Part shown: piece after piece, positions 1 through 64,000 of the stretch
How the letters are laid out: every line of letters starts with the position of its first letter
Position numbering within the stretch: the stretch's first letter is position 1
NCBI GenBank assembly: GCA_020632235.1
Contig: JACKFY010000004.1
Coordinates: forward strand, 4,811-68,810
Length of the DNA: 64,000 nucleotides
Source of the DNA: Pseudomonadales bacterium
GTDB lineage: Bacteria > Patescibacteriota > Microgenomatia > UBA1400 > PJMF01
Reading direction: 5' to 3'
Notes under the pieces: generated by a model
The model's input: only the letters and a program-made list of their open reading frames with translations
Told to the model about the DNA's origin: nothing
The model's database searches: none
Translations under genes and position numbers: made by a program

Positions 1-1
1 A

Positions 2-130
<129 letters not shown>

Positions 131-139
131 AAAACCAAT

Positions 140-406
140 ATGACCGGAACAGGTAGGGACGAGCTTGGTCGATCGCTGAGCGGAAGGAGTGAAACATCCG
201 GAATTGATTGGAGTGCATTGCGCTCATTTTCAACACCAGACAGGTCTCAATTCAATAAAAAAGAGGAAAAAGGAGATGAAAATTTGATGAGTCAATGTGA
301 AGCTCTACTAGATTTACTTGAGAAAAAAATGAGACTTGTGCTAAACCCCCCCCCACGTTCGGGTAGTAAAAAAAACACTCTCGAATCTCACTGGCGGATT
401 GATTGA
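140..406 (+). CDS. Hypothetical small protein in an AT-rich spacer. The frame passes through a C9 homopolymer.
   Basis: ORF-track ORF only, with no recognisable motif. The C-run at 346-354 would extend the ORF to about 530 if one C is missing. Confidence 0.2.
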   Translation: MTGTGRDELGRSLSGRSETSGIDWSALRSFSTPDRSQFNKKEEKGDENLMSQCEALLDLLEKKMRLVLNPPPRSGSKKNTLESHWRID

Positions 407-516
407 AACATCATCAACTGGAGACATTGTCATTTGCATTGCAGATAGACATCTTTATCAACTTAAAAATAAAATTAATAAGCTGCAAAGCTTAAAAAGA
501 AATATTTACCCAGTGT

Positions 517-870
517 TTGCCCAAGCATAAAAAAATAATAGCGAATATTCTTATGCAAATAATAACAACCATTGCTCATGAATTATTTCATGAAAGAGAA
601 GGTAGATTTAGACCAGAAATTTTTACTGCATCAATCTCAGCTACTGCTCAAAAAGGAAAGCAAAACCATATTTATAATTCTGATATAGGAGAAAGAAGAG
701 CCACTGCTTTTTCACTTAGAATGTTGCGGGAACTCAAAACAATAATTGAAGAAGACTCGCAATTTAAAGAGAGTGCTGTAGGAATGATTCTTAACGTACA
801 TATTTCTAGTTATTATAAGGAACAACTAAGCTATCTAGAGGCAAGAAATCCAAGAAAAAAAAGCACTTAG
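517..870 (+). CDS. Hypothetical small protein with an HExxH motif, possibly a mini metallopeptidase
   Basis: AHELFHE (HExxH) lies near the N-terminus. The gene is AT-rich relative to its flanks. No further homology recognised. Confidence 0.3.
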   Translation: MPKHKKIIANILMQIITTIAHELFHEREGRFRPEIFTASISATAQKGKQNHIYNSDIGERRATAFSLRMLRELKTIIEEDSQFKESAVGMILNVHISSYYKEQLSYLEARNPRKKST

Positions 871-918
871 GGTTTTTGTGCAACCTTCCTGTAAGCTTCC
901 CTTGCTACACTCGCCCTC

Positions 919-2418
919 GTGCTCTCACGAACCTACACCGCTACCACCCTCGGCTTTGACCCCCTCAAGATAGAGGTAGAGGTAGACGCCGTGCGCGGCG
1001 CGCCAAACCTGGTCTTGATTGGCTTGCCATCAAAAGCAGTCGATGAGTCAAAAGAGCGCATCACCGCGGCACTACTCAACAACGGGTTTTATCTACAATC
1101 AAAGCGAACCGTCGTAAACCTAGCGCCCGCCGACATCAGAAAAGACGGCAGTGCGTTTGAGCTAGCCATTGCCGTGGGCTTGCTCAAGCTCTATGGCTAC
1201 ATTACAAAAAACACCGATGACACTATGTTTTTTGGCGAGTTGTCACTTGACGGTAGTCTCAAGGCAGTGCGTGGGGCACTCCCACTCGTGCTTGCCGCCC
1301 GCGACATGGGACTCAAACAAGCAATCATACCAGCAGAGAACGCACGGGAGGTAGCGCTAGTAGAGGGGGTAGAGATTATTCCTGCGGGTAGTGTAGCCGA
1401 GGTTGTAGCGTTTTTTAATAACACAACCAACATCTCGCCACTCACCCCCACCCAGCTAAACAGAGAAAACATCACGCACGAGGTGCTCATATCTGATGTC
1501 AAAGGTCAAGAGCTGGCCAAGCGTGCGCTCGTCATAGCCGCAGCAGGTGGCCACAATGTATTTTTGAACGGCGCTCCAGGGTCTGGCAAAAGCATGTTGG
1601 CGCGCGCGTTTCGCTCACTCCTCCCACCACTTGAAAAAACAGAGGTGCTTGCTGTGACTGCTATTCACTCCATCACGGGGGCAAATAGGGGCTCGCTCGT
1701 CACCCATCGACCCTTTCGCTCACCCCACCACACAACATCAGATGTAGGGCTCATTGGTGGAGGTAGCAAGCTCAAGCCAGGCGAGATTTCACTAGCGCAT
1801 CGTGGAGTGTTATTTTTGGACGAGTTCCCCGAATTTAGTAGATCAGCGCTCGAGTCGCTTCGCCAACCACTCGAAGATGGTAATGTCACGATATCTCGCT
1901 CGGTGGGTAGCACCACTTACCCCGCCAAGTTTACCTTGGTCGCTGCTGCCAACCCGTGTCCGTGCGGCTGGTATGGATCGGGGGCAAAACCCTGCACCTG
2001 CTCTGATCACTCTCGCGCCCAGTATCAACGCAAGCTCTCTGGCCCTATTTTGGATAGAATTGATCTCCACATAGCTGTCAGACCAGTAGAGATCAAAACA
2101 CTGCGCGCTACAAAGACCAATAAAAAAGAACAAAAAAAGTTTGAAGAATCAATCTCTATTGCTCTTGAGCGACAAAAAAAGAGACTGTCAAACACCCCAT
2201 ACACCAGAAACGCAGAGATAATATCAAAAGACATTCACACACTCGGTTCATTTGAAGAAAGCGCGCTGACCATGCTGGCGGCAGCAGCCGAAACACTCTC
2301 CCTTTCAGCCAGAAGTTACTTCAAGATGATGAAGGTAGCACTCACCATTGCCGATCTTGAGCAAGCAGACTCTGTCACAGAAGCGCACATTGCCGAGTCA
2401 TTACAGTTTCGCAACTAA
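919..2418 (+). CDS. comM: YifB/ComM family Mg-chelatase-like AAA+ ATPase
   Basis: Walker A motif GAPGSGKSMLARAF. The protein is 499 aa, with the typical ComM N-terminal Lon-like region and a C-terminal ChlI-type ATPase. Confidence 0.9.
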   Translation: MLSRTYTATTLGFDPLKIEVEVDAVRGAPNLVLIGLPSKAVDESKERITAALLNNGFYLQSKRTVVNLAPADIRKDGSAFELAIAVGLLKLYGYITKNTDDTMFFGELSLDGSLKAVRGALPLVLAARDMGLKQAIIPAENAREVALVEGVEIIPAGSVAEVVAFFNNTTNISPLTPTQLNRENITHEVLISDVKGQELAKRALVIAAAGGHNVFLNGAPGSGKSMLARAFRSLLPPLEKTEVLAVTAIHSITGANRGSLVTHRPFRSPHHTTSDVGLIGGGSKLKPGEISLAHRGVLFLDEFPEFSRSALESLRQPLEDGNVTISRSVGSTTYPAKFTLVAAANPCPCGWYGSGAKPCTCSDHSRAQYQRKLSGPILDRIDLHIAVRPVEIKTLRATKTNKKEQKKFEESISIALERQKKRLSNTPYTRNAEIISKDIHTLGSFEESALTMLAAAAETLSLSARSYFKMMKVALTIADLEQADSVTEAHIAESLQFRN

Positions 2419-3201
2419 CCCACTTCCACCAACACTTCCAACAAAAAGCAGCACGCCAAGCACAATGCAGTAATACCCAAAGTAGCGCAGTTTGGCAGAC
2501 TGCATGACGTACTCAAAGACTCGCAGACTACCCAGACCGACAAGAAAAGAAGTAATCATACCGGCACCCAAGACAGGGAGTGAAATATTCGAAAGGGCTG
2601 TAGGGTCACGCACCCCGTCAAAAAGCTCCAACATAGTAGCTCCTAAAAGGGATGGTATAGCAAGTAAAAACGCAAATCGAAAGGCCTCGGTGCGCTCTAT
2701 GCCTTGAGATAAGGCTGCAAGAACGGTTGATCCAGACCGAGAAATAGCAGGAGAAATACCAAATACTTGGCCCACACCCGTCCACCATGCGGACCTACTT
2801 GATAAAGGGCTGATAGATGCGGGGTTTTCTTGTTGTTTGACGAGCAACCTGTCAATCATAATGTTTATACTACCCGTTATAATCAGCTCTATGGCAATGT
2901 ACCAAGTAATAAGTGAAAGCTGCTCGACAAGATCTTTGACCAACAGCCCAACAATTACAACAGGTACTGTGCCGATAACAAGAAGCCGTATATCTTTCAG
3001 ACGCAGAGAGAGTAGGGTAGAGCGAAAATAGTACACAATCGCCAAGAGCGAGGCAAAATGCAGTGCAATATCAAAACTCATTAGTGACTGAGAAAACCCC
3101 AATAATCGCTGCGCAATCAGCAAATGACCAGTGCTTGAAATGGGTAAAAACTCGGTTATTCCCTGCACTGCACCCAAGAGAATAGCCTGGAAAACCGACA
3201 T
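2401..3201 (-). CDS. uppP: Undecaprenyl-diphosphatase (UppP/BacA)
   Basis: N-terminal QGITEFLPISSTGHL matches the UppP signature. The protein is a 266-aa polytopic membrane protein. Confidence 0.9.
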   Translation of the reverse strand: MSVFQAILLGAVQGITEFLPISSTGHLLIAQRLLGFSQSLMSFDIALHFASLLAIVYYFRSTLLSLRLKDIRLLVIGTVPVVIVGLLVKDLVEQLSLITWYIAIELIITGSINIMIDRLLVKQQENPASISPLSSRSAWWTGVGQVFGISPAISRSGSTVLAALSQGIERTEAFRFAFLLAIPSLLGATMLELFDGVRDPTALSNISLPVLGAGMITSFLVGLGSLRVFEYVMQSAKLRYFGYYCIVLGVLLFVGSVGGSGLVAKL

Positions 3202-3203
3202 GT

Positions 3204-3908
3204 CTAGCTCTTTTTGGTTTTAGCAGGTGGTTGCTGTAACTGGGTAGAAAACCAACTCTCGATCACTTGTTGGGCCAAGTTTTTGCTGCCCAGTCCAAGA
3301 GCAAGACCAAGCGCCAACGAAAAAGAAAAGACAAGTCCGGCAAATAAAATTAAGATAAACTGACTCGCAATACCCAGTTCAGCAATAGCCGCCAATAGTG
3401 CCAAGGCCGTCACCCCATAACTACTTATCTTGGCAATAACTCGTCCATTAGAGTGATTGAGTGACTGCACCGCTTTTTTCACCACTGTTTCAACCAATCC
3501 AGCCAACAGCACCCCAACAATAAAGACAAATACAGCACTCGACACCCTCGAAACAAATACAAGCAGCGTACTAAACACTGCGGTCAATGAAGGAATGTGA
3601 AACAGAGAAACTACAGCATGGGCGGTAAGCAGTAGGATGAGCCAGTAGCAAACAGAACCCACCAACGCTTCTATTCTATGACCAAGTGTTTCATTTTCAA
3701 ACAAGTGTTCAAGCGGTGTCTTGCTCCCAGCTAGAGAGACACGAGTTTTCTCAAGAAGAGAGATGACAAACGAACGCACAAGACGAGCAATAAGGTAGCC
3801 AACCAATGCTGTTATGATCGCTACTAACAATCGAGGTGAGTACACGCTTACCGCAGAGGTAACTGATACAAGCGCTTGATTCAGTAGTGTTATGAACGCT
3901 TCCATCAT
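3204..3908 (-). CDS. Hypothetical polytopic membrane protein, possibly with conserved-TM-helix repeats
   Basis: Several hydrophobic helices. No catalytic motif recognised. Confidence 0.45.
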   Translation of the reverse strand: MMEAFITLLNQALVSVTSAVSVYSPRLLVAIITALVGYLIARLVRSFVISLLEKTRVSLAGSKTPLEHLFENETLGHRIEALVGSVCYWLILLLTAHAVVSLFHIPSLTAVFSTLLVFVSRVSSAVFVFIVGVLLAGLVETVVKKAVQSLNHSNGRVIAKISSYGVTALALLAAIAELGIASQFILILFAGLVFSFSLALGLALGLGSKNLAQQVIESWFSTQLQQPPAKTKKS

Positions 3909-3967
3909 AGATATCTACTAGTATAGCAAACATACCACATCCTGTCATGCGGTGTGGTAACAAACCT

Positions 3968-5008
3968 CTATGTTTTATCTACGTTCAGATTGTCATGTTG
4001 CACATGTTGGGACAGCACAAAGGTGCTGTAGAGAGCTCGGATAATTATATAGATAGGTATACACAGCAAAGCTCCCACCACACCACCCAGTGTGAGACCA
4101 ATGAGGATGATGATGATAGAAGCTAACGGGTTTACGTTTGCATTATCACTCATAATTTTAGGAACCAAAATATTATTTTCTACTTGTTGAATGATGATCA
4201 CCCCCACCAACACCGCGATGGCCAGTACCGGCCCACCACTAACGTAGGCAACAACCACACTTGGCACAGCAGCCAACGTAGGTCCAAGATTGGGAAGTAT
4301 CTCAAGTGCTCCAGCCACCAATGCAAGTGCAAGAGCGTACGGTACGCCCAAAAGACTGAGTACAATAAAGTTGGCAATGCCTATGACAAACATCAAAATC
4401 AGCTGACCGCGCACCCATCCGCCCAGTTGCTCTTCAATGTCATCTATTAAGCCTCGAATGGTAACTATAGTATCTACATTTCTCGTAATCCAGTAAAACT
4501 TCATGTAGAGTTTTTGCCTCCCCAGCATCATGTACATAGACAGCACTATCAGCGTAAAAAACATCAAGATGCTGCTAAACGTCGAGTTCACAATAGAGAA
4601 TAAGGTGGCAGCAGAACCAGAAAGTCGGTCGGCAATATTGCTGATATCGGTGAGCGTAAAGCTATAGTTTTCAAAGTGAAGATCAAGCCCTGGCACCTCT
4701 ACTTCTCTGATCAATCCATATCCCTGAGAAATGAGTGGTGGTAGCAGTACGATAGCCAGCAAGATACAGACAATGATGATCACTACGTAGGTGGTAAAAA
4801 TACTCACGAGTGGAGAGAGTCGCACCTTGTTTTGCAAAAAAAGTACGACGGGTCGCAACGCTACCATCAAGATAAACGAAAGTAAGACCAAGGCCACAAT
4901 GGCGCGAATGCTGTATAAAAAATAACCACCCAAAAGTATGCCTAACACCAGTAAGATACTTTCTGGAGCTATCACTACTGCATGTTTTGGCTTGAGTTTT
5001 TCAAGCAT
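3968..5008 (-). CDS. AI-2E family transporter (PerM/UPF0118-like permease)
   Basis: A 346-aa protein with the eight-TM topology and sequence pattern typical of AI-2E/YdiK-family membrane proteins. Confidence 0.75.
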   Translation of the reverse strand: MLEKLKPKHAVVIAPESILLVLGILLGGYFLYSIRAIVALVLLSFILMVALRPVVLFLQNKVRLSPLVSIFTTYVVIIIVCILLAIVLLPPLISQGYGLIREVEVPGLDLHFENYSFTLTDISNIADRLSGSAATLFSIVNSTFSSILMFFTLIVLSMYMMLGRQKLYMKFYWITRNVDTIVTIRGLIDDIEEQLGGWVRGQLILMFVIGIANFIVLSLLGVPYALALALVAGALEILPNLGPTLAAVPSVVVAYVSGGPVLAIAVLVGVIIIQQVENNILVPKIMSDNANVNPLASIIIILIGLTLGGVVGALLCIPIYIIIRALYSTFVLSQHVQHDNLNVDKT

Positions 5009-5055
5009 ATACTGTGCGTATTCCCATCAGTCTATCTACTACTCAAAAAAGTATA

Positions 5056-6042
5056 TCACGCACAACGTGCGTACAGGGTGGGAAATGCTTCTTCTTCAAA
5101 GGGTGCCAGCCAATCGTCTGGCGGGTACTTCTTAAGCCAAGTACGCTGGCGCTTGGCGTACTGTAGCTCTTGCGCTGTCCATCTGGTGATAAGTTGATCC
5201 TGAGTAAATGCACCTTCAAGATGCAGCGCAATGTCAGCAAACCCAATCGTACTGCCCAAACTATCAGAGATGGGCTGGTCAAGCAGTCGAGCTACCTCTG
5301 GAATCACACCAGATTGTATTCTTTCCTTGACCCGCGCTTGACACAATTTTTCTAAATTAAAAATGTCTGTTTGTAGTCCAATACCGTAGTGATCAAAGTG
5401 AGGTTGATCTGAGGACGAGTCACCTGACCAATTACCCAGCGACCGCTCGATAACTCGCACCAGCCTACGCGGGTTATTGCGATCAGAGTTGTTGAGACGA
5501 GAAAAAGAACCAGCATCAGATCTAGCTGCCCATGCTTGCAACTCTGCCAGTGACAACCTTTCGGCACGCGAGCGAACATTTGGGTTGGGCGGCACGCGCA
5601 GATCAGGGGAGGGAGTAGATATTTTTGAGTGATAGAGTCCTGTTCCGCCAACAATCATCACGAAACTTTTGCTGGTTAAAGTAGTGGCTATAATTTTGTG
5701 GCATTTTTTTTGAAATAATCCTAACGACCACTGCTCGTCAAATCCAAGCACCCCGCTAAGGTGGAGACAAATACGCGAGTCACTTGCAACATACACAGGA
5801 TCATCGAAGTCTTGGCGCTGAGTTAAAGAAAACCCTTCTGGTACATCAGCGCCAGAAAGAATAGGGATATCTTCGTACACCTGTCGAGAGTCGGCAGAAA
5901 TAATATGGACTGACTCTACTGCAGTGTGTTGAAGGAGATAACGGGCAAAAGAAAAAGAAAATGATGTTTTACCACTGCTGGTCATGCCCATTATCGATAG
6001 CACTTTTGGTACTTTAGTGTGCTGAAGTAGTGGCATATACAC
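5056..6042 (-). CDS. miaA: tRNA dimethylallyltransferase MiaA
   Basis: P-loop GMTSSGKTS and the IISADSRQVYEDIPILSGADVP block match MiaA. Its start overlaps the miaB stop at 6042. Confidence 0.85.
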   Translation of the reverse strand: MYMPLLQHTKVPKVLSIMGMTSSGKTSFSFSFARYLLQHTAVESVHIISADSRQVYEDIPILSGADVPEGFSLTQRQDFDDPVYVASDSRICLHLSGVLGFDEQWSLGLFQKKCHKIIATTLTSKSFVMIVGGTGLYHSKISTPSPDLRVPPNPNVRSRAERLSLAELQAWAARSDAGSFSRLNNSDRNNPRRLVRVIERSLGNWSGDSSSDQPHFDHYGIGLQTDIFNLEKLCQARVKERIQSGVIPEVARLLDQPISDSLGSTIGFADIALHLEGAFTQDQLITRWTAQELQYAKRQRTWLKKYPPDDWLAPFEEEAFPTLYARCA

Positions 6043-7193
6043 TAGATAACAACCGGCCTGTGGGGAAGGTTGTTTTTATTGATAATGTTGTCTAGCACTT
6101 CCCAGCGTTTCTTTTTGATACTATGGGGAATATCGTCTGAATAGATACGCCAGCTAGCAGTACCAGGACGAGGTGAGTACTGAGCAATAAAACCCACCTT
6201 CCAGTCCATCTGCCGGGCAAGAGAGACGGTCTCTGCAAACTCCGCGTCTGTTTCGCCCGGAAACCCCACCACAATATCGGTACCTATGACTATGTCAGGG
6301 TCAGCCGAGCGCAGCTTTTCTACTACCTCGATGTATCGCTCTCTGGTATAGCCTCTGTTCATACGATACAGAACGCTATTACTACCAGACTGGACGGGCA
6401 AGTGCACAAATCTATCTATTTTTTTATTTTGGCCAATCTCGGCTATCAACTCATCATGAAAATCCCAAGGGTTACTGGTCATAAACCGAATGGTGGTGAT
6501 TTGATCAAATTTTGAGATAGCCTGGAGAAGACGAACAAAGGGAGGAGTTTCAGTAGAAGAGAGGTACTGCGAGCTATTTTCTGGCAGATCAGAGCGTGTG
6601 AAGTTTTTGTTCTCCATCATCAACTTGCGAAATCCAATACCCACTTTTTCCAGCCCCCATGAGTTGACATTCATGCCTAGTAGTGTCACTTCTTTGTACC
6701 CTTTGTGTACCAATTTTGCTACCTCTTGCAAAATATCTTCAAGCGAGCGAGATTGTTCACGCCCCCGAGAGTAGGGGACAATACAGTAGGTGCAAAACGA
6801 GTTACAACCCGTCGAGATCGGTACCCAAGCGTGCGTGGTGTCCTTGCGCACCGCTGCCTGATTAAAACCCACTTCGTTGATAGGTAAAATTTCATCAATA
6901 ATAGGCAACATGGCATAAAGCCGCTCATTTCCGTGGTGCGTCATGCAGCCAGTGAGAATAATTTTTGGCCGACGCTTTCCGGAACTGTTGAAGTACGCGC
7001 CCACATTATGCAAAAACCCACGCGCTCGATGCTCAGCGCGCTGACGAATGGCACATGTATTGACAATCAGCTCGTCACACTCCCTCCAAGTGGTAGCCTC
7101 TATGTAGCCTCGCGCCTCATAGTCACCAGCAATGCGCTCAGAATCGCTTTTGTTGGATTGGCACCCAAACGTGTGAATGTAGTAACTTGACAT
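6042..7193 (-). CDS. miaB: tRNA-i6A37 methylthiotransferase MiaB (radical SAM MTTase)
   Basis: YIHTFGCQSNKSDSE N-terminal MTTase cysteine motif and the radical-SAM CNSFCTYCIVP motif. It is adjacent to miaA. Confidence 0.85.
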   Translation of the reverse strand: MSSYYIHTFGCQSNKSDSERIAGDYEARGYIEATTWRECDELIVNTCAIRQRAEHRARGFLHNVGAYFNSSGKRRPKIILTGCMTHHGNERLYAMLPIIDEILPINEVGFNQAAVRKDTTHAWVPISTGCNSFCTYCIVPYSRGREQSRSLEDILQEVAKLVHKGYKEVTLLGMNVNSWGLEKVGIGFRKLMMENKNFTRSDLPENSSQYLSSTETPPFVRLLQAISKFDQITTIRFMTSNPWDFHDELIAEIGQNKKIDRFVHLPVQSGSNSVLYRMNRGYTRERYIEVVEKLRSADPDIVIGTDIVVGFPGETDAEFAETVSLARQMDWKVGFIAQYSPRPGTASWRIYSDDIPHSIKKKRWEVLDNIINKNNLPHRPVVI

Positions 7194-7254
7194 ACTAAGG
7201 CCATCATTGTATCACCTGCAAGGTCCAACACAGCCAGAAAGACTACGTAAGTAT

Positions 7255-9432
7255 TTAGTAGATCCAATCCACAATCTGCAAACGACAGTTTTTATCAGCT
7301 GAAAGCGCTACTCCTCTCCAGGCAGGAAGCGACTGTTGAAAGTAACTTTCATCAAATGATCCACCATTAGTTTCAGCTATTTCTAGAAATGATTCGCCCA
7401 GACTTGTAGTGTCAGATAATGTGTACTGGTTAAAGTCAGAGTCGTATCGCACGTAGGCACGCACCAACTGCACTTCTTGTTGTTTCTGCTCGCAAAGCAA
7501 CCGATCGTAGGCAGCAACACTCAGCTCATCTACTTGCAACACTGACACTCCAGGAGAAGGACTTGGCTTTGTCCCCGACTGATCAAAGTCGTGCTCATCA
7601 TATGCGTTGTAGTCAAGACTCGTGTCTAAAAACGGATACTGTAGATCATCGGTGAGTGTGTACACTTGTTCATACAAAGCAACATCATATTTCATTTGAT
7701 AGCTGACAATTCTACCGGAAAGTGCGGGAAGTGTTTCAAGGTACAGCGCTTGGTTATTCATGATGTGCTGATAGGCTTGCCCACTACTATAGTTGAAGTA
7801 TCTCCAGGTTCGTACAGAAAGCACCTCTGGCCACAATGTGTGAGTATCATCATTTTCAAATGCTTCCTTGCGGAGCTCTTGATTCTCCCACAAAAACTGC
7901 TCTGGGGCGTGTTGAAGCATATTTTTTTCAACATTTTGCTGGATACTAAGTAATGCAAGTTTAATACCAGCGAGCTGTGATTTTTCTTTGTCAGAGAGTG
8001 TTTCTTTTGCCAAAAGTGTTTCGAGCTCACTTTCCATTGCATGGATGTTGGGCTCCCATCCACTCACCGCATCTTCAGACAGTTGGCTGAGATAAAAGTA
8101 GTCAGTGTATTCGTGATGACCCGGTACCCCCGCTACCACTCGCGCGTCAATATTGATTACATTCAATAGTAATACAACCAAACAGCTGATCACGACAATC
8201 CAGGTAAATAAGGCCGATTCACGCACTTTGCTCCAAACAAAGGATGCCAACAAGCCAAGAAGCACAAGTGCTAGCCACAGCGCAAACAGACCGCCAATAA
8301 TACGCACTCTCGTTAAGCCATATGCATCAACATATAGTATGTCTCGCTTCAGTGCTGAGAGCAACACAAAAAAGAGCTCCACCAAGAGCGCGCTTGAAAA
8401 CACACGGGTTAAAAGACTAACGGAGGTTTGAGAAGTCCGAGAAACAACTAGGCTAGTATACAGCAACACACTACCAACGCCTGTAGCAACAAGCAACTCT
8501 ACAAAACCTTTTCGTACATACTCACTGTAGGTTACACCAAGTGACGTAAATACATCTTGGTTTGCAAATAGGTACTCTGCTTGCACTGCTAAAAATGCTC
8601 CAAACAACACCACAAGGGCTGCGAGCGGTAAGACAATATCACTGGCAGAAAAAAGAGAAAATTGAATAGGTTTTTTCTGTACACGAACGTACTGAAAGGA
8701 AATCACACTTGCACTAACCAATAGCACTAGTGCGCTCGTAATACCGCGCTCTACAATGCTTTCAAAGATTTCTTCTACCTTTTTCGCAAAAATAGGGTCA
8801 GCGTTCATCAATAAAAGTGCAAAAAACACTACTACACACAACGTTAATCCGAGAGACACAATAAGTTGACGAATGTTTTTGCCATTTTTAGTGTTGTACG
8901 ACTGGGGCTGGAGCACCTTAAACACTTGGGCTACCCAACCCACTCCCGTCTGAACTGCCCACCGCACAAACCAAGCAATTTGAGGATACATAGTATGAGT
9001 GGCATACAGCATCAAAAGAGACAAAGAGAGTAACATAGTTGTAAGTGTATTCACTCCTTGCACAAATCCATTTGCTCGGTACACAGAGAAAAAACCAAAT
9101 ACTACACTCAAGAAAGAGAGGATAAGTACGCTACGACCAAGCAATTGTTTGGTGTACAGCAGCCAAAGAATCCCTAACTGCAACACAAAGTTAAATAAAG
9201 CAAATCCTAGTGGGGGAAACTGGCTTGACGTACCAAACAATAAAATATTCCACGCTAATATTGCAGAAAGAAGTAGCCATACAGAGCGTGGAGGAAACAA
9301 AACTGTTGTTGTAGGTTCTACCTGGGTGTTTGGAGGTGTTTCTTTTGGGCCACCAAACATCAGCTGGAGAATCTTTATCCCACCTGCAACCACGCAAGCG
9401 ATAATGACCAGCCCAAAAAAAAATGAAAACAT
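7255..9432 (-). CDS. Large hypothetical membrane protein (about 12 TM helices N-terminally, about 270-aa soluble C-terminal domain)
   Basis: A 725-aa ORF with a strongly hydrophobic N-terminal two-thirds. No known catalytic motif recognised. Confidence 0.55.
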   Translation of the reverse strand: MFSFFFGLVIIACVVAGGIKILQLMFGGPKETPPNTQVEPTTTVLFPPRSVWLLLSAILAWNILLFGTSSQFPPLGFALFNFVLQLGILWLLYTKQLLGRSVLILSFLSVVFGFFSVYRANGFVQGVNTLTTMLLSLSLLMLYATHTMYPQIAWFVRWAVQTGVGWVAQVFKVLQPQSYNTKNGKNIRQLIVSLGLTLCVVVFFALLLMNADPIFAKKVEEIFESIVERGITSALVLLVSASVISFQYVRVQKKPIQFSLFSASDIVLPLAALVVLFGAFLAVQAEYLFANQDVFTSLGVTYSEYVRKGFVELLVATGVGSVLLYTSLVVSRTSQTSVSLLTRVFSSALLVELFFVLLSALKRDILYVDAYGLTRVRIIGGLFALWLALVLLGLLASFVWSKVRESALFTWIVVISCLVVLLLNVINIDARVVAGVPGHHEYTDYFYLSQLSEDAVSGWEPNIHAMESELETLLAKETLSDKEKSQLAGIKLALLSIQQNVEKNMLQHAPEQFLWENQELRKEAFENDDTHTLWPEVLSVRTWRYFNYSSGQAYQHIMNNQALYLETLPALSGRIVSYQMKYDVALYEQVYTLTDDLQYPFLDTSLDYNAYDEHDFDQSGTKPSPSPGVSVLQVDELSVAAYDRLLCEQKQQEVQLVRAYVRYDSDFNQYTLSDTTSLGESFLEIAETNGGSFDESYFQQSLPAWRGVALSADKNCRLQIVDWIY

Positions 9433-9475
9433 GTGTTGTGCCTCCTTTTCTTTAAGTAGCTATAGTGTATCACAG

Positions 9476-11425
9476 CTACCCAGCACCCCCTCCACCCCCG
9501 CCCCCACCTCCGCCGCCTCCTCCAGAAGAACCACCAGAACTGCCCGTGCTACTCGCACCATAGCTAGCGGTAGTGGCCGCGCTAATACTACTAATACCAT
9601 CAAGTGCAGCAAGCGAGTGAAACGAGCCACCAGATCCAGAACCCCAGGTAGCTTGTGCACGCTCTGCCTGAGTACTTGAAAACTGGACTGGTAGGTCTTT
9701 GAGCACTTGCTCTGATACACCCAACACTGTGCCGTACACCAGGTAGTTTTCCCACATCACCAGCGAGTCTATCGGTGCATCTGCTGTCACGCGGTATTCC
9801 TCAATGTGTTTTTTGAATGCCAGCCACTCGGCTGCAGTCTCTGCCCCTTTTTTTGTTCTCTTTTCGGCGAACGCAAGCGCCAAAGAGGCAGTAATGATGC
9901 CACACACGGCAAGTCCCACCAGTCCGAACAGAGCAATTACTGACACTTCGAGCGAAAACGGCATAATAGGTAACTCTTGTTCCAGTCTATCGGCAAACAA
10001 CGAGGTAAAGAAAGCAACCGAGAAAATAGAAAAAATAAGAAGCCCAGCATACCACCCATCTTTGAGCGATGATCCAGTGAGAAATCCTTGCGCAACAGCT
10101 TGTCTATGAGAGAGCATGCCAAATCCAGGAAAGAATGCAGAAGCATATTTTGGATCTTTCTTTATATATTTTGGCAACTCTTTGAGAGAAAGAAGAGGGG
10201 CGGTGCTTTCAACATGCGCTGATTTTTTGAGAGGCACTGTGTGTAAAAACGACAAGACTGACTGCTGTAGCTCGGATGGATCATTTTCTCTCGTAACAAA
10301 CTCCAAAAAGTATTCATAGTTTTTAAAGATTGTGCCTGTTTTTTTAGCACTGCGGTGCACACGCACAAAGCCGTCTCTGACCAACGTCAACACAGTAGCA
10401 GTAAAAGCTTTGGGTGTCAGATTCTGGCTAATGCGAATGACTTGCTCAACAATAGCTGGTTCAAGATCACTTGGTGGCTCCCACAGTCGATCTGCTAGGT
10501 TGGCCGCAGGCAGCGGTACCTCTTTGCCTGTCTTCCAAAAATGAGTGATCGTTTTCCAGATCAGCGCCATCTGGATCACCAACGCACCAAAAAATAGCAT
10601 GCTAAAGAAAAGTTGCTGGGTATAGCTTGCTTGTTGTTGGCGCTGTGTTTCGTCTTGGAAACGCTGTTCTTCTGCACGAATTTCAGATTCACTGAGTGTG
10701 CCTGATGCTGTGTTTGTAAACGTCTTTGGGGCAAACAACACTCTACCCTCAACAAACTCGCCGGGAGGAAGAAAGGGGGTAGTAAAGGTAACCAGCTCGT
10801 CTTCTGGACGCGCCACTACTCCATCAAGCGGGCCATGTGACCACGCCTGCATAACGGCAGAGGAAAGCTGTTCTGGCACTCGCAAGCGTACCGAGATGTT
10901 GTTTTGAGGCACCTCCCACCCGCCCCCCACCCACTGCCAGTACAACTCTTGGACATCTTGGTGGGCAGTGACTGCACCTACAACGTCGTACGAGAGAGTA
11001 AAGCGTCGCTCTTCATCCTGGGCGCGGTAAAACCACCGCACGTAGTACTCATCACCTCCATCTATCACATAAAACGTGCCTGGCTCTCGCAGTACATCCA
11101 GCTCGCTAGCGCGTGCACCTGGTAGCTCTTGATAGCATGTTGTTCCCTCACACAGCTGAATGTTCTCAATTTGATAAGTTTTCGATCTACCAGAGTAGTT
11201 TGATTCTTTTGGAATGTACTGATACACAAATGAAAAATTGCCATCAAAATGATATGTGCGCTCTTCGCTCACGCTCATCACGCCCGAGTCATCAAGCTGG
11301 GCTGAAATAGAAACTTCAGAAATATCGTACGACTTGGCAAACAGAGGAGGGGGCAGGGCAAGCAAAGTAAGGCCTGCAACACAGCAAACAAACAGGGTGA
11401 TCAGCCAGCGAGTAACGCGCATCAA
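9476..11425 (-). CDS. DUF2207-like membrane protein with a poly-Gly/Ser C-terminal tail
   Basis: N-terminal signal/TM, a beta-rich ectodomain, central TM helices, and the tail SSGGSSGGGGGGGGGGGGGAG typical of DUF2207 proteins. Confidence 0.65.
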   Translation of the reverse strand: MMRVTRWLITLFVCCVAGLTLLALPPPLFAKSYDISEVSISAQLDDSGVMSVSEERTYHFDGNFSFVYQYIPKESNYSGRSKTYQIENIQLCEGTTCYQELPGARASELDVLREPGTFYVIDGGDEYYVRWFYRAQDEERRFTLSYDVVGAVTAHQDVQELYWQWVGGGWEVPQNNISVRLRVPEQLSSAVMQAWSHGPLDGVVARPEDELVTFTTPFLPPGEFVEGRVLFAPKTFTNTASGTLSESEIRAEEQRFQDETQRQQQASYTQQLFFSMLFFGALVIQMALIWKTITHFWKTGKEVPLPAANLADRLWEPPSDLEPAIVEQVIRISQNLTPKAFTATVLTLVRDGFVRVHRSAKKTGTIFKNYEYFLEFVTRENDPSELQQSVLSFLHTVPLKKSAHVESTAPLLSLKELPKYIKKDPKYASAFFPGFGMLSHRQAVAQGFLTGSSLKDGWYAGLLIFSIFSVAFFTSLFADRLEQELPIMPFSLEVSVIALFGLVGLAVCGIITASLALAFAEKRTKKGAETAAEWLAFKKHIEEYRVTADAPIDSLVMWENYLVYGTVLGVSEQVLKDLPVQFSSTQAERAQATWGSGSGGSFHSLAALDGISSISAATTASYGASSTGSSGGSSGGGGGGGGGGGGGAG

Positions 11426-11573
11426 ACCCTAGTATAGGCTAAGGAAAGTAAAAATGCTGCTACAAGTTTGTTTCACGCGTGAAACAATGTAATGACCTGG
11501 AAGTAGCAGTCGTGAAATGGCGGTGAAACCACCGTAAAACGGTATTGAGTATTTTCTGTGTGCAAAAAAAGTG

Positions 11574-11648
11574 AGGCGCGAGCGGGATTCGAACCCGCGA
11601 ATCGAAGGATTTGCAGTCCTCGCCATTAGACCACTCTGGTATCGCGCC
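11574..11648 (-). tRNA. tRNA-Cys (anticodon GCA)
   Basis: The reverse complement folds as a cloverleaf. Acceptor GGCGCGA/TCGCGCC, anticodon loop CTGCAAA, T-arm GCGGG-TTCGAAT-CCCGC. CCA is not encoded. Confidence 0.85.
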
Positions 11649-11733
11649 CAGACTACTCCTATATCGTACCACGCTTTGTTTGAATTTTAGTCGAAAACTA
11701 CCCTTTCTCGTTATTTTTGATACAATCAAGTGT

Positions 11734-11964
11734 ATGGATGGTACCTTAATCCCCGATGTAACAAAATTATTTTGGGGTGACGACCTGCAAGAACTCAGCT
11801 GGGAAAAACACCAGCGCTACATCACACAAACCATCTTGGAGCAGGGTAACGAAGTAGCTGTTGAGTGGCTACTATCACTCACACCTTCTCACACACTAGG
11901 AGCACACCTGCCCACACTTCGTTTGTCAGAAAAAACCCACCAATTTTGGAGCTCTGTTTTATGA
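11734..11964 (+). CDS. Small protein (76 aa), putative partner or antitoxin-like protein of the downstream nucleotidyltransferase
   Basis: Its stop TGA (11962-11964) overlaps the ATG (11961) of the next gene, giving an ATGA coupling. The motif LFWGDDLQELSWEKHQRYITQTILEQGNEVAVEWL resembles small proteins found upstream of AbiEii-like genes. Confidence 0.4.
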   Translation: MDGTLIPDVTKLFWGDDLQELSWEKHQRYITQTILEQGNEVAVEWLLSLTPSHTLGAHLPTLRLSEKTHQFWSSVL

Positions 11965-12607
11965 TGCACCCTGCCGTTTTACCGAAAAAAACAAGTCAGC
12001 TCGTCAACAACTTTCAACAAGTAGGTGCTGATTTCTTACAACCATTCTACCTATCTGGCGGCACAGCACTTGCATTACAACTGCGTCACCGAGAATCCAT
12101 CCATCTAGATTGTTTTTCACACAATCCGTTTTCCCCCGAAGCAGTACTCGCACAATTACAGTCATTTGGTCGCCCAACTGGCGTTGCAATGAGTCACGGC
12201 ACGCTTAATTGTTTTGTACGTGGGGTGCAGCTACAATTTCTTGAGTATCGCTATCCACTACTTCAACCTACAGTGTCATGGAGTGGACTCAATGTAAGTG
12301 GCGTGCTTGATGTAGCTGCGACCAAACTGCACACCATTAGTGCCAGGGGAAGCAAAAAAGACTTTATTGATCTTTGGCGCGTACTGCAAGAGGGGTACAC
12401 GCTACAAGAACTTTGTAAAGCACTGGAAAAAAATATCAGGATGTTCACTATAACACCGTCCACATTGTAAAATCACTCACCTACTTTGAAGAAGCGGATG
12501 TCCAACCGTCGCCCAAAATGCTCACCGATGTACATTGGCCAGACATCAAAAAAGACATCAAGCAAGCAGTGAAAAAATACGTACAATCTCTAGAGACCAC
12601 TGTTTGA
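11961..12607 (+). pseudogene. Nucleotidyltransferase of the AbiEii/AbiGii (DUF1814-like) toxin family, interrupted by a -1 frameshift in an A7 tract (12427-12433)
   Basis: N-terminal FYLSGGTALALQLRHRESIHLD matches the family. After the A-run the +2 frame reads KYQDVHYNTVHIVKSLTYFEEADVQP...*, the family C-terminus, ending at 12607. The frame as sequenced stops at 12470. Confidence 0.6.
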
Positions 12608-12614
12608 GCCTCAA

Positions 12615-13496
12615 CTACAACGCCTTCAGCTCAAACTCTGCCCCGCCTTCAGGATAATCAAAGCGCACCGCAGCCGTTTTTTCACCCATGTGATGCACAC
12701 GAAGGAAAAGCTCTACAAATGGGTTGTCATAGCCTGAAGAGCCAATATTGACTGCCAGCATGCCACGGTCCACCGCAAACCCACCAGTCGAGACAACACC
12801 CAGCATACTCACGTCGTTGAGGATAACCTGCACCTTTTGACCATCTTCCAGCCCCATTGATGCAAGATCGGACTTGCGCATGCTAGTCTTGATGTTTCCA
12901 AAGCCATCAGTCCAGGTCACGATGTTGTTAGGGATCTCGGGAATGTCGTCAATAGAAAGCTCATCGGTCAAAATAGAGGTATCACCATTGACCAGCTGCG
13001 CCACCCGCTTGGGGAAAAAATCACGCGAGCGAAACTGCGAGCCACTATCGGGTGAGTCAATAGTGCGAAACTCAACAATGCGAGACTTGAGAAAACCAAA
13101 GGCATACGGCGAGTTGACATTGATCACCTCGGTACCGGTATCAAGCCTGGCGTACTTGATGCCATGATCTTTGTTGTTCTTGCGGGCTTTGTCAGAGGTA
13201 CGACGCGGCGCAGCATTACCATAGATCACTTTTCTTAATTTGCACTCGGCCAATGCGAGCTGGGCAGTCACAAATCCAAGCGCTACGGTATCAAGTGGCG
13301 GCACCTCGGTATGATGAATGTGCACCTGACTACTATCTTCTAGATTGTCGAGAAGTCGGGTGATAATCTCGCCAAACTCTAGCCCCCCAGCTTTATAGTC
13401 ATGTACATTGTGAAGTAATACGCGCGGCATAACATCCTCTCGTCTAAAAAGTACTTGCAAAGTAGTGATTGTATCTGTCATCGGTGCTATTGCCAA
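12615..13496 (-). CDS. SAM hydroxide adenosyltransferase family protein (DUF62, SAM hydrolase)
   Basis: The WTDGFGNIKTS block matches the family D-x-FGN motif. The true start is probably the internal Met at about 13430. Confidence 0.65.
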   Translation of the reverse strand: MAIAPMTDTITTLQVLFRREDVMPRVLLHNVHDYKAGGLEFGEIITRLLDNLEDSSQVHIHHTEVPPLDTVALGFVTAQLALAECKLRKVIYGNAAPRRTSDKARKNNKDHGIKYARLDTGTEVINVNSPYAFGFLKSRIVEFRTIDSPDSGSQFRSRDFFPKRVAQLVNGDTSILTDELSIDDIPEIPNNIVTWTDGFGNIKTSMRKSDLASMGLEDGQKVQVILNDVSMLGVVSTGGFAVDRGMLAVNIGSSGYDNPFVELFLRVHHMGEKTAAVRFDYPEGGAEFELKAL

Positions 13497-13518
13497 GCGG
13501 TGGTATAATCAAAGCCCT

Positions 13519-14475
13519 ATGCCTACAAAAAAACCAAAAAAAACCAAAACAACAAAGCAAACAAAGACTGATGCGCCTTCAACGCAAGCTCCTATCGCCC
13601 CAAACACCAGCATTACCCTCACTATTCCTGCCAAACAGGCAACTACCGCCTACAAAAAAACCCTTGCCAAGCTGGCACAACAAGTACGCGTGCACGGCTT
13701 TCGCCTAGGAAAAGTGCCAGCACACATTGCACAAGAGCAGCTGGGTAGACCCTACGTGGTAGAAAAAGCACTCGGCGATCTCTTGCCAGAACACTACCAA
13801 ACAGCACTCAAAAAAGGCGCATACACCCCGCTGACCTACCCCCAGTTTTCCATTGTCAGTAGTGAAGAAGGAAAAGACTGGGAAGTAACAGCCCAGTTTG
13901 CCCAAAAGCCAACGGTGACGCTCAAAAACCACAAAAAAATCATCACAGACGCTAAAAAACAGCACCAAGCAGAACAAAAAAGGAAAGATGCTGAAAATAA
14001 AAAGAAAAAAGCAGACGCAAAAAAAAGTGCTCCAGAAAGAGAGCAGCCACCAGCTGACCCCAACCAAGCAGTGCTACAAGCTATCTATACAGCGCTTATA
14101 ACCACCGTCAGCCCCCATATTCCCGACCTACTCATCAAAGATGAGGTAGAGCATGAGCTGAAAAGCTACACCAATCAACTCAAGCAAATGAACATGACGC
14201 TAGAGGACTTTTTGAGTCGAAGAGGTACGGACTTCACCACCTTTACGTCGGGACTGGCTGGGCAGGCATTGGGCAGGCTGCAGCTCACCTTTATCTTGCA
14301 AGAACTAGCAGAAACAGAAAAACTTGTGCCGTCAGAAAAACAGATTGACACATATATTGCAGAACAGGCAGACAAAGACTTTGCTAGCAAAAACAAAAAC
14401 AACCCAGAGTACCGTGCCTACATTCGCCAGATGCTGCAGCGCGAGGCAGTAGAAAAATGGCTACTGGCTTTATAG
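13519..14475 (+). CDS. tig: Trigger factor-like chaperone (N-terminal ribosome-binding and C-terminal domains; the PPIase domain appears absent)
   Basis: GFRLGKVPAHIAQEQLG matches the trigger-factor GFRxGxxP ribosome-binding signature. Start chosen at MPTKKPKK. Length about 318 aa. Confidence 0.65.
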   Translation: MPTKKPKKTKTTKQTKTDAPSTQAPIAPNTSITLTIPAKQATTAYKKTLAKLAQQVRVHGFRLGKVPAHIAQEQLGRPYVVEKALGDLLPEHYQTALKKGAYTPLTYPQFSIVSSEEGKDWEVTAQFAQKPTVTLKNHKKIITDAKKQHQAEQKRKDAENKKKKADAKKSAPEREQPPADPNQAVLQAIYTALITTVSPHIPDLLIKDEVEHELKSYTNQLKQMNMTLEDFLSRRGTDFTTFTSGLAGQALGRLQLTFILQELAETEKLVPSEKQIDTYIAEQADKDFASKNKNNPEYRAYIRQMLQREAVEKWLLAL

Positions 14476-14635
14476 TATTCCCCCCGATTTTAATCGGCAT
14501 GACGGGTTGTGCTACGCTCGAAATGACGGAACAGAGAAGAATGGTCGAAGTGACAGATGGGTTTAATCTTGACTTTTTTTGTTATAGGATGTATACTGAA
14601 GTGTTACTCGGCATATCGAACTAGATCAAAGGATA

Positions 14636-15361
14636 TTGTGTTTTGACTCTGGATTGGCTATACTACCCCACTTTACAATAATGAAACCAGTGAACACCAA
14701 ATCACCAACAAAAAGCAGTGGACAGACCGGGCAGAACAGCAACCCGTTTGCCAGAGCGCTCGCCGAGACAGAGCAAGGTGCGTATCAAAGCGCCCAAAAG
14801 CCTGGCGGCATGGATACCTCATTTCTGCGTGACGCGCTCGCCCAAAGCGGCGGCAACTTCCCAACCGACAGCATACCTGGCAATGACCAAGATATGTTAC
14901 AACGTCAACAAGAAGAGCTAATGCGTCAACAAGAGCTCAAAGCGCGCAAGAAAAAACTCCACGACCAGATAAACCCAGTCAATCAAGAAAGTGTCTTTAA
15001 CGCCAAAGAAAAACGCGTCAAAGAAGAGCTAGAAAAAACCAGACAAGAGCTGGCCATGCTGGCCAAAGACATCGAGAAGTTTCGCAAAGACATTGGTGTT
15101 GCCACGTTTCAAGAGGTCACAGAACCAGGTACTGACGGCACCTACTACGTCTCGTTTTTCCAAAAGTTGCGCTCCTTTATCATGCTGCTCAGGCAAAAAA
15201 TAAAAAGTGCGAGCACTTGGGCAAACCAGTCAAATGGCAAAAAGAAAAAGAAAAAGCGCGGCAGCGCATTTATCATGGAGGGCAAAAGCAGCAATGAGCA
15301 AGGTAAGGCCATTTTTGACATGATGCACCACGAGGTGAGCAATGCCAGGAGTGGTGGGTAG
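14636..15361 (+). CDS. Hypothetical Lys/Glu-rich coiled-coil protein
   Basis: ORF only. The likely start is MKPVNTK at about 14678. No known domain recognised. Confidence 0.35.
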   Translation: MCFDSGLAILPHFTIMKPVNTKSPTKSSGQTGQNSNPFARALAETEQGAYQSAQKPGGMDTSFLRDALAQSGGNFPTDSIPGNDQDMLQRQQEELMRQQELKARKKKLHDQINPVNQESVFNAKEKRVKEELEKTRQELAMLAKDIEKFRKDIGVATFQEVTEPGTDGTYYVSFFQKLRSFIMLLRQKIKSASTWANQSNGKKKKKKRGSAFIMEGKSSNEQGKAIFDMMHHEVSNARSGG

Positions 15362-15559
15362 TTGACTGTCATGCTAGCTGGTTGTCACTCTGGAGCGAAG
15401 CGATAGAGTCTACAGTCACAAGCCAAGCGGTTGTCAATCTGAACTTGTTTCAGATTCAAAAAAAAACCCTACATCGTAATTCCAAATGACAATGGCGAAC
15501 CAGCTGAACCGCTCAATGTTGACTTTGAAACAGAAGGTGCTGATGCCACGAGCAGTGCT

Positions 15560-15796
15560 ATGCGAACCGGTCCATATGGCTATGTTCGAAGAGAGTGGGT
15601 AGTAGATCCTGACCAACCACCTGTAGAGCCAAATCAGTGGGATTTTGAACCAGAAGATTTAGGAACTAGTAGAAGGCGAAAACCTTACTTATATACTTCA
15701 AGAGGAAGTGAGGGGAAAGATAGCGGTGATGATAATGACAATGTCGTAGATTCAACTGCTAGAAGATTGCCAAAGAAAGATGAGCTAAAGGAGTAA
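15560..15796 (+). CDS. Hypothetical small acidic protein
   Basis: ORF only. The region is AT-rich. Confidence 0.2.
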   Translation: MRTGPYGYVRREWVVDPDQPPVEPNQWDFEPEDLGTSRRRKPYLYTSRGSEGKDSGDDNDNVVDSTARRLPKKDELKE

Positions 15797-15918
15797 TCTA
15801 TACAGCACGGACACATCAGTCTAGTAGAACTTGCGCAGCGGGGAGCAGATACCAAACGACTTGCCGAAGCTGCTAGAAGACTACCAGAGACAATGAGTAA
15901 AAAATAAAGAAAGGAAAA

Positions 15919-16230
15919 TATGACGGAAAGAAACAATGGGGGGGGTACGAAGCATTAAAAGCCATCGCCGACCAAAACCTTGCAGCATACAGGCAAATAC
16001 ATGCAGATGAGGAATGGCGCAACGAAAACATGGGAAAATGGGTGTTGCTTGTTGATGGAGTGTTGGTGGAGGTATTTGAGGAAAGAGACGAAGCCCTCGC
16101 ATATGGCAGGAGCAACCATGAAGGTAAAATACGTTATTTTACTCAAGTAGGCGAACATGCTGTCCAGCAAATTCCCGATGACACTATTGAAGTTGTGAGT
16201 CAACCTAGAGATGCCATTGGTTCTGAATGA
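15919..16230 (+). pseudogene. Small protein (about 104 aa if a G8 tract were G9), frameshifted as sequenced
   Basis: A strong RBS GAAAGGAAAATATG precedes the ATG at 15919. The G8 run at 15938-15945 stops the frame (MTERNNGGGTKH*). One extra G fuses it to the 66-aa ORF 16030..16230 (…YEALKAIADQNLAAYRQIHADEEWRNENMGKWVLLVDG…). Confidence 0.4.
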
Positions 16231-16274
16231 GCAAGCGCTCGTGGCATTTCTTCTTTCTCAAAAATAAAAAGCGG

Positions 16275-16348
16275 TGATCACTACTGGACTCGAACCAGTG
16301 ACCTCTTCGATGTCAACGAAGCGCTCTAGCCAACTGAGCTAAGTGATC
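16275..16348 (-). tRNA. tRNA-Val (anticodon GAC)
   Basis: Reverse-complement cloverleaf with acceptor GATCACT/AGTGATC, anticodon loop TTGACAT and T-loop TTCGAGT. 74 nt. Confidence 0.85.
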
Positions 16349-16408
16349 TAAGGCAAAAACTAGTATACCATCACCCAAAGAGGCTCGCGCGCCAGATTAC
16401 TACCAGGG

Positions 16409-16439
16409 TTTGCAATACAAGCAGAAGTAATGCTATAAT
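16409..16439 (+). promoter_or_regulatory. Candidate sigma70 promoter of the infC-rpmI-rplT operon
   Basis: TTGCAA (16409-16414), a 19-nt spacer, and an extended -10 TGcTATAAT (16431-16439). Confidence 0.4.
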
Positions 16440-16512
16440 CGCCGTTCGAACAGAAAGCATGTCGGGCACAACGTACCCATGCCAACATGCAGAAATGACT
16501 ACTTAAAGCTGA

Positions 16513-17049
16513 ATGAGAAAACGATACAACAGTAATAGACAAAGTAGTGTGGTGGCCAACCACCGCATTCGTTTTCCCACAGTCCGCGTAGTCTCAGACA
16601 CTGGTGATGCGCTGGGAGTGTTGCCCATAGCAGAGGCCTTGAGTGCTGCGCAGGATGCGGGTAAAGACTTGGTGCTCGTGACCGACCAAGCAAAGCCACC
16701 GGTCGTCAAAATTATAGATTTGGCAAAATATAAGTACCAGCAACAGCAAAAAGCAGCAGAAAGCAGAAAGAAATCAAAAAGCCAAGACATCAAAGAAGTA
16801 CGCTTTACCCCGTTTATGGGCGAGGGCGACTACCAATCGCGACTCAAAAAAGTGATTGGTTTTTTGCAAAAAGGTGATAAAGTACGCCTGTCGCTCTTGT
16901 TTAAGGGCAGAGCCATCACCAAAAAAGAGTTTGGCTACGAAGTATTTGACAAAGTCATTGCCCAGACTGACGATATAGCAACAGTCGAGATAGAGCCAAA
17001 ACTAATGGGCAAAAAACTACTCGCGCAGCTGCAACCAACAAAAAAATAA
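16513..17049 (+). CDS. infC: Translation initiation factor IF-3
   Basis: The VRVVSDTGDALGVLPIAEALSAAQDAGKDLVLVTDQAKPPVVKIIDLAKYKYQQQQK block matches IF-3. The true start may be a non-ATG (ATT/ATA) codon, as is common for infC. Confidence 0.85.
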   Translation: MRKRYNSNRQSSVVANHRIRFPTVRVVSDTGDALGVLPIAEALSAAQDAGKDLVLVTDQAKPPVVKIIDLAKYKYQQQQKAAESRKKSKSQDIKEVRFTPFMGEGDYQSRLKKVIGFLQKGDKVRLSLLFKGRAITKKEFGYEVFDKVIAQTDDIATVEIEPKLMGKKLLAQLQPTKK

Positions 17050-17052
17050 TCT

Positions 17053-17256
17053 ATGAAAAAGATAAAACAAAAAACACGATCTGGGGTAGCAAAGCGCTTT
17101 AAAATTACCGCTACGGGCAAAGTGTTGCGCAGATCACAAAACATGCGCCATCGCAGACGAATTAAGAGTAAAAAAGCTATTCGGGCGTACCGCGTGCCAG
17201 TTGAGGTCAAAGGCGTGTGGTCACGAAAGGTAAAACGCATGATGGGACTGGCTTAA
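17053..17256 (+). CDS. rpmI: 50S ribosomal protein L35
   Basis: A 67-aa basic protein in the conserved infC-rpmI-rplT position. Confidence 0.8.
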   Translation: MKKIKQKTRSGVAKRFKITATGKVLRRSQNMRHRRRIKSKKAIRAYRVPVEVKGVWSRKVKRMMGLA

Positions 17257-17276
17257 ACTAACAAACAGAGGATGCT

Positions 17277-17630
17277 ATGCCAAGAGTAAAAACAGGAGTT
17301 ACCAGAAGACGTCGTCATAAAAAAGTACTCAAAGCCACCAAGGGCTATCGCGGTGCTAACAGCAGGTTATACAAACGCGCGCACGAAGCATACCTTCACG
17401 CTGGAGCCTATGCCTACATCGGCCGAAAACTACGCAAGCGCGACATGAGAAAACTCTGGATTATCCGCATCAACGCGGGACTCAGGCAAATAGATGAGAA
17501 CTATAGTTACTCAGAATTTATTGGCAAGCTCAACAAGTCTGATGTAGGCCTCAACCGAAAGATGTTAGCCCAGCTGGCTGCCACTGACTTTACCGCCTTT
17601 ACCAGCGTGGTTCGAAAGGTGATGGGGTAA
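17277..17630 (+). CDS. rplT: 50S ribosomal protein L20
   Basis: MPRVKTGVTRRRRHKKVLKATKGYRGANSRLYKRAHE matches the L20 N-terminus. Confidence 0.9.
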   Translation: MPRVKTGVTRRRRHKKVLKATKGYRGANSRLYKRAHEAYLHAGAYAYIGRKLRKRDMRKLWIIRINAGLRQIDENYSYSEFIGKLNKSDVGLNRKMLAQLAATDFTAFTSVVRKVMG

Positions 17631-17655
17631 AACACACACCAACGAAAAAAACAAA

Positions 17656-17711
17656 CCCCTCACCTTGCGGTCTGGCCGACTGGACCAGAAAGCAATGGTG
17701 AGGGGTTTTTG
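17656..17711 (+). terminator. Rho-independent terminator after rplT
   Basis: CCCCTCACC ... GGTGAGGGG stem with a structured loop, then TTTTT. Confidence 0.7.
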
Positions 17712-17732
17712 ATATACTGAAGGCTAGAAGCT

Positions 17733-19595
17733 ATGAAAACAAAACAACTCTATCTATCTGATTCATATCTTAAGCAGGCTGATGCAAAGGTAGCTGAAAT
17801 AGAGCAGAATGAAAAAATTACTGTTGTGTATCTTGATCAGACTATTTTTTATGCCCAAGGTGGGGGGCAACCGGCTGATATAGGTATTATTGCAGGAAAA
17901 AATGGGACGCTAACCGTTTCTCATGTTTCATACAACAACGGCAAAATACAACATAAAGGTATGCTTTCTGGAACTCTTGAGGAGAATGATGTGGTTACAC
18001 TCACCATCGACTGGAAAAAACGCTATGAAAACATGCAACTCCACACAGCAGGACACGTTTTGGACCAAGCTGTTAAAAATATCATTCCAAATGTGTATGG
18101 GGTAGATGGCACACACGGCATTCAAGGAAAAAACTACATAGAGTTTAACGAAGAAATCAAACCAGATCAACTTCCCCAAATTCAAAAAGAAATAGAGAAC
18201 ATCTGTGCTGCGGGAGAGGACATCACAACACAGATGGTTACCCATGCAGAGATTAAAGCAATGGGCATACACCTGCCATTTGATTTGCCAAAAAATAAAG
18301 ACCTGCGCATCATGAGTATTGGTTCATACCCCGCAATGCCTGACGGAGGCACACAGCTAAAAAATACAGGTGAGTGCTGGCCTATTTCCGTCGATTCTGT
18401 ACAAGAGAAAAAGAATCTTTGGAGAGTACAGTACTCGGTAAAACATCCACAACACAAGAAATCACCAGAAAGTATTAAAAAGAAAAAAGAGGAGCACCTA
18501 CCACTAGTATCTTTAGAAGAGCTTAAAGTTCACGCCACTCGACTTGAACAAGAGGTTAAGGCCGACGTGGATGAAGGATCACCAGACCTCCACACCAAGT
18601 ACCTGGGGAAAAACGGTCTGTTTAACCAGCTAGCAAAAACAATCAAAGATATTGGCCCAGCAGAGCGAAAACAAGCAGGGATGCTGCTCAATCAGGTAAA
18701 AGCAAAGATTACCGCAGCACTAAAACAAACAACAACCAAGCAACAACATAGCGCCATCGACCTGACCATGCCAGGAACAGCCCCACATGTGGGGCATCTG
18801 CACCCCGTGACGCAGGCAATGCGCGAGATCACCGATATTTTTGAGCAAATTGGCTTTACCCGCGTGCGCTACCCAGAGGTAGACTGGGACTGGTACGTCT
18901 TTGAAAGCCTCAACATGCCCCCCCACCATCCCGCCCGAGACGAGTGGGAGACGTTTTTTGTTGACGTGCCAGATACCACCAAAGATGTAGCGTATGACTC
19001 AAACAACCCGCGTAAACGACACCCCAGTTTAGTAGGGGGCAAGGTGGTGCTGACCACGCACACCTCAAACGGCCAAGTACGCGAGATGGAGCGCATGGAC
19101 AGCACCCCACCTATTCGCTTTATCAACATTGCGCGGTGCTACCGCAGACAACAAGACGCCACCCACACGCAAATGTTTCATCAGTTTGAGGGACTGGTGA
19201 TAGACAAACACATCACCATTCAGCACTTAAAGGGCACACTCGACCACTTTGCCCAGCATTTTTACGGACCAACGGTCAAAAGTAGAATTAGACCGTTTCA
19301 CTTTCAGTTTACCGAGCCATCATTTGAGGTTGATTTTTCATGCCATATTTGTGACGGCACAGGGGTAGTAAACGGCGAAAAATGTAAATTTTGCAAATCT
19401 GGCTGGCATGAAGTAGGTGGAGCAGGCATGGTGCACCCCAATGTACTGAAAGCCGGCGGTATCGACCCCGACATATACACCGGCTTTGCCTTTGGCTGGG
19501 GGGTAGAGCGCACCTATACGCTCAAACCAGGGCTCAACATTGATGATATTCGATTGCTATACAGCAGTAACATACAGTTTTTGGAGCAGTTTTAG
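17733..19595 (+). CDS. pheS: Phenylalanyl-tRNA synthetase alpha subunit with an N-terminal AlaX-like (tRNA editing, tRNA_SAD-type) domain fused
   Basis: Residues 1-245 match AlaX (VVYLDQTIFYAQGGGQPADIG, HTAGH zinc motif). Residues 260-620 match PheS (LTTHTSNGQVREM, FQFTEPSFEVD, GWHEVGGAGMVHPNVL, GFAFGWGVER). It is one uninterrupted 620-aa ORF. Confidence 0.8.
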   Translation: MKTKQLYLSDSYLKQADAKVAEIEQNEKITVVYLDQTIFYAQGGGQPADIGIIAGKNGTLTVSHVSYNNGKIQHKGMLSGTLEENDVVTLTIDWKKRYENMQLHTAGHVLDQAVKNIIPNVYGVDGTHGIQGKNYIEFNEEIKPDQLPQIQKEIENICAAGEDITTQMVTHAEIKAMGIHLPFDLPKNKDLRIMSIGSYPAMPDGGTQLKNTGECWPISVDSVQEKKNLWRVQYSVKHPQHKKSPESIKKKKEEHLPLVSLEELKVHATRLEQEVKADVDEGSPDLHTKYLGKNGLFNQLAKTIKDIGPAERKQAGMLLNQVKAKITAALKQTTTKQQHSAIDLTMPGTAPHVGHLHPVTQAMREITDIFEQIGFTRVRYPEVDWDWYVFESLNMPPHHPARDEWETFFVDVPDTTKDVAYDSNNPRKRHPSLVGGKVVLTTHTSNGQVREMERMDSTPPIRFINIARCYRRQQDATHTQMFHQFEGLVIDKHITIQHLKGTLDHFAQHFYGPTVKSRIRPFHFQFTEPSFEVDFSCHICDGTGVVNGEKCKFCKSGWHEVGGAGMVHPNVLKAGGIDPDIYTGFAFGWGVERTYTLKPGLNIDDIRLLYSSNIQFLEQF

Positions 19596-19597
19596 GT

Positions 19598-20041
19598 ATG
19601 TCAAAAACCAATCACAACTCCGCCTTTATTGATGCCCAAAATCTCTACCTTGGAGTCAAAGCCTCTGGATGGAAACTTGATTATAAAAAACTTCTCCTTT
19701 ACTTAAAGCATAAGTTTGAGATTATAAAAGCATATTTATTTATAGGATATGTTGAAGAAAATAAGTACCTATATCAACAACTAGAGAATTATGGATATGA
19801 ACTCATGTTTAAACCAACAATTTCATATATACAAAATGGAAAAGTGATGAGAAAAGGGAATGTTGATGCAAAGAAACAAACTACTGCATGTTCTCACTCC
19901 AACAAAAAATTATTCTCAACTTTTACTACCCTAGGTGCGGTACATCACACACTTAGAAAAAATAAAAGAGTCAATAAAGAAAAAAATGGTCAGACTCGGC
20001 CTTCGGTCGAAACCTTAGGCGTATCTGGCCGTGGGTGTTGA
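19598..20041 (+). CDS. NYN (LabA-like) domain protein, probably a truncated remnant
   Basis: N-terminal AFIDAQNLYLG...DYKKLLLYL...AYLFIGY and KGNVDAK match NYN-domain blocks. The C-terminal half is low-complexity and lacks the third Asp motif. The gene is AT-rich compared with pheS and pheT. Confidence 0.45.
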   Translation: MSKTNHNSAFIDAQNLYLGVKASGWKLDYKKLLLYLKHKFEIIKAYLFIGYVEENKYLYQQLENYGYELMFKPTISYIQNGKVMRKGNVDAKKQTTACSHSNKKLFSTFTTLGAVHHTLRKNKRVNKEKNGQTRPSVETLGVSGRGC

Positions 20042-20077
20042 CGAAAATTGTAACAAATAAAGGCATAAAAAGCAAGC

Positions 20078-22093
20078 ATGAACATCCTCATTCCACACCA
20101 CTGGCTCCTTGAACACCTCGATACAACTGCCACACCAGCAGAGATACAAACACTCCTATCACTCTCTGGCCCTTCAGTTGAGATGATCTATGAGAAACCA
20201 GCCCCTGTCACAACAAAAGCGGGAGTCGAGTCTGTGTACGACATCGAGGTCACCACCAACAGGGTAGACAGCATGTCTGTTCGCGGCATCGCCAGAGAAG
20301 CGGCAGTTATCTTACACCAAGCAGGGAGTTCTTCATCGCTGAAAGCATTTGAGCCACACATGCCAGATAACTCAGGCGAACTACCACTCCCAACGATCAC
20401 AGATGAGAGCCAGCTATGCAACCGTATTGTGTGTGTAGTGCTCGATCAACTAGAGAGAACGCCAACACCGGACTGGATGGCAGAGCGACTGGGGTTAGTC
20501 GATATTCAAACTCACGACAGCGCTGTGGACATTACCAACTACGTCACCCACGAGATAGGCCATCCCATTCACGCCTTTGACTATGATGCTATTATGGCTC
20601 TGGGTGGCGAGATTATCATCAAAAAAGCTGATGCAGGAAAACAGTTTGTGACGCTTGATGGTCAAGCATACACCACTGTTGGCGGAGAAGTTGTGTTTGA
20701 AAACGAGTCAGGCGAGATCATCGACCTGCCGGCTATTAAAGGTACAAACAACACCTCAATACACAAAGATACCAAGCGCATACTACTGTGGACAGAAAAC
20801 CTCTCTGCCGCGGATGTACGGTTTGCCTCGATGACACACGCCATTCGTACCACTGCTGCGCAACTGAATGAAAAACATGTTGACCCCCACCTCGCCCTCC
20901 CCACGCTACTCAAGGCAGTCGAGCTATACCAATCACTCTGTCATGCACGAGTAGCCTCGCCTGTCCTTGACCTTTTTCCAGGAAAAACAACCCAACCAAG
21001 CGTTAAGATGAATCATGCTATGTTTGCGCGCTACCTAGGTATTACACTTTCTCCAAAACAGGTGCAAACAATCTTGCGGCAGTTAGAGTGTAGTGTAGTG
21101 TTTAATGCGCAAACACAACACTACAGCATCACCCCGCCCACCTTTCGCAGCGACCTTACCATTCCCGCCGATATTGTCGAAGAAATTGCCCGCATTTACG
21201 GCTATCACACCATCCCAAGTGTGCTGATGGACGGGTCTATTCCCACCAAAAAACAAGAAGGTGTGCATTTTAAGATTGAGAGAACACTCAAAGAATTTCT
21301 GGCCCACACAGGCTGGCAAGAGCTCTATACCTACTCAACGGTAAGCAGCGAGCTGGCAGAGCAATCAGGGTATGCACTCACCGATCATCTCGCCCTCCAA
21401 AACCCACTCGACACCGATCATGTCTACCTACGTCGTTCTCTCATTCCGTCACTTCTAGAGGCAGCAGAACAAAACTCCACTCGTACACAACTAGAGTTTT
21501 TTGAAGTAGCCAATGTCTATCATCCACAAAAAGAGGGACTGCCACATGAGGTTATGACGTTGTGCATGCTCACCACTACTTCATATCTCGGGTTCAAAGG
21601 CTCTATCGAGGCACTCCTGCGAGAGTACTTCCAAACAATCGAAGTAACAGAGGCAACAGCAAACAATACTACCGTACTCCAAGCAGGAGAAATAGCAGTA
21701 CACCAAAACGGATTGGAGCACGTCATCGGTACCATCCAGGTGCTAAAAAACAACTACTACGCAGCACAGATCGTCATTGACCAGTTAGCGCGCGTTGCGC
21801 GCACCCACCCCACCTACACCCCCCCACCGGCTACCGCCGAGATTATCGAAGATATGACGTTCTCTTTTACAAAGCTGCCAGAAATTGGGCCGCTGTTGGC
21901 GTTTATAGCGTCACTCACACCACGTATTTCTGGGGTGGAGCTGAGTAGTATCTACCACAACAACATAAGCGTTCGGCTACAGTTTAACGATCCACATCGC
22001 AATCTATCGTCTGAAGAACTAGAGCCAACGCGAAAACTTCTCGCCGAGAGTATCGAAAAAAAGTACCACGCAACCCTGGTTGGTACCGTGTGA
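20078..22093 (+). CDS. pheT: Phenylalanyl-tRNA synthetase beta subunit
   Basis: N-terminal MNILIPHHWLLEHLD... matches PheT. B3/4 and B5 regions are present. 671 aa. Confidence 0.9.
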   Translation: MNILIPHHWLLEHLDTTATPAEIQTLLSLSGPSVEMIYEKPAPVTTKAGVESVYDIEVTTNRVDSMSVRGIAREAAVILHQAGSSSSLKAFEPHMPDNSGELPLPTITDESQLCNRIVCVVLDQLERTPTPDWMAERLGLVDIQTHDSAVDITNYVTHEIGHPIHAFDYDAIMALGGEIIIKKADAGKQFVTLDGQAYTTVGGEVVFENESGEIIDLPAIKGTNNTSIHKDTKRILLWTENLSAADVRFASMTHAIRTTAAQLNEKHVDPHLALPTLLKAVELYQSLCHARVASPVLDLFPGKTTQPSVKMNHAMFARYLGITLSPKQVQTILRQLECSVVFNAQTQHYSITPPTFRSDLTIPADIVEEIARIYGYHTIPSVLMDGSIPTKKQEGVHFKIERTLKEFLAHTGWQELYTYSTVSSELAEQSGYALTDHLALQNPLDTDHVYLRRSLIPSLLEAAEQNSTRTQLEFFEVANVYHPQKEGLPHEVMTLCMLTTTSYLGFKGSIEALLREYFQTIEVTEATANNTTVLQAGEIAVHQNGLEHVIGTIQVLKNNYYAAQIVIDQLARVARTHPTYTPPPATAEIIEDMTFSFTKLPEIGPLLAFIASLTPRISGVELSSIYHNNISVRLQFNDPHRNLSSEELEPTRKLLAESIEKKYHATLVGTV

Positions 22094-23277
22094 GAGACAT
22101 GCGGGCACTTGTTCTACAGAGCGCTCTATTTAGTTTTATATTTTGTGCACCAATCAATTTTTTTTATGTTGTCAGCGACACGTATGCCTACACTGCTGGC
22201 CTGCGTTCTGACTACCTACTGCTGAGAGTATGGGCAGTGGTACTACCCGCATTAATTTTAGTTTTTTTGGGAAGACACACACTACTTGCAGTACTAAATA
22301 AACACCTGCGCTGGCAGTACGGCATAGTGCTGATACTGTGTGTACTCACCCAACTGTTGAGTCTGGTACCACTCGTTTCTGTGTTTCACTTGACGCAGAT
22401 TATCTTGATTGCTCTGGCAAGCATACTGCTGTTCAAACAAAAAAATACCCACTGGGATACTATCAAAGCAGCCGTGTGGGTAACACTTCTCTTTCAAACA
22501 GCGCTCGGCACCTACCAGGTTTTGACACAGTCTTCGCTCATGGGTTACGCACTATTGGGCGAACCAAGCATTCCTACTATCGGACTCAGCTCTGCTCATT
22601 TTTTTGGAGTAGAAACCATTCTTGCCTATGGCTCTACTGCGCACCCTAATATCTTGGCAGGTATGGGGGCGCTGTTCTCTGGTATTATTGTGGCACATAC
22701 TCCAACAAAAAAAGAAAGTATGCTTGCTATCGCAGTTGCAAGCTGGTTATGCCTATTCACGCTCTCTGTAAGTGGAGCAGCAGCACTGCTTATAACACTC
22801 GTTGCGTACTTTAGACCAAACGTTCAGCGCTACATCACCACCAAGCGAGTAGTAGTACTCATACTTATCTCCCTATGCTTACCGCTACTCGTATCAAACT
22901 ACACAGACAATCAAAGCATCAGCAGAAGAGCACTGCTGCTAGAAAATGCAGCTCGTACTACTTGGAATCATCCGCTCGGAACCGGCATAGGGCAGAGCAC
23001 GCTCTTTACTTCACCCACTCTTATGAGTACCGAGATTGCTCGATTTGTGCAGCCCGTGCACAACGTGTTTGTCTTATTTCTTGAAGAATGGGGAGTAGTC
23101 ATAGGAGTGTTTGTTTTCTGGCTGATCTACAAGCACCGTCGATATTTTTCTGCTTACTCGGCTACTCTTTTGCCACTATTACTATGGGATCACTACCTAC
23201 TCAGCATGGAGTCTGGAGTGGCGCTTTTATGCATCTACCTCGCACTTACAAGCATGAGTGCCAAACAGCATGAATGA
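22090..23277 (+). CDS. Polytopic membrane protein, possibly an O-antigen ligase/Wzy-like protein
   Basis: A 395-aa ORF with ten or more TM segments. The assignment is by topology only. Confidence 0.4.
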   Translation: MRDMRALVLQSALFSFIFCAPINFFYVVSDTYAYTAGLRSDYLLLRVWAVVLPALILVFLGRHTLLAVLNKHLRWQYGIVLILCVLTQLLSLVPLVSVFHLTQIILIALASILLFKQKNTHWDTIKAAVWVTLLFQTALGTYQVLTQSSLMGYALLGEPSIPTIGLSSAHFFGVETILAYGSTAHPNILAGMGALFSGIIVAHTPTKKESMLAIAVASWLCLFTLSVSGAAALLITLVAYFRPNVQRYITTKRVVVLILISLCLPLLVSNYTDNQSISRRALLLENAARTTWNHPLGTGIGQSTLFTSPTLMSTEIARFVQPVHNVFVLFLEEWGVVIGVFVFWLIYKHRRYFSAYSATLLPLLLWDHYLLSMESGVALLCIYLALTSMSAKQHE

Positions 23278-23281
23278 GTGA

Positions 23282-26056
23282 TTACCCATCATCTTCTGGA
23301 TCGGCCGAAGGGCTGGGGGAGGGGGTAGGGCTTGGGCTGGGTGACGGGGTAGGAGACGGCTTGTCTTCCTCATCCCACTCAACCCCACCCGTGCCAATAC
23401 GCACAGTATCAGAGATTTTCTCTCCACCGCCGTCTCGCACGTACGCTTTAGCGTAGATGCGATACTTTCCTTCTGGCAAGTTAAGCGAGCCTTTGTACTC
23501 TCTATTTTGAATAGTTTCACGCAAAGAGTCATTGACAAAGATCTCTATTTTCTCAATGCCGTTGTGGGCGTCAGCTGCTACCTCGATATCAATCTGCTCG
23601 TTTTCGTAATTTTTCTTGTCTTCTGGCTGTTTGAGCTCTACGTACACGTCGCCCTGCTCGCCACACAGCTCTGTCGGAACTTTGTAGAGTGCGTTATCAC
23701 CAGCTGCAATCCAGGCATCGATGCCAAACTGCCACCGGTTGGTGCCATCAACCGAGAGCGGATCTCGCTCTTCAAGCACCACGAACTCTTTTTCATCAAA
23801 ATCACCAGCCGCAATGCGGGCGTCATTCGCCAGCTTGTCTTCCTGTCCCTTGCAAACCTTAAGTTTTGTGTGAATGGGGTCAGGGAGAGGAGGGAGGGAG
23901 TTTTTAAGCACATACTCGGTCTTGCTGGCAAACTCATCATGGGCAGGATACCCAGAAATAGCATCCACTGTCACCTGCTCAACATCACTAGGAGGTTGCC
24001 AAGTGGGGGCTGCATACCCTTTCTCTATCAAAACGCCCATGATCCTGCGCCAAATAGGTGAGGCGCCCGAGACACCAGAGGCAACCGAGGTCATAGCACT
24101 CCCATCGTTGTTGCCTACCCAGGCAGCAACCAGCGCTGACGAGCTCCACCCAATCGCCCAGTTATCTTTTTGATTGTTGGTGGTACCAGTCTTAACTGCC
24201 ACACCACTCCCTACATTCAAAAGCGAGTTGGCACCAAACGCAGGAATGCGTGCGCTGTTGTCAGACAAAATATGGTTGATCAGAAAAGCCTCACCAGTAC
24301 TCATCACTCTTTTTCCAGGCAGCTGTTTGTGCTCAAAGAGCGTATTTCCGTCCTTGTCTTTGACAGAAAGAATAGAGACCACATCGTTTCGCTCACCACC
24401 TGTGGCAAATGAAGAGTAGGCCTGGGCCATATCGAGCATATGCACCTCAGCACCACCAAGGGTGACTGCCAGACCAAAGGTGCGTTTGTTCTCGGCTGTT
24501 GGCTCTAGGGTTTCAAGTCCCATGTCATACGCCTGACCCAAAAAATCATCAAGACCAACGATAGCCAAGGCTTTGACTGCAGGGATATTGAGCGAACTAC
24601 CAAGGCTGGTGCGAAGTGAGACAGGCCCGCGAAACGTACCGTCGTAGTTTTTGGGCGTGTACGGGTTGTCAGAAGCACTCGAAGCAAACGTGGTTGGTAC
24701 GTCTACTAAAATACTCGCTGGGGTGTAACCTTTTCTCAAAAGAGTAAGGTAGGTAATGGGCTTGATCGAGCTGCCTGGCTGGCGAAAACCATCGGCCACC
24801 ACATTAAACTCACCACCGATGTCTTTATTATTATAGTCTCTGCTGCCTACCATGCTCAAGATCTCGCCTGTATCTGGCTCCACTACTACCGCTGCCCCGT
24901 TGCTAATGTTGAGGTTGGTCACCTTTCCTACCTCTTCTGTGACAATAGCTTGGGCTTTTTTTTGTAGATCCAGATCGAGTGTAGTAGTTACCTGCAGCCC
25001 ACCAGACAGCACTGCGCTCTCACCATACATCTCAGACAACTGGTCACGCACATAAAATACAAAGTGAGGTGCATCAAGCTGCGTGCTGGGATCGGAGAAC
25101 TGCACGTCTGGCAGCTGAGCAAGTGCGTCTTGATACGCTATCTCGGTGATGTACTCGTCTTCACGCATACGCCTGAGCACCCCCTTGGTACGCTCCTGCC
25201 AATAGATATTGCCGTCTGGATCAGTCTTGTTGCTGTAGGGATAGTAAGTGCTAGGGCGCTGCGGGAGTCCTGCTAAGATGGCCGACTCAATAAGGTTGAG
25301 CTCTCCGACTGATTTATCAAAGTACATCTCGGCTGCCGCACCCACTCCAGCAGTGTTGCCCCCGTAGGGTATTTCATTCAGGTACATCTCGAGGATTTGG
25401 TCTTTGGTAAAGGTGCGCTCTATTTGGAGTGATAACACCAACTCTTTAAACTTACGCTCGATACTACGCTCGTCTGTGAGCAGTGCTTTTTTAACCAACT
25501 GCTGGGTCAGGGTCGAGCCACCCACCACTCGCTGGCGAGCAACAAGATTGTACGGGATTCTAATAACCGTCATCACATCAAACCCACTGTGCTTATAAAA
25601 ATCTTTATCTTCAATAGCAATTGTTGCCTGCTTAACCGTATCGGGGATTTGATTAGCTGGTACGTAGGTGCGTCGCTCATCACCATGTACGTCGTACAAA
25701 AGATGGCCATTTCTATCAAAAATTCTGGTACTAAAGCCGTCTTTGCGCACGACCTCGCCGGGCCTGGGAAGATCACGCGAGTACCAGGCGAACGCAATAA
25801 AAAAGACAATAATCCCCACCACCACCCCTATCAAAGAGAGAAGGGCGAGTATCTTGAGCACTTTTACTTTGTCTATAGATTGAAACCACGAGCGGATTTT
25901 GCCCGTTTTTCCTGCAGAAGACCGAGTGCTAGGCGAGGTGCGAGAACTAGATCGAGAAGAAGTGCTTACTGCTTTTCTGCGTGAGCGCGTCTTTCTTGCA
26001 GTCTGCTTTGTAATGTTCTTGAGAGCATCTATCATAGGTATCGTGCATTGTAGCAC
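23282..26056 (-). CDS. Class A penicillin-binding protein (bifunctional glycosyltransferase GT51 plus transpeptidase) with a C-terminal extension and PSPT-repeat linker
   Basis: GT51 block IAIEDKDFYKHSGFD...GGSTLTQQLVKK, the transpeptidase SxxK region, and a C-terminal PSPTPSPSPSPTPSPSPS low-complexity tail. Confidence 0.9.
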   Translation of the reverse strand: MLQCTIPMIDALKNITKQTARKTRSRRKAVSTSSRSSSRTSPSTRSSAGKTGKIRSWFQSIDKVKVLKILALLSLIGVVVGIIVFFIAFAWYSRDLPRPGEVVRKDGFSTRIFDRNGHLLYDVHGDERRTYVPANQIPDTVKQATIAIEDKDFYKHSGFDVMTVIRIPYNLVARQRVVGGSTLTQQLVKKALLTDERSIERKFKELVLSLQIERTFTKDQILEMYLNEIPYGGNTAGVGAAAEMYFDKSVGELNLIESAILAGLPQRPSTYYPYSNKTDPDGNIYWQERTKGVLRRMREDEYITEIAYQDALAQLPDVQFSDPSTQLDAPHFVFYVRDQLSEMYGESAVLSGGLQVTTTLDLDLQKKAQAIVTEEVGKVTNLNISNGAAVVVEPDTGEILSMVGSRDYNNKDIGGEFNVVADGFRQPGSSIKPITYLTLLRKGYTPASILVDVPTTFASSASDNPYTPKNYDGTFRGPVSLRTSLGSSLNIPAVKALAIVGLDDFLGQAYDMGLETLEPTAENKRTFGLAVTLGGAEVHMLDMAQAYSSFATGGERNDVVSILSVKDKDGNTLFEHKQLPGKRVMSTGEAFLINHILSDNSARIPAFGANSLLNVGSGVAVKTGTTNNQKDNWAIGWSSSALVAAWVGNNDGSAMTSVASGVSGASPIWRRIMGVLIEKGYAAPTWQPPSDVEQVTVDAISGYPAHDEFASKTEYVLKNSLPPLPDPIHTKLKVCKGQEDKLANDARIAAGDFDEKEFVVLEERDPLSVDGTNRWQFGIDAWIAAGDNALYKVPTELCGEQGDVYVELKQPEDKKNYENEQIDIEVAADAHNGIEKIEIFVNDSLRETIQNREYKGSLNLPEGKYRIYAKAYVRDGGGEKISDTVRIGTGGVEWDEEDKPSPTPSPSPSPTPSPSPSADPEDDG

Positions 26057-26082
26057 CTTCGCGTGAGGTAGTGAACAACTCT

Positions 26083-26111
26083 GTTCTTGAGGAAATCATC
26101 TGTGATATAAT
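26083..26111 (+). promoter_or_regulatory. Candidate extended -10 promoter of a tyrS leader
   Basis: TGaTATAAT at 26103-26111, with a weak -35. The terminator at 26220-26255 lies about 110 nt downstream. Confidence 0.35.
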
Positions 26112-26219
26112 GCGTAACGCACATGTATGCACCACTAACAAATGCCACTACATTTTGTTTTTTCTACTCAGCACAGAAAGGTGATGGGTAGTTTCGCGTA
26201 GTACTTCAAAAAAATACAA

Positions 26220-26255
26220 CCCCTCTCACTTTTCAAAAAAGGTGAGGGGTTTTTT
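26220..26255. terminator. Intrinsic terminator-like hairpin in the divergent PBP/tyrS intergenic region, with T-runs on both strands
   Basis: CCCCTCTCAC-TTTTCAAAAAA-GGTGAGGGG-TTTTTT. Confidence 0.5.
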
Positions 26256-26478
26256 GTTATGGGTAAAGTAAATACAAAAAAATAGAGAAAGGCTCTATGA
26301 GCAAAGAAACAAAGGATGGCAATTGGCAACGCTGGCAGAAGAGGCAAGAAATATGCACAGCTGGCAGTTGGGATGCTGGTGAGTGCTACTGCATCTACTG
26401 CACTAATGAAGCAGCAGAAAAACCAAAAGAAAACCAGCCATGACGAGAGCACAACACTCCGCTACAATAAAAACAGCT

Positions 26479-27666
26479 ATGTCAAACACCACTACAGACA
26501 CCGTGCTTGATAGAGGGGTGGCGGAGATTCTACCCTCCAAACAGACACTCGCAAAGGTAATGGAAGAAAAAAAGCTGCGTGTCTACCTCGGGATAGACCC
26601 TACAGGCGCAGCACTCACCCTCGGTCACTCGGTGGTGCTGCGCAAGCTGCAGCAGTTTGCTAGCCTGGGGCACGAGGCCATCTTGCTCATCGGTAACGGC
26701 ACAGTGCGTATTGGTGACCCCACAGGCAAAGACGCCAGCAGACCAGAGCTCACCGATGAAGAGATTTCCATCAACTTTCAAAACTGGAAAGAGCAAGCCA
26801 GCAAAGTACTTGATTTTACAAGCATCAAGATCAAGAAAAATGGCGATTGGCTTGACGCACTGACCTATGCTGATATTGTCAAGTTGCTGGCAAAAACAAC
26901 CGTGGGACAGCTCATGGAGCGTGACATGTTTCAAAAACGAGTGACAGAGGAAAAACCCATTCACGGCCACGAAATTATCTACCCACTGCTGCAAGGATAC
27001 GACTCGGTCGCGATGGATGTTGATCTAGAAATTGGTGGCAGTGACCAGCTATTTAACATGATGATGGGGAGGACTCTACAAAAAGAGTACAACAACAAAG
27101 AAAAATGGGTGCTCACCACCCCGCTCATTGTAGGCACTGATGGTAGGAAGATGAGTAAGTCGTACGGCAACTTTGTGGCACTCACTGATGAGCCTGGCAG
27201 TATGTACGGTAAGCTCATGAGTATACGCGACGAGAGCATCATGCCCTACTTTGAAGTACTAACCGATACATCAAATGAAGACTTGAGAGCAACCCAAGAT
27301 GCGCTGCAAGCAGGCAAAAACCCCATTACAACCAAAAAACAGCTTGCTCATACTATTACCCAGATGTATCACGGGGTAAAAAAAGCAGACGAGGCGCAAG
27401 AACACTTTGAAAAAACAGTCCAAGACAATCAGCTGCCAGAAACGATGCCGCAGGTTTCACTGGGTAAAACACCCCTCACCATACTAGAGGCGCTCAAAAT
27501 CATCGCGCCAGATAAAAGTAGTAGTCAGCTACGACGACTCATAGAGGAAGGCGGAGTAACCGTGTTCCCAGATGAAGAAAAACCAAGAGGCGTAGCAACC
27601 ATGATTGACCCTGTCAAAACAACGGTGATAAAACTAGGCAAGAGAGTATACGTACAGATAGTATGA
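26479..27666 (+). CDS. tyrS: Tyrosyl-tRNA synthetase
   Basis: GIDPTGAALTLGH (HIGH-region equivalent), the KMSKS motif, and a C-terminal S4-like domain. The ORF track starts at 26440, but MSNTTTD at 26479 fits the TyrS N-terminal length better. Confidence 0.9.
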   Translation: MSNTTTDTVLDRGVAEILPSKQTLAKVMEEKKLRVYLGIDPTGAALTLGHSVVLRKLQQFASLGHEAILLIGNGTVRIGDPTGKDASRPELTDEEISINFQNWKEQASKVLDFTSIKIKKNGDWLDALTYADIVKLLAKTTVGQLMERDMFQKRVTEEKPIHGHEIIYPLLQGYDSVAMDVDLEIGGSDQLFNMMMGRTLQKEYNNKEKWVLTTPLIVGTDGRKMSKSYGNFVALTDEPGSMYGKLMSIRDESIMPYFEVLTDTSNEDLRATQDALQAGKNPITTKKQLAHTITQMYHGVKKADEAQEHFEKTVQDNQLPETMPQVSLGKTPLTILEALKIIAPDKSSSQLRRLIEEGGVTVFPDEEKPRGVATMIDPVKTTVIKLGKRVYVQIV

Positions 27667-27774
27667 CCAAAAAAAATCAAGATCGTATCATCAAGTTTTT
27701 TGCCGTACTGTTTATTATTTTTATGATTCTCTCTACCTTCGCTGGTGGGCTTTTAACAATGCTATAGTGAGGTT

Positions 27775-29760
27775 GTGTACTATCTTTCTACTCCGCTCAC
27801 TGACGTTCAGGGTATCGGCGCAGTAACTGCCAAAAAATTAGCATCGATTGATATTCATACAGTGAGTGATTTTCTACTCATTCTTCCTTTGCGCTACGAC
27901 GACCGCTCACAGCACACGGCTATCGACAGCCTGCCATTGGGTGAAGTAGCAACCATTACTGGCTACATTACCGATGCCAAACAGTTTCGCAAAGGCAAGC
28001 GCACCTTTCAATCAGCCACCGCTCATGACGAAACAGGTAGTATCAAGCTGCAGTGGTTTAACAATCCCTACATTATTTCTCAGGTACAACCTGAAGTGCT
28101 CTACACCATCAGCGGTAAGGTGGGCAAGTATCAAACACTGGTGCAGCCAACCATTGAAAAGGTGGGCCAAGAAGGCATTCACACGGGGCGCATCGTCCCT
28201 TTCTACACGAGTACTACCAGAATGCCCCAAGGGACAACTCGCCGACTAGCACATCACATCCTCAAACAGCTGGCGGTAGAAACACAACCACTCGACGAGT
28301 ACTTGCACACCCAACACAGTACGCTCCCCGATCTACTCACAGCGCTCAAGATACTTCATTTTCCAGACCAAGAAAATGACGTGAGTGAGGCAAAAAAACG
28401 CATTGCGCTCGAAGAGTTTGTCCAGATTGCCAGGCAAGGGCGGGTGGGAAAAGAAGAGTGGAGCGATAAGGCAAGCGTAGGACAGATACACACCCAACCA
28501 CAACCGATTGTTCCAGCAAGTATTCCATTTGCCCCCACAAACGCCCAAGAAAGATCGATACAAGAAATTATGCATGATTTGGGTAGAACCACGCCCATGA
28601 ATAGACTGTTGATTGGTGATGTAGGCTCTGGCAAAACAGTGGTAGCTGGCACTGCTGCCTACCACCTGGTGCGCGCTGGCCACTCGGTAGCCCTTATTGC
28701 ACCCACCAAACTGCTCGCAACCCAACACACAGAAACACTCCGCTCCCTGTTTCCCGATATGGAGGTAGCAGTGCTGACAAGTACGCGGGCACTCAAAGAG
28801 GCAAGCACCCCGAGACTCGTAGTGGGCACTCACAGTGTCATTAACCAGCTGGAGACGATCAGCCCTGCTCTGGTTATATACGACGAACAACATCGCTTTG
28901 GAGTACTGCACCGTAGCACAGTGATGGATAAAAAAACTATCCCCCACACCTTGACTATGACTGCCACTCCCATTCCCCGCAGCATGATGCTCACGCTCTT
29001 TTCGCACCTTTCTGTTTCTCATGTTGATGAGCTACCCCGTGGGAGAAAACCCACCACCACCTGGGTCGTGCCAGAACAAAAACGAGCCGACTCATACCAG
29101 TGGATCAAAAACCAACTGAAAACAAACCCAGACTGGCAGGTGCTCATCGTCTGCCCGTTTGTCAACCCATCAGAGGCAGAACACACCGCCCATGTTGCCA
29201 ACGCGGTCGAAACGCACAAGCACATACAAAGTGCCTTTCCAGGCTATACCGTAGGGTTACTACACGGCCAGCAAACCAAAAAAGAGCAAAAAACAAGCAT
29301 TACCGCCATGTTTCAAAAAGACACTCAAATCCTCGTCACCACACCTATTGTGGAGGTAGGGGTCGATCTACCACAAGCTTCTATTATCATTATCGAATCA
29401 GCCGAGCGCTTTGGACTGGCGAGTCTTCACCAACTACGAGGAAGGGTGGGGCGGGCGGGGAGTGAAAGCTACTGCCTCCTGTTTGTTTCAAAAAAAAGTG
29501 GAGAGGCAACCAAGAGGTTGCGATACATTACCACCCATCACAATGGGAGTGAACTGGCCCAAAAAGACCTAGAGATGCGAGGGGCGGGGAGCTTGTTTGG
29601 TACAGAACAAAGTGGGTTTGCTGGCCTCAGGTTTGCCTCGTGGAGTAATATCGAGCTACTCAAGTTGGCGCAACACGCTGACGAAGTCCTCCCAAAGCAA
29701 TGGAGTTCAGAGATCATATCAATTGCTCCTAGTGCAGATACTCAGGTAGTAGCAAATTAG
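27775..29760 (+). CDS. recG: ATP-dependent DNA helicase RecG
   Basis: N-terminal L..GIGAVTAKKLASIDIHTVSDFLLILPLRYDD wedge region, DEAD-box motifs GSGKT and DEQH, and helicase C motifs. Confidence 0.85.
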   Translation: MYYLSTPLTDVQGIGAVTAKKLASIDIHTVSDFLLILPLRYDDRSQHTAIDSLPLGEVATITGYITDAKQFRKGKRTFQSATAHDETGSIKLQWFNNPYIISQVQPEVLYTISGKVGKYQTLVQPTIEKVGQEGIHTGRIVPFYTSTTRMPQGTTRRLAHHILKQLAVETQPLDEYLHTQHSTLPDLLTALKILHFPDQENDVSEAKKRIALEEFVQIARQGRVGKEEWSDKASVGQIHTQPQPIVPASIPFAPTNAQERSIQEIMHDLGRTTPMNRLLIGDVGSGKTVVAGTAAYHLVRAGHSVALIAPTKLLATQHTETLRSLFPDMEVAVLTSTRALKEASTPRLVVGTHSVINQLETISPALVIYDEQHRFGVLHRSTVMDKKTIPHTLTMTATPIPRSMMLTLFSHLSVSHVDELPRGRKPTTTWVVPEQKRADSYQWIKNQLKTNPDWQVLIVCPFVNPSEAEHTAHVANAVETHKHIQSAFPGYTVGLLHGQQTKKEQKTSITAMFQKDTQILVTTPIVEVGVDLPQASIIIIESAERFGLASLHQLRGRVGRAGSESYCLLFVSKKSGEATKRLRYITTHHNGSELAQKDLEMRGAGSLFGTEQSGFAGLRFASWSNIELLKLAQHADEVLPKQWSSEIISIAPSADTQVVAN

Positions 29761-29844
29761 CAACACGCCAAGAGCCCTTGACCATTCCTCTTGGGTTAGG
29801 TTACAATCGCCATCGTTTGGAAAACATAACAAAGGAGCATCACC

Positions 29845-30261
29845 ATGGGAGCACTACCAAAAAATAAAATTACCAGAGCCGAGCGAGGCAAACGTCGCAG
29901 TGGCAACACACCCAGTATCACCAAACAAACCGCTCATCACTCCGTACCACGTCACAAGCGAGGATTTGTGGCACAGATACTAGCCAGCATGGGCTTGAAA
30001 AGCACGGATAGCACAAAGCAAGATACTGCGCAACAATCAACACAGGTTACTACTCCCAAGACCACAAAAAAAGTAGAGACAGGGCGCACAAAGAAAGCGG
30101 CCAGCAAAACAACAAAAAAACCAACCACTGCCAAGAAAAAAACCGCTAGCACGGTAAAAAAAACAAACGCTTCCAAGAAAAAAACTACCAAAACTACAAA
30201 GAAACCAGCTAAACCAACAAAAAAACCAACCACTACAGCGAGCGCAAAGACTAGTACGTAA
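29845..30261 (+). CDS. Ribosomal protein bL32-like N-terminus fused to a Lys/Thr-rich histone H1-like tail
   Basis: MGALPKNKITRAERGKRRS fits the bL32 pattern MxxPKxKxxRxxRxKRR. It is followed by an 80-aa KKTxKK repeat tail. Confidence 0.45.
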   Translation: MGALPKNKITRAERGKRRSGNTPSITKQTAHHSVPRHKRGFVAQILASMGLKSTDSTKQDTAQQSTQVTTPKTTKKVETGRTKKAASKTTKKPTTAKKKTASTVKKTNASKKKTTKTTKKPAKPTKKPTTTASAKTST

Positions 30262-30279
30262 TGCTCTTGCTCCTGCTCT

Positions 30280-30645
30280 ATGTCTGACGATCGCCACCAG
30301 AAACGAATCCACCGCATGCAGCTCTTATTTGCGGCTGGTTTTTCACCAACGCAGCAGCACGCCAGTAATCCAATAGATAGTGAGTACATACAAGCGGTGC
30401 TATCAGAACGAGAAAGCATTGATGCGCTCATTCAATCAGCTGCCCCAGAACGACCACTCTCAGAGATCAACAAAGTGGACCTTGCCATACTACGGGTGAT
30501 TATGTTTGAATCAAGACATCACAACACACCGCCAAAAGTACTGGTCAACGAAGGCATAGAGCTCGCCAAAGCATACGGGAGCGATGCGTCTTCCAAGTTT
30601 GTCAATGGTGTGTTGGCAAAACTGCTCATTGATAGTACAAAATAA
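30280..30645 (+). CDS. nusB: Transcription antitermination factor NusB
   Basis: KVDLAILRVIMFE...VLVNEGIELAKAYGSDASSKFVNGVLAKL matches the NusB core. Confidence 0.8.
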   Translation: MSDDRHQKRIHRMQLLFAAGFSPTQQHASNPIDSEYIQAVLSERESIDALIQSAAPERPLSEINKVDLAILRVIMFESRHHNTPPKVLVNEGIELAKAYGSDASSKFVNGVLAKLLIDSTK

Positions 30646-30668
30646 ACAGTAAAAGAACACACATACCG

Positions 30669-30926
30669 ATGCACACCTACACCAGCATTCATGATGTTGT
30701 AACCGAAACCATTGCAGAGCTGTGCGGGCTGGAGAGCTTTGAAGTTCGTCCTGAAGACAGCTTGGAAGAAGATCTCGGCATTGCTCCACAAGACTTGAAG
30801 GTACTGCGTAGTATTTTGGAAAAAAAACTACGTCTCGACCATCTGGATGACACCGTGCTCTACCAAGAGGCGGAGACCGTTGCACAACTAGCCGAGCTGG
30901 TGAGCGAAGAAGTGGAGTTGGGATAG
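30669..30926 (+). CDS. Acyl carrier protein-like small acidic protein
   Basis: An 85-aa acidic protein with EDSLEEDLGI (a DSL-like phosphopantetheine site) in the acpP-rnc position seen in Firmicutes. Confidence 0.45.
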   Translation: MHTYTSIHDVVTETIAELCGLESFEVRPEDSLEEDLGIAPQDLKVLRSILEKKLRLDHLDDTVLYQEAETVAQLAELVSEEVELG

Positions 30927-30928
30927 TC

Positions 30929-31591
30929 ATGCTACCTACGTTTACCAACCAGCAACTGCTCACCACCGCTCTCACACACCGCAGCGCCTTGAATGAAAAC
31001 CCCGGTCTTTCACCAGAGTCAAATGAGCGACTTGAGTTCTTGGGTGATGCTGTGCTTGAGCTTGTCACTACCGAGTACTTGTTTACAACCTATCCAGACG
31101 AACCAGAGGGGGAGCTCACCGCCTACCGCAGTGCTTTGGTCAAAACCACCACCCTAGCCCAAGCTGCAACTGGGCTCAAACTAGGGAGTATGCTTCATAT
31201 GAGTAAGGGTGAAGAGACCACGGGAGGCAGAGAAAGTATAGGACTTCTTGCCAATACCATGGAGGCACTTATTGGCGCGCTGTACCTTGACCAAGGGTAC
31301 AATGCGTGTGTTTCATTCATACAAGAACACGTGTTGTGGCGGATTGATGAGATTATTAATAAAAAACTGTACAAAGACCCAAAAAGTAATCTGCAAGAAG
31401 TTGTGCAGGCAGAAGGACTAGAGACCCCCACCTACGAAGTGCTCAAAGAAACAGGTCCTGACCACGACAAACAATTTATAGTCGGAGTGTATGTTGACGG
31501 TGAGCTAACAGGAAAAGGAACGGGGAAAAGCAAGCAAGAGGCGCAGCGCAGCGCGGCTACAAAAGCACTTTCTGTAGTACAAAAAAGATAG
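30929..31591 (+). CDS. rnc: Ribonuclease III
   Basis: ERLEFLGDAVLELVTTEYLF matches the RNase III signature. A C-terminal dsRBD is present. Confidence 0.9.
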   Translation: MLPTFTNQQLLTTALTHRSALNENPGLSPESNERLEFLGDAVLELVTTEYLFTTYPDEPEGELTAYRSALVKTTTLAQAATGLKLGSMLHMSKGEETTGGRESIGLLANTMEALIGALYLDQGYNACVSFIQEHVLWRIDEIINKKLYKDPKSNLQEVVQAEGLETPTYEVLKETGPDHDKQFIVGVYVDGELTGKGTGKSKQEAQRSAATKALSVVQKR

Positions 31592-31592
31592 A

Positions 31593-31621
31593 TTGTCATT
31601 TTTCCTGACGAGGTGTATAAT
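31593..31621 (+). promoter_or_regulatory. Candidate sigma70 promoter of rpsP
   Basis: TTGTCA, a 17-nt spacer, and TATAAT preceded by TG. Confidence 0.4.
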
Positions 31622-31663
31622 CTCGGGGTTGTAAAAGCTAAGAAAGTAAGTACTCAAAGATAT

Positions 31664-32101
31664 ATGTTGAAAATAAAACTCGCACGCTTTGGTAAACGTG
31701 GCCAACCTCACTATCGATTTGTCATCACCAAAGATCGCAGCAAGCGAGATAGCAACTACATAGAAAGTATCGGTCACTACGCACCGACACAAAACCCCAA
31801 GGTACTTGTTCTTGATCTAGAAAAGTACGACGAGTGGTTGAAAAAAGGGGCACAGCCTACCGACACAGTCGCAGGTCTGGCCAAACGCGTAGCCTCGGGA
31901 AATCCCTTTCCTGAAAAACCAAAAAAGCCATCAAGAAAAGCCCTGGCAAAAGCGGCAAACAAAGCTGAAGAAAAAGTAGCAGAAACAGAAACTACCACTG
32001 ATAAAGGTAGTGAAGGTAGTGAAGAACAAACAAAGCAAGCTGAGACAAAAAACGAACAAAAAGAGATAAAAGAAGAAACAACAGAAGAAAAAGTAGAGTA
32101 G
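31664..32101 (+). CDS. rpsP: 30S ribosomal protein S16 with a Lys/Glu-rich C-terminal extension
   Basis: MLKIKLARFGKRGQPHYRFVITKDRSKRDS matches the S16 N-terminus. The ORF-track start is an upstream GTG. The ATG at 31664 is preferred. Confidence 0.85.
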   Translation: MLKIKLARFGKRGQPHYRFVITKDRSKRDSNYIESIGHYAPTQNPKVLVLDLEKYDEWLKKGAQPTDTVAGLAKRVASGNPFPEKPKKPSRKALAKAANKAEEKVAETETTTDKGSEGSEEQTKQAETKNEQKEIKEETTEEKVE

Positions 32102-32137
32102 ATAAAAACAGAAACGTGCGTCATACTAGCTTCATAC

Positions 32138-32368
32138 ATGAAAAATTTAATCGAGTTTCTCCTTATTCACATTACGCAACATCCAGAAGATGTTTTGGTC
32201 GTTGAAGAACAGGACGAGCATGGCTACACCTACACCATCAACGTGCACGATGATGACATTGGCAGAGTTATCGGCAAGAGAGGCTCGGTCATTCATGCTA
32301 TTCGCAGCATTGCCAAGATTCGCGCAGTCAAAGAACACATTCGCGCCTACGTCACTATTGCCGAGTAA
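32138..32368 (+). CDS. KH-domain RNA-binding protein (UPF0109/YlqC-like)
   Basis: VIGKRGSVIHAIRSIAK matches the KH GxxG loop. It sits in the conserved position after rpsP. Confidence 0.8.
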   Translation: MKNLIEFLLIHITQHPEDVLVVEEQDEHGYTYTINVHDDDIGRVIGKRGSVIHAIRSIAKIRAVKEHIRAYVTIAE

Positions 32369-32436
32369 TACTTCCTTCCCCTTGTGAGGGAGCCCCGATG
32401 TGAAATCGGGACGGGAACTCAAGTGAAACATGAGAG

Positions 32437-32514
32437 GGGTTTCTGTCATTTCGACTGGAACAAAGTGGAATGGAGAAATCCCGCTCAGATCTCTCCACTT
32501 ACGGTCGAGATGAC
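32437..32514. repeat. Intergenic long-hairpin repeat element R, copy 1
   Basis: GTCATTTCGAC pairs with GTCGAGATGAC (11 bp) around a roughly 50-nt loop. It is homologous to 44194-44268. Confidence 0.5.
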
Positions 32515-32543
32515 ATACTAGGTTTCAGTTGACGTCACACAAC

Positions 32544-33326
32544 CTACAGTCCAGTGTTTTGCCCGGGCACCACAAAGAAATCTTGCGAGCCGCCACCTTC
32601 GATCTGAGTTTGCGTAGGCACTACTATGCGGTTGAGTTGATCAAGCTTGACTAACACTTCTTCTTGGTCACTCGCAATCTCTGGTAGGGGAGTATCAACA
32701 GAGGTTGTCACGTCTTTGATAAAGTAGTAGGTGCGGGTTTCCAGCTCCGCTCGAAGCACCCCAGCCGAACGAAAGTTGGCTGTTTGGTCGTTTGATTTTT
32801 TTTGTAGTGTGACCTTGGTAAAGGAAGTAAACGGCGCAAACTGCTCGATGATCTGCAGAAAGCTCTGAATAGAGGTAAAGTCACCCTCCAACTCTACATA
32901 TAAATCAAGCGCATCGTAGTCTTCTACCTGACTTGATCGTTTTGTTTGGGCGCTGGCAGTAGCAAGCTCTCCGGGGCTCACCTCAAATGTGCTCAATGTC
33001 ACACCAGACTGATTGGCAGCAGAGCGTAAACTAGAAAGTAGCTCGAGCAAAGGTTTTTTTGAGGGAAGAGCGGCATCAGCCACTTCCGACTGCTCTTGTG
33101 TTTGCTGCTGGACCAGCTGTAATTGATCTCGCTTCTTTTCTAGTACAGCAATCTCTTTTCGTAACGCAGTCGTCTGTTGCTGTTTTTCATACGCCATGTT
33201 TGCTTGGGGAATAGCCACCACAAAGATTAGTAGTGCTGATCCAGCCAATAGAGCAACAGCAGTAAACAAGTACCGTCTGCGTGAAAGGAGTAATTTGTAG
33301 TGAATTTTTTTCTTTGCTGCAGCCAT
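32544..33326 (-). CDS. pilO: Type IV pilus assembly protein PilO-like
   Basis: Single N-terminal TM, coiled coil, and periplasmic domain. It is last in the pilM-pilN-pilO order. Confidence 0.65.
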   Translation of the reverse strand: MAAAKKKIHYKLLLSRRRYLFTAVALLAGSALLIFVVAIPQANMAYEKQQQTTALRKEIAVLEKKRDQLQLVQQQTQEQSEVADAALPSKKPLLELLSSLRSAANQSGVTLSTFEVSPGELATASAQTKRSSQVEDYDALDLYVELEGDFTSIQSFLQIIEQFAPFTSFTKVTLQKKSNDQTANFRSAGVLRAELETRTYYFIKDVTTSVDTPLPEIASDQEEVLVKLDQLNRIVVPTQTQIEGGGSQDFFVVPGQNTGL

Positions 33327-33337
33327 ATCTATCTTTT

Positions 33338-33886
33338 TTATGTTTCTGTAGTCAGGTAGACAGTTAAGTCCATAATGTACCCACCATCAGCAGTTCTCCT
33401 GAGTCCATCCTTTTGTACTTGACGCACCAGAGAGCTTCGCTGATTGGAGAGTGTGTTATATACCTCTTCTAATACAAACACGTCTTTTGCCTGCAAACCA
33501 AACGAGATAAATTGATCTTGCGATGAGTAGCGAATCTCGCTAATACTTACATCTCTGCCAAACGCGTTACTAAAGTAATCGATAGCTTCTTGCTTGTTTT
33601 TCCGCTCACCAAAAAGCTCTGACAATACCGCTACTTTTTGGGCAAAGACTGCGTAAGAATATTCTGCCTCACTCTGTGAGAGAAGCTCTTCGCGCACCGC
33701 TATCTCACGCTCTTCTAGAGCAGTCACAGACTGGCGAAACCACACGTGTGCCAAAATACTCCCCACACTCAATGCTACACACACAAGCAGCACGCCAATA
33801 GCAATGACTTGCTTTTTTTTGTCTTTCTCTGCCACTGCGGCAAATCGTTTTCTGGCAGTGTGAACAAAGTTGATGTTTCGCGCCAT
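33338..33886 (-). CDS. pilN: Type IV pilus assembly protein PilN-like
   Basis: A 182-aa protein with a single TM after a basic N-terminus, positioned between pilM and pilO. Confidence 0.65.
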   Translation of the reverse strand: MARNINFVHTARKRFAAVAEKDKKKQVIAIGVLLVCVALSVGSILAHVWFRQSVTALEEREIAVREELLSQSEAEYSYAVFAQKVAVLSELFGERKNKQEAIDYFSNAFGRDVSISEIRYSSQDQFISFGLQAKDVFVLEEVYNTLSNQRSSLVRQVQKDGLRRTADGGYIMDLTVYLTTET

Positions 33887-33887
33887 G

Positions 33888-34895
33888 CTACACCTCTCTC
33901 ATGAGTAGTCCCATGGCTGGTCCAAAGCTAGCGGTCGTAAGAACAGTGGGTAGTGCTCCCTTGGCGCTGGCAAATGGCGCTGCCACTAGTGTCTCGACAC
34001 CCAGCACCTCAGTGATATGCTCTACCAGCCCAGGCATCACCGCCGAACCGCCAGACAAAATAACACGACTAATAGTCTGGCCACCTGCTTGGTTGGCATA
34101 AAACTGCATAGATTTTTGCACCTCTCCTGTGAGCACCTGCATCGTGGTCAAGATAGCCTCACGCACCTTCCCCTGAAACTGTGACGGGTCAAGCCCATAC
34201 GTGCGCTTGTACTGCTCGGCTTGCTCTGCGGTCAAAGAAAATGATTGAGAGATAGACTTGGTCAGCAACTGTCCACCGTTCAGATGAGACACCACAAACT
34301 GCAGCTCGTCGCCACGCATGACCACAAGCGTCATGGTCTGGGCGCCCAAATGCATGATCAAAGTTGGCGGGTCTTCTGGAGTAAACCCCAGTGAGCGCAC
34401 CAGCGAAAGTGCCTGTGTTTCTACAAGCGTGGGCTCAATACCAATCGCATTAAACATCTCAACGTAGCGTTCAATGTTGTTTTTTCGCGCTCCCACCAAG
34501 AGCACGCGCATGTTTTCTTTACTACTTTTTTCTGGCCTATACAGCACTTGGTACTCTAGCGTCAGCTCATCGGGCGGGATGGGAATGTGTTTTTCAGCCT
34601 GCCACTGAATGGCGGATGCCAGCTCAGCATCGTTGAGTGGCGGTATGGCGATCACCTTGGTCGAGACCACAGTCTCGGGGATTGTCAGGCGCACATCATT
34701 GGTGGGAAACCTGTTGTCAGACCACAGTGAAGAGAGAACTTGGGTCAAACGCTCCAGCGTCGGCTCATCGGCGGGCACTGCGCTACCCACGCTGTTGAAT
34801 GTCTCTATCACTCGCTCAACAACTGGCTGTTTGCCGGGTTTGGCGTGGATGGTTTTGATGGTGTATGAACCAATATCTATGGCAACGGCAGGCAT
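33888..34895 (-). CDS. pilM: Type IV pilus assembly protein PilM (actin-like ATPase fold)
   Basis: N-terminal AIDIGSYTIKTIH... matches the PilM/FtsA-like fold. 335 aa. Confidence 0.85.
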   Translation of the reverse strand: MPAVAIDIGSYTIKTIHAKPGKQPVVERVIETFNSVGSAVPADEPTLERLTQVLSSLWSDNRFPTNDVRLTIPETVVSTKVIAIPPLNDAELASAIQWQAEKHIPIPPDELTLEYQVLYRPEKSSKENMRVLLVGARKNNIERYVEMFNAIGIEPTLVETQALSLVRSLGFTPEDPPTLIMHLGAQTMTLVVMRGDELQFVVSHLNGGQLLTKSISQSFSLTAEQAEQYKRTYGLDPSQFQGKVREAILTTMQVLTGEVQKSMQFYANQAGGQTISRVILSGGSAVMPGLVEHITEVLGVETLVAAPFASAKGALPTVLTTASFGPAMGLLMREV

Positions 34896-34927
34896 GGTGT
34901 ATTGTTTGTATTACTTGCTACATAGGT

Positions 34928-35728
34928 TTAATTAACTTGTTGTATCTCTCCTTCTGCATACAGTGAGTAGTCCATAAATGCAGGAACAGCAGGTAGTATC
35001 CGCTGGGCAGACACGCTGTGCTGCTCGGTGCTGTCTGCACCCTCATTTGCAGTATTCCTGGCAGTAGAAACGATATCATGTGCCTGTACAGTGCCGATCA
35101 CTGTCGTAACCAAGTCGGTACCCGCGTACACGGGGTGCAGTCGCATCTTGAGTGGCGTGAGCGTTGACTGCAAAGGCACACTGTAGCTATTTTTGTACTC
35201 TCCTGATGAAATAGTAGTAGAGCCGTCAAAATCATCGCCTCGAGCATTTCCATTGTTATTATTGGGTTGGCCAATCGCGTGATACTCCACCAAACCATTG
35301 CTGTAGTACACCGCTGCAATAAGAGACGCTCTCTGGTTTATATCTCCTTCCTTTGCCCACTCAATGTCCAGTCGATCACTCGTAAAGCCCTCAAGTTGCA
35401 CCTCGGCTACCTCGCCCTCAAGCAACGATACTTCCAAGGTATCAGTGGGCGTAATGGTGTATGAGCCAGCTGTGTTTTGACCATCATCGGAAAATGAAAC
35501 TGTTTGGGGCCCTGCACCAACAGAAAAATTACCACTCTGCAGTGCTCGTTCTATCCCCGTCTCGGCTGCATTTAGCACCTTGGTTGACTCGCTTTGCTGA
35601 GTGGCTCTGCCCAAGTCATCACTGGTGCGCACCGCTACAGACAGCCCTACAGTCAGCACTACTGCCATTAAAAGTAGTACTATTACCGCAATTTGCCCAC
35701 GCTGCGAGTGTTTCTGACGGATCACCAT
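34928..35728 (-). CDS. PilX-like minor pilin / pilus assembly protein
   Basis: QRGQIAVIVLLLMAVVLTVGLSVA matches the PilX N-terminal hydrophobic segment. Start chosen at the internal Met (ORF track: 35794). Confidence 0.5.
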   Translation of the reverse strand: MVIRQKHSQRGQIAVIVLLLMAVVLTVGLSVAVRTSDDLGRATQQSESTKVLNAAETGIERALQSGNFSVGAGPQTVSFSDDGQNTAGSYTITPTDTLEVSLLEGEVAEVQLEGFTSDRLDIEWAKEGDINQRASLIAAVYYSNGLVEYHAIGQPNNNNGNARGDDFDGSTTISSGEYKNSYSVPLQSTLTPLKMRLHPVYAGTDLVTTVIGTVQAHDIVSTARNTANEGADSTEQHSVSAQRILPAVPAFMDYSLYAEGEIQQVN

Positions 35729-35820
35729 ACCATCTATACTATCCTGTATTGCCATGCAATTGCAATGGGTAGGTAGGTCATGTTGCTGATACACAAAAAA
35801 TACCCTACACTGAGTACACT

Positions 35821-37896
35821 ATGTTGAATACTCTGCGTACCAGATGGCAGTACATGAGCATGCGAAAGCGAATAAAGGCTCTCATTTCTGGCTTTTTTTT
35901 GCTCATACTCATGGTAACCGCTGTCTCGGCGTTAATTGTAGTGCAGCAAAATCAAGAAAACAGGCAAAAAGCATCAGAAATTGATGGCACTACCTGCAGC
36001 ATTGCTTCGTACGCTCAAACCGGCACAAACCTTGTTCCTACTACTATCTTTGATCCAAGTGAACCTATTATTTTTGCTATTACAGTAGAGCAGACTAGAG
36101 GTCCACTACCTATTATTGTAGACGACTATCTCCACGATTTCTTGGCTGCAGGCTACACCATTTCACCCCCACTCTACAGCCCAGAATGTACAGCGCCAGA
36201 GTTTCCCCACACCGATCCCTTTGTCTATCGCTGTAACTGGCTCACGGCCATTCCAGGTGGCAGCATGACCACCTACCTACAGCTCGCTCCACCTATATCG
36301 CCCAGCCCCTCCCTGCCTGGTCAAACCCTTACCAATCAAGTAGAGCTCTTGCCCTGCGAAACCTGTGGTGGACTCGGCAGGCCTGCTAGCTGGACACCCA
36401 CTGTGTCCGTCAATGCAGCAGGGATCAGCGACCCTTCTTGCAGTACCACCATCACCATAACAGAAGAGCCCGTGACGCTGGGTGGTCAAGCCTACTGCAT
36501 AGACCAAGCAACCGGCAACAAACAGTACCAACAGGGAGTACAGATAGGGGAGAGAGCTAGCGAGCACTGGAGCGTGACCACCGATGCAAACGGCAGGTGG
36601 AGCGTGACACGACCAGCAGCTGAAATAAACCCTGACAACTATGCCATTCGTCCGTTTGGTAACAGTGACTTTCCCTACGCTTCTGACGTTATGACAACTG
36701 GTGTAAGCGGTATTTCTTGCCCAGATAGTAATATTGAGGGGCCAGAGCTCACACAAAACAATACTGCGGTTGTTGAGCGGGCTGCTGGCAGCTGCGGCAG
36801 AGCGCTGCCACTCGATACCCTAGATTTCAATTTGGGCTACTGCCCTGCCAATACTACGCCTGGAGTGCAGTGTGACTCTGTCTGCACGCCACCCAACACT
36901 CCAGCAAGTAGTGAAGAAATAGGTGCGCCAATTACTGATGAGTGTGTCCAAGCACTGGGGTCAGAGTATGCCTGCATGCCTGTGGGCACCGAGTACCGCT
37001 GCAGACTCATTGCCGATCCAACGAACGCCAGCTGCAACATCGCACCCACCCCCACCTACTACGACGGCTGGTGGCAGAGTAGAGGAGGACTTGTCTACAG
37101 CGCCCTCGCACTGACCAACGAAGTTCACCAAGACGCCAACCCACTCTTTGGTCTGCTAGCAAGATCATACATAGGTAGCGTCAATCCGAACTCCAGTGGT
37201 ATCGCCCGTGTAGGCAGCACTATTGTCACTTTTGGCAACGCCCAGCCCACCCAGCGAGTACGATCTCAACAAATGGCAAGTGGTAGCGATGCTCTCTCTC
37301 CGCCTAGTCTCACCACCACTATTTCTACCATACTTGCTAACAGTAGCGCTGCTCGTAGCCTTCCTAGCACCCTCACCCAAAAGCCCACAGACTGCACACC
37401 ACTTGATGGTGCGACTGTCTGCACAGCAACAGGCCTCCTGACCATTGATGGCGAACGCTGGATCGTAAACCCAGGGGAAAAGCTTATTATCGTTGTCGGG
37501 GGTGATGTACGCTTTGCGGGCAGTAGAAAGCAAGCTATCTGGCTACAAGACGGTGGCTTTTTTGCCCTGATTGCCAGCGGCACCATCACCTTTGGCGGTG
37601 AGCTGGGCAGCACCGACCACCAGCCGGGTCAGCCAGACGTCCCCCAAACAGACAACTACACTGCTGGTGGCGTGTACCTGGCGGGCCACAACATCGTAAT
37701 AGAGCAAACCAGCCAAGACACCGACAAACAGTTCGTAGGAAACGGCGTCTTTGCCGCAGGCGGGAACATACAGCTGCAGCGCTCATTAGCCTTTGATGGC
37801 AACACCCACCCTGCTAGTCTATTTGTCTACAACCCCCAGCTGTTACTCAATGCTCCTGATTTCTTCTTGGAGGGTTCGGTGGAGTGGCAGCCGTAG
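35821..37896 (+). CDS. Large Cys-rich surface protein (691 aa) with an N-terminal TM anchor and a conserved C-terminal beta-solenoid-like domain shared with the 1070-aa paralog
   Basis: N-terminal TM at RKRIKALISGFFLLILMVTAV. The C-terminal roughly 330 aa begins DGWWQSRGGL and ends NAPDFFLEGSVEW, aligning with the tail of 40188..43391. Confidence 0.65.
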   Translation: MLNTLRTRWQYMSMRKRIKALISGFFLLILMVTAVSALIVVQQNQENRQKASEIDGTTCSIASYAQTGTNLVPTTIFDPSEPIIFAITVEQTRGPLPIIVDDYLHDFLAAGYTISPPLYSPECTAPEFPHTDPFVYRCNWLTAIPGGSMTTYLQLAPPISPSPSLPGQTLTNQVELLPCETCGGLGRPASWTPTVSVNAAGISDPSCSTTITITEEPVTLGGQAYCIDQATGNKQYQQGVQIGERASEHWSVTTDANGRWSVTRPAAEINPDNYAIRPFGNSDFPYASDVMTTGVSGISCPDSNIEGPELTQNNTAVVERAAGSCGRALPLDTLDFNLGYCPANTTPGVQCDSVCTPPNTPASSEEIGAPITDECVQALGSEYACMPVGTEYRCRLIADPTNASCNIAPTPTYYDGWWQSRGGLVYSALALTNEVHQDANPLFGLLARSYIGSVNPNSSGIARVGSTIVTFGNAQPTQRVRSQQMASGSDALSPPSLTTTISTILANSSAARSLPSTLTQKPTDCTPLDGATVCTATGLLTIDGERWIVNPGEKLIIVVGGDVRFAGSRKQAIWLQDGGFFALIASGTITFGGELGSTDHQPGQPDVPQTDNYTAGGVYLAGHNIVIEQTSQDTDKQFVGNGVFAAGGNIQLQRSLAFDGNTHPASLFVYNPQLLLNAPDFFLEGSVEWQP

Positions 37897-37992
37897 GGCT
37901 ATTCCCCTTGTAAGGGGAGACGTCCCGACTTTAGTCGGGGCAGATGGGATGCAAGCTTCCTGTAATGCTCGTAATGTACACTGCGCCCTTGT

Positions 37993-38061
37993 GGGGACGC
38001 CACTGGCTGTGGAACCGTGTCTACGGAACTTGGTTTGCGAGTTCGATTCTCGTCGTCTCCA
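37993..38061 (+). other. tRNA-Ala-like fragment (acceptor stem with G3.U70 and canonical T-arm, but no cloverleaf in the 5' half)
   Basis: GGGGACG...GCGAG-TTCGATT-CTCGT-CGTCTCC-A. A perfect GGAGACG partner also lies at 37919-37925. Confidence 0.35.
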
Positions 38062-38159
38062 CAGGAAAAACTGTTTACTACTTGAAATACAGAGAAAGCA
38101 GAGTAAAATGAATGTCAATTCGTAGACGCGGTTATTTCATACCAATGGAAACCAATCAA

Positions 38160-38190
38160 CCCCTCACCAGCTGGTGAGGGGTTTTGTTTG
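38160..38190 (+). terminator. Rho-independent terminator
   Basis: CCCCTCACC-AGCT-GGTGAGGGG-TTTTGTTTG. Confidence 0.55.
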
Positions 38191-38233
38191 TATCCCCTCT
38201 TTTCAAGAGGGGTGTCCGTCAATTGACGGAAGG

Positions 38234-38347
38234 GGTGTTTAGCATCTCCTCTTTTCAAGAGGGGCATCCTTCACCTGAAAGGTGAGAGGGTGAGGTGTTT
38301 AGCACTCCCTTTCGTAAGGGGACAGGGACATCCCGACTTTAGTCGGG
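38234..38347 (+). repeat. Multi-hairpin structured element E, copy 1 (candidate ncRNA or repeat)
   Basis: Hairpins CCTCTTTTCAAGAGG, CCTTCACC-TGAAA-GGTGAG, CCCTT-TCGT-AAGGG and CCCGACTTTAGTCGGG, plus two GGTGTTTAGCA spacers. It is homologous to 44013-44131 with compensatory stem changes. Confidence 0.5.
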
Positions 38348-38448
38348 GGAGAGGGGTTTCCCTATTGCATTCCAACGTCTCATAGTATATTATGAGAGAT
38401 AGTGTGTTGTAGTAGCGGTATAAACAAACAACACACAGAAAACAAACC

Positions 38449-39678
38449 ATGCTGTTCCCATTTTTTTTTGAAGCGGAAGGTGTTAAACCAGTAAACCCTG
38501 ACGAGCTCGCTGCTGGTCAACCACAGATAGTAGCTGAACAAGCGTTGCCTCATGCCATAATTGCGGAACTACAACGAGCTCCAATTACTCTAGCTCCTTC
38601 CAGTGGCAACACTGCTACCCAAGGAGGGGAGGCAGCTGTGTTTGAAGCAGAAAATCAGCAATCAGCTATTCCGCCCTTGGAATTACCATTTGGTCCCCAG
38701 TATATTTCTCCAGAAAGACAGCGTGGGACTGAAATCACTGTAGCTCCGACAATCAACCCAGAAAATATTACCTGGGCACGACAAAATAACGGGATCGCCG
38801 ATATCATCTATGTGCCTACTGGAACAAGTGAAGAAAAGGCTAAGCTAAGAGAACTCTTCGAAAGTACGTGGCTTACTCAACTACAATCATCCCTACCTTA
38901 CTTCAGACATGGTTTTACTGGTTTAAATATTGGAGTCTGGGGAACCTATGATAACGGGCAGCCTGCCTTGCAACGACCCGACTTAATCATGCAGGCTGGT
39001 AAAAAATATGATGGAGACGTTCATCCAACAAGGGAAACAATTATCATCACTATTTCACTCGCTGGTGCAAATAATTTTTCTCAAGATGATTTGGTGATGG
39101 GTTCAGCTTACCAAGAAAATAATGTTGTAGCTGTGCAGGTTGACCGTGGATATGAGGGAAGAAATAACTATGCTTCATATACAAATGAGGCTTTTTTATT
39201 TCAATTAGGCCAAGCCGTTCGGCATGAAATCGGTCATATATTTGGACTTGAGCATGGACACAATGTGGGGGAATATAGCAATCAAAGCCTGGGCATTGCA
39301 GACTTTTATCTCAAACCAGAAGGTACATATACTCAAGAAGGAGGGTTTATCAAAGTTGATCTTGGCCAACTAGATTATACCTCAAATAGAAGTGGGGGAA
39401 ATGAGGTCATAGCTTATGTTTCTTGGCTTACGATGAAGCGTATAGCAACTGATGGTCAACATGTGTTTTTGCGAAAAATTGGTCCTCTAGGTGGTCGAGA
39501 TATCTATAGAATTCAGTATAGAGGAACTATAGAAAACTACCTTGATGTTTGGTTTCAAACTTACGATGAAACATTTCTTCAACAAAAAACATCACAAGTT
39601 GAACAATCACCACGCATTCCTCGCTCCAAAGTTGCTCGCAAATCCAATGTAGATTTGTCAGGTAAGAGAATAAGCTAA
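38449..39678 (+). CDS. Metzincin-type zinc metalloprotease
   Basis: VRHEIGHIFGLEHGHN matches the HExxHxxGxxH metzincin signature. There is no obvious signal peptide at the called start. Confidence 0.7.
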   Translation: MLFPFFFEAEGVKPVNPDELAAGQPQIVAEQALPHAIIAELQRAPITLAPSSGNTATQGGEAAVFEAENQQSAIPPLELPFGPQYISPERQRGTEITVAPTINPENITWARQNNGIADIIYVPTGTSEEKAKLRELFESTWLTQLQSSLPYFRHGFTGLNIGVWGTYDNGQPALQRPDLIMQAGKKYDGDVHPTRETIIITISLAGANNFSQDDLVMGSAYQENNVVAVQVDRGYEGRNNYASYTNEAFLFQLGQAVRHEIGHIFGLEHGHNVGEYSNQSLGIADFYLKPEGTYTQEGGFIKVDLGQLDYTSNRSGGNEVIAYVSWLTMKRIATDGQHVFLRKIGPLGGRDIYRIQYRGTIENYLDVWFQTYDETFLQQKTSQVEQSPRIPRSKVARKSNVDLSGKRIS

Positions 39679-39730
39679 AAATAACTTCTTCTACTTGTCT
39701 TCTTCCTCTTGGCTGGCGTATAGTGTAGTC

Positions 39731-40198
39731 ATGTGGCGTTATATAAAAATAGGTGTAGTTTTTCTCGTTATTTTTTGTGTTGGAATAGGTGGGGCGTATG
39801 TAAGTTTTTCTCAGATTATTCCTAATAAGAACTATGGTAAAAATCAAATCGCCGGCGATAAAATAGTTAAAGACCAAGAACCAACCAATCAAAATGGTCA
39901 ATATATTGCGAGAGGAAAACTAATAAGCTTTATTCCTGAACTAATTATAGTTTCAATTAATAACCAAAAATACTTTTTAAATGTTACTTCTAAAACAAAG
40001 TTTTTTATTTCTCATGTAGATCATAGTGATGGACTAAGTGGTGATCTCATAGAGAACAAAGATATAAGCATGCGTGATTTTGAAAATAAAATTTTAAATA
40101 CTCAACCTTTATTTGTATCGATTGTGTATAAAGAAAATGATACAAATGATGTGAATCAAAAAGAAGCAATTTTTATTAATGCTGCATATGATAAGTAA
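39731..40198 (+). CDS. Hypothetical small membrane-anchored protein (AT-rich gene)
   Basis: MWRYIKIGVVFLVIFCVGIGGAYV TM anchor. AT content is markedly higher than in neighbouring genes. Confidence 0.35.
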   Translation: MWRYIKIGVVFLVIFCVGIGGAYVSFSQIIPNKNYGKNQIAGDKIVKDQEPTNQNGQYIARGKLISFIPELIIVSINNQKYFLNVTSKTKFFISHVDHSDGLSGDLIENKDISMRDFENKILNTQPLFVSIVYKENDTNDVNQKEAIFINAAYDK

Positions 40199-43100
40199 GT
40201 CATTAAAAAAAATATTTACCTCTATATCAATTTTTATTGTTTTAACAATTACTCCAAGTCCTGTGCACGCAGAGTGTTACTTAGTATATGATGACTTTCA
40301 TCCCGGCGCTCCTGCAAACTGTCATGCTTATGCAGGGTGTGTAGACAGCTCGCCTCCAGGCTCAAGTAAAAATGAATTTATTTGCGAACTAGATGGCAAT
40401 GGTAATTGGGGATATAGGCATTATCACTACAGTGGTTACGGGAGTTTTTGCTCCTGCGGTGGAAGTGGAGGTGGCATCGTCCACTCTCACTTCAACGCCA
40501 CAATCACCGATCAAAACGGGCAGTACTACACGGTAGACAGTTGTAACGGCGGGGGCAATGGAGCTAACATAAGTGTGAGTGGCTCTGATGCATCTATTGA
40601 GGCAAAATGCGACACCACCCAGGCTGGCATGCCAGAGGGTCACTTTTCAGGAAAGGCAGAAGAAAACACTGATGCTACCTTTACCATGTCACAATTCCCC
40701 ACAGGCTTCATGTGCACTGGCTGGGAAGTGGTGCAAGGCGTGAACGGTACAAACCCTGGTGCATGGGTTGCTGGCCAAAGTACGACAAATTGTCAAACAA
40801 GCGCTGTCAATGTAGGTGATAACGACCACGACATAGAGGTGCACTTCCAAATTGAACCCATCCCCACACCCACACTCTCCCTCTCATGCAACAGCAACGA
40901 CCAAGTGGTGGTCAACTGGAGTAATGTAGGCACGCCGTTCTACCATATTCGTCTAGATACAGACCCTTCTTCTTGGAATGGAGACTGTAGCAACCCCAAC
41001 AACAGAGACATCTGCAACAACCAATACTACGACACTAACTATACCATCGGCAGTACTGAAAATAGAAACTATCACTTTTGGGTGCATGGCGCCACCGATA
41101 CTACCTTTGGGTCAGCAGGGACGATAGAGTTCAACTACCAGGACGTCTACGAGCAACAATGCATAGAGTACACCTCGTTTGATGCCATAATAGTGGGTGG
41201 AGACTTGCGCCATGGCCAAATCCCCCCCAGCAGCAGCTGCAGTACGGCGCAGAACTCGGGCATAGGTGACATCCAGTTTTATGCACCCTATAGCAGCCAA
41301 GAGTGGCTGTGTGGGGGTGACGGTAAGGTCTACGCCCGCCTTACTACCGAATCAAACAGAAACATCAGCGCCCAGACCCAACCCCCCAACGGGTATGTTT
41401 GTGATGGGTGGGAGATGCTTGATGCAAGCAATGGGTATAATCAAATTGCCTTTGGGGGACCAGGAGACTGCGGGCCTGAAAACTACACCATGCAGCACGG
41501 GGTGAATAGATTGCTCGTACTAAAAGTGAGGCAAAAAGCAGAAATAAACACTATTCTGACAGACAACACCTATCGCTATGGCTTCATTCCTCCTGGCGCA
41601 GCCTGCAATACCAATCTCAATGTGCAAGGAGGAAGTATATTTTATAGTGGTACTGGAAATCCGATGGGCCAGTGGATGTGTGGTGGTGATGGTCTGTTAT
41701 TTAGTAAAATCACCACAGATGTAAATGAAAATATATCTATCCAAGCCACCCCGCCGCCCAACTTTTCTTGTAATGGCTGGCGCTACACCGATAATAACGG
41801 CACTCAATCAGGACCTGGATGTGGACCATCTACTCTTTCCCCTGCGGCTAATCTTAACAGCACACTGGTACTAGATGTGCAGCCAAACCCCAGCAACACC
41901 GGCATCTGTGGCGATGGCACCATCCAGTCACCCAACAGCAACGGCGTGTATGAAGACTGCGATGACGGCAACACGACTGATTGGGATAGCTGTCATAGTG
42001 ACTGTACGCTGGAAACCTACGCTATCGGCTCTGTGGTTGATGACGTGGGAAAGTACTATGGCCCCTCATCACTCTCGTGTGCAAACGTATCTAACCCAAA
42101 CTATGGGGGAGAGGCTACTTTTACAACATCTATGGACTCCGTGCAGTGGAGTTGTAAAGCAGATGGGAAAATATTTGTCGATATGTATAGTCATCCCTAC
42201 ACCGATGCTGAGAGCATCACTGTGCAGAACGTACCCCCAGGCATTCAGTGTAGCACTGATGTAGACTGGTTTGTGCTAGGGGATACTACAAACTACTCTG
42301 GCACAACATGTAGTGCTACCAACCTTACAGGGAACAAACAATTTGACCTCCAGTTTAATATCGCCACAGACCCCACAGCGCCTCAACAGTGTAATCAATC
42401 ATGTAGTATTGACGATGACTGCGCGACAGGGCTATCGTGCGTAGGTGGAATGTGCACAGGGAACTCTTGCCCCACCTTTACCAATCCACCCACCCCAACA
42501 CCTACTCCTCCTACCGGCCCGGTTATAGACGGCTGGTGGCAGGTGAGGGGAGGGCTTCTTTTGAGCAATGATAATTTTACAAATCCAATTGCGTCTTCAG
42601 TCTTGCGATTTTTAATGATAGCCACAGACCCATCCAACGAACTAACTGCTGGCATCCCCATTGCTCCAAACGGTTTTGATATCGACGTCAATAATGAACC
42701 CACCCAGAGAGAAAAACCATACCAAGCAGCTACCACTGGCGCCAACCCTCACGCAGAGATTTCAAAAGCCAAAAACGCACTGCTCAAAAAAGCAGAGGAG
42801 CTCGTAGGCTCTAACGCCCACTCTACCCCCATGTCTGAAAAGCCCTCCTGCACCCCAATTCCGGGCACAACGTCTGGTGCAAGCGAGGGTGGTGAAACAG
42901 AGGGGGCAGCCGCCACTGAGACAAGTATTTGTTATGTTGACGGAGACCTCACTATCTCCAATCCAACCACGTGGAGCATTGACGCAGACGAAAACCTCAT
43001 CATCGTAGCAAAAGGCGACATTGTATTTAGTGGCACAGCGCCCCTGAACACTATTACACCTGGTGGGTTCTTGGGCTTTATAGCAGGTGGCACCATTACG

Positions 43101-43391
43101 TTTGAGGAAGATATGGGCAATACCACCTCTCAACAACCCAACACACTCACCCCCACGCCCACCGTACACGCTGTTTTTCTGGCAGACTCCATTACTATAG
43201 ATGGCGAACCTACAGGAAACGGACAGTTTGTGGGCAAAGGTGTGTTTGCAGCTGTGAACGACATTATGCTGCAGCGCAAACTTTCTGCCGGTGGTGATGA
43301 GTACCCTGCCAGCTACTTTATCCACGACTCACTCTTGGTACAAAACGCCCCAGATTTTTTCAAAAGTACTCGCCTGGAATGGGGAAAATAA
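40188..43391 (+). CDS. Giant secreted Cys-rich repeat protein (about 1067 aa) with a Sec signal peptide, internal roughly 120-aa Cys modules, a Myxococcus-type CxxCDDGN repeat, a Pro/Thr linker and the shared C-terminal domain
   Basis: Signal peptide MISKSLKKIFTSISIFIVLTITPSPVHA-E. Repeats W.CGGDGK..(R/K)(I/L)TT(E/D).N.NIS.Q..PP....C.GW occur at least three times. CGDGTIQSPNSNGVYEDCDDGNTTDWDSCHSDCT. The C-terminus DGWWQVRGGL...NAPDFF...EW aligns with 35821..37896. Confidence 0.7.
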   Translation: MISKSLKKIFTSISIFIVLTITPSPVHAECYLVYDDFHPGAPANCHAYAGCVDSSPPGSSKNEFICELDGNGNWGYRHYHYSGYGSFCSCGGSGGGIVHSHFNATITDQNGQYYTVDSCNGGGNGANISVSGSDASIEAKCDTTQAGMPEGHFSGKAEENTDATFTMSQFPTGFMCTGWEVVQGVNGTNPGAWVAGQSTTNCQTSAVNVGDNDHDIEVHFQIEPIPTPTLSLSCNSNDQVVVNWSNVGTPFYHIRLDTDPSSWNGDCSNPNNRDICNNQYYDTNYTIGSTENRNYHFWVHGATDTTFGSAGTIEFNYQDVYEQQCIEYTSFDAIIVGGDLRHGQIPPSSSCSTAQNSGIGDIQFYAPYSSQEWLCGGDGKVYARLTTESNRNISAQTQPPNGYVCDGWEMLDASNGYNQIAFGGPGDCGPENYTMQHGVNRLLVLKVRQKAEINTILTDNTYRYGFIPPGAACNTNLNVQGGSIFYSGTGNPMGQWMCGGDGLLFSKITTDVNENISIQATPPPNFSCNGWRYTDNNGTQSGPGCGPSTLSPAANLNSTLVLDVQPNPSNTGICGDGTIQSPNSNGVYEDCDDGNTTDWDSCHSDCTLETYAIGSVVDDVGKYYGPSSLSCANVSNPNYGGEATFTTSMDSVQWSCKADGKIFVDMYSHPYTDAESITVQNVPPGIQCSTDVDWFVLGDTTNYSGTTCSATNLTGNKQFDLQFNIATDPTAPQQCNQSCSIDDDCATGLSCVGGMCTGNSCPTFTNPPTPTPTPPTGPVIDGWWQVRGGLLLSNDNFTNPIASSVLRFLMIATDPSNELTAGIPIAPNGFDIDVNNEPTQREKPYQAATTGANPHAEISKAKNALLKKAEELVGSNAHSTPMSEKPSCTPIPGTTSGASEGGETEGAAATETSICYVDGDLTISNPTTWSIDADENLIIVAKGDIVFSGTAPLNTITPGGFLGFIAGGTITFEEDMGNTTSQQPNTLTPTPTVHAVFLADSITIDGEPTGNGQFVGKGVFAAVNDIMLQRKLSAGGDEYPASYFIHDSLLVQNAPDFFKSTRLEWGK

Positions 43392-43946
43392 ATGAAACAG
43401 CACCACTCTGCTGGGTTTACTCTCATTGAGCTACTCATCGCCACAGCATTAACCGCATTTATCATGGTTTCTGCATCGTACCTACTGGTCTCAACACTCA
43501 GCGCTCGCGGCAAAACGGCAGTCAGGCAGACACTCAAGGCAGAGGGGCAGTTTGTCCAAAACCAAGTAGACACAGCCCTGCGTAGTGCCAAAGCACCCAT
43601 CACCTGCATTACAGATGAAGAAACAGGTGTCGCCTCCACCATTCTCTTTTACAACTCTGCAGGCGAAGCGCACCAGTTTTCCCATCAGCCGCTAGCTGCG
43701 GTAGGCACTCCAATAGACGCCATTTATTATGACAACGACATTCTTGTGTCAGATGCGGTGACCATCACCGATCTTTCATTTCGCTGTGAAAACGCGCGAA
43801 CAGACAGAACTCAAGTGGGCGGTGGTAGCGACGTCTACATCACCACCACGTTCCAGGTGCATAACAAAGATGCAAGTGGTGGAGCGGGCGAGATCTATGA
43901 GTTATTTCGCTCTGGTGTGCTCATCCGCAACACCATCGGCCAGTAG
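43392..43946 (+). CDS. Type IV pilin/pseudopilin with a class III signal
   Basis: MKQHHSAG-FTLIELLIATALTAF prepilin cleavage/methylation motif. Confidence 0.8.
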   Translation: MKQHHSAGFTLIELLIATALTAFIMVSASYLLVSTLSARGKTAVRQTLKAEGQFVQNQVDTALRSAKAPITCITDEETGVASTILFYNSAGEAHQFSHQPLAAVGTPIDAIYYDNDILVSDAVTITDLSFRCENARTDRTQVGGGSDVYITTTFQVHNKDASGGAGEIYELFRSGVLIRNTIGQ

Positions 43947-44012
43947 CCCCCTCACCCAGACTTCTCCACTTGCGGTCGAAGTGACAGACTAGTGTTTAGT
44001 CAAAACAAAAAG

Positions 44013-44131
44013 GTTTAGCATCTCGTCTTTGCAAGAGGAGCACCCTTCACCTTTCAGGTGAAAGGGCGAGGTGCTTAGCTCTTCCCTTCATAAGGGAACC
44101 CCCGATGAAACATCGGGGGACAGGGACATCA
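44013..44131 (+). repeat. Multi-hairpin structured element E, copy 2
   Basis: Same order of hairpins and GTTTAGC spacers as 38234-38347, with covarying stems (CGTCTTTGCAAGAGG, CCTTCACC-TTTC-AGGTGAAAGG, CCCTT-CAT-AAGGG, CCCGATGAAACATCGGG) and a conserved ACAGGGACATC 3' end. Confidence 0.5.
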
Positions 44132-44193
44132 AGCGTGAGCGTGATAGATAGGTTTAAACATTCCCCTTGTAAGGGGAAAACTCGAGCGAAAAG

Positions 44194-44268
44194 GGTTTCT
44201 GTCATTTAGATCCACCAGCTGACGGAGAGAAATCACACCCAGATTTCTCGACTACGCTCGAAATGACG
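44194..44268. repeat. Intergenic long-hairpin repeat element R, copy 2
   Basis: GGGTTTCTGTCATTTAGATC ... CAGATTTCTCGACTACGCTCGAAATGAC is homologous to 32437-32514. Confidence 0.5.
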
Positions 44269-44317
44269 GGGAGGAATGGTCGGTATGACAGGTGGGATTA
44301 GTGGAGAGCATTGACTT

Positions 44318-44357
44318 GCAGTCGTCACTCTGGAGTAAAACGATAGAGTCTGACTGC
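44318..44357. repeat. Conserved stem-loop motif, copy B (GCAGTC-ACTCT-GGAGTAAAACGAT-AGAGT-GACTGC)
   Basis: It shares the 27-nt core CACTCTGGANNNAANCGATAGAGTCT with 15381-15417 and 55343-55382. Confidence 0.55.
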
Positions 44358-44358
44358 C

Positions 44359-44889
44359 CTAATACTGCGCAAACTCTCGGCGTAGCGTTACTTCACGCTC
44401 CTGCGTACCAATGCGCCAGGTGGTTGTCACCAACACCGTGATAGTGCTGCCAGTATTTTCTTCAACTTCTAGCTCTCGGGTAAACTCTGCTCGCAGGTCA
44501 TCATCCATCAAAAATGAACAGGTGTATGCCTGTTGACCAAATGGTGACGTCCAATTAATAAATGCATCTTCTTGTAAAGAGCCATCATCTGTCAAACAAA
44601 TAGTTTGACTTTCTGGTAGTTCATCTGAAAATGCCTGCCAACCATACACGGCACGCGATCGCTGTAGATACTCCATCACGTGTTGTGACTTGGCAGTTGC
44701 TACCTCGCGCATGCGCGCCTCGGCCGAGTTCCGCACACTTTGGGTGAGCACCATAGCAATACCTGTCAACATAATGCCAGAAATAGCCACCGCCACCAAT
44801 ACTTCTATCAGGCCGATGCCAGCTGAGTGGCGTTTTAGTCGAGCAACACGGTCTTTAAAGATCATGGAGATTCCCCTCAGAAGTAACAC
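44359..44889 (-). CDS. Pseudopilin / minor type IV pilin
   Basis: RHSAGIGLIEVLVAVAISGIML variant prepilin motif (G-IGLIE). Confidence 0.65.
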   Translation of the reverse strand: MLLLRGISMIFKDRVARLKRHSAGIGLIEVLVAVAISGIMLTGIAMVLTQSVRNSAEARMREVATAKSQHVMEYLQRSRAVYGWQAFSDELPESQTICLTDDGSLQEDAFINWTSPFGQQAYTCSFLMDDDLRAEFTRELEVEENTGSTITVLVTTTWRIGTQEREVTLRREFAQY

Positions 44890-45442
44890 CTCTACTTCCT
44901 ACCGCAAATGAGTACTCAAGCGTGTCAGACTGCAGACGCACAACACCACCAGAACCAGGTAGGTTGATAACAACATCTAGACCGTCAACAAGGTACTGCA
45001 CATTTCCTGTAGTATGCAGTGTTGCCAGTCCATCAAAATCTACAAAAACCAAATTATCGTATAACACAACAGCGCCGCCTTCCACACAAGACGCATGCAG
45101 TGCTGCACTACTTCCCGAAAGACTTACTTCATACCCAAGTAGTTGGTCGCCTACATCAAGGCAGTCTCTAGGCGTATCCATCGCTTGCACTCTGCGCTGT
45201 GCCTCAAGAAACAGCCCTCGCACCTCTTCCCCAACAGCCCCTACTTTCCTACGCTCGTTAAATGAAATGTACCCCACCAACCCTCCACCTATCAAAACAG
45301 CAGAGATGGCTATGACCACCATCAGTTCGATAAGAGTAAAGCCCCCTCGATGTAAAGAAAAAACATTACTGGCTGGTCGCACAGTAGTACCCTCCGCTAC
45401 CTGCCATATTGCAAACATTATTGCTGTTGCTTTTGTCATCAT
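44855..45442 (-). CDS. Pseudopilin / minor type IV pilin
   Basis: LHRGGFTLIELMVVIAISAVLIGG prepilin motif. The leader is long as called, so the true start may be internal. Confidence 0.65.
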   Translation of the reverse strand: MMTKATAIMFAIWQVAEGTTVRPASNVFSLHRGGFTLIELMVVIAISAVLIGGGLVGYISFNERRKVGAVGEEVRGLFLEAQRRVQAMDTPRDCLDVGDQLLGYEVSLSGSSAALHASCVEGGAVVLYDNLVFVDFDGLATLHTTGNVQYLVDGLDVVINLPGSGGVVRLQSDTLEYSFAVGSRGVTSEGNLHDL

Positions 45443-45788
45443 TTTCTAGATCAGCGCAGAGACAGTACACACCACCAACAGAATAAGAGTAATGATAGGG
45501 AGTTGTTGCTCCTGGGTCAACAGGATAGGGATTACTGAGATACCCACCACTTACAAGTTGTACAACCATATTGACATACCCATTATTTATAGCAATAGGG
45601 TACCCTCCTTCTTCAGATCGATACAGTGCTAACGCCTGGCGTACTGCTTCGATGTCTGCCATGCGCTTGCTGTCACGACTGGCTTTACTCGCGTTGCTGT
45701 ATGACACAAAGCCGATGCCCATCAGTACGGCAATGATGGTCACGGTCACGAGTAGCTCAATCAGGGTAAAACCACGTTGTTGTTTCAT
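45366..45788 (-). CDS. Type IV pilin (GspG/PilA-like)
   Basis: MKQQRGFTLIELLVTVTIIAVLMGIG followed by the ASRDSKRMADIEAVRQALALY pilin block. Confidence 0.8.
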   Translation of the reverse strand: MKQQRGFTLIELLVTVTIIAVLMGIGFVSYSNASKASRDSKRMADIEAVRQALALYRSEEGGYPIAINNGYVNMVVQLVSGGYLSNPYPVDPGATTPYHYSYSVGGVYCLCADLENDDKSNSNNVCNMAGSGGYYCATSQ

Positions 45789-45809
45789 ACCGATGCCCTA
45801 CGCTACCTA

Positions 45810-46241
45810 CTACTGCAAGTTTTTGACACAAAATGCAGAGCCGTCACTCCCACTTGTAAAGCTACAACCAGCATCTGCATTTCCATTTCTGTTTTCTAAC
45901 GCAGCACATGCGCAGTAGTCATATGCTGCACCAGTACCTGTACTCGCGCAGCTGTACACAAATACCCCTGTATTCTTTGGATCTTGAGGGTTTGCCGGCA
46001 ATTCTTCGGAAAGCACGGACGCAGAGCAATCACGAGCATACTCACCATTCACCGCGTAGTACTGCTCTTGGGCAGTTTGGATAGCCTTCATGTCAGCCCG
46101 GCGCTTGGCGTCTCTGGTGCCCTTTTGGGCATTGGTGTAGGCCGCCATTCCCATCGCCATCAAGATACCGATGATAGACACCACTACCAATAGCTCAATC
46201 AGGGTAAAACCACGCATGGATGAGAGTAATTTTTTATGCAT
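45810..46241 (-). CDS. Type IV pilin (GspG/PilA-like) with a Cys-rich C-terminus
   Basis: MHKKLLSSMRGFTLIELLVVVSIIGILMAMG followed by the TRDAKRRADMKAIQTAQEQYY block. Confidence 0.8.
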   Translation of the reverse strand: MHKKLLSSMRGFTLIELLVVVSIIGILMAMGMAAYTNAQKGTRDAKRRADMKAIQTAQEQYYAVNGEYARDCSASVLSEELPANPQDPKNTGVFVYSCASTGTGAAYDYCACAALENRNGNADAGCSFTSGSDGSAFCVKNLQ

Positions 46242-46293
46242 ATAAACCAGCATAGACTACTGGTTTCCGTCGCGCAACTAGCACCAGAAAAAC

Positions 46294-46872
46294 TCACTCC
46301 GTCAAAGCATCACGGGAGGAAGAAAGCTCTGAACCATCCCACACAATAAAGATATGTTTTTGAAAAAAACGAGTCCATTGCGGCAGGTTTTTGTAGAGCG
46401 TTTCAAATGAGACAAGCTCTAGAAAGGATGGCTCGTCACCAAGTACGAGAGAATCGGAGTCTAACACAGCAAAAAGGCTGGGAGGCAACTCACCCTCATA
46501 CACTGTTTGTCTGTTTTGTGCATACGGATAGCACTCTGCCTGGATCAAAAACTGGCGCTCGTCTTCAAACACAACCGAGTACTGTGTTGACACAGGGCTA
46601 AAGGTGTACTCAGAGTTAGTGGTCAGGTCTCGCAGGTACTCAGAGCAAGACTCCACACCACTGCTTTGGGCAGTCGTAATACTATCTATAAATGAGCGGA
46701 TGCCAAAAGAAAAAATTACTTGCTGTGTCAGAAAAAATACGACAATACTACCAACGCTAAGACACGCTATCCAAAACAAAACATATCGCAGTACACGCAT
46801 GTCAAAAGTATGCAAAAGAAAGCCAGGGTCGTCAAGTATGTGCCCTACATACCAAGCTGTGAAAGATACCAC
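46294..46872 (-). CDS. Hypothetical membrane-anchored protein within the pilus locus
   Basis: The internal Met MRVLRYVLFWIACLSVGSIVVFFL gives a single TM. No motif recognised. Confidence 0.35.
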   Translation of the reverse strand: MVSFTAWYVGHILDDPGFLLHTFDMRVLRYVLFWIACLSVGSIVVFFLTQQVIFSFGIRSFIDSITTAQSSGVESCSEYLRDLTTNSEYTFSPVSTQYSVVFEDERQFLIQAECYPYAQNRQTVYEGELPPSLFAVLDSDSLVLGDEPSFLELVSFETLYKNLPQWTRFFQKHIFIVWDGSELSSSRDALTE

Positions 46873-47699
46873 CCCAACAGCGTGTCACCCCATAGTAGAG
46901 AAAACACTGCCCCAGCAATAAGAAATGGCCCAAACGGTACTGCATACTTCATCGTTTTCTTGCCACAAACCATCAATAACACACCAACAACTGCACCGCT
47001 CACAAATGCTACAAAGAGGAGCGCCACCACCTGTGGCCAACCAACAAGTAAGGCCAGAGGCACCATCAACTTAACGTCACCAAAACCAATACCTTTGCCA
47101 CGAGTTGCGTGCCACAAGATAAAAAGAAAACCGCTGCCTACCAGTGCTGCCAAAGCCAGTTGTATGTAGTCTGTTGGCTGCATAATACCAGCTGCGGTCA
47201 AAGCGGTGCGATAGCACAGCGCCAGTACCAAGAGAAGAGCACTCAAGACGTCAGGAATAATGTAGTGCTGCATATCTATCACCACAATCAAGCACAGCAC
47301 TACCCCCACGCACAGCCAAAATAACGGCTGGACCACCTGGAATGGGTTTTGCGATAGCTGAAAAAACAACGAGCCAACCAAGTACCACCACACAAAAAGC
47401 GAACCCATCAAGACCTCTACCACGGGGTGGGTTATGTCTATAGGCTTTTTACACACGCTGCATCTGCCGCCAAGCATCACAAAAGAGAGTAGGGGAATGT
47501 TTTCGTACCAAGTAATAGTATGGTTACAGTGCTCGCAGTGCGAACGCCCCACTTTCCAGCTTTCGCCACTCAGTGTTCGGTACACCACTACGTTTAAAAA
47601 ACTCCCGATAGCAGCACCCAGAAAAAATAACAATACACAGACAAACAACATAGTTAGCATAGTCGTAGCATACAGTAGTGGAGGAGGGGAGAGCAACAA
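46845..47699 (-). CDS. pilD: Prepilin peptidase (A24 family)
   Basis: N-terminal CxxC...CxxC tetracysteine (CEHCNH...CSVC) and a multi-TM body with a conserved Asp region. 284 aa. Confidence 0.85.
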   Translation of the reverse strand: MLLSPPPLLYATTMLTMLFVCVLLFFLGAAIGSFLNVVVYRTLSGESWKVGRSHCEHCNHTITWYENIPLLSFVMLGGRCSVCKKPIDITHPVVEVLMGSLFVWWYLVGSLFFQLSQNPFQVVQPLFWLCVGVVLCLIVVIDMQHYIIPDVLSALLLVLALCYRTALTAAGIMQPTDYIQLALAALVGSGFLFILWHATRGKGIGFGDVKLMVPLALLVGWPQVVALLFVAFVSGAVVGVLLMVCGKKTMKYAVPFGPFLIAGAVFSLLWGDTLLGWYLSQLGM

Positions 47700-47704
47700 A
47701 AAAA

Positions 47705-47753
47705 CCCCTCACCTTGCTTTCTGGTCCAGTCGGCCAGACCACAAGGTGAGGGG
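47705..47753 (-). terminator. Rho-independent terminator/attenuator after the pilin gene. It is a near-identical inverted copy of the rplT terminator.
   Basis: The minus-strand transcript reads CCCCTCACCTTGTGGTCTGGCCGACTGGACCAGAAAGCAAGGTGAGGGG-TTTTTTT. It differs from 17656-17705 by two nucleotides. Confidence 0.7.
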
Positions 47754-47759
47754 AAGTAA

Positions 47760-48341
47760 CTATGGCAAGCAAATAAGCTCATTGCCATCATCGCAGATCA
47801 TACTTTCTGCAGTTTGCCCTACGTCTCCTGGTAAACCTGCATCACACCGCTCTATAGCTTGCGTCTTAAATGCTTGTGACTGTGGCTCAAAACATACATA
47901 GGTAGCGTCACCTGTGCCACCTTCATTGTACACATAGAGAGGTCGAGCGTCAGGATCACTTACCCTCGTTATAAACGTTGATTTTAGCTCATCTGTGCCA
48001 TCACAGGATGCTCCATCACCACCAGCCAATTTTTCAAGTATGCTACACCCAGCACCATCATCAACATTCTCAATTTCAACAAGAGCTGACACAGGGTTGG
48101 CCGTATCATTTGCATCTTCTAGCCAAGGGTAGTAGCCTTTGAAGGCATTATACCTATCCACAGCACTAATAAGTTGCTCTGCATCAGACTGAGAGCTGGT
48201 GTCACGACCTCTGTTGATCTGCTCGACTGGATTGATAGCTGCCAAGACGGCAACTGCCAAAATACCTAAGATAGAGATCACGATCAAAAGCTCAATCATG
48301 GTAAAACCTGCTTGTTTTCTCAGTTTCTGAAGAAATTTCAT
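47760..48341 (-). CDS. Type IV pilin, candidate major pilin
   Basis: MKFLQKLRKQAGFTMIELLIVISILGILAVAV prepilin motif. It is followed by a strong terminator and is the first pilin after pilB/T/C. Confidence 0.8.
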   Translation of the reverse strand: MKFLQKLRKQAGFTMIELLIVISILGILAVAVLAAINPVEQINRGRDTSSQSDAEQLISAVDRYNAFKGYYPWLEDANDTANPVSALVEIENVDDGAGCSILEKLAGGDGASCDGTDELKSTFITRVSDPDARPLYVYNEGGTGDATYVCFEPQSQAFKTQAIERCDAGLPGDVGQTAESMICDDGNELICLP

Positions 48342-48422
48342 ACTCGTTTCCTTTTGTATTGTTACTAATACATACTTCACTCTACAGCATTCTTCAAGAG
48401 TAATGCAAGAGCTAAAAATAGT

Positions 48423-49625
48423 CTAAAACTGCGAGGTCAGGCTGTAGATAGGCATAATGACTGCAATCACCATCAGCCCCACCCCAATGCCCAGCACGAT
48501 CATGATCATTGGCTCGATAGCAGCAGTCATGTTACGCACTGCCTGCTCACTTTCCGACTCAAAGTATTCAGATACTTTGGTCAAGATCTCGTCAAGCTTG
48601 CCTGTTTCTTCACCCACGCGGATCATCTGGTACAAAATGGGAGGGAAGAGCTCAAATCGCTCAAGAGCGGTACTGAGTGCCACACCCTTTTCTACCTCAT
48701 CTGCCGCTTGCCCCAACGCCTCACGATACAGCACGTTGTTGATGCCTTCCGTTACGATATCAAGTGCTTTGAGCAGTGAAATACCTGCTCCTAACAACAG
48801 CGCAATCGTGCGTGCAAACTCGGTGAGGATAATTTTTTTCATCAAGTCACCAAAAATAGGGAGACGGAGCACTGTCTGGGCTATCAGTCTCTGGCCTGCC
48901 TCGGTATTTTTCCAGCGGGTAAAAAACCCTATTCCTATAGCCAAAAGCGCAAGAAAGATCCATTTATACTGTACTAAAAAGTTGGAAGAGCCAATCAATA
49001 TTTTGGTAGGAAGGGGGAGCTCAGCACCAAAGTCTTCATACATAGCGGTCATCTGCGGGATAACAAAAATCATCATGATAAACCCCACCACTATCATCGC
49101 TATCACCACAATAGCAGGATAGATCATCGCTCCCTTGGTTTTTGAGCGAAATTCATGTGACTTTTCTAGATTGATGGCAAGCCTATCAAGCACCTGGTCC
49201 ATCACACCGCCCGTCTCACCTGCATTTACTAGTTGCACATACAGCCGAGAAAATACTTTTGGATGCTTGCCCAGCGCCTCGCTAAAGGTCATGCCGCCCT
49301 CAACATCTTGCAAAATAGTAGCAATGAGGGCGGCAAACTCACCTTTGTTTTGGCGCACCAAGATAGAAAGCGCACTCGCCAGGGGCAATCCTGCCGTGAT
49401 CATTGTTGAAAGTTGCCTGGTAAAGCGCACCACTTCTGCTGTCTTGATGCCACCACTAATATTTTTCAAGAAAGCAAACGAAGAAGAGGTGAGGGGAGTC
49501 AGCTTGATAAGCAGCAGGCCCCTATTGGTAATCTCAATGGCCGCATGACGCTCTGTCTGGGCTTCTACCTTTCCCTTGACTATGTTGCCAAAGGTATTTT
49601 TGGCAGTGTAGTTAAAAAATGGCAT
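48423..49625 (-). CDS. pilC: Type IV pilus platform protein PilC (GspF family)
   Basis: A 400-aa protein with duplicated GspF domains and three TM helices. Confidence 0.9.
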   Translation of the reverse strand: MPFFNYTAKNTFGNIVKGKVEAQTERHAAIEITNRGLLLIKLTPLTSSSFAFLKNISGGIKTAEVVRFTRQLSTMITAGLPLASALSILVRQNKGEFAALIATILQDVEGGMTFSEALGKHPKVFSRLYVQLVNAGETGGVMDQVLDRLAINLEKSHEFRSKTKGAMIYPAIVVIAMIVVGFIMMIFVIPQMTAMYEDFGAELPLPTKILIGSSNFLVQYKWIFLALLAIGIGFFTRWKNTEAGQRLIAQTVLRLPIFGDLMKKIILTEFARTIALLLGAGISLLKALDIVTEGINNVLYREALGQAADEVEKGVALSTALERFELFPPILYQMIRVGEETGKLDEILTKVSEYFESESEQAVRNMTAAIEPMIMIVLGIGVGLMVIAVIMPIYSLTSQF

Positions 49626-49628
49626 TAC

Positions 49629-50702
49629 CTACTCTTTCACTTGACTTGTTTTGTTAAGCAATCTATCCATATCGTCTTTACGAAATGAGTACTCTTGGGC
49701 AACCAGCGACGAAATACTACCCTGCTGCACTAGTGTCTGCAGGTGGGTTTCCAAAAGCATCATCTGCTTGCTGGCAGACGTCTGGATAACATTATCAATT
49801 TGGTAGGTCTTTGCCTCGCGGATTAAGTTGCGAATAGCAGGCGTTCCCAACATAACTTCGAGGGCTGCAGTACGCTTGCCATTCAAGGTCGGCACCAGCC
49901 GTTGTGACACAATGGCTTGTACAGTAGAGGCAAGCTGCTGGCGCACCTGAGACTGCTGGGCAGCAGGAAAGACATCGATGATACGGTCTATGGTCTGGGC
50001 TGCAGTGGCCGTGTGAAGCGTGGCAAACACCAGGTGGCCCGTTTCTGCCACCGTGATGGCAGAGGCAATTGTTTCAAAATCACGCATTTCGCCCACCAAC
50101 ACCACATCGGGGTCTTCGCGCAGAGCAGATTTGAGTGCAATATCCCACCCGTGAGTATCTTGGGTTATCTCCCGCTGAGAAATAACACTTTTTTGTGGCT
50201 CGTACACAAACTCAATTGGGTCTTCAATGGTCAAGATATGCTCAGCACGCGCATGATTAATCTCGTTGATGATCGCCGCCAAACTGGTCGACTTTCCTTC
50301 ACCCGTAGGGCCAGTGATCAAGATAATACCTTGTTTGTACTGAGTAAAGTCATGAAACACTTTGGGTAGGTGTAACTCTTCGAGTGTCTTTATTCTATTG
50401 GGAATGAGGCGCAAAGCAGCAGAGAGTCCCCCTTGCGACAAATACACATTAACGCGAAATCTTCCCTTATCCAAGTACTGGTAGGCAAAATCAAGCTCTT
50501 TGTTGACCTCCACATAGTCTTTTTGCTCTTGGGTTAACAAAGGGTGAATGAGCGTCTCACTCTGCTTTTCTGTCAAAACAGGTGCCCCATCGACTGGCTT
50601 GAGAACACCCTCTACTCGAATAGTAGGCGGACTCCCAGGCACAATATGAATGTCAGAGCCTTCGCTATCGATCAGTTGTTGGAGTATGTCAAATGTGTTC
50701 AT
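49629..50702 (-). CDS. pilT: Twitching-motility (retraction) ATPase PilT
   Basis: Walker A GPTGEGKSTSL, His box, and the 357-aa length typical of PilT. Confidence 0.85.
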   Translation of the reverse strand: MNTFDILQQLIDSEGSDIHIVPGSPPTIRVEGVLKPVDGAPVLTEKQSETLIHPLLTQEQKDYVEVNKELDFAYQYLDKGRFRVNVYLSQGGLSAALRLIPNRIKTLEELHLPKVFHDFTQYKQGIILITGPTGEGKSTSLAAIINEINHARAEHILTIEDPIEFVYEPQKSVISQREITQDTHGWDIALKSALREDPDVVLVGEMRDFETIASAITVAETGHLVFATLHTATAAQTIDRIIDVFPAAQQSQVRQQLASTVQAIVSQRLVPTLNGKRTAALEVMLGTPAIRNLIREAKTYQIDNVIQTSASKQMMLLETHLQTLVQQGSISSLVAQEYSFRKDDMDRLLNKTSQVKE

Positions 50703-50735
50703 CGTGGGCTTTCTTGCTGTTCTTGATACACCTAT

Positions 50736-52511
50736 CTAAATTTGTGCTACCCTGAGTACTTCCTCTATTGTGGTAATGCCTTCAAGTGCTTTGAGATACC
50801 CGTCTTGCTTCATCAACAACATACCATCTTTTATTGCAAGTTCTTCTAGTTCGCTGGCAGGCTTTTGTTGCATGATACACTTGCCTATCTCTTCGGTAAT
50901 ATTCATGACCTCAAAAATAGCTACTCGACCTTTGTACTCTGGCTCTGTTTCTGGTCGCTCCTTTTTGGCCCGGTACAGTTTAATAGCGTCTGGTGTCACG
51001 TTGTGCTGCTGACACCATAAGCCAAGTCTCTCTCCCAGTACCGAGCGAATGTCATCAACCACTGCTTTCTCTGGTGTGTACTGCTCTGTGTACTCGGGGT
51101 TAATACGTCGTAAAACACGCTGCGCCATGGTCAATGTCATCGAAGACGCAAGTAAAAATGGCTCGGCGCCCATATCCATCAGGCGAGGAATAGCGCCCGC
51201 AGCAGATGAGGTATGAAGGGTCGAGAACACCAAGTGGCCAGTCAGTGAGGCTTGAATAGCCAGCTCTGCTGTTTCACTGTCACGGATCTCTCCTACCATG
51301 ATAATGTTGGGGTCTTGGCGCAAGAACGAGCGCAGGCCAGAGGCAAACGTCAGGCCTGCTTGTGGGTTGGTCTGCACCTGGTTGATACCTACCATTTGGT
51401 ACTCAACAGGGTCTTCAAGCGTCATGATATTCACTTTTGGCGAGTTGATGGTGTGCAAAACAGAGTAGAGTGTGGTCGTTTTTCCAGAACCAGTTGGGCC
51501 GGTCACCAGGATAATGCCGTGCGGCACCTTGATGGCATCTTGTACGTGGTTGAGTGCCAACCCAGTAAGCCCAAGTTGCTCAAGAGACGGCACCGTTGCA
51601 TCTTTTTTCAACAGACGCATTACGATTTTCTCTCCATCAACAGTGGGCAACGTCGAGACGCGAAGGTCAACTTCTTGATCGCCAGCAGTAAAGGTAAACC
51701 TGCCGTCTTGCGGCACGCGCTTTTCATCTATTTTTAAACCAGACAAAATCTTGATGCGTGACACCACCGCCTCGTGCACACTCGCGGGCAGAATAAGTTT
51801 TTCTGCCAGAATGCCATCAATGCGGTAGCGCACTCTCGTTTTTTCTTCTTGTGGCTCGATATGAATGTCAGACGCGCGGGCTTTGATAGCAAACTCTACA
51901 ATGGTCTCGACAATCTTGGTGATTGGTGCCTGACGAATTGTTTCGCCAGACAGTGACGAGAAGTTTTGCTCTTGTTTTTTTGTTTCTTGTATTTGACTGG
52001 TTTGTTCAAGTGCGGCAGAAACTTCATTTGACAAATTTTGAGAGTACCGCTCGGCTATCAAACGCTCTATCTCTGATTTACTTGCATAGTGAGCAAGAAT
52101 GCGAAACCCACTTTTTTGCTCGGCAAAATCGATAGCCAGTACGTCAAGCGGATCAACCATCGCCACCGATAGTTGTTTTTTCTCACCGTCAACAGCAAAC
52201 GGCAGCATCTGGTACTGCTGGGCAACTGACTCGGGTAAAGCCGAAAGCGCCTCTGGCGAAACACCGGTGCTTGCAATCGCCACAAACGGCACGTTGTGAA
52301 AGGTACTCTTGGCTCTGGCGATGTCTTCTTCGCTGGCAAGAGATTTCTCTCTGAGCACATCATCTGGTTTTTTGCCTGTCTGGATCGTTTCAAGCGTAAT
52401 CAAGTTAACGTCATCAGCAGTTATCACGCCCTGTGCAACCAATACATCCAAGATTGAGGAGTAGGCTCCAGGGGCAGCTGGTGAGGATGATTGGGCAGGT
52501 TGATTCATCAC
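50736..52511 (-). CDS. pilB: Type IV pilus assembly ATPase PilB (GspE family)
   Basis: N-terminal GSPII_E_N-like domain, Walker A GPTGSGKTTTL, and a CxxC tetracysteine. Confidence 0.9.
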   Translation of the reverse strand: MMNQPAQSSSPAAPGAYSSILDVLVAQGVITADDVNLITLETIQTGKKPDDVLREKSLASEEDIARAKSTFHNVPFVAIASTGVSPEALSALPESVAQQYQMLPFAVDGEKKQLSVAMVDPLDVLAIDFAEQKSGFRILAHYASKSEIERLIAERYSQNLSNEVSAALEQTSQIQETKKQEQNFSSLSGETIRQAPITKIVETIVEFAIKARASDIHIEPQEEKTRVRYRIDGILAEKLILPASVHEAVVSRIKILSGLKIDEKRVPQDGRFTFTAGDQEVDLRVSTLPTVDGEKIVMRLLKKDATVPSLEQLGLTGLALNHVQDAIKVPHGIILVTGPTGSGKTTTLYSVLHTINSPKVNIMTLEDPVEYQMVGINQVQTNPQAGLTFASGLRSFLRQDPNIIMVGEIRDSETAELAIQASLTGHLVFSTLHTSSAAGAIPRLMDMGAEPFLLASSMTLTMAQRVLRRINPEYTEQYTPEKAVVDDIRSVLGERLGLWCQQHNVTPDAIKLYRAKKERPETEPEYKGRVAIFEVMNITEEIGKCIMQQKPASELEELAIKDGMLLMKQDGYLKALEGITTIEEVLRVAQI

Positions 52512-52581
52512 AAAGCACCACTATTATTAGCACAAACACTCCAAGAGATGAAGTGCTGATATACTGCATGCTAGAAACCGT

Positions 52582-53250
52582 ATGATACCCCTTACACAAA
52601 GCATGCTGTGCGTGTATGACACCAGCAACACAGAGCAACAAAAACAAACACTTCTCTCACAGTGCATACCTGCGCGCGCGCATACTTCTTGGTATGGAGC
52701 AGACGACACAATCAAGATCAAACACGTGCGAGAGCTTCAACAAGCCAGCTCGTACAGCGCCCAAGCAAACCAACCGCATGTTATGGTGCTCCACAACATC
52801 GATGCCGCGTCTCTGCCTGCCCAAAACGCCCTTCTCAAACTAGTAGAAGAACCACCCCCCCATGTCTACCTTGTCTTGACTGCCACCAAGCGCTCGGACG
52901 TTTTACCCACCCTCCAGTCGCGCTGCATAACTCACACCATTGCTATAGATACTTCACAAAAAAAAGATAATGGGGCGCCCGCAACCACACTCTACCAAGA
53001 CATCATGCAGTCTTCACATGGCCAATTGGTACTACTCGCAGCCCAGTACAAAGAAAGAGACGCAGCGCGCACAGTGGTGAATGATCTGCTATCGTATGTT
53101 GTACACCAACTGGAAAAAACTACGGGTGAAACCAAGCAACTAATCAAGCAGAGTCAAGCTCTTGATGCTGCTTGCTCCAAACTTGATGCGAACACAAACG
53201 TCTTATTGACACTAGAATCGTGTTTTTTTTCTATGATTGATGCCCCCTAG
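52582..53250 (+). CDS. DNA polymerase III delta-prime-like subunit (short, no P-loop)
   Basis: NALLKLVEEPPPHVYLVLTATKRSDVLPTLQSRC matches the clamp-loader sensor region. Only 222 aa. Confidence 0.55.
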   Translation: MIPLTQSMLCVYDTSNTEQQKQTLLSQCIPARAHTSWYGADDTIKIKHVRELQQASSYSAQANQPHVMVLHNIDAASLPAQNALLKLVEEPPPHVYLVLTATKRSDVLPTLQSRCITHTIAIDTSQKKDNGAPATTLYQDIMQSSHGQLVLLAAQYKERDAARTVVNDLLSYVVHQLEKTTGETKQLIKQSQALDAACSKLDANTNVLLTLESCFFSMIDAP

Positions 53251-53300
53251 CTTTGCAACTGGGTGTGGGGTGTGATATAAGTAGCTCTTCAAAGCATACT

Positions 53301-55331
53301 ATGACCGACCAACACACAACAAATCAGTATGGGGCAGGGGACATTAAGGTCTTGGAAGGTCTTGAGCCTGTTCGCAAGCGGCCAGGCATGTACATCGGCT
53401 CAACGGACGCTAGAGGCCTGCACCACCTAGCAAAAGAAATTTTAGACAACGCAGTTGACGAGGCCATCGCTGGATACGGCAAAACTATTACCTTGTACCG
53501 CACGCCCACTACCGATGAGCATCAAAAAAAAGCAGGAAAAGACGTTACTATTGCCGACGAAGCCATCACAGTAGTCGATAGCGGGCGAGGCATTCCTGTT
53601 GATGTGCATCCCCAAACTGGCCTCTCGGCACTCGAAGTAGTGCTGACCAAACTACACGCTGGCGGCAAGTTTGAAGAAACAGCCTACCAAGCCTCTGGAG
53701 GTCTGCATGGCGTTGGCTCTTCGGCAGTCAACGCGCTCTCATCGCTCCTACAAGTGATCGTTAAGCGTGACGGGGCGCTGCATTACCAGCACTACTCACA
53801 GGGCGTGCCGAAAGCTCCTGTCACAACAATTTCAGAGGCAGAGGCACAAGCGCTGTTTCCTCGTGCGGTAGAGCAGTTACTCTCTCATGAAACAGGCACG
53901 CTCATTCAGTTTGTACCAGACCCTACTATTTTCTCGACCACCCAGTTTAACCACAAAACACTCATTGATGTAGTCAAAGACCGTGCCTACCTGATGGCAG
54001 GAATCTACTTTACCTTTGTTGACCAGGTTGAACAAACCGAGGAAGACTACTACTTTGAAGGTGGTATTCGCTCCCTGGTCGAGCACATCAACATGCAGAA
54101 AAAACCCCTCCACGACGTGATGTATACCGAAGGGTTTTGGACAGATGACAGTACAGGTAAAAAAATTGGGGTTGAGGTAGCCCTTCAGTACAACGACTCA
54201 TACAAAGAACGGATGGAGTCGTACGTCAATGTGATTCGCACTCCAGATGGCGGAGCTCACATCAACGGCTTTCGAAACGCTCTGGGCAAAGTGCTGCGCG
54301 ACTATGCTGACAAACATGGGCTGCTCAAAGAAAAAGAGTCATTTGTTGCCGATGACATGCGCGAAGGCATTACTGCCGTGGTGTTTGTCAAGATGCCATC
54401 AAATGACCTCCAGTTTGAGTCACAAACCAAAACAAAGCTTAATAATTCCGAGGCCCAATCAGCTGTGTATCAAATTTTTAAGGATGGCTTTACCACCTTT
54501 TTGGAAGAAAACCCCAGTGCAGGTAAAGCTATTATCGAAAAAATTATGCTCTCGGCACGGGCGCGAATGGCGGCACGGGCTGCCAAAGACGCAGTGATTC
54601 GAAAAGGAGTGTTTGAAGGCAGTTCACTGCCAGGAAAACTCGCCGACTGCCAAAGTAGAAACGCAGCAGAGTCAGAGATCTACATCGTCGAGGGAGACTC
54701 AGCTGGTGGCTCGGCCAAGCAAGGCAGAGATCGTAAGTTTCAAGCTATCTTTCCTCTGCGTGGTAAGATCTTGAACACCGAGAGAGCACGACTAGACAAG
54801 ATTGTTGCCTTTGAAGAGCTCAAAAACCTTGTTATCGCGTTGGGTGCGGGTATTGGTGAGACATTCGACCCAGAAAAATTGCGTTATCATCGCATTATTC
54901 TCATGAATGATGCTGACGTTGATGGTGAGCACATCACGACACTCGGGCTTACCTTTTTCTTTCGCCACTTGCCAGAAGTTGTTGAGCAAGGCTACCTCTA
55001 CATCGCCATGCCACCCCTCTACAAAGTCAGTCACGGCAAAACGGAGCAGTATGCCTACTCAGAGAACGAGCGAGACGAGTATATCGCCCACATTCGCCAG
55101 GGTAATGAGCGGGCAAATATCACCGTCCAGCGTTATAAAGGTCTCGGCGAGATGAACCCCGATCAACTCTGGAACACCACTATGGATCCAGAAACACGCA
55201 TGCTTAAAAAAGTAACCATAGAGGACGCCGAGGCAGCTGACACCATCTTTTCAACCTTGATGGGAGACGACGTAGCACCCAGAAAGCGATTTATCCAAAC
55301 CCACGCGCAACTGGCAAACCTAGATGTATAA
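53301..55331 (+). CDS. gyrB: DNA gyrase subunit B
   Basis: YGAGDIKVLEGLEPVRKRPGMYIGST, GHKL ATPase and TOPRIM motifs. Start chosen at MTDQHTT. Confidence 0.9.
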   Translation: MTDQHTTNQYGAGDIKVLEGLEPVRKRPGMYIGSTDARGLHHLAKEILDNAVDEAIAGYGKTITLYRTPTTDEHQKKAGKDVTIADEAITVVDSGRGIPVDVHPQTGLSALEVVLTKLHAGGKFEETAYQASGGLHGVGSSAVNALSSLLQVIVKRDGALHYQHYSQGVPKAPVTTISEAEAQALFPRAVEQLLSHETGTLIQFVPDPTIFSTTQFNHKTLIDVVKDRAYLMAGIYFTFVDQVEQTEEDYYFEGGIRSLVEHINMQKKPLHDVMYTEGFWTDDSTGKKIGVEVALQYNDSYKERMESYVNVIRTPDGGAHINGFRNALGKVLRDYADKHGLLKEKESFVADDMREGITAVVFVKMPSNDLQFESQTKTKLNNSEAQSAVYQIFKDGFTTFLEENPSAGKAIIEKIMLSARARMAARAAKDAVIRKGVFEGSSLPGKLADCQSRNAAESEIYIVEGDSAGGSAKQGRDRKFQAIFPLRGKILNTERARLDKIVAFEELKNLVIALGAGIGETFDPEKLRYHRIILMNDADVDGEHITTLGLTFFFRHLPEVVEQGYLYIAMPPLYKVSHGKTEQYAYSENERDEYIAHIRQGNERANITVQRYKGLGEMNPDQLWNTTMDPETRMLKKVTIEDAEAADTIFSTLMGDDVAPRKRFIQTHAQLANLDV

Positions 55332-55342
55332 AAATAAAACCC

Positions 55343-55382
55343 GCAGTCTTCACTCTGGACCGAAACGATAGAGTCTGACTGC
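55343..55382. repeat. Conserved stem-loop motif, copy C, between gyrB and ppa
   Basis: GCAGTC-TTC-ACTCT-GGACCGAAACGAT-AGAGT-CT-GACTGC. The flanks are identical to copy B. Confidence 0.55.
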
Positions 55383-55394
55383 AAGAAAGGAACT

Positions 55395-55877
55395 ATGAGC
55401 AACACCGTTACCGTTTTAATCGAGATTCCAGAGGGCTCTCAGGTCAAGTACGAGCTAAATGAGGACACGCACCAAATGGAGGTAGACCGCATCATGCCGG
55501 TCGCGATGGGGTATCCTGTCAACTATGGCTTGATCGATGACACCAAAGGTGAAGATGGAGACGCACTCGACGCACTTGTTTTCTTGGGCGCCCCAGTAGT
55601 ACCAGGGGTGCGCATCAAGTGTAAAGTCATCGGCATGCTCGAAATGGAAGACGAGGCAGGCATCGATCACAAGCTGGTCTGCGTGCCCGCTACCACCAAG
55701 ATTGACCCTGCGTGCGGTGCTTGGGAGTCTTTAGACGATGTGCCAGAGTGGAAAAAAACCCAAATCAGACACTTTTTTGAACACTACAAAGACTTGGAAG
55801 AAGGTAAGTGGGTCAAACTCAATAACTGGCAGGACAGCGCCACTGCACTGGGAGTACTAGCAAAAGGAAGAGTATAA
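55395..55877 (+). CDS. ppa: Inorganic pyrophosphatase (family I)
   Basis: [23 protein letters not shown] matches the active-site region. Confidence 0.9.
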
Positions 55878-55923
55878 CCCTCCATTCTACAACCCACATT
55901 CTCTATTCTACATTCTAAAAACC

Positions 55924-58671
55924 ATGACCGATACACAACCAGAAACACCAGACATTCAAAACCAAGTAGTTGAAGAGACTGAAAGCGTGGTGGGGCAGAT
56001 AGAAGAAACCAAGTACGGCAAGCTCAAACACGTCTCGATCAAGCAAGAGATGGAAAAATCATACCTTGACTACGCGATGAGCGTGATTGTCTCGCGCGCA
56101 CTACCCGATGTTCGTGATGGTTTAAAGCCAGTTCATCGACGCATTTTGTACTCGATGTATAAAAGTGGCATTCACCACACCAGCTCGTACAAAAAATCGG
56201 CTCGTATTGTAGGTGATGTCTTGGGTAAGTACCATCCTCATGGTGACGCGCCTGTATACGGGGCGCTGGTGCGCCTAGCTCAAGACTTTAACATGCGTTA
56301 CCTACTCGTGGATGGCCAGGGCAACTTTGGCTCGATTGATGGCGATAGTCCTGCTGCTATGCGCTATACCGAGGCCAGGCTAGCCAAGATCACTGCCGAA
56401 CTTTTGATAGATATTGACAAAGAAACAGTCCCATTCACTGACAACTTTGACGGCTCGGTCCAAGAGCCAACGGTGTTACCAGCCAAGCTGCCCAACCTAC
56501 TACTCATGGGTTCGGAGGGTATCGCAGTCGGCATGGCTACCAAAATCCCACCCCACAACTTGCATGAAGTCTGTGATGCCATCATTGCCATGCTTGATGC
56601 GGGCGGTGCTATAAAAGAAGAGAAGGGACTCAAGCAAGAGACAAAAACACCAACCAAAGAAGAAGTAGAAACTCAGACAAGTAACGCTACAGGAGCGGTA
56701 CTCTCCAAGGAAATTCAGGCTCAAAACAAAACAATAGATGCGCTGCTTGCCGCCAACCCCCAGACGTTGGCAGGTACATTTGAAACCGACAGCACGATTG
56801 ATGACATCATGACACATGTGCAAGGCCCAGACTTCCCCACAGGGGGCATCATGTACGACTTTAACGCTATCAAAGAAGGGTATCGTACGGGCAAAGGCAG
56901 AGTGGTTATCCGGGCGAAAGCAAGCATTGAAGAAACCAAAAAAGGCGGCTTTCAAATTATCGTGACCGAGTTGCCATTCCAGGTCAACAAAGCTAAGTTA
57001 TTGATGAAAATCGCCGATCTAGTCAAAAACAAAAAAATCCAAGGCATTCGTGATCTAAACGACGACTCAGATAGAAATGGTATGCAGATCACCATTGACC
57101 TCAAGCGTGATGCTCGACCAAAGGTAGTGCTCAACAAACTGTTTCGCTACTCAGAGCTGCAAACATCATTCCCCATGAACATGGTGGCGCTGCGCAGTGA
57201 CGGCACACCACAGCTGATGAACATCAGGCACATCTTGATGGAGTACATCGCTCACAGACAAGCTATCGTGGTGCGTCGTTCACAGTATGAGTTGCGATCT
57301 GCCCGCGACCGAGCACATATCTTGGAAGGGCTCTTGATTGCTCTGGGCAACTTGGACGAGGTGATACAAACCATTCGTGAGTCAGCCGACACTGATGCTG
57401 CCAAAACTGCTCTGATGTCCAAATTTGGCCTCTCTGAGGTACAGTCTCTGGCCATTCTTGAGATGCAACTCAAGCGCCTGGCTGCCCTCGAGCGCAAAAA
57501 AATAGAAGACGAGTACAAAGAGATCCAAACTACCATCAAGTCGCTCATCGCTCTTCTGCAAAACCCTGGGAAGATTCTCTCGGTGATTGGTGACGAGGTG
57601 GCGGGCCTGAAAGAAACTTATGGTGATGAGCGTCGTACCAAGCTCGTCAAGGGCAAAATCGGCGAGTTTAGTGAAGAAGATCTCATCCCCAACGAGCCAG
57701 CGGTGATCACGCTCACCGAGACCGGCTACATCAAGCGCAGCAAACCAAATGCGTTCCGTGTACAGTCGCGCGGTGGTAAAGGCTCAAAAGGCGTGCAGAT
57801 GAAAGACGAAGATGTGGTCAAGGCACTCCTGACTGCCCAAACGCACGACACGCTTTTAATGTTTACCAACCAAGGTCGCGTCTTTAGCATGAAAGCCCAC
57901 GAAATACCCGACGTCAAACGCCAGGCCAAAGGCACAGCTATTGTCAATCTTTTGAGCCTCAAACAAGACGAAACCATTCAGTCACTCCTCATCCTAGACG
58001 AAACAGATGACAAAGACAGCTACATCAGCCTTGCTACCAAACACGGCTTAGTCAAAAAGACTGCAGTTAAGCTGTTTAATAACATTCGCCAAAACGGCAT
58101 TATAGCTATCACTCTCAATGAAGGTGATGAAGTTGTATGGGGCAAACTTTCATCTGGAGAAGACGATATTATGCTCATTACACATGCTGGCAAATCTATA
58201 CGATTTTCCGAAACAGAAGTGAAGTCATCTAACAGAGACACAAAGGGTGTTAAAGGTATTACTCTCAAGAGAGGTGATTATGTAATAGGCGTAGAAGCAC
58301 TGAGCGCTCAAGAAAGCTCGTCCTCAAAATACCAGCTCCTCGTAATTACAGAAAAAGGCCTAGGAAAGCGCACTGCACTTGACCAATACCCTGTACAAAA
58401 AAGATCTGGTGTTGGTGTGAAAGTGTCTACAATCACAAAAAAAACTGGCAATGTTGCATCTGCCAAGCTTGTCTCAAGCACAAAGCACAAAGAAATTGTT
58501 ATTAGTAGTAGAGAAGGGCAAACCATCAAATTGCCACTTACTAAAAAATCTATACCTATTCTCGGTAGAGCCACGCAAGGAGTCATCTTGATGAGACTTA
58601 AAGCTTCTGATGCTGTTTCTGCCGTAGCACTGACGTACAAAAACACTGATGCTGAAAGCGATGATACGTAA
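55924..58671 (+). CDS. gyrA: DNA gyrase subunit A (with a roughly 60-aa insertion in the N-terminal domain)
   Basis: [36 protein letters not shown] and the catalytic Tyr region [11 protein letters not shown]-terminal beta-pinwheel repeats. Confidence 0.9.
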
Positions 58672-59557
58672 AAAACACCCCTCTTCTGAGAGAATAGGAG
58701 AGGCATCAATTTTAATTCAGGCAGCACTGTGGTCATTGTTTCCCATCATTACTGTTCTCTCATATAGTGGGCTGCAACCCATCATATCTTTAGCATGGAC
58801 AACGTTATTTTCATGTTTTTTCTTTTTTTTAGTAATAATTGCTAAACAATCGTGGACAGCGATACGCTCAAAGAAAGTACTGCTGCCACTACTATTCATT
58901 GCACTTTTCAACGGAATAGGATTTTATTTTTTTTACTTTTTAGGATTAACACTCACTTCTCCTGGTAATGCCGCTATTGTAGCGACATTTGAAGTATTCT
59001 TTAGCTTTTTGTTGTTTAATGTACTGCAAAAAGAAGCACTAACTCCATCACATGTTTTAGGAATGATATGTATGGTAATAAGTGCCATAATAATCTTTTT
59101 TCCTACAGATTTATCCCTCCAAAAAGGCGACTTTTTTATCTTACTAGCTGCTGCTGTTGCGCCAATGGGCAATCATTTTCAAAAACAAGTGAGGACTCAT
59201 CTAAAAACTGAGCAAATTCTAGCTTTTAGAACTATAATCTCAGTACCCTTCTTGTTTTTAATGGCTATAATGCTAGGTGAGCAAGTAGTGCTTCCCACGG
59301 GCAACACACTTTTACTTGTGATATTTAGTGGCGTAGTCTTGTTTGGTATCTCAAAAATGCTATGGATAGAAGGTATTTTTAGAATTAGTGTCACCAAGGC
59401 AATCTCTCTTAGCAGTGTTGCTCCAGTACTCACACTCGTTTTTGCCTACCTAATACTCGGAGAAACTCCCACCAAAGTACAGCTGGTAGCAGTACCTCTT
59501 GCCGTAGCTGGAGTACTACTGCTGACACACAATAGAGCTTTAAAGAATAAATACTAA
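58661..59557 (+). CDS. EamA/DMT-superfamily transporter
   Basis: Ten TM segments in two EamA-like halves. Confidence 0.65.
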
Positions 59558-59566
59558 TTGTATAGA

Positions 59567-59821
59567 CTAATCAAAGAGCGCTTTTGAAATTTTTAAAAAA
59601 TGAGAAGTTTTACTATCTTCAGTATTAAGCTTGCTCCTGAGATCTCTTAATCTTTTATCAAGTTCGTGTTCAAAACGATACATTTCACTTTGACACTGTG
59701 CATCCACTGGCCTAGTGCTATGAAAAAATTCACCTCTTATGTAGCTAAAGAACTCACGACACACTACAAGCTTGGGGTAGACTTCCGGAAGTTCACTCCT
59801 CCCAGATTCAGCGCGAGACAA
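59567..59821 (-). CDS. Hypothetical protein (AT-rich accessory block)
   Basis: ORF only. Confidence 0.25.
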   Translation of the reverse strand: MSRAESGRSELPEVYPKLVVCREFFSYIRGEFFHSTRPVDAQCQSEMYRFEHELDKRLRDLRSKLNTEDSKTSHFLKISKALFD

Positions 59822-60040
59822 TTCTTCCTCTATAAGTTCTTGTAGTGATTTTTACAATGCACAGTAATCCATAGAGCTCTTTTCACTTTTTACTACAGTT
59901 AGTGTACCACTTCAATGCTCTAGTAATATTGACAAGATACTGTTGAATCTTCATAGTAGAGAAGTATAAATGAAACAACAGACTCCCTACCTCGTGATGA
60001 TGATATAGAAACAAGAGGAATACAAGATATTCACGAAACT

Positions 60041-60517
60041 ATGCCACCAGTAACTGAAGAGGGAAGTCAAGCAGCAATTGATCTAGTGCAAAGAGCATTG
60101 GACGGCGGAGGCGATCTTCAGTTGCACGCATCATTGGATGGTGAAACCAGACTTGCAAATGGAGAAGACGGAAGTGTAATACTGTTTCTTCCACAAGAGG
60201 TACTTGCTGCTCTTAAAAGAGCTGACGCCAGTGTCAAAATTATAGCTAATGAGCTTCCAGAGAATAGCACTAGCGACATTCCTCAACCAGAAAATCCAAG
60301 TAGTGCTAGAGATCCAATTGTAGATCACTCAAAAGAATTTGCTGAGCTGCGAGAACAACCAAGACCAGGCTGTCTGATTGCAGTATTTAACATCTTTAGA
60401 ACGATGGGCAGACTTAAACTCGCAGAGTGGAAAAATAAAAGAGGATCTAGCAAACATGCGCAGCAAGAAAAGGAAAAGCAAGAAAAGAAAAACTCATACA
60501 GCTTGACGAAATATTAG
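60041..60517 (+). CDS. Hypothetical protein (AT-rich accessory block)
   Basis: ORF only. Confidence 0.3.
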   Translation: MPPVTEEGSQAAIDLVQRALDGGGDLQLHASLDGETRLANGEDGSVILFLPQEVLAALKRADASVKIIANELPENSTSDIPQPENPSSARDPIVDHSKEFAELREQPRPGCLIAVFNIFRTMGRLKLAEWKNKRGSSKHAQQEKEKQEKKNSYSLTKY

Positions 60518-60552
60518 ACAGAAATAAAGACAATACAGAGCTGAGAAATAGA

Positions 60553-62865
60553 ATGCTAGAATCACTAGCAGAATATAATATTCAGCCTATCTACATTGAT
60601 AAACTATTAAACTTTATTGTCACACTAAAAGCTAAAACACAATCTATTTTAGATAGAGAGCTACACAAGAAGCTGCATAAACATATGCAAGAGTCTGGTC
60701 TGGACTCTCAAGACTTGCCACTTGATTTTGAAGATTTTGACCAAGTGATTACACCAATAACACAGGTGCTTGTGGAATTGTTCCCTGACTGGATACAACA
60801 AGAGAACCTTGACCAGCCTACTACCGCGCAGCAGACACAAAAAGATAAAATTAAAGAAAAGCAAGATGCTTTAGAAAGAATTACTGAACCCTATCGTTAT
60901 GACCCAAAGGCTGATGCACGAGCAGAAGCAAGCCGAAATGAAGTCGTGCGCAACCTCAAACAAGGACTATCTGAATATTTAGAAACAGTTGGAGTACACA
61001 GCCAGCTGAAGTTAGAACTACTTTCAATTATTATCTACTTAATGGGTGAGCAGAGAACAATAAACCCACACACGCTATCTGAAGTTCTTAGAGAAAGAAT
61101 TAAAAAATACCAAACAAATGATACACACACTAGTAATAAAGGAGAGCCACCCTCAGCAGACATACAACAACATAGAAGTAGTGAGGATGTCTCAAAGCTG
61201 GTAGGCGCAATCTTGCATTTTGTTAGAAATGCGGCTCCGGGATGGATAGATAACTTGAGCCCTCAACCTGAACAAAGCACTTCTGGCTTAGAAAGTTATA
61301 TTAATCTGCTTGTAGATGAAGGGAAGCTCAAACCATATGAGAGAGAGTTTGCAAAAGACCCGCGTGTACTTGATAGGTTGATGAGTATTTTTGATGGCAC
61401 CACTAACCGCATGAGAGCTCTAAAATCAGCTGCAAAACACGCAGAGTTCTTTGGAAACGACAAGCTAAGATTTATGAGGCTAGTAGCGCTCTTACTCCCA
61501 ATATTACTGCTGTTAGGAGTAGTTACTGATAGAGATAATCAAGTCGATTTTGGAACAATAGGTACCAAAACTGAAGCATTAATAGGACCTCTTCCCCCAG
61601 ATGAAAACACCTCTCCTGAGGAACAACCAAAAACAACTCTACCCACACAAGGAGAAAATAAAACCAATAACGTCCAAGAGCTTACAACTCCCACTGACAC
61701 AGCACCTAATGTAGGATCACAAGAAGCATATGCACTAGCACCTGGAGAAGATGTTATGGGAGTGCTTACCCGTGCTGTAAATGAAGGAAACTCAAGTGAG
61801 AATGCTGGTCTTACTAGCACTGCAGAAGCTGCTGAGTCACTCTCTGAGCAAGAAAAAGATCAATTCATAAACCTACTAGCCCAAATAGATGCTATACGCA
61901 ATAACTGGCCGGTTGATAGAGCAACTGAGCGTCCCCCAGGGTATAAAATCAGCCTTCTCACTGATCACTTACAGTTACTTGCCCGAGCGATCAAGGTGCG
62001 AGGTCAAAATGAGGCGGCAAATGAGCTCATAAATCAAATAATGAGCCCTGACACAACAGAAGATCAACTCAGCGGGATACTGGCATCACTGCAAACACTT
62101 TTTGAAGTAATTGAAGATACAGAAACACACTCCCAGCAAAGTAGTGGAGAATCAACAGCAGAAGTCATGCAGACAGTAGAAAAGCTGCAAGCTATAAGAA
62201 TTGACGTCGACGATACTATCTCTACTAACATTAATGACAATCAGTTTATGATTCTCGTTCAAAAAGGTGCTGCTTCTCACTATGCGGTTGGGGGCAATAC
62301 GGTGATTGTATTGCCAAGTGGTAAATCAATTCCCTTCAGTGATTTCCTGGAAGGCTATAATGGAGTAAATATGACCAATGTTACAATCACTCCTAGCTCT
62401 GATACAGTATCTTCCAATAACCGTACTTTCAAGATTGCTTCAGAAATAGTTATTCCCCAATTTCCCAGCTTGGAAACACTCAATCAATTTCCCAACCTAC
62501 CCCAACTTGTAGAGAAGTTGGAGGAAAAATATGGTTTTGGTAAAATGAGCAACATTATCAAAATAGCTGAGGCGCAAATAGACAGCCACAAACTTAATGA
62601 TAATGAGGCCTCATTTTTATTTCAAATGCTCTTATATTTAAATGAGTCACTAGGAGGAAGAAACGCTAATGATATAGTTTCACACGCAGTTGACATTGCA
62701 AACTTAACAAATGGCGAGACAGATAAAATTAATGACCTACTCAGAAGTGTTTCTAGTTATGAAGAACAGTATGGTGATATGGAATCTCAAGTGTTGACTG
62801 CACTAATAACATTAAAACGCAATCTAAATAATTTAGGGTGGACCGAAGGGGACTCGAACCCCTGA
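60553..62865 (+). CDS. Large hypothetical protein (770 aa) whose 3' end runs 27 nt into the tRNA-Ala gene
   Basis: Long ORF with low GC, one internal hydrophobic segment (LVALLLPILLLLGVV) and no recognised domain. The stop at 62863-62865 lies inside the tRNA at 62839-62912. Confidence 0.45.
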   Translation: MLESLAEYNIQPIYIDKLLNFIVTLKAKTQSILDRELHKKLHKHMQESGLDSQDLPLDFEDFDQVITPITQVLVELFPDWIQQENLDQPTTAQQTQKDKIKEKQDALERITEPYRYDPKADARAEASRNEVVRNLKQGLSEYLETVGVHSQLKLELLSIIIYLMGEQRTINPHTLSEVLRERIKKYQTNDTHTSNKGEPPSADIQQHRSSEDVSKLVGAILHFVRNAAPGWIDNLSPQPEQSTSGLESYINLLVDEGKLKPYEREFAKDPRVLDRLMSIFDGTTNRMRALKSAAKHAEFFGNDKLRFMRLVALLLPILLLLGVVTDRDNQVDFGTIGTKTEALIGPLPPDENTSPEEQPKTTLPTQGENKTNNVQELTTPTDTAPNVGSQEAYALAPGEDVMGVLTRAVNEGNSSENAGLTSTAEAAESLSEQEKDQFINLLAQIDAIRNNWPVDRATERPPGYKISLLTDHLQLLARAIKVRGQNEAANELINQIMSPDTTEDQLSGILASLQTLFEVIEDTETHSQQSSGESTAEVMQTVEKLQAIRIDVDDTISTNINDNQFMILVQKGAASHYAVGGNTVIVLPSGKSIPFSDFLEGYNGVNMTNVTITPSSDTVSSNNRTFKIASEIVIPQFPSLETLNQFPNLPQLVEKLEEKYGFGKMSNIIKIAEAQIDSHKLNDNEASFLFQMLLYLNESLGGRNANDIVSHAVDIANLTNGETDKINDLLRSVSSYEEQYGDMESQVLTALITLKRNLNNLGWTEGDSNP

Positions 62866-62912
62866 CCTCCTGCATGCCATGCAGGCGCTCTAGCCAACTG
62901 AGCTACCGGCCC
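62839..62912 (-). tRNA. tRNA-Ala (anticodon GGC)
   Basis: Reverse-complement cloverleaf. Acceptor GGGCCGG/TCGGTCC with a G3.U70 pair (the alanine identity element), anticodon loop ATGGCAT, T-loop TTCGAGT. Confidence 0.9.
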
Positions 62913-63415
62913 ATTTTAGGTATAGTATACATCAGAATGTAATAAGCTGCGCAGCATTGAGTGAGAGGCAACTCACTGGGCAGACTACAAGATATTTTAT
63001 GTATCTTGTATAGAAATGCTAATGCAGTTTTTGAACACTGATAAACAAAAATCATACAATATAGTAATTTTCACAAAGTTATTTTAGTATGCATACGCAT
63101 TCTTTACATATTAGCATCATCTGTGATACACTGCCAACCTTGCCATAGTGCAAATAAGGCTGGTACAAAAACACTTTTTTTAAGCCTAAATATATATCTG
63201 TATTTCAATAAAGTGCAAAGTGTCTCGTAGTATGAGTATCTATATACTTATACATCCTCTTTTAAGTAAAAGCCTTAGTATGTTGTTGGGGTAGAGCAGA
63301 GAAGAGCAACATAATTTTAATTGATATACAGGTAATTATTGGTATAATAGTAAAATTAGCAGAGTAGTAATTAGACTGCTAAAATCCTATAGTAATTTAA
63401 GATTTTAGAGAGTCA

Positions 63416-64000
63416 TCATGACTTTGAGTGATACGTTTGGTGCACCTTTTTTAATTGAGGCTTTGTAATATGGGTGTAAATTTGAGTAGTAGCTATGTTT
63501 TTGTGACCCAGCATTTCTTGCACATCCCTCAGGCCCGCTCCATTACTCAGTAAGTCGGTAGCAAAGCTATGCCTGAGACCATGGGGGCTAATCTTGATGG
63601 GTAAGTGTGCTTTTCTTGAATACTTATCTACAATTCTTTGCACACTTCTTGCACTGAGCCTCATGCTTTCTCCTGAATCAGTTATTCCTGGCTTCTTACC
63701 ACTAAAGCGAATAAAAACTGGCTGCCAATTATCATCTCTTGCATCAAGCCACTTCTGCAGCCACTTGCAGGCTCTATCACTCAAAAAAACTACACGCTGT
63801 CGTCTACCTTTACCAATAACTCCGAACTCTTTTGTATTAAAATTTAGCTGGTCTCTATTAAGGCTTACCAACTCACTCACTCTCAGACCAGTAGAGAAGA
63901 AGACTTCTAAAATTGCCTTGTCTCTAAGGCCTATCGGCGTACTAAGACTTGGTTGGCTCAGTAGCAGCTCTACTTTTTCAAGGGGAAGATACTGCATGTG
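63416..64000 (-). CDS. Tyrosine recombinase (XerC/XerD/integrase family). Only the C-terminal catalytic domain is in the window (N-terminus beyond 64000).
   Basis: HGLRHSFAT and LGHKNIATTQIYTH match the R..HxxR..Y catalytic tetrad blocks. Confidence 0.8.
   Translation of the reverse strand, partial: HMQYLPLEKVELLLSQPSLSTPIGLRDKAILEVFFSTGLRVSELVSLNRDQLNFNTKEFGVIGKGRRQRVVFLSDRACKWLQKWLDARDDNWQPVFIRFSGKKPGITDSGESMRLSARSVQRIVDKYSRKAHLPIKISPHGLRHSFATDLLSNGAGLRDVQEMLGHKNIATTQIYTHITKPQLKKVHQTYHSKS

Follow-up and report, generated by a model that had tools for sequence, protein, structure and literature searches.

A DUF6922 and short AbiEii toxin-antitoxin-type module with a toxin gene probably lost by slippage in an A tract and an active-site substitution

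INTRODUCTION

The closest described relatives of the locus reported here are nucleotidyltransferase toxins that are encoded with a small or regulatory partner protein. MenT1, MenT3, and MenT4 extend the 3' ends of tRNAs, which blocks translation (PMC7450476, PMC10435456). The cognate small protein neutralizes the toxin by covering its active site and/or by inducing its auto-phosphorylation, and the residue that becomes phosphorylated is a Ser or Thr two residues before the first Asp of the active site (PMC11375011; bioRxiv 10.64898/2026.01.19.700257). In MenT3, the D80A substitution eliminates both toxicity and nucleotidyl transfer (PMC7450476), and the MenT1 residues used for comparison below are T39, D41, K137, and D152 (PMC10435456).

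The AbiEii toxins carry four motifs: I, hG[G/S]; II, R…DhD; III, KLx5R; and IV, +DxxD (Dy et al., PMC3985639). Toxicity of AbiEii is abolished by each of the substitutions D67A, D67E, D69A, R63A, K173A, R180A, and D192A (PMC3985639).

Here, we describe a two-gene locus in the window, by which we mean the whole 64-kb stretch of DNA that was analyzed. The locus is probably a decaying toxin-antitoxin-type module of a DUF6922 protein and a short AbiEii protein, in which the toxin gene is truly inactivated and fixed as a pseudogene in the population, having acquired both an A8-to-A7 slippage deletion and a histidine at position 48.

RESULTS

Layout of the locus

The features of the locus and its tRNA neighbor are as follows, with the basis for each given in parentheses.

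11573 to 11648, minus strand: tRNA-Cys (GCA), a neighbor outside the module whose 5' end faces the module (ARAGORN).
11734 to 11964, plus strand: ORF1, an intact gene for a 76-residue DUF6922 partner, the presumed antitoxin or regulator (Pfam, invariant residues, AlphaFold2 [AF2] model).
11961 to 11964, plus strand: ATGA, shared by the stop codon of ORF1 and the start codon of ORF2, suggesting translational coupling (sequence).
11961 to 12433, plus strand: 5' part of the putative toxin gene (ORF2) in frame 0, residues 1 to 157, with motifs I to IV (Pfam AbiEii, alignment, codon positions).
12102 to 12104, plus strand: CAT, encoding His48 where motif II has its first catalytic Asp, GAT or GAC in the family (alignment).
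12348 to 12350, plus strand: codon 130; the window has GGA (Gly), and two of five assemblies have GAA (Glu) (SNP 12349 G/A, L001 and L004).
12427 to 12433, plus strand: A7 run, the site of the 1-nt deletion; the ancestral A8 would read GAA AAA AAA TAT, encoding EKKY (sequence, A8 in relatives, five assemblies).
12434 to 12607, plus strand: 3' remainder of the toxin gene, open in the -1 frame, residues 158 to 215 of the repaired protein (family alignment, tblastn).
12434 to 12470, plus strand: out-of-frame tail of the truncated 169-residue product, which ends in NIRMFTITPSTL (translation).

ORF1 runs from the ATG at 11734 to the TGA at 11962 to 11964 and encodes 76 residues. Because the ATG of ORF2 lies at 11961, the two genes share the ATGA, as the initial annotation had described. 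That annotation also read the pair as a two-gene toxin-antitoxin-like module, and the reading stands on the ATGA coupling together with the Pfam assignment of an AbiEii/DUF1814 gene and a DUF6922 partner. The translation of ORF2 is 169 residues long and identical to the deposited protein MCB9802278.1.

The toxin family is identified by Pfam and linked to known structures by fold

The downstream gene had been called an AbiEii-like nucleotidyltransferase, and Pfam bears this out. With one A inserted in the tract, its 215-residue product belongs to AbiEii/DUF1814 (PF08843; 44.9 bits against a cut-off of 22.5, E 1.7e-11) in a match that covers residues 25 to 206 and runs across the break. The deposited 169-residue fragment has only a precomputed match to PF08843 described as "faint." NCBIfam returned no match for either ORF1 or the repaired toxin, and PADLOC matched the repaired toxin to AbiEii models weakly and partially (E 1.7e-4 to 6e-3). 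A search of 5.8 billion proteins recovered 999 relatives; those among the matches listed are mostly of family length, 203 to 218 residues, and the closest outside its own species share 47 to 54% identity with it.

The AF2 model of the repaired protein was of high confidence (pLDDT 96, pTM 0.90). Its best fold matches in the PDB were JHP933 (E 6e-6, TM 0.56), MenT1 (8an5_B, E 1.4e-4; 8an4, E 1.2e-3), and MenT4, with TM scores of only 0.47 to 0.56, and other pol-beta-type nucleotidyltransferases ranked next. A sequence-profile search of the PDB with the toxin family found no DUF1814 structure, and the sole match was a 92-residue archaeal fragment (3h92, E 0.004). The link between this toxin and the known DUF1814 structures thus comes from fold comparison, not from a sequence profile.

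In architecture, the locus resembles MenAT1 of Mycobacterium tuberculosis (Rv0078B-Rv0078A), in which a small helical protein is encoded upstream of a short DUF1814 nucleotidyltransferase. The sizes are comparable, at 68 residues for MenA1 and 76 for ORF1, and 184 to 195 residues in the PDB chains of MenT1 against 215 for the repaired toxin. Both toxins share the active-site pattern [S/T]-x-D-h-D (T39/D41 in MenT1, S46/H48/D50 in the window) and the K...D spacing (K137/D152 and K122/D137). The model likeness to MenT1 (8an5_B, E 1.4e-4, TM about 0.5) is one of fold only, with identity of about 14 to 17%. Unlike MenT1, the window toxin is frameshifted and has His at the position equivalent to D41. 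The partners also differ: a DUF6922 profile search against the PDB, where the MenAT1 complex is deposited as 8an5, gave no MenA1 match at E values up to 10, and ORF1 is predicted to form a compact five-helix protein, whereas MenA1 is a V-shaped two-helix protein.

With the AbiE systems of Streptococcus agalactiae and Lactococcus (AbiEi-AbiEii), the locus shares a PF08843 toxin, a bicistronic operon with overlapping genes, and recognizable motifs I to IV (PMC3985639). It differs in that ORF1 is not AbiEi, which combines a COG5340 winged helix-turn-helix with a C-terminal domain; in a toxin that, by its motif positions, falls far short of S. agalactiae AbiEii in length; and in a G-to-D spacing of x13 instead of x15. 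The top structural match, JHP933 of Helicobacter pylori (DUF1814; PDB 4ok0/4o8s; 16% identity), is close in size to the repaired toxin, at 225 to 232 residues, but has no sequence-profile match to the toxin family.

The partner is an intact DUF6922 protein

ORF1 belongs to DUF6922 (Pfam PF21956; 35 bits, cut-off 27). The initial annotation had named DUF6922 and AbiEi as candidate profiles for the partner; the first proved right, and AbiEi gave no match in Pfam, NCBIfam, or PADLOC. PADLOC had no match of any kind for ORF1. The protein retains F13, W14, W45, and W72, which are all the residues invariant among 42 partners, and its AF2 model is compact, with five helices (pLDDT 90). Foldseek found no match for this model at E < 5. 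A homolog search with ORF1 as a single sequence returned only itself, and its DUF6922 relatives were reached through an alignment built from the partners at related loci; all 116 aligned relatives match Pfam DUF6922. The DUF6922 profile retrieved 1,827 cluster representatives at E <= 1e-3 among 1.84 billion, and those among the matches listed are mostly small stand-alone proteins. A literature search found no paper that mentions DUF6922. A likeness of DUF6922 to the Pumilio repeat (one repeat, E 0.0017) was rejected, as none of the 116 members matches any PUF model.

A partner of 73 to 78 residues lies immediately upstream of the toxin gene in 43 of 80 related loci, and in nearly all of the closest 48 or so. 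The count of 43 comes from a simple ORF picker that missed more distant loci, and a related partner is present in three of these (L055, L066, and L072). The partners share the signature …KYFWGDDL…L.W..H..YI.QTLLEKGD..A..WLF…KS.NFW..YLS, and in most related loci the partner gene and the start of the toxin gene share 4 or 1 nt. Reciprocally, two distant DUF6922 proteins (P0238 and P0215) each have a gene for a 215-residue AbiEii protein directly downstream. The pairing of DUF6922 with a short AbiEii, as judged from these gene neighborhoods, is common in Patescibacteria-like genomes.

The toxin has lost the first catalytic Asp

Three of the four AbiEii motifs are present in the toxin. Motif I is found as L31-S32-G33-G34, with G33 and G34 invariant in 119 sequences; motif III as K122-L-H-T-I-S-A-R129; and motif IV as K133-D134-F-I-D137, with K122, R129, K133, D134, and D137 invariant in the family alignment. 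Ser46, at the position two residues before the first Asp, is invariant as well and corresponds to T39 of MenT1 and S78 of MenT3. In motif II (R-x3-D-h-D), R44 and D50 are kept, but His48 stands in place of the first Asp, which 115 of 118 homologs have. His48 is equivalent to D67 of AbiEii and, by the motif pattern, to D80 of MenT3. The nucleotidyltransferase core given in the initial annotation, GGTALAL...HR.S.HLD, is present as GGTALAL...HRES.HLD, but its HLD is not canonical; the family has HRES.DLD, and the window has the catalytic Asp replaced. Neither this substitution nor the G130E polymorphism described below was part of that annotation.

We infer that D48H abolishes activity, a conclusion to be read alongside the three of 118 apparently intact homologs that also lack Asp48. 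Even a product rescued by slippage would probably be an inactive nucleotidyltransferase, because it would still carry His48.

In total, the toxin deviates at 8 of the 75 columns that are conserved in at least 90% of sequences (G42R, D48H, F51C, L72P, S114G, I118V, C120A, and F140R), against a mean of 1.7 and a maximum of 8 among homologs. No conserved column is altered downstream of the break. Comparison of paired identities places both the toxin and its partner third in divergence among 44 modules, with a normal ratio between them. This paired comparison over the 44 modules gave no sign of accelerated evolution specific to the toxin or of its long-term decay. Since toxin and partner have diverged in proportion, most of the eight deviations may mirror a divergent lineage and not decay. 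D48H may have arisen before the frameshift.

The reading frame is lost at an A tract that is unbroken in relatives

The A7 run at 12427 to 12433 is followed after 12 codons by a stop at 12468 to 12470, while the -1 frame (phase +2) contains KKYQDVHYNTVHIVKSLTYFEEADVQPSPKM and stays open to the TGA at 12605 to 12607. From the tract to that TGA, the -1 frame reads KKYQDVHYNTVHIVKSLTYFEEADVQPSPKMLTDVHWPDIKKDIKQAVKKYVQSLETTV. The initial annotation had reported this arrangement, with the family C terminus in the +2 frame, and translation and tblastn agree with it: the repaired protein matches the window as two abutting high-scoring segment pairs (HSPs), in frames 3 and 2. It had also predicted that one extra A would restore a protein of about 215 residues; the insertion gives 215, and the restored EKKY is the family consensus. 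A C terminus that failed to match the family would have counted against this reconstruction, but the 3' part matches every conserved C-terminal family column. The C-terminal part cannot be made alone, because the first start codon of the -1 frame is at Met187. No second copy of the toxin gene was found elsewhere in the 64 kb by tblastn with the repaired protein.

We compared the tract with the homologous site in 80 related genes from species-representative genomes. All 80 are intact there, each giving one HSP with the repaired protein that spans the site, so that the uninterrupted, family-length frame of the relatives is lost in the window after the A7. An in-frame A8 lies at exactly the homologous codons in 12 of the 80, as GAAAAAAAATAT or CAAAAAAAATAT, which encode [E/Q]KKY; EKKY is specified by GAAAAAAAATAT. 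Five further relatives have A7 at this site, and many have A5 or A6. The window reads GAAAAAAATAT, and the proteins of relatives read …[E/K/D]KKY… or …EKY… at the same place. Since the relatives are unbroken and 12 of them have A8 in frame, the window has lost one A. The simplest history suggested by these alignments is that slippage deleted one A from an ancestral GAA AAA AAA TAT.

A full-length protein might still be produced by programmed recoding, either through -1 ribosomal frameshifting on A_AAA_AAT or through RNA polymerase slippage that adds an A. The required shift of -1 is what a single extra A would give, A AAA AAT in frame 0 (12428 to 12434) is a heptamer of the form X_XXY_YYZ, and the C-terminal frame is open and conserved. 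A programmed site would be expected to show a conserved shift and a stimulator, but none of the 80 relatives is shifted, and the 101 nt that surround and follow the tract lack a stable RNA fold (z = +1.0; a fold at least as good was obtained for 173 of 200 shuffled sequences). Bacterial ribosomes shift poorly to -1 with an Asn codon in the A site, and transcriptional slippage is usually efficient only on runs longer than A7. Further decayed members of the family are interrupted at other points, one near residue 105 (L118) and one cut to 86 residues (L123), while two more match residues 30 to 144 only (L114 and L115); because these breaks are at different places, decay is favored over design. 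We therefore consider programmed recoding highly improbable, and nothing points to a designed frameshift signal.

The broken allele is shared by five assemblies

The exact 76- and 169-residue proteins, or variants with one or two changed residues, are encoded on contigs from four other samples (GCA_020429115.1, labeled "Candidatus Woesebacteria"; Logan SRR28385529; Logan SRR12358676; and ENA ERZ27309125). These contigs are 99.7 to 99.96% identical to the window, with 1 to 8 substitutions and no indels, and all five assemblies have A7. Homopolymer indels are a classical sequencing and assembly error, and the five assemblies are consensus sequences, so an intact gene misread as broken had to be weighed. 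The assemblies come from different samples and pipelines (NCBI metagenome-assembled genomes, Logan, and an ENA megahit-style contig), and they agree on A7 while differing at SNPs, which effectively excludes an artifact. Nor is the window assembly prone to homopolymer errors, since most of its 77 runs of 7 to 9 bases lie within intact long ORFs, five of them in the trigger factor gene. The A7 break is real. Because the five genomes are nearly clonal, their agreement means that the allele is real and fixed in the sampled set, and it does not show that the allele is old.

Three SNPs distinguish the module among the assemblies, H58Q in ORF1 and V15I and G130E in the toxin, and all three are nonsynonymous. 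Gly130 lies in the nearly invariant stretch RGSKKDF and is conserved in at least 90% of homologs. The density of SNPs in the module compared with its flanks was suggestive but is confounded by unequal coverage of the assemblies and was set aside.

The initial annotation had left three readings of the break side by side: a sequencing indel, genuine inactivation, and a phase switch. The gap-free agreement on A7 effectively excludes the indel, and inactivation is the best reading. A phase switch would have slipped-strand mispairing toggle the tract between A7 and A8, with the toxin off or on in subpopulations. Such a switch is suggested by the position of the break exactly within a homopolymer, by a wholly intact downstream frame, and by the recurrence of A8 at the tract in 12 of 80 relatives, and consensus assemblies conceal minority alleles such as an A8 subpopulation. 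Likewise, the locus resembles homopolymer-tract pseudogenes and contingency loci in that loss of 1 nt from an A8 present in relatives breaks the frame. It is unlike contingency loci in that A7 is found in all five assemblies and A8 in none, with no switching seen, and typical, efficient contingency tracts are longer than seven or eight A residues. His48 would remain in the catalytic DhD motif of the "on" form, and G130E is accumulating in the population. A gapped DNA pattern over the tract, which allowed 5 to 11 bases, found no further copy in JGI metagenomes, and a protein-guided metagenome scan found only distant relatives at no more than 42% identity. With nothing found that speaks directly for switching, we regard phase variation as improbable.

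The break is probably recent, given that the frame beyond it is still open and matches the family and that divergence in the toxin does not exceed that in the partner. The searches for further alleles gave no close copy from which to date the frameshift.

The shortened product might instead be functional as it stands, as a neofunctionalized or attenuated nucleotidyltransferase-like protein of 169 residues, a partner of DUF6922 in which motifs I, III, and IV are retained. All four motif positions are upstream of the break, divergence of the toxin is in line with that of ORF1, and the same product is encoded in all assemblies. This explanation is very unlikely given that the catalytic Asp is replaced by His48 and that G130E is segregating. 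The missing 58 C-terminal residues hold eight invariant family columns and helices that are modeled with confidence, and the full-length proteins among the 119 best homologs are all 203 to 253 residues long, none being naturally about 170. Genuine inactivation of the toxin gene remains our preferred reading.

A defense island around the module is not supported

The module is beside a tRNA-Cys gene, as had been noted, but the accompanying suggestion of a defense island at a tRNA landing site did not hold, since features of an island are lacking. The minus-strand tRNA-Cys gene has its 5' end toward the module, and integrases use the 3' end. No att-like repeat of the tRNA-Cys was found around the module, and no integrase is among the adjoining genes. 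The neighbors encode DUF4153 and DUF2207 membrane proteins, trigger factor, and DUF5660, followed by IF3, L35, L20, and PheRS, and a gene with weak likeness to SAM hydroxide adenosyltransferase ends 7 nt past the toxin stop. The G+C content of the module is 0.44 to 0.47, against a window mean of 0.466. An island was thus rejected on the neighboring genes, the absence of an att-like repeat, and the genome-like G+C.

DISCUSSION

The locus is best explained as a bicistronic, translationally coupled module of a small helical DUF6922 protein and an AbiEii/DUF1814 (MenT-like) nucleotidyltransferase of about 215 residues. By analogy with the MenT toxins, an intact toxin of this kind may add nucleotides to tRNA 3' ends and so stop translation, and the small upstream protein would keep it in check. 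At this locus, replication slippage would have reduced an ancestral A8 (GAA AAA AAA TAT) to A7, leaving a product that is predicted to be truncated at 169 residues, with a nonsense tail of 12 residues and without its last 58 or so. A separate, independent lesion puts His where the catalytic DhD motif has its first metal-binding Asp. The partner gene is intact. We infer that the toxin at this locus is dead, having lost about 58 C-terminal residues and one catalytic carboxylate. As judged from the open downstream frame, the frameshift is probably recent.

The A7 tract and the A_AAA_AAT heptamer could permit low-level transcriptional or ribosomal slippage. A broader proposal would let the A7/A8 tract at the conserved EKKY codons switch the toxin off and on reversibly, or leak through slippage, so that the toxin is recoverable and, beyond this locus, would make DUF6922 a new, structurally unassigned class of antitoxin for minimal MenT/AbiEii nucleotidyltransferases, in a pairing that is widespread in Patescibacteria; we consider this combined proposal unlikely. 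If the switch or leaky-site reading were true, a bacterium with a reduced genome would be keeping a tRNA-modifying toxin silent but recoverable. Under the preferred reading of a fixed pseudogene, the locus belongs, as a degenerate copy, to a known pairing of protein families and is not a new system.

The deposited 169-residue proteins annotated as "AbiEii/AbiGii toxin family protein" (MCB9802278.1 and MCA9369716.1) are thus best regarded as the product of a frameshifted pseudogene with a mutated catalytic residue, and they should not be tallied as active toxin or defense genes. The locus offers a clean example of a toxin gene that decays, by homopolymer slippage and an active-site substitution, while its partner survives. 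DUF6922 with a short AbiEii forms a large, conserved operon type of MenAT1-like architecture, a statement that holds for the family and not for this broken copy. That operon type is the only part that may be worth an experiment, with an intact member.

Sequence upstream of the partner gene

We examined the sequence immediately ahead of ORF1, which encodes the 76-aa DUF6922 partner of the AbiEii toxin and is presumed to be its antitoxin or regulator. It carries the following element:

11719-11736, interval with a TACAAT box 8 nt 5' of the ORF1 ATG

A consensus promoter scan did not call this box, and ORF1 lacks an obvious Shine-Dalgarno sequence. The proximity of the box to the ATG, together with the lack of an obvious Shine-Dalgarno sequence, suggests that the ORF1 transcript is leaderless or has a very short leader.

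Taxonomic labels and other features of the window

The deposited labels disagree, as seen with the proteins MCB9802278.1 / MCA9369716.1: the frameshifted toxin product of the window is filed under "Pseudomonadales bacterium", in conflict with the label "Candidatus Woesebacteria bacterium" on a 99.9% identical contig. Of the related loci, many that bear a Pseudomonadales or Gammaproteobacteria label fall among Patescibacteria-labelled ones, and the Pseudomonadales labels look wrong.

The window and GCA_020429115.1 differ at a background rate of about 0.6 per kb. Against this rate, three T-to-C differences between them occur within 7 nt (17960-17966), which may be a small recombination or a mismapped patch. 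Six A7-A8 runs lie in 160 nt at 30066-30225, all within an ORF at 29830-30261, and point to a very lysine-rich protein segment. One more feature lies in a membrane protein gene:

9476-11425, minus strand, DUF2207 membrane protein gene

The end of this protein (9476-9560) is a long Ser/Gly tail including 13 consecutive glycines, and local G+C there reaches 0.53.

Profile matches of the DUF6922 partner

Positions 19-55 of the DUF6922 profile weakly resemble one Pumilio (PUF) RNA-binding repeat, based on matches to PDB chains of several PUF proteins (E 0.0017 for 3h3d_X). This relationship is probably spurious, as none of the 116 DUF6922 members matches the PUF models in Pfam. Among the matches listed are a few long proteins, P0314 (450 aa), P0275 (214 aa), and P0270 (183 aa), which may be fusions or members of a related repeat family. 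One of them contains eight stretches matching profile positions 46-76, a pattern that suggests a repeat protein.

Intact and broken toxins across the family

The only part of the toxin family profile with a sequence match in the PDB is positions 148-202, which matched 3h92, the 92-aa Methanocaldococcus plasmid protein MJECL15 (E 0.004). This is the C-terminal subdomain that the frameshift removes from the window toxin.

Three loci from other contigs illustrate the arrangements found in the family:

L127 (GCA_022866425.1), 1653-3294, two 215-aa AbiEii genes, one on either side of a single DUF6922 gene
L123 (ENA ERZ23486233), 3001-3494, AbiEii gene shortened to 86 aa, downstream of DUF6922 protein P0238
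L118, 3001-3556, AbiEii family member with a frameshift near residue 105-108

Two other gene pairs, RelB/YafQ and ECF sigma/anti-sigma, neighbor the L127 genes, and the locus is a small group of toxin-antitoxin modules. The L123 locus adjoins hipBA on the same contig; compared with it, the three sister contigs (L124-L126) carry P0238 followed by a full 215-aa AbiEii. L123 is an independent example of a decayed toxin beside a kept DUF6922 partner. The L118 frameshift lies at a different site from the A7 tract of the window, and several metagenome loci (among L114, L115, L116, L117, L119, L120, and L122) appear to contain the N- or C-terminal part of the toxin alone. Given the L118 frameshift and these partial toxins, broken copies seem to be common in this toxin family.

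Follow-up and report, generated by a model that had tools for sequence, protein, structure and literature searches.

The closest described counterparts of the hairpins reported here are the short repeats recognized by Ssn nucleases. SsnA of Neisseria meningitidis is a 94-aa protein with a single GIY-YIG domain (cd10448). Its target, the hairpin repeat NTS (CGTCATTCCCGCGMAVGCGGGAATCYRG), is bound exclusively as single-stranded DNA (ssDNA) and on one strand only, and the cut is made a few nucleotides upstream of it (Chenal et al., Nat Commun 2025, PMC11893778). SsnA did not bind RNA, the 3 nt before the NTS palindrome mattered for cutting and the C after it for binding, and the NTS loop was dispensable (PMC11893778). 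NTS-like repeats, termed SRM, flank most ssn homologues in an SRM-ssn-SRM layout similar to that of an insertion sequence, and in Neisseria the Ssn/NTS system lowers transformation by DNA that bears NTS (PMC11893778). The biochemistry of Ssn is limited to four proteobacterial proteins.

The same repeats have also been described as CGTC-tagged REPs, for which Di Nocera et al. (BMC Genomics 2013, PMC3733652) list families CGTC-1 to CGTC-4, with the Neisseria repeat dRS3 as CGTC-1. Similar in organization are the REP/BIME repeats with their RAYT enzymes and the IS200/IS605 elements, in which small extragenic palindromes form ssDNA hairpins that are recognized by a small dedicated enzyme, the enzyme gene is flanked by palindromes and most copies are non-autonomous. 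A further point of comparison comes from DNA chemistry, where GCGNAGC, including the d(GCGAAGC) of Hirao and co-workers, has been reviewed as a DNA mini-hairpin of extraordinary stability (PMC13037366).

We analyzed a 64-kb stretch of DNA (the window) in which the initial annotation had noticed a conserved stem-loop occurring three times, and this count was confirmed. The core CACTCTGGA-N3-AA-N-CGATAGAGTCT was found at three sites, all on the + strand (15386, 44326, and 55351), with 0 expected by chance. The degenerate core CACTCTGGASYRAARCGATAGAGTCT matched exactly, with 0 mismatches, at 15386-15411, 44326-44351, and 55351-55376 (all +); it had no fourth site in the window when up to three mismatches were allowed and no match in 100 shuffles. 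A pattern for the "loop" alone, GGANNNAANCGAT, recovered the same three sites only, compared to 0.28 expected. Both stems are also as first described, the inner one (ACTCT/AGAGT) being present in all three copies and the outer one (GCAGTC/GACTGC) in copies B and C, with its arms at 44318-44323 and 44352-44357 in copy B and at 55343-55348 and 55377-55382 in copy C. The positions of the three copies and of the other hairpins in the window are listed in Table 1.

Table 1. Hairpin units identified in the 64-kb window.
Feature	Position	Strand	Description
Copy A	15383..15411	+	T-GTC tag, basal stem ACTCT/AGAGT, GGA-GCGAAGC-GAT core, C-T tail
Copy B	44318..44357	+	Outer stem GCAGTC/GACTGC enclosing CGTC-ACTCT-GGAGTAAAACGAT-AGAGT-C
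Copy C	55343..55382	+	40-nt outer-stem element as in copy B; degenerate tag CTTC, degenerate apex GGACCGAAACGAT
Second-class hairpin	15433..15457	+	Directly after copy A; GTC-AATCTGAA-CTTG-TTTCAGATT-C
Third-class hairpin	32445-32480	+	GTCATTTCGAC...GAGAAATC
Third-class hairpin	32488-32514	-	Facing 32445-32480; GTCATCTCGACCGTAAGTGGAGAGATC
Third-class hairpin	43959-43985	-	GTCACTTCGACCGCAAGTGGAGAAGTC
Third-class hairpin	44202-44235	+	Intergenic region of copy B
Third-class hairpin	44242-44267	-	Intergenic region of copy B

When the three copies were aligned with their flanks, the likeness stopped a few bases beyond the unit, except for the outer stem shared by copies B and C; the outer pairing of copy A is different and weaker. 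Copy A, which by its appearance is intact or recent, has exactly the sequence of the cross-phylum consensus unit GTCACTCTGGAGCGAAGCGATAGAGTC. Copies B and C form a diverged local subfamily specific to this host, and the subtype with the outer stem had 0 matches in the metagenome scan. The tag directly 5' of the palindrome reads TGTC in copy A and CGTC in copy B, and in copy C, where CTTC stands in place of YGTC, the loss of the GTC tag and of the apical pairing may have left the unit inert. Directly 3' of the palindrome, all three copies have a C (AGAGT-C) that is followed by a pyrimidine, as in the ...AATC-Y of NTS.

The initial annotation had read the 13 nt between the Watson-Crick arms as an invariant loop. 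They are invariant among these three copies only, and they extend the helix instead of forming a true loop, and in the wider family the apex is variable (96 variants). Copy A can be parsed as T-GTC-ACTCT-G-GA-GC-GAA-GC-GA-T-AGAGT-C-T, in which the 13 nt self-pair as G-T, tandem G.A/A.G, G-C, and C-G, closed by a GAA triloop. Copy B follows the same scheme with G-C, T-A, and an AAA loop, and copy C departs from it. The mini-hairpin sequence GCGAAGC occurs exactly within copy A and within the family consensus, and C-G-closed GNA triloops occur in most apical inserts of the family. The GCGNAGC mini-hairpin (PMC13037366) is a physico-chemical motif and not a genetic element, and its stability in the present sequence context is a prediction.

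When the 33-nt core was folded with nearest-neighbour energies, copy A did no better than its shuffles either as DNA or as RNA (z about 0). As RNA and with the outer stem included, copies B and C folded better than shuffles (z = -3.1 and -2.1, respectively). The energy model takes no account of non-canonical pairs, and the z-scores of the core minimum free energies were not used as evidence. Because energy models ignore such pairs and the z-score of copy A was not significant, the structure was based on comparative data.

To collect these data, we scanned a collection holding one genome per species with the relaxed pattern ACTCTGGANNNAANCGATAGAGT, which gave 33 matches in 29 genomic stretches (L001-L029). 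The hosts were Christensenellaceae, Clostridiales, and Clostridia metagenome-assembled genomes (MAGs), three Fibrobacter or Fibrobacterales, two Pseudomonadota, one Parcubacteria MAG, and one Komeilibacteria MAG. Nearly all of them read TGTCACTCTGGAGCGAAGCGATAGAGTC, the sequence of copy A, and the exact 27-mer of copy A was present in 26 of the 33 matches. A 27-nt core is identical across Clostridia, Fibrobacter, Proteobacteria, and CPR bacteria. In many loci, a related unit in inverted orientation followed 3-25 nt further on, and the pair made up a palindrome of about 70 nt. The general form GTCA-YTCT-GGAG-[insert]-CGAT-AGAR-TC was found on at least 120 metagenome contigs and, with a gap of 3-33 nt, on three viral contigs, where units lay in phage intergenic regions and seven of them on one 5.3-kb contig.

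The family can be written as YT-GTC-A(YYCT)-GGAG-[variable mini-hairpin]-CGAT-(AGRR)T-C-Y, and covariation supports its stem. Among units collected with one stem position left open as Y/R, 130 had T-A, 11 had C-G, and 0 had a mismatched combination (141/141 covary). With a 4-nt stem left open, 221 of 228 units were perfectly paired, in six variants: TTCT/AGAA (141), CTCT/AGAG (42), TCCT/AGGA (27), TGCT/AGCA (7), CCCT/AGGG (3), and TCTT/AAGA (1). The apical inserts, 3-33 nt long and mostly self-complementary, comprised 96 different sequences among 130 units, for example CGAAG, CCGAAGG, GCCGAAGGC, and GGGCAAAGCCC, and their loops were mostly GAA, AAA, GCA, GGA, or GTA. Closure by at least 2 bp was seen in 47 of 106 distinct inserts, compared to 6.8 in shuffles. 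These results support the initial view of a real, structured, and conserved hairpin. Of 178 units, 151 had a T and 17 a C at position -1, before the fixed GTC, and the only positions conserved outside the unit were this T at -1, a pyrimidine at -2, and a pyrimidine at +1 (169/178). The tail was C-Y-(A/C), and no GTAG was found at either end of the unit.

The positions of the units were then considered. Only 28% of them fell in long open frames, compared to 74% of random positions, indicating that the intergenic bias anticipated for the stem-loop is real and that the units avoid coding DNA. The three copies in the window lie at most about 25 nt from a gene end, next to the genes first given as their neighbours: a DUF5660 gene (14636-15361) stops 22 nt before copy A begins, an N-methyl pilin-like gene read from the opposite strand (44359-44889) has its stop just beyond the end of copy B, and copy C separates the gyrB stop (55331) from the ppa ATG (55395), ahead of the ppa ribosome-binding site. 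As had also been noted, the hairpin is not a terminator and no U-tract follows, with 0 sites of a stem plus T-run at the three places. A search of the window and eight loci against Rfam 15 at the gathering threshold returned tRNAs only, and at E <= 10 nothing above chance level was seen for the surroundings of copies A and C or of a full dimer, so the proposed Rfam check yielded no family. A literature search by raw sequence strings returned nothing relevant.

The proximity to gene ends could suggest an element acting at the RNA level, in which the transcribed stem-loop would bind a protein or an RNA and serve as a stabilizer of mRNA 3' ends, an RNase processing site, or an attenuator. Copy C is located inside the co-oriented gyrB-ppa-gyrA gene string, copies B and C fold better than shuffles as RNA, and roles of this type have been put forward for numerous REPs. 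Di Nocera et al. argue for transcription of many REPs and for their action as RNA (PMC3733652). However, copy B is antisense to the adjoining pilin gene, there is neither a terminator-like site nor an Rfam family, the same 27-mer adjoins unrelated genes in five or more phyla, and SsnA does not bind RNA (PMC11893778). The comparison with relatives of the window's host also speaks against this explanation. Pilus genes, holB, gyrB, ppa, and gyrA follow each other in the same order in the window and in the relatives, and the distance from the gyrB stop to the ppa start is 14 nt in two relatives (L053 and L054) and 37 nt in a third (L050), compared to 63 nt in the window. The initial annotation had named absence from related genomes as an outcome that would speak against its proposal; in this orthologous spacer of the nearest relatives (L050, L053, and L054), the hairpin was absent. 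Copy C therefore looks like an insertion, and the hairpin is not a conserved regulator of ppa. The idea of a regulatory element of the adjacent genes is thus contradicted by a dispersed, horizontally spread repeat that is missing from the same site in relatives, and we regard the RNA-level explanation as distinctly improbable, although an RNA-level role could exist as a secondary effect on top of one at the DNA level. All named close relatives of the ppa protein were assigned to Pacebacteria, Woesebacteria, or Patescibacteria, and by its genes the host of the window belongs with the CPR bacteria.

A link to a specific gene emerged from the loci of the family. In two of them, L004 (5535-5904) and L026 (4451-4828), two inverted units bracket an ORF of 93-95 aa, and the product of this type of ORF matches the Pfam GIY-YIG family at 4e-18. 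The collected loci (about 1 Mb) contained 190 units, of which 20 were within 150 nt of a GIY-YIG gene of 90-100 aa, often on both sides of it, and in several loci the two gene-flanking units had direct and not inverted orientation. Where the two units around the gene are in opposite orientation, only one of them is sense-oriented, which is a further point against an RNA-level element. The GIY-YIG protein has more than 6000 relatives; the best 120 were all at least 61% identical, most of them 61-75%, and those with names included Clostridia, Deltaproteobacteria, Desulfobacterales, and Thermosynechococcus. NCBIfam had no specific model for the protein, and the PDB contained distant UPF0213 relatives only. 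Three further homologues (65-70% identical) were bracketed by GTC-A...T-C hairpins with other stems and loops, for example CTGTCATCCT-GAGCGTAAGCGA-AGGATC, with tandem G.A pairs and a GTAA loop, and TTGTCACCCTGAACTTGTTTCAGGGTC beside a Desulfobacterales GIY-YIG gene. All five different GIY-YIG homologues were thus bracketed by hairpins.

When the L004 protein was compared with two N. gonorrhoeae chromosomes, one match was found in each (E 9e-17). In NZ_CP119140.1 the match is a 94-aa ORF with nine canonical NTS within 3.2 kb, which agrees with the NTS-flanked 94-aa SsnA described previously (PMC11893778), and the two proteins are 42% identical (pairwise E 2e-26). Chenal et al. defined Ssn homologues by E < 1e-10 (PMC11893778). 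Because the gonococcal match passes this threshold, the gene beside hairpins of the window type is an Ssn homologue. Within the 64-kb window, tblastn with two and then 120 Ssn homologues identified no ssn or GIY-YIG gene; its best match (7119-7343, E 0.008) lies within no ORF and was dismissed as chance.

Another explanation would be a portable sigma-70-like promoter (TTGTCA, 16 nt, TAGAGT; TAGAAT in the common variant) that drives ssn or a downstream gene such as ppa. The left unit ends 17-30 nt ahead of the ssn start codon in L004 and L026. A promoter scan called copy A at 15382-15409 with a 16-nt spacer, and in copy C the -10-like TAGAGT is about 20 nt before the ppa ATG. However, the call for copy A matches just 9 of 12 positions, a level reached by chance at a rate of 0.3 per 260 nt, and the scan made no call at copies B and C. 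With an apical insert of 3-33 nt the spacer would vary as well, which disrupts promoter geometry in most members of the family; ssn would receive antisense transcription from the right-hand unit, and copy B points into the antisense strand of the pilin gene. A promoter function is accordingly considered very unlikely.

Compared to NTS/SRM, whose frame is CGTC-ATTCCCGC-GMAV-GCGGGAAT-C-YRG, the present hairpins have the same T/C-GTC tag, the same A-to-T stem, and the same 3' C followed by a pyrimidine. Both are inverted repeats of 20-50 nt that form hairpins, occur in multiple intergenic and often clustered copies, and flank on either side a gene for a single-domain GIY-YIG protein of about 94 aa, here in other genomes than that of the window. 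They differ in the stem, which is 8 bp in NTS and consists here of 5 Watson-Crick bp plus G-T and tandem G.A; in the apex, which is a 4-nt loop in NTS and a variable mini-hairpin of 3-33 nt here; and in the hosts, which are mainly Pseudomonadati for NTS/SRM and Clostridia, Fibrobacter, and CPR bacteria here. The published SRM search sequence (HGTCWYN(0-2)YYVSBRHN(0-5)WNVSBRGN(0-2)RNCYNB) had 0 matches in the window and thus none at copies A, B, and C, and it did not match the hairpins flanking the genes in L004, L026, L034, L038, L042, and L043. The NTS control matched, as did nine of nine NTS around the gonococcal gene. Because the frame is shared with NTS but the SRM pattern failed, the hairpins represent a member of the superfamily outside the published search definition.

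The CGTC REPs of the 2013 survey (PMC3733652) share with the present units the terminal CGTC tag, "changed to TGTC ... in many repeats", as well as a stem that opens with an A-T pair, a short unpaired tail, facing dimers, and a preference for positions downstream of ORFs. They differ in having stems of 8-9 bp, loops of 4-5 nt, and a CCA-like tail, compared to 5 bp with non-canonical pairs, a variable apex, and C-Y-(A/C) here. The survey spans five phyla, CPR bacteria not being among them.

The resemblance of subterminal hairpins, solo units, and facing dimers to REP/BIME and IS200/IS605 could also be explained by a REP or MITE mobilized by a tyrosine transposase (Y1/RAYT, IS200/IS605-type), with the GIY-YIG gene as a frequent insertion neighbour or target only, and the relative's contig L053 does carry a Y1_Tnp gene near its pilus genes. 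However, REP/RAYT and IS200/IS605 combine a GTAG tag with an HUH/Y1 transposase, while the tag here is YGTC and the enzyme GIY-YIG, and no Y1 gene adjoined the units in the loci examined. The GIY-YIG genes near 20 of the 190 units and the bracketing of all five homologues also speak against this explanation, and the CGTC REPs, for which no dedicated transposase was found (PMC3733652), were later linked to Ssn (PMC11893778). Mobilization by a Y1 enzyme thus appears extremely improbable. Another difference from REP/RAYT and IS200/IS605 is that Ssn elements have no demonstrated transposition.

Each of the three copies is therefore likely to be a solo unit of a palindromic DNA repeat able to form hairpins, which belongs to the superfamily of CGTC/TGTC-tagged REPs and Ssn-related motifs (NTS/SRM) and acts at the ssDNA level. 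Selfish DNA hairpins, or hairpins targeted by a nuclease, are the most likely description of them, in preference to an RNA element that regulates the neighbouring genes. The complete form of the element would be two hairpins bracketing a gene for a single-domain GIY-YIG nuclease of the Ssn family (90-100 aa), and most copies, those of the window included, would be gene-less units scattered through intergenic DNA.

By analogy with SsnA, such a unit would come into play when a process such as replication, DNA uptake, or repair exposes single-stranded DNA. The + strand could then fold into the 5-bp A...T stem, G-T, tandem sheared G.A/A.G, G-C, C-G, and the GNA triloop, leaving an unpaired YGTC tag 5' of the stem and a C 3' of it. 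We infer that a cognate Ssn nuclease would bind this oriented hairpin and nick the single strand a few nucleotides upstream, and the candidate ssDNA target predicted on the top strand contains TTGTCACTCTGGAGCGAAGCGATAGAGTCTAC. The outcome might be spread of the element, as for REP/RAYT or IS200/IS605, or restriction of incoming ssDNA and modulation of its recombination, as shown in Neisseria. This genome may encode a cognate Ssn, and the host might benefit. The initial annotation had suggested a protein- or RNA-binding loop; recognition by a protein remains the most likely part of that proposal, but the likely ligand is an ssDNA nuclease that acts on the DNA hairpin.

A bolder proposal, which we put forward only as an unlikely one, is that the GGAG...CGAT hairpin is a distinct cross-phylum mobile class beyond the SRM definition, in which a conserved GIY-YIG enzyme (65-75% identical across phyla) would recognize the ssDNA fold of tandem G.A and GNA mini-hairpin, thereby keeping the 27-nt core identical across phyla, and would copy or home the hairpins, and in which the unit might carry an outward-independent sigma-70-like promoter (TTGTCA-16-TAGAGT). 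If this were true, Ssn would be a hairpin-guided mobility enzyme, the GIY-YIG counterpart of RAYT/TnpA, beyond its role as a host restriction factor.

Under the preferred reading of solo Ssn-related repeats, a seemingly regulatory stem-loop is explained as one member of a repeat family, and the enzyme that partners this family was characterized only in 2025. The known range of the Ssn-type system would grow to include CPR bacteria, Clostridia, and Fibrobacter, as well as phage contigs, and the published SRM pattern overlooks a large class of hairpins that combine tandem G.A pairs with a variable GNA mini-hairpin. Such hairpins should not be taken for gene-specific RNA regulators in genome annotation. 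The L004-type Ssn together with TTGTCACTCTGGAGCGAAGCGATAGAGTC, which is strongly conserved, is a candidate enzyme-site pair for studies of Ssn biology and for ssDNA tools.

Hairpins of two further classes were found in the window (Table 1). Searching generically for GTCA followed by a stem (5 bp or more) and TC is too unspecific on its own, with nine hairpins found compared to 6.6 expected, and hairpins from this search were accepted only if they resembled each other or known ssn-flanking hairpins. The second-class hairpin next to copy A has the same form as the hairpins flanking the Desulfobacterales GIY-YIG gene, and its DNA fold has an energy of -5.8 kcal/mol (z = -2.0). The facing pair of third-class hairpins at 32445..32514 shows the GTC-A...T-C frame, a tandem G.A beside the stem, and a GTAA loop. 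The segments 44085-44270 and 32372-32520 are homologous composite repeats, and with the third-class hairpins at 43959..44267, copy B therefore lies within a cluster of such units.

Copy A, one of the three stem-loops in the window, is followed 22 nt downstream by a second hairpin of a different type, GTCAATCTGAACTTGTTTCAGATTC, which shares the GTC-A...T-C frame (a GTC tag, an A-to-T palindrome and a 3' C) and has nine consecutive A residues after it. A near-identical form is found in the hairpins that bracket a GIY-YIG gene from Desulfobacterales (L034–L037). The sigma-70-like promoter score at 15382–15409 of the window coincides with copy A itself (TTGTCA, 16 nt, TAGAGT; 9/12). In the common family variant of this unit, the -10 position would read TAGAAT.

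Hairpins of different types also adjoin one another elsewhere. Dimers of the GGAG...CGAT class, to which copy A belongs, are accompanied by the GTC-A...T-C-frame hairpins GTCATTACGAGGAGCAAAACGACGAAGTAATC and GTCATTGCGGGGCGTTAGCCGTGGCAATC (L003 1095–1180; L015, L018), so several hairpin classes occur together in a single Clostridiales MAG and form clusters in the way that BIMEs do.

Coordinates of the repeat features in the window and at the collected loci.
Feature	Location	Strand	Description
Hairpin GTCAATCTGAACTTGTTTCAGATTC	window 15433–15457	+	GTC-A...T-C frame, different from copy A
Composite repeat (~150–190 nt)	window 32372–32520		homologous to the next
Composite repeat (~150–190 nt)	window 44085–44270		homologous to the preceding
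Half-unit array	L042–L049, about locus 1790–2100		downstream of GIY-YIG gene
L175, N. gonorrhoeae	NZ_CP119140.1 1880787–1884041		ssnA-like 94-aa ORF and nine flanking NTS repeats

Two composite repeats in the window, both intergenic and adjoining pilus genes (PilO; pilin-like genes), contain small G+C hairpins (CTTCCC..., CCCCGATG..ATCGGG), and each is closed by a facing pair of GTC-A...T-C hairpins. Neither had a match in Rfam, and they may represent a candidate MITE or ncRNA.

The source record carries the label 'MAG: Pseudomonadales bacterium', which is probably wrong, because the nearest named homologues of ppa belong to Pacebacteria, Woesebacteria or other Patescibacteria (CPR), and the order of the pilus genes, holB, gyrB, ppa and gyrA is common to the window and these relatives. 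In one relative sharing this gene order (L053), a Y1_Tnp (IS200/RAYT-type) gene at 1439–1870 lies beside the pilin gene; the window has none there.

At the ssn-like locus of L042–L049, tandem ~36-nt half-units (...GACAGCGAGGTGTAGGATGACAGTTACGCTCAGGAT...) follow the right hairpin, and their number varies from 2 to 5 among these near-identical contigs, which shows that units are gained or lost rapidly. The surrounding gene string (SNF2 helicase, DUF4391, N6/N4 methylase) resembles a locus for defence or restriction. In N. gonorrhoeae, the ssnA-like ORF and its NTS repeats carry no annotation in NZ_CP119140.1. The plasmid collection lists two entire chromosomes of this species (2.17 Mb) as plasmids, and these entries have hardly any annotation.

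Tandem GGAG...CGAT-class units were also present in phage contigs from IMG/VR (L030–L032), between terminase-like and portal-like genes, with seven units on one 5.3-kb contig. ORF callers read these units as N-terminal 'MRFYRELRSLQND...' extensions.

What the first reader, a model, noticed from the sequence alone, without database searches (positions are those of the whole stretch)
17733..19595. PheS carries an N-terminal AlaX-like editing domain with a degenerate zinc site
A single 620-aa ORF joins two parts.
- The first roughly 245 aa are AlaX/tRNA_SAD-like (FYAQGGGQPADIG, HTAGHVL).
- The remainder is a complete PheS, including the N-terminal coiled coil, motifs 1-3 and a CxxC-x-CxxC zinc knuckle.
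- In the AlaX-like part the second zinc/catalytic motif CGGTH is replaced by DGGTQ, so the module may be a tRNA-binding appendage or use altered catalysis.
- PheRS editing normally resides in PheT B3/4, so an AlaX-type module on the alpha subunit is an unusual architecture.
- Caveat: the linker region is A-rich (AAAAAGAAAAAAGAG) and this assembly shows homopolymer frame errors elsewhere, so an artefactual fusion must be excluded.
Basis: partly seen in the sequence, partly recalled or inferred. Interest (0 to 1): 0.7.

Follow-up and report, generated by a model that had tools for sequence, protein, structure and literature searches.

The report
PheRS with tethered Asp-type AlaX module
The phenylalanine-tRNA synthetase alpha subunit of this candidate-phyla bacterium really does carry an extra AlaX-type proofreading-like domain, and that domain belongs to a large undescribed subfamily (an aspartate replaces the usual zinc-binding cysteine) that has been joined to this synthetase in three different ways, which suggests a second error-correcting site.

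Summary
The 620-aa ORF (17733-19595, +) is real and is not an assembly artefact. 97 of the best 120 homologs, from NCBI, JGI, ENA and Logan assemblies, have the same AlaX-like + PheS architecture. Their linkers are unrelated in sequence, 16-59 aa long, and always in frame.

The N-terminal 236 aa match AlaX-M end to end (E 1e-40). The predicted fold is very confident (pLDDT 94-98) and superposes on AlaRS editing and AlaX structures.

The "degenerate" zinc site is a conserved variant. H104 and H108 are invariant, D204 is 96/97, and position 208 is Q or H. The same Asp-type module occurs in about 120 stand-alone proteins of roughly 230-240 aa and at the C-terminus of PheT in at least 19 proteins.

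Stand-alone copies lie next to pheS or pheT in 5 of 11 contexts examined, and once 2 nt upstream of trpS.

PheT here keeps most of its B3/4 editing residues. The module is therefore additional to B3/4 editing, not a replacement for it.

Best reading: a flexibly tethered aminoacyl-tRNA deacylase with a His2-Asp site that works on PheRS-bound tRNA. The substrate is unknown. I found no paper describing this. I rate it a new variant of a known kind, of moderately high interest.

The parts
17733..19595 (+). Fused gene: Asp-type AlaX-M-like module + linker + complete PheS (620 aa plus stop codon)
17733..18440 (+). AlaX-M-like module, aa 1-236. It has an N-terminal beta-barrel (aa 1-93) and an editing core (aa 94-236).
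   Evidence: NCBIfam AlaXM matched 3-236 = 1-233/234, E 1e-40. pLDDT 94-98. Foldseek: 2zze rmsd 2.4 A over 251 columns; 3kew TM 0.85.
17859..17879 (+). Gly-rich motif G43-G-G-Q-P-A-D49
   Evidence: G43, G44, Q46 and D49 are invariant in 96-97 fused homologs. They are also conserved in canonical AlaX-M.
18042..18056 (+). First metal/catalytic motif H104-T-A-G-H108
   Evidence: H104, G107 and H108 are invariant. They map to E. coli AlaRS H564 and H568.
18342..18356 (+). Second motif D204-G-G-T-Q208, which replaces the canonical C-G-G-T-H
   Evidence: D in 96/97 alpha-fused proteins; GG invariant; position 208 is Q in 71 and H in 26. Maps to E. coli C666..H670.
18441..18512 (+). Flexible low-complexity linker, about aa 237-260 (Lys/Ser/Pro-rich)
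   Evidence: pLDDT below 50 for aa 242-255. In homologs the linker is 16-59 aa, not conserved, rich in S/T/K/P, and always in frame.
18513..18752 (+). PheS N-terminal helical arm (coiled coil), about aa 261-340
   Evidence: Pfam Phe_tRNA-synt_N, aa 286-340. Predicted helices at 261-281, 296-306 and 309-334.
18756..19592 (+). PheS class II catalytic core, aa 342-620
   Evidence: PF01409, 5e-79. TIGR00468 above its cut-off. Foldseek matches PheS alpha chains at E about 1e-29.
19341..19394 (+). CxxC-x10-CxxC insert in the PheS core (C537, C540, C551, C554). It is clade-wide and not specific to the fusion.
   Evidence: Invariant in alignment A1. A CxxC...CxxC pattern was found in 81/81 PheS of the loci, fused or not.
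17653..17713 (+). Strong hairpin followed by U5, between rplT and the fused gene (terminator or attenuator)
   Evidence: dG -41.2 kcal/mol, z -6.6, 0 of 200 shuffles as stable. No Rfam family matched.
16513..17630 (+). Upstream operon genes: infC (16513-17049), rpmI (17053-17256), rplT (17277-17630)
   Evidence: ORFs. Gene identities rest on the translations as read from the sequence and on the same gene order in the Pfam-annotated loci L087 and L092. Their translations found matching ORFs upstream of pheS in most related loci. I did not run a family scan on the window copies.
20078..22093 (+). pheT, the PheRS beta subunit (671 aa). It has B1 (weak), B3/4, B5, the CLM domain and a weak B8; it lacks B2.
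   Evidence: Pfam. PDB alignments. B3/4 residues equivalent to Tth T249, N250 and H261 are kept; E334 is replaced by W.

Best explanation
The gene encodes a genuine PheRS alpha subunit. A complete, well-folded AlaX-M-type module is attached to its N-terminus by a flexible linker of about 20 residues. The module belongs to a distinct Asp-type AlaX subfamily. In this subfamily the Cys of the CxxxH zinc motif is always Asp, and the last His is relaxed to Q, H, L or I. The HxxxH motif, the Gly-rich loop and the other core residues are kept.

I propose that the module is a catalytically active aminoacyl-tRNA deacylase with a His-His-Asp metal or catalytic site. It is held at the base of the PheS helical arm, where it can sample the 3' end of tRNA bound to PheRS. 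This would give PheRS a second proofreading site in addition to B3/4 on the beta subunit.

Shown:
- the fusion is real;
- the fold and family assignment;
- strict conservation of the variant site;
- the recurrent physical and genomic link to PheRS.

Inferred:
- hydrolytic activity;
- metal binding by His2-Asp;
- action on tRNAPhe.

Unknown: which aminoacyl group is removed. Candidates are a non-cognate aromatic amino acid (m-/o-Tyr, DOPA), a D-amino acid, or Ser/Gly/Ala.
For: 1. The fusion is real. 97 of the best 120 homologs from NCBI, JGI, ENA and Logan are fused at 45-66% identity. Linker sequences are unrelated and in frame.

2. The module is an AlaX-M homolog. It matches the profile end to end at E 1e-40. 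It has pLDDT 94-98 and superposes on 2zze and 3kew.

3. The active-site positions look like they are under purifying selection. G43, G44, Q46, D49, H74, R97, H104, G107, H108, H128, R192, G205 and G206 are invariant, and D204 is 96/97. The same core residues are conserved in canonical AlaX-M.

4. The link to PheRS appears in three topologies.
- Alpha-N fusion: about 97 clusters.
- Beta-C fusion: 19 proteins, all Asp-type, and in L085 and L086 each sits next to an ordinary unfused pheS.
- Separate gene in the pheST neighbourhood: L047, L087, L088, L090 and L092. L092 has the same synteny as the window, with the module gene ending 20 nt before pheS.

5. In an NJ tree, 36 of 40 Asp-type modules form one clade.

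6. The basic beta-hairpin of free-standing Cys-type AlaX is neutral or acidic in the Asp-type. Net charge over aa 219-233 is +4.4 (n=107) in the Cys-type, -0.75 in alpha-fused and -0.6 in beta-fused modules. This fits a module that depends on a partner to hold the tRNA.

7. The distribution is patchy. On the PheS tree, 9 fused taxa need at least 8 state changes, and rplT-pheS spacing shows clean presence or absence. This is typical of accessory editing factors and not of an essential structural part.
Against: - No activity, metal content or substrate has been measured, and no solved structure is Asp-type.
- The AF2 pTM is 0.49, so the position of the module relative to the PheS active site is undefined.
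- PheT keeps T, N and H of the B3/4 editing site, so a second editing site is not obviously needed.
- Most Asp-type proteins are stand-alone, and 4 of 11 contexts examined have no synthetase nearby. The family is therefore not exclusively tied to PheRS.
- One copy is coupled to trpS.
- A precedent exists for a non-catalytic AlaX-like appendage on TrpRS (PMC3680381).
- I did not examine the gene neighbourhoods of Cys-type AlaX as a control.
Confidence: 0.5

Rival explanations
1. The module is a non-catalytic tRNA-binding or aminoacylation-assisting appendage. It would resemble the AlaX-like domain on apicomplexan TrpRS and might compensate for the B2 domain that PheT lacks.
For: - There is a precedent: the Pf-WRS AXD plus linker is needed for tRNA binding and aminoacylation (PMC3680381).
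- PheT here lacks B2.
- Two of the four canonical zinc ligands are changed.
- The linker in the window is Lys-rich.
Against: - In Pf-WRS all four ligands are lost (D/S/N/V). Here HxxGH, D, GG and the Gly-rich loop are invariant or nearly so across about 240 proteins.
- The module is acidic overall (mean net charge -3.8), and its one basic hairpin has been neutralised.
- B2 is lost across the whole clade, including about 45 unfused relatives.
- Linker charge averages +0.3 and is not conserved.
- The patchy presence among close relatives argues against an essential binding role.
Confidence: 0.2
2. The module is an ordinary AlaX that clears Ser- or Gly-tRNAAla in trans. Its link to pheST would reflect only co-expression in a translation operon, and the fusions would be neutral read-through events in compact genomes.
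For: - The closest characterised relatives are AlaX-M and the AlaRS editing domain.
- Sources annotate stand-alone members as 'Ser-tRNA(Ala) deacylase AlaX'.
- Most family members are stand-alone.
- A split form sits 20 nt from pheS, so a fusion needs only the loss of a stop codon.
Against: - Independent fusions to two different PheRS subunits, at opposite termini, plus adjacency on both sides of pheST, are hard to explain by chance.
- Every PheRS-linked copy examined is Asp-type, except two Cys-type alpha fusions (P0226, P0127).
- The basic hairpin region is neutralised, and the K/R at position 231 is kept in only 18 of 36 Asp-type modules. From memory, this region holds the Arg that gives AlaRS and AlaX-M their G3:U70 specificity. 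My mapping of E. coli R693 onto it is approximate.
- I could not test whether these genomes' AlaRS keeps its own editing domain.
Confidence: 0.2
3. The fusion is an assembly or frameshift artefact: a homopolymer error in the A-rich linker joined two separate genes.
For: - The linker DNA is A-rich, with an A6 run at 18483.
- A split arrangement exists in relatives (L092, L047).
Against: - The identical 620-aa protein comes from two contigs and two sources.
- About 97 fused homologs from four assembly sources have different linkers of 16-59 aa, all in frame.
- There is no stop codon in frame.
- GC content shows no break at the junction.
Confidence: 0.01

Closest known systems
AlaX-M (AlaXp-M) trans-editing protein, e.g. 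P. horikoshii PH0108 (PDB 2E1B), and the AlaRS editing domain (PDB 2ZZE)
   Same: - Same two-part fold, a beta-barrel with a Gly-rich loop plus an editing core.
- The HxxxH motif, the GG of the second motif, and R97, H128, R192 and Y234 are conserved.
- The W-x2-R-Y-x2-M helix is shared with 2E1B.
   Different: - The Cys zinc ligand is replaced by an invariant Asp, and the fourth ligand His is relaxed to Q, H, L or I.
- The basic C-terminal hairpin is neutralised.
- The NCBIfam score is 137 bits, below the 300-bit equivalog cut-off.
- The module is covalently or genomically attached to PheRS, not to AlaRS.
AlaX-like domain (AXD) at the N-terminus of apicomplexan TrpRS (Khan et al. 2013, PMC3680381)
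   Same: An AlaX-family domain sits at the N-terminus of a synthetase other than AlaRS or ThrRS, joined by a flexible linker. One Asp-type stand-alone gene lies 2 nt upstream of trpS.
   Different: - The AXD is AlaX-S-like (about 155 aa, no beta-barrel). It has lost all four zinc ligands and both motifs, and the authors propose that it provides tRNA binding and not editing.
- The module here is AlaX-M-like (236 aa), keeps HxxxH and has a fixed Asp.
- It is bacterial, and it is attached to PheRS.
PheRS B3/B4 editing domain on the beta subunit (clears Tyr- and m-Tyr-tRNAPhe; review PMC11295145)
   Same: It would serve the same enzyme and tRNA. Both are post-transfer proofreading modules built into PheRS.
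   Different: - The fold is unrelated.
- B3/4 is still present in this window's PheT, with T, N and H conserved and E334 replaced by W.
- The AlaX-type module is therefore an addition, not a substitute.
Editing domains that occur both fused and free-standing: ProRS INS with YbaK/ProXp, and ThrRS N2 with ThrRS-ed
   Same: The same evolutionary pattern: one hydrolytic module is found in cis, in trans, and patchily distributed among close relatives.
   Different: These are different folds and different partner synthetases. In the literature I could search, no case was found of one module fused alternatively to two different subunits of a heteromeric synthetase.

Membership tests
AlaX / AlaRS-editing (tRNA_SAD) superfamily, AlaX-M type | Beta-barrel plus editing-core fold | tested here: met
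   AF2 pLDDT 94-98 over aa 1-240. Foldseek: 2zze rmsd 2.4 A, 3kew TM 0.85.
AlaX / AlaRS-editing (tRNA_SAD) superfamily, AlaX-M type | End-to-end sequence-profile match | tested here: met
   NF040865 positions 1-233 of 234, E 1e-40. PDB AlaRS and AlaX hits between 1e-18 and 1e-13.
AlaX / AlaRS-editing (tRNA_SAD) superfamily, AlaX-M type | Score above the curated equivalog or gathering cut-off | tested here: not met
   AlaXM scored 137 bits against a 300-bit cut-off. Pfam tRNA_SAD scored 15.7-17 bits against 24.
AlaX / AlaRS-editing (tRNA_SAD) superfamily, AlaX-M type | HxxxH motif (first two zinc ligands) | tested here: met
   H104 and H108 are invariant in 97 homologs. They map to E. coli H564 and H568.
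AlaX / AlaRS-editing (tRNA_SAD) superfamily, AlaX-M type | CxxxH motif (third and fourth zinc ligands) | tested here: not met
   D204 and Q208 occupy the positions of C666 and H670. D is fixed across the subfamily.
AlaX / AlaRS-editing (tRNA_SAD) superfamily, AlaX-M type | Gly-rich GGGQ motif in the beta-barrel | tested here: met
   G43, G44, Q46 and D49 are invariant.
AlaX / AlaRS-editing (tRNA_SAD) superfamily, AlaX-M type | Basic residues or Arg for G3:U70 acceptor-stem recognition | tested here: inconclusive
   Hairpin 219-233 has net charge +4.4 in Cys-type free AlaX and about -0.7 in PheRS-fused modules. K/R231 is kept in 18 of 36. The mapping of E. coli R693 is approximate.
AlaX / AlaRS-editing (tRNA_SAD) superfamily, AlaX-M type | Zinc binding and Ser-/Gly-tRNAAla deacylase activity | not testable with these tools
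   Needs metal analysis and deacylation assays.
Bacterial PheS (PheRS alpha subunit) | Score above the equivalog cut-off, class II core, N-terminal helical arm | tested here: met
   TIGR00468 scored 258.7 against 237.45. PF01409 at 5e-79 and PF02912. Foldseek matches PheS alpha chains at E about 1e-29.
Bacterial PheS (PheRS alpha subunit) | Partner pheT gene adjacent | tested here: met
   pheT at 20078-22093 has B3_4, B5 and the CLM domain.
Non-catalytic AlaX-like appendage (apicomplexan TrpRS AXD type) | AlaX-like domain linked to the N-terminus of a synthetase other than AlaRS or ThrRS | tested here: met
Non-catalytic AlaX-like appendage (apicomplexan TrpRS AXD type) | Loss of both the HxxxH and CxxxH motifs | tested here: not met
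   HxxGH is invariant and the D-G-G-T motif is fixed, whereas Pf AXD has D/S/N/V at these positions.
Non-catalytic AlaX-like appendage (apicomplexan TrpRS AXD type) | Basic, RNA-binding character | tested here: not met
   The module's mean net charge is -3.8 and the linker's is +0.3.
PheRS with functional B3/4 editing | B3/4 domain with the editing-site residues (Tth T249, N250, H261, E334) | tested here: inconclusive
   T153, N154 and H165 are kept. The E334 position is W, as it is W, L or F in all short B2-less PheT whether fused or not.

The most novel reading that the evidence does not exclude
Asp-type AlaX is a previously unrecognised family of aminoacyl-tRNA deacylases that works with aromatic-amino-acid synthetases. 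It is linked to PheRS through alpha fusion, beta fusion or operon adjacency, and to TrpRS through a translationally coupled gene. Its altered His2-Asp site would clear a class of mischarged tRNAs that the canonical B3/4 site does not handle. Candidates are oxidised or other non-proteinogenic aromatic amino acids, or D-aromatic aminoacyl-tRNAs. PheRS would then have two chemically distinct proofreading sites.
Probability: 0.3. Interest if true: 0.8.

Novelty: new variant of a known kind. Interest (0 to 1): 0.62.

Why it matters
PheRS proofreading is described as residing only in the beta-subunit B3/B4 domain, and AlaX is described in only three isoforms (S, M, L) that act on tRNAAla (2024 review).

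A conserved AlaX-type module recruited to PheRS in three separate ways would be the first AlaX-family proofreading candidate for a synthetase other than AlaRS or ThrRS that keeps an intact catalytic core.

The fixed Cys-to-Asp change is a natural experiment on the role of the metal site in this fold.

The family is large. The search with the stand-alone protein P0153 alone found 330 proteins at E <= 1e-10. It is concentrated in Patescibacteria, whose reduced genomes make the retention of an extra proofreading module notable.

The hypothesis can be tested directly with recombinant protein and mischarged tRNAPhe.

Tried and rejected
1. **The module replaces a dead B3/4 editing site.**
- The Tyr-OH-binding Glu334 is W in this PheT. 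However, W, L or F at this position occurs in every short B2-less PheT, both fused (10/10) and unfused (about 45).
- All 5 beta-fused PheT included in this comparison keep E334.
- T249, N250 and H261 are conserved throughout.
- I therefore rejected the fusion-specific correlation. I could not test whether the presence of an Asp-type module anywhere in a genome correlates with residue 334.

2. **The module compensates for the loss of B2.** B2 is lost across the whole clade, independently of the fusion.

3. **The CxxC...CxxC knuckle is part of the novelty.** It is present in 81/81 PheS examined. My first, stricter pattern undercounted it.

4. **W94, Y98 and M101 form an Asp-type-specific pocket signature.** The same W-x2-R-Y-x2-M helix is present in Cys-type P. 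horikoshii AlaX-M, so I dropped this idea.

5. **A regulatory RNA lies upstream.** No Rfam family matched. Only a terminator-like hairpin was found. The simple terminator scan missed it because of its loop-size limit.

6. **Exact mapping of E. coli AlaRS R693.** hmmalign ended before the hairpin, so the mapping is only approximate.

7. **Novoa et al. 2015 (PMC4400357).** It is not held in the library.

8. **AFDB50 fold search.** That library was unavailable.

9. **Literature.** Six searches found no description of an AlaX-PheRS fusion. The library is open-access only, so absence is not proof.

10. **Whole-genome questions.** The tools do not give whole genomes, so I could not address AlaRS editing-domain status, DTD presence or the tRNAPhe sequence.
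Full report
**Observation**

The window holds a single ATG-initiated ORF of 620 aa at 17733-19595 on the + strand.
- Pfam places a tRNA-synt_2c C-terminal segment at aa 15-95 and a weak tRNA_SAD match at aa 191-232. It places the PheS N-terminal domain at aa 286-340 and the class II PheS core at aa 342-620.
- NCBIfam matches the AlaX-M model over its whole length (aa 3-236 = model positions 1-233 of 234, E 1e-40). The score of 137 bits is below the 300-bit equivalog cut-off.
- NCBIfam matches pheS (TIGR00468) above its cut-off.
- DGGTQ (aa 204-208) aligns with CGGTH of P. horikoshii AlaRS and AlaX. With E. coli AlaRS, H564/H568/C666/H670 map onto H104/H108/D204/Q208.

**Not an artefact**

- The identical protein is on record from two contigs and two sources. 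97 of the best 120 database relatives, at 45-66% identity and from NCBI, JGI, ENA and Logan, have the same fused architecture.
- Across 96 of them the linker is 16-59 residues long, rich in S/T/K/P, unrelated in sequence, and always in frame.
- GC content shows no break at the junction.
- AlphaFold2 with this alignment gives pLDDT 94-98 for aa 1-240. The linker is disordered (aa 242-255), and it is followed by the helical arm and the catalytic core.
- The pTM is 0.49, so the relative orientation of the domains is undefined.
- Foldseek matches the C-terminal part to PheS alpha chains (E about 1e-29). It matches the N-terminal part to the AlaRS editing domain (2zze, rmsd 2.4 A over 251 columns) and to AlaX (3kew, TM 0.85).

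**The zinc site is a conserved variant, not a degenerate one**

- In 97 alpha-fused proteins H104, G107, H108, G205 and G206 are invariant. D204 is present in 96/97. T207 is present in 96/97. Position 208 is Q in 71 and H in 26.
- The Gly-rich loop (G43, G44, Q46, D49) and R97, H74, H128 and R192 are invariant, and they are also conserved in canonical AlaX-M.
- An exhaustive search of 1.84 billion representative proteins with the module found 7370 relatives. Of the best 150, 120 have C...H and 28 have D at the Cys position.
- In a neighbour-joining tree, 36 of 40 Asp-type modules fall in one clade.
- A search seeded with a stand-alone Asp-type protein found 330 proteins at E <= 1e-10. All of the best 120 are Asp-type (72 D...H and 48 D...Q), and almost all are stand-alone proteins of 229-250 aa.
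- Source names point to Microgenomates, Gottesmanbacteria, Shapirobacteria, Dojkabacteria and a cyanobacterial MAG.
- No solved structure is Asp-type.
- The fourth ligand position tolerates Q, H, L and I. If a metal is kept, the site would be His-His-Asp with an open coordination position. This last point is my inference.

**Link to PheRS**

The same Asp-type module is found at the C-terminus of the PheRS beta subunit.
- Five 50%-identity representatives carry it (Pfam).
- A further search added 12 clusters of 796-860 aa among Shapirobacteria-like PheT.
- All 19 beta-fused proteins examined are Asp-type.
- In L085 and L086 the beta-fused pheT follows an ordinary unfused pheS.

Stand-alone genes also lie in the pheST neighbourhood.
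- L047: rplT - module - Nudix-like ORF - pheS - pheT.
- L087: infC - rpmI - rplT - module.
- L088: the module is about 3 kb upstream of pheS.
- L090: the module is directly downstream of pheT.
- L092: thrS - infC - rplT - module - (20 nt) - pheS - pheT - PBP - recG. This order closely follows the window's own.

That makes 5 of 11 stand-alone contexts. The others are as follows.
- One copy is 2 nt upstream of trpS.
- Four have no synthetase nearby.
- One is uninformative.

The alpha fusion is therefore most simply derived from adjacent module and pheS genes.

On a PheS-core tree the 9 fused genes are scattered and need at least 8 state changes. The rplT-pheS distance is about 100-500 nt in most unfused relatives and about 900-1450 nt in most fused ones. 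The module thus behaves as an accessory element that is gained, lost or split often.

**What it is not**

PheT in the window lacks B2 and has Trp at the position of the Tyr-OH-binding Glu334. Both features are shared by all short PheT in this clade, fused or not. The five beta-fused PheT included in that comparison keep Glu334. T249, N250 and H261 are conserved everywhere. The module is therefore not a replacement for a dead B3/4 site, and it does not compensate for B2. The CxxC...CxxC insert in PheS is present in 81/81 relatives and has nothing to do with the fusion.

**Mechanism**

The most likely reading is a flexibly tethered aminoacyl-tRNA deacylase of the AlaX fold that acts on tRNA held by PheRS. 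I put this at about 0.5.

Arguments for retained catalysis:
- the whole active-site constellation is almost invariant;
- one specific replacement (Asp) is fixed, which is not what decay looks like.

Arguments for dependence on PheRS:
- the three attachment topologies;
- the neutralisation of the basic C-terminal hairpin, whose net charge is +4.4 in 107 free Cys-type AlaX, -0.75 in alpha-fused and -0.6 in beta-fused modules.

The substrate is unknown. The co-occurrence with PheRS and once with TrpRS, and one stand-alone copy that lies one gene upstream of a tyrosine decarboxylase gene, hint at aromatic aminoacyl-tRNAs. This is speculation.

**Rivals**

- A non-catalytic tRNA-binding appendage, as proposed for the AlaX-like domain of apicomplexan TrpRS. 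In that domain all four ligands are lost (PMC3680381). Against this rival here: motif conservation and the module's acidic charge.
- An ordinary Ser-/Gly-tRNAAla AlaX that merely travels with pheST. Against this: fusion to two different subunits, and loss of the basic hairpin. It is not excluded, because I could not examine AlaRS in these genomes.
- An assembly artefact, which is effectively excluded.

**Comparison with what is known**

A 2024 review lists only AlaXp-S, -M and -L, all acting on tRNAAla, and places PheRS editing only in B3/B4 (PMC11295145). Six full-text searches found no description of an AlaX-PheRS fusion or of an Asp-type AlaX. The library covers open-access papers and preprints only. 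The proteins themselves are in public databases under automatic names such as 'phenylalanine--tRNA ligase subunit alpha' or 'Ser-tRNA(Ala) deacylase AlaX'.

**Verdict**

- It is a new variant of a known kind.
- Interest is moderately high (0.62). The finding defines a sizeable, uncharacterised subfamily and gives a directly testable hypothesis of a second proofreading site on PheRS.

Noticed in passing
window 20078-22093 (pheT); loci L001-L080: PheT lacks the B2 (OB-fold) domain. It has Trp at the position of the Tyr-OH-binding Glu334 of the B3/4 editing site. W, L or F at this position, with an E, Q or D two residues downstream, is shared by all short PheT of about 660 aa in this clade. Long PheT keep Glu334. 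B3/4 specificity may differ throughout this clade.
   Followed up: partly
window 19598-20041: A 147-aa ORF lies between pheS and pheT. Only its N-terminal half matches the NYN domain (aa 10-92, E 2.5e-7). The region is distinctly AT-rich (GC 0.31-0.35, against 0.47-0.56 in the flanks), which suggests an inserted and possibly decaying gene.
   Followed up: partly
window 19341-19394; PheS of L001-L080: A CxxC-x(n)-CxxC zinc-knuckle-like insert in the PheS catalytic core is present in 81/81 PheS of this set, whether fused or not. It gives a weak DnaJ_CXXCXGXG match. Its function is unknown.
   Followed up: partly
window 17653-17713: A very stable hairpin (dG -41 kcal/mol, z -6.6) followed by U5 lies between rplT and the fused gene. 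It could be a terminator or an attenuator. No Rfam family matched.
   Followed up: partly
L096 6001-7759 and L097 2882-4640: In a Microgenomates MAG, a stand-alone Asp-type AlaX gene ends 2 nt before trpS (TIGR00233, 270 bits). A radical SAM gene lies directly upstream. This recalls the AlaX-like domain fused to apicomplexan TrpRS.
   Followed up: partly
L081 3441-9236 (also L082, L083): A stand-alone Asp-type AlaX (P0129) sits between a radical SAM/SPASM peptide-maturase-like gene and an unknown 265-aa gene. An 821-aa tyrosine decarboxylase (Pyridoxal_deC + tyr_de_CO2_C) follows. This may be a biosynthetic context.
   Followed up: no
L088 4316-5552; L094 5545-6717: In two unrelated contigs, one of them a cyanobacterial MAG, a small Cupin_2 gene of about 135 aa lies directly upstream of the stand-alone Asp-type AlaX gene.
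   Followed up: no
L092 6001-6690 and L098 6001-6696 (same 1.23-Mb contig): One genome carries two Asp-type paralogs. One is next to pheS. The other is in a region with a resolvase, HTH genes and toxin-antitoxin genes, which looks like a mobile region.
   Followed up: no
L047 6720-7070: In the split arrangement, a 116-aa ORF whose sequence fits the Nudix-box pattern lies between the stand-alone module and pheS. I recognised the pattern by reading the sequence and did not run a profile scan.
   Followed up: no
whole window; the source's name for P0001: The source record names the organism 'Pseudomonadales bacterium'. All close relatives of pheS and pheT are Patescibacteria (Microgenomates, Pacebacteria, Woesebacteria) MAGs, and several other TPA assemblies carry the same kind of label. 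This is probably a taxonomic mislabel.
   Followed up: partly
P0226 (627 aa) and P0127 (607 aa): A few alpha-fused PheS carry a Cys-type second motif: CGGTH in P0226, and QSAGH with CGATH in P0127. The fusion is therefore not strictly limited to the Asp-type.
   Followed up: no

Follow-up and report, generated by a model that had tools for sequence, protein, structure and literature searches.

A family of large Cys-rich proteins with a predicted C-terminal beta-solenoid recurs in patescibacterial type IV pilus loci

Type IV pilus loci of CPR bacteria, described for Nanosynbacter lyticus TM7x (locus 1) and Microgenomates Ch65, encode PilB, PilT, PilC, PilM/N/O and PilD together with one major and about five minor pilins in a single locus, and have no PilQ (PMC11623550; PMC7143001). 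Large accessory proteins have been proposed as tip adhesins of these pili; the TM7x candidates, PilX1 and PilX2, resemble pilins and bear a jelly-roll or beta-propeller head. In Gram-negative type IVa pili, PilY1/PilC are Sec-exported non-pilins whose C-terminal domain is conserved and whose N-terminal domain varies; their genes accompany those of minor pilins, often with translational coupling, and a genome has several paralogues (PMC13190605). ComZ of Thermus thermophilus and cyanobacterial PilX are pilus-tip associated and carry a triangular, ice-binding-protein-like beta-solenoid inserted into a pilin fold with an N-terminal pilin helix; both are encoded beside a pseudopilin-like minor pilin (PMC6561018; bioRxiv 10.64898/2026.02.12.705559). 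Tapirins of Caldicellulosiruptor are secreted adhesins that bind cellulose; they are not pilins, and their C-terminal domain is a beta-helix.

We analysed a window of 64,000 nucleotides that holds a pilus locus at positions 32544-52511 (Table 1). It shares with the CPR loci the machinery genes, the complement of one major and about five minor pilins and the absence of PilQ, and is a standard type IVa pilus cluster of a Microgenomates-type Patescibacterium. Every gene listed by a first-pass annotation was found at its coordinates, and the assignments pilM-pilN-pilO, pilX-like, pilD and pilC-pilT-pilB were borne out, the core components by Pfam and pilN by position, which makes the machinery complete. 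The 182-aa pilN-like ORF has no match in Pfam; homologues occupy the same slot of related loci (E down to 3e-33), and it is on this positional basis that it is named PilN. The pilX-like ORF, with the N-terminus ...RG↓QIAVIV, matches PilX_N of Pfam below threshold (E 0.0036) and lies directly 5′ of pilM in essentially all PilM-anchored loci with sequence there (n = 80 loci). The conserved membrane protein next to pilD matched nothing in Pfam or NCBIfam, and jackhmmer found a homologue at the same position in 32 related loci; it has 192 aa here against about 300-320 aa in relatives.

Table 1 Features of the pilus locus, in window coordinates
Feature	Position	Strand	Remarks
pilO-like alignment protein	32544..33326	-	PF04350, E 3e-7; kept 3′ of pilN in related loci
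pilN-like, one transmembrane helix, 182 aa	33338..33886	-	between pilM and pilO
pilM	33888..34895	-	PF11104, E 2e-45
pilX-like pseudopilin without Glu5, candidate cap subunit	34928..35794	-	likely start 35728
Solenoid family member 1, 691 aa	35821..37896	+	N-terminal membrane anchor, orphan Cys-rich N-region, C-terminal domain 37063-37893
Hairpin-rich intergenic DNA	37897..38448	.	fold z = -7.5
409-aa orphan with HEIGHIFGLEH	38449..39678	+	metzincin zinc motif (HExxHxxGxxH); GC 0.42
Small N-terminally membrane-anchored ORF, 167 aa	39695..40198	+	likely start 39731; overlaps 1070-aa gene start
Solenoid family member 2, 1070 aa	40179..43391	+	Sec-type signal peptide; C-terminal domain 42528-43388
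Minor pilin, 184 aa, G↓FTLIE	43392..43946	+	N_methyl E 8e-7; weak GspJ/ComGF-like NCBIfam matches
Hairpin-rich intergenic DNA between convergent genes	43947..44358	.	fold z = -3.8; repeats D2, D3, D17
Minor pilin, G↓IGLIE, weakly PilV-like	44359..44889	-	
Minor pilin, G↓FTLIE, weakly GspH-like	44855..45442	-	
Pilin, GspG/PilA-like, 4 Cys	45366..45788	-	
Pilin, GspG/PilA-like, 6 Cys	45810..46253	-	
Membrane protein, conserved	46294..46872	-	between minor pilins and pilD
pilD prepilin peptidase	46845..47699	-	PF06750 E 2e-28, PF01478 E 2e-15
Intrinsic terminator after major pilin gene	47700..47746	-	hairpin and U-run
pilA, candidate major pilin, leader MKFLQKLRKQAG↓FTMIE	47760..48341	-	homologue at same position in related loci
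pilC platform protein	48423..49625	-	T2SSF, E 3e-66
pilT retraction ATPase	49629..50702	-	T2SSE, E 9e-45
pilB extension ATPase with MshEN N-domain	50736..52511	-	T2SSE E 3e-123, MshEN E 1e-15

Neither a PilQ nor a PilP domain was found in any ORF scanned within the 64 kb, as had been stated at first; the other ORFs read as housekeeping genes. For every pilus gene the closest relatives come from Patescibacteria/Microgenomates assemblies, which agrees with the monoderm, CPR-like envelope initially proposed, and the missing secretin is attributed to the single membrane of a CPR bacterium. A secretin-less pilus in CPR/Patescibacteria has already been published and is not new (PMC7143001; PMC11623550). 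The label of the source record, ‘Pseudomonadales bacterium’, is carried by many related assemblies and looks like a database mislabel. Six ORFs combine an N_methyl match above the Pfam threshold with prepilin motifs of the form G↓F(T/G)(L/M)IE, in keeping with an early count of at least six prepilin-type genes. The strong terminator predicted between the candidate major pilin gene and pilD was recovered as a hairpin, imperfect and with an outer stem of 13 bp, followed by a U-run (-41.1 kcal/mol, z = -5.9).

The locus has a divergent backbone, with pilX-like-pilM-pilN-pilO running one way and pilB-pilT-pilC-pilA, then pilD, the membrane protein and four pilins, facing toward it. Between these two blocks lies a variable module of orphan protein, small membrane-anchored protein, large solenoid protein and GspJ-like minor pilin, with the large secreted solenoid protein present twice, as the 691-aa and 1070-aa proteins. 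No description of this clade-specific module (small membrane protein, solenoid protein and GspJ-like pilin) was found in the literature.

The 691-aa and 1070-aa proteins, previously picked out as two giant Cys-rich proteins, contain 18 (2.6%) and 38 (3.6%) Cys, respectively, and have in common a ~290-aa C-terminal domain (34% identical, E 4e-32). In the 1070-aa protein this beta-solenoid domain follows four ~110-aa Cys-containing repeats, one myxo_disulf repeat and a Pro/Thr linker. With an E-value cut-off of 1e-3 a profile of the domain retrieved 985 cluster representatives, and with one of 1e-10 it retrieved 406; on these matches the domain defines a large, unnamed family that comprises at least 985 clusters of proteins. 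Host proteins span 183-1603 aa. The domain closes with the conserved motif F-x-[FY]-R-P-D ... W-Q-E-V-N, and in 144 of 148 representatives it is followed by 12 residues or fewer. A prepilin motif was absent from all 104 full-length representatives, of which 71 have a signal-peptide-like start; across this set Cys makes up 4.8% of the N-region versus 0.7% of the domain, and the parts preceding the domain are hypervariable. Pfam DUF7305, which matched weakly in 4 of 19 family members (best E 2.7e-5; one member with a listed score of 25.8 bits, under the 27-bit gathering score) and in neither the 691-aa nor the 1070-aa protein, may be a distant relative at most.

Pilus genes lay within 10 kb in 25 of the 61 genome loci found via the domain (binomial probability 2e-19, with a background roughly assumed at 4%). 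The family gene was directly 5′ of, and co-oriented with, a homologue of the 184-aa pilin in about 21 of these 25, most of them with the gene order of the window, where the 1070-aa gene's stop codon is followed without a gap by the first base of the pilin gene. In a scan of 80 PilM-anchored loci, which was anchored independently of the solenoid family, a family gene stood directly upstream of this pilin in 11 of the 25 loci holding it; the partner pilin had no adjoining family gene in the other 14, and so the protein is no obligatory part of the pilus. From this synteny the Cys-rich family is a regular part of patescibacterial pilus loci. The first-pass annotation had described a composite island with non-pilus cargo interleaved among the machinery genes, a reading that proved largely wrong: both large Cys-rich proteins are members of a single family, and more than 20 other species carry it at this position with the gene order unchanged. 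Nor does the AT-rich small ORF (29.6% GC), correctly reported, look like cargo, as 43 of 70 family genes are preceded by a small membrane-anchored ORF that matches it in position, size and topology; the ORF of the window has no sequence homology to the small ORFs in the equivalent slot of related loci.

The core of the domain was confidently modelled as a beta-solenoid with a flanking helix (pLDDT 87, pTM 0.85). The nearest solved folds were those of ice-binding proteins and of ComZ, the pilus-tip pilin of Thermus (6qvi; ranked second, fifth and seventh, E >= 0.45), all weak matches, and no structural match was significant (best Foldseek E-value 0.07, TM-scores <= 0.48). ComZ carries the same solenoid type (PMC6561018), which has also been proposed as the tip plug of cyanobacterial PilX (bioRxiv 10.64898/2026.02.12.705559). 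The family shares with ComZ/PilX the fold class and the pseudopilin-like neighbour, but in this family the solenoid forms the C-terminal domain of a non-pilin, and no sequence similarity to ComZ/PilX was found. The same architecture differs from the pilin-like TM7x candidates. The family resembles PilY1/PilC in export, domain layout, coupling to a minor pilin gene and number of paralogues; the PilY1 C-terminal domain, however, is a beta-propeller (PF05567), for which no match was found, and the solenoid family is an analogue of PilY1, not a member. The tapirin C-terminal domains 4wa0 and 6n2b were among the fold matches at a very low probability (0.02), and tapirins have no sequence relation to the family.

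We lean slightly towards docking of the solenoid proteins at the pilus tip, a PilY1-like division of labour within a standard type IVa cluster. The large proteins would cross the membrane via the Sec pathway, their C-terminal solenoid would dock on a minor-pilin priming complex formed by the adjacent 184-aa pilin and the pilX-like cap, and the docked proteins would be carried out on the tip. The hypervariable, disulfide-rich N-terminal parts may then bind a host cell or surface, toward which PilT-driven retraction would draw the cell. Paralogues elsewhere in the genome could act as alternative heads for the same pilus, and the family probably supplies interchangeable pilus-borne adhesins; the adhesin part of the original interpretation is plausible. 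Counting against a tip role, about 60% of family genes are sited away from pilus genes, and the 691-aa copy has no pilin after its gene and a membrane anchor that looks uncleaved.

The genes outside pilus loci, several per genome and Chloroflexota included, could instead point to a general envelope anchoring or export domain, the proteins being wall- or S-layer-bound adhesins or enzymes of single-membrane bacteria (Patescibacteria, Chloroflexota) that act independently of pili, with surface genes merely piling up in a variable junction of the pilus locus. Many pilus loci have no adjoining family gene, and the small membrane-anchored partner gene goes with the family gene even outside them. A terminal position is typical of sorting and anchoring domains, and the solenoid, with its conserved end motif, always has one. 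Yet its 200-290 aa far exceed known C-terminal sorting signals, and no match to wall-binding domains such as SLH, LysM or CWB was found. Pilus-locus copies with downstream sequence are, moreover, immediately 5′ of and co-oriented with one specific minor pilin, and the stop codon of the family gene often overlaps or abuts the pilin start codon; so fixed a pairing is not accounted for by random accumulation, and we consider a pilus-independent anchor rather unlikely.

The composite-island view of the first-pass annotation can be put as horizontal acquisition of ~37.9 to 44.4 kb by a minimal pilus operon, with the protease, small ORF and adhesin as cargo unrelated to the pilus. GC dips at 38-40 kb (0.41 overall; metzincin gene 0.42; small ORF 0.30), and the metzincin-motif gene and small ORF are the only two genes with no sequence homologue in 141 related loci. 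The 409-aa product of the former, which matched only itself among 5.8 billion proteins, does contain the motif behind its designation as a metzincin protease, but all matches to the M54, M10 and reprolysin families were sub-threshold. The two intergenic regions, 964 nt in total, fold far better than shuffled controls, confirming about 1 kb of hairpin-rich non-coding DNA; the left one holds a decayed tRNA-like element at the segment's edge (37991-38061) and a terminator-like hairpin (38158-38183), and 87-nt direct repeats, 83% identical, at 38237 and 44013 (44013-44099) flank the segment. Against acquisition, the 1070-aa gene and its pilin are the most conserved syntenic pair (more than 20 species), the locus keeps the partner pilin as a core component even without a family gene, and other loci also place an orphan gene and a small membrane-anchored ORF there, the metzincin-motif gene filling the slot held elsewhere by a variable gene upstream of the module. 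No integrase or transposase was found in the segment, and related hairpin units occur outside it at 32369-32543, so the repeats may be ordinary intergenic palindromes. An acquired island is, we think, improbable.

A secretion or DNA-uptake pseudopilus, with the solenoid proteins as secreted substrates akin to type II secretion cargo (with the metzincin) or as a ComZ-like DNA receptor for natural competence, is very improbable: the minor pilins give weak matches to GspG/H/J and ComG types, the nearest pilus-related structure is the DNA-binding ComZ (PMC6561018), DNA uptake has been proposed for CPR pili (PMC7143001) and a putative ComM-like gene can be read at 919-2418, but the metzincin protein lacks a signal peptide, the ComZ match is not significant and ComZ, unlike the solenoid proteins, is itself a pilin, while PilT fits a retractile pilus over a secretion pseudopilus and large, variable Cys-rich heads suit adhesion better than DNA binding.

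The locus between positions 32544 and 52511 comprises 19 ORFs and two long non-coding stretches, with housekeeping genes on its flanks. The first-pass annotation had described it as a set of type IV pilus genes lacking a secretin, and that observation is confirmed, since the Pfam core, six N_methyl prepilins and the hairpin-rich stretches were all found, and domain scans of the ORFs detected no PilQ (secretin) or PilP domain in the 64-kb window. Lack of a secretin is usual in CPR according to published work (PMC7143001), and secretin-less CPR pilus loci with a matching component set have already been described (PMC7143001; PMC11623550). The locus as first described is of a known kind, and its secretin-less pilus, already known for Patescibacteria and textbook for this group, is nothing new. 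The new part is a large unannotated protein family with a conserved C-terminal solenoid domain, together with a conserved three- to four-gene module in Patescibacteria pilus loci; we found no description of either in the literature.

Features of the pilus locus and of the surrounding window, in order of position
Feature	Position	Strand	Evidence or description
PheS-like ORF	17733-19595	+	620 aa
Hairpin units downstream of pilO	32369-32543		CCCCTTGTRAGGG, CCCCGATG..ATCGGG, GGGTTTCTGTCATTT
PilO	32544-33326	-	Pfam, E 3e-7
PilM	33888-34895	-	Pfam, E 2e-45
pilX-like	34928-35794 (likely start 35728)	-	PilX_N below threshold
691-aa solenoid family protein	35821-37896	+	
Dense short GC-rich hairpins	37897-38448 and 43947-44358		z = -7.5 and -3.8
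Decayed tRNA-like element	37991-38061	+	After the 691-aa gene, before a lower-GC segment
87-nt hairpin composite, two copies	38237-38323 and 44013-44099		83% identity, 5776 nt apart
Orphan ORF, 409 aa	38449-39678	+	HEIGHIFGLEH, residues about 258-268
Small ORF, 167 aa	39695-40198	+	AT-rich
1070-aa solenoid family protein	40179-43391	+	Sec-type signal peptide (VHA↓E)
184-aa minor pilin	43392-43946	+	
40-nt imperfect palindrome, three copies	44318-44357, 55343-55382 and 15378-15417		GCAGTC.TCACTCTGGA...AACGATAGAGTCTGACTGC, 70-100% identity
Membrane protein	46294-46872	-	192 aa
PilD	46845-47699	-	A24_N_bact and Peptidase_A24
pilA terminator hairpin	47695-47738		CCCCTCACCTTG...
Copy of the terminator hairpin	17646-17689		80% identity
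Candidate major pilin (pilA)	47760-48341	-	
PilC	48423-49625	-	T2SSF, E 3e-66
PilT	49629-50702	-	T2SSE, E 9e-45; 357 aa, without the PilB N-domain
PilB	50736-52511	-	T2SSE, E 3e-123; MshEN domain
Low-GC segment	58001-64000		GC 0.385-0.41
tRNA-Ala	62836-62913		
ORF reading as tyrosine recombinase	63416-63997		

Homologues of PilT occupy the matching position in related loci. The ORF between pilM and pilO encodes a single-pass membrane protein with no Pfam match and is a putative PilN by its position, which is kept in relatives. The pilX-like ORF, which precedes pilM in essentially every related locus with sequence there, has the N-terminus RG↓QIAVIV and thus lacks Glu5, a trait of capping pseudopilins. 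Six ORFs scored above the N_methyl threshold and carry the motif G↓F(T/G)(L/M)IE (Pfam and motif reading), and the G-1, F+1, E+5 pattern of class III signal peptides is present in the major and minor pilins. Weak NCBIfam matches suggested that the minor pilins are GspJ/ComGF-like (one), PilV-like (one), GspH-like (one) and GspG/PilA-like (two); it is these weak matches that suggest a GspJ-like identity for the 184-aa pilin. The predicted terminator 3′ of pilA was borne out: there is a U-run and an imperfect hairpin whose outer stem spans 13 bp (-41.1 kcal/mol, z = -5.9). A terminator in this place is the usual means of expressing pilA far above the downstream genes. A copy of the hairpin follows another gene at about 17.6 kb, suggesting that the two belong to one terminator family. 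Between the minor pilins and pilD lies a membrane protein with no Pfam or NCBIfam model, whose family is present at that position in 32 related loci; the window copy may be truncated, because its relatives are about 300–320 aa long. A tblastn comparison of PilB with plasmids was uninformative.

NCBI labels the source genome and dozens of related assemblies ‘Pseudomonadales bacterium’, and the 691-aa protein is recorded there as a hypothetical protein of a metagenome-assembled genome. The closest relatives of all pilus genes come from Patescibacteria, Microgenomates, Woesebacteria, Pacebacteria and Shapirobacteria assemblies, in agreement with the CPR-like host proposed at first pass; many other relatives are labelled ‘uncultured Pseudomonadales’, one with ‘PATE’ in its isolate name. 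The Pseudomonadales label looks like a database artefact, with gene content and relatives indicating Patescibacteria.

The 691-aa and 1070-aa proteins can be aligned over their last ~290 residues only (34% identity, E 4e-32), and their N-terminal parts are orphans. An exhaustive search with the family profile against 1.84 billion cluster representatives identified 985 proteins at E ≤ 1e-3, 406 of them at E ≤ 1e-10, ranging from 183 to 1603 aa. The shared domain ends no more than 12 residues from the C-terminus in 144 of 148 representatives and carries the C-terminal motif F-x-[FY]-R-P-D-[FL]-x-x-N-x-P ... W-Q-E-V-N. Cysteine makes up 4.8% of residues ahead of the domain versus 0.7% within it. 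A signal-peptide-like start was present in 71 of the 104 full-length representatives. The window proteins had no Pfam, NCBIfam or PDB sequence match, the domain profiles matched no PDB sequence, and a word-indexed homology search with the 691-aa protein returned only itself. DUF7305 of Pfam, which did not match the window proteins, matched 4 of 19 relatives weakly (one listed score of 25.8 bits lies below the 27-bit gathering threshold). Kinship between the domain and the pilX-like protein was ruled out (hhalign probability 0.1).

Structure prediction for the domain core (201 residues, 34 family sequences) gave a beta-solenoid with a flanking helix (pLDDT 87, pTM 0.85), and a longer, 277-residue model agrees. 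The closest Foldseek matches in the PDB were the DUF3494-type ice-binding proteins 6eio (TM 0.48/0.44, rmsd 4.5 Å), 5b5h, 6bg8 and 4nu2, with the Thermus competence pilin ComZ (6qvi) at ranks 2, 5 and 7, all of these with E ≥ 0.07 and TM ≤ 0.48; two tapirin C-terminal domains matched with low probability. The study of ComZ likewise noted that its solenoid resembles the ice-binding protein 4NU2, and argued for a place of ComZ at the tip of the pilus, where it would bind the neighbouring pilin PilA2 (PMC6561018). A solenoid of this kind also occurs in cyanobacterial PilX, a proposed tip plug in place of PilY1 (bioRxiv 10.64898/2026.02.12.705559), and tapirins, beta-helix adhesins of a single-membrane bacterium, are encoded next to its pilus locus (bioRxiv 10.1101/359786). 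In ComZ and PilX, the solenoid forms an insertion in a pilin fold whose N-terminal part is a pilin helix, whereas family members have a C-terminal solenoid and no prepilin motif (104 of 104 full-length representatives). Like PilY1/PilC, they are non-pilin, Sec-exported proteins with a variable N-terminus and a conserved C-terminus, encoded with minor pilins; PilY1 likewise combines a conserved C-terminal with a variable N-terminal domain, is encoded in a cluster of minor-pilin genes and has several paralogues (PMC13190605). However, the C-terminal beta-propeller of PilY1 (PF05567) is absent from the window proteins at E ≤ 0.1 and the fold predicted here is a beta-solenoid, so the family is an analogue of PilY1 and not a member.

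A first scan of one genome per species, using a 6-sequence alignment as query, yielded 61 loci, mostly from Patescibacteria with several from Chloroflexota (Aggregatilineales, Caldilineaceae, Anaerolineales). Pilus genes lay within 10 kb in 25 of the 61; if the background is roughly taken as 4%, the binomial probability of this is 2e-19. Most of these 25 loci share the gene order of the window: pilO, pilN, pilM and pilX-like in one orientation; then one or more family genes and the 184-aa-type pilin in the other; then, again in the first orientation, the genes of the 176-, 195-, 140- and 147-aa pilins, the membrane-protein gene, pilD, pilA, pilC, pilT and pilB. The family gene is directly upstream of the 184-aa-type pilin in the same orientation in about 21 of the 25, and two family genes are present in four loci, as in the window. 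As the family itself had served to select these loci, metagenome contigs were scanned in addition with PilM as the anchor. Here the family gene was immediately 5′ of the 184-aa-type pilin in 11 of 25 loci, while in the other 14 no family gene stood beside the pilin, which abutted pilX-like. The family gene is thus common at this locus and exact in its placement, yet optional. Roughly 30 syntenic pairs of a domain-bearing gene and its adjacent pilin were found.

In the pilus locus, then, a Sec-exported non-pilin family with a conserved solenoid and hypervariable Cys-rich heads adjoins one minor pilin, and we somewhat favour a model in which its members are pilus-borne adhesins. The main rival holds that the domain serves as a general envelope anchor of proteins whose action does not depend on pili. 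It is favoured by the many copies outside pilus loci (some 60% of the family genes) and by the existence of pilus loci without a family gene, but sits poorly with the strict adjacency to one pilin; we regard it as unlikely. Chloroflexota genomes hold several family copies (L006, L008 and L012, all from one Aggregatilineales genome, L017 and L028), with no pilus genes detected within 10 kb of these five. A small membrane-anchored ORF precedes the family gene in L017 and L028, so the module is not restricted to Patescibacteria.

Such a small ORF, whose product has a single membrane helix at its N-terminus, immediately precedes 43 of 70 family genes in the same orientation, including genes outside pilus loci and in Chloroflexota. 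These ORFs have a median length of about 197 aa and often overlap the start of the family gene. The AT-rich ORF of the window matches them in position, size, topology and overlap, with no detectable sequence similarity to those of other loci; a remote kinship to the slot genes was rejected, as a profile of nine small membrane-anchored proteins scored only 3.6 bits. In many loci a further gene of 350–960 aa stands upstream of the small ORF, orphan-like and without a signal peptide or known domain. This slot is filled in the window by the 409-aa ORF that was first read as a metzincin: its zinc-binding HExxHxxGxxH motif is present, but all peptidase family matches (M54, M10, reprolysin) fall below gathering scores, the archaemetzincin match reaching 25.8 bits versus a cutoff of 145, and the best PDB match has E 0.059. 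Among 5.8 billion proteins it matched only itself; it was otherwise traced to a short Logan contig of the same organism (SRR12358676), and no homologue was found in 141 related loci. Jackhmmer searches with the 409-aa gene and the small ORF gave no matches to same-position genes of other loci. The slot orphans of 10 other loci contain no peptidase domain; one (L066:6841-8145, minus strand) holds an HEVGH motif, and the other nine lack a peptidase signature. As position and topology are kept without homology, the four-gene layout is conserved while the sequences of its first two genes turn over completely. The description of these genes as cargo was therefore mostly wrong: the 1070-aa gene and adjoining pilin form a conserved synteny, and relatives keep the four-gene layout.

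As pilus-borne adhesins, the family proteins would dock through the solenoid on the minor-pilin priming complex and be carried to the tip, where the head would bind its target and PilT retraction would pull the cell in. Holding or loading the protein at the membrane may be the task of the small anchored partner, and dispersed paralogues could supply alternative heads. A broader possibility, which we advance tentatively, is that the family is the missing PilY1-equivalent of PilY1-less single-membrane bacteria (Patescibacteria, Chloroflexota), with plug-in heads, a helper and a host-recognition repertoire. Paralogous hypervariable Cys-rich heads would then share one common pilus-tip docking domain, a dedicated small membrane-anchored helper would load each head, and the heads would form the main host-recognition repertoire of episymbionts.

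At least 985 clusters make up the family, which matches neither a Pfam nor an NCBIfam model above threshold and has no sequence-detectable solved structure. Cultivated Patescibacteria live attached to host cells, with pili as the best-supported attachment device, and we know of no host-recognition molecules outside Saccharibacteria. If the proteins are pilus-borne adhesins, their hypervariable heads would determine host range across a very large share of the diversity of bacteria, and the conserved docking domain would make them easy to pick out by sequence in any metagenome. The family would then represent a third solution to capping and arming the tip, the other two being the propeller of PilY1 and the pilin-fused solenoid of ComZ/PilX.

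The 87-nt composite of three small hairpins, present on either side of the 38–44 kb segment, is far better conserved than the neighbouring coding paralogues (34% amino-acid identity). Like the similar units downstream of pilO, it may represent REP-like intergenic palindromes. In the tRNA-like element the T-arm (GCGAG-TTCGATT-CTCGT) is perfect and the acceptor stem measures 7 bp. It was rejected as a functional tRNA or tmRNA: ARAGORN calls it (tRNA-Arg ACG) only at a stringency of 80%, and with the tRNA-Sec model of Rfam it has E 0.67. The element may be a remnant of an old integration site. That the segment is an acquired island we consider improbable: it contains no mobility gene, and hairpin units of a related kind are present outside it, at 32369-32543. 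The lower GC across 38–40 kb, the decayed tRNA-like element and the repeat bracketing 38237-44099 still leave room for genes having been replaced or duplicated locally within the slot. A secretion or DNA-uptake role is the least probable reading, and we give it little credence.

The 40-nt palindrome lies in three intergenic regions, one copy adjoining the gyrB/ppa junction, and could be a shared regulatory or terminator element. The low-GC segment carries, besides the tRNA-Ala and the recombinase-like ORF, two orphan ORFs of 158 aa and 770 aa with no Pfam match, and may be an element integrated at tRNA-Ala. The PheS-like ORF appears, from its sequence, to have an N-terminal extension resembling an AlaX-type editing domain, with the motif HTAGH.
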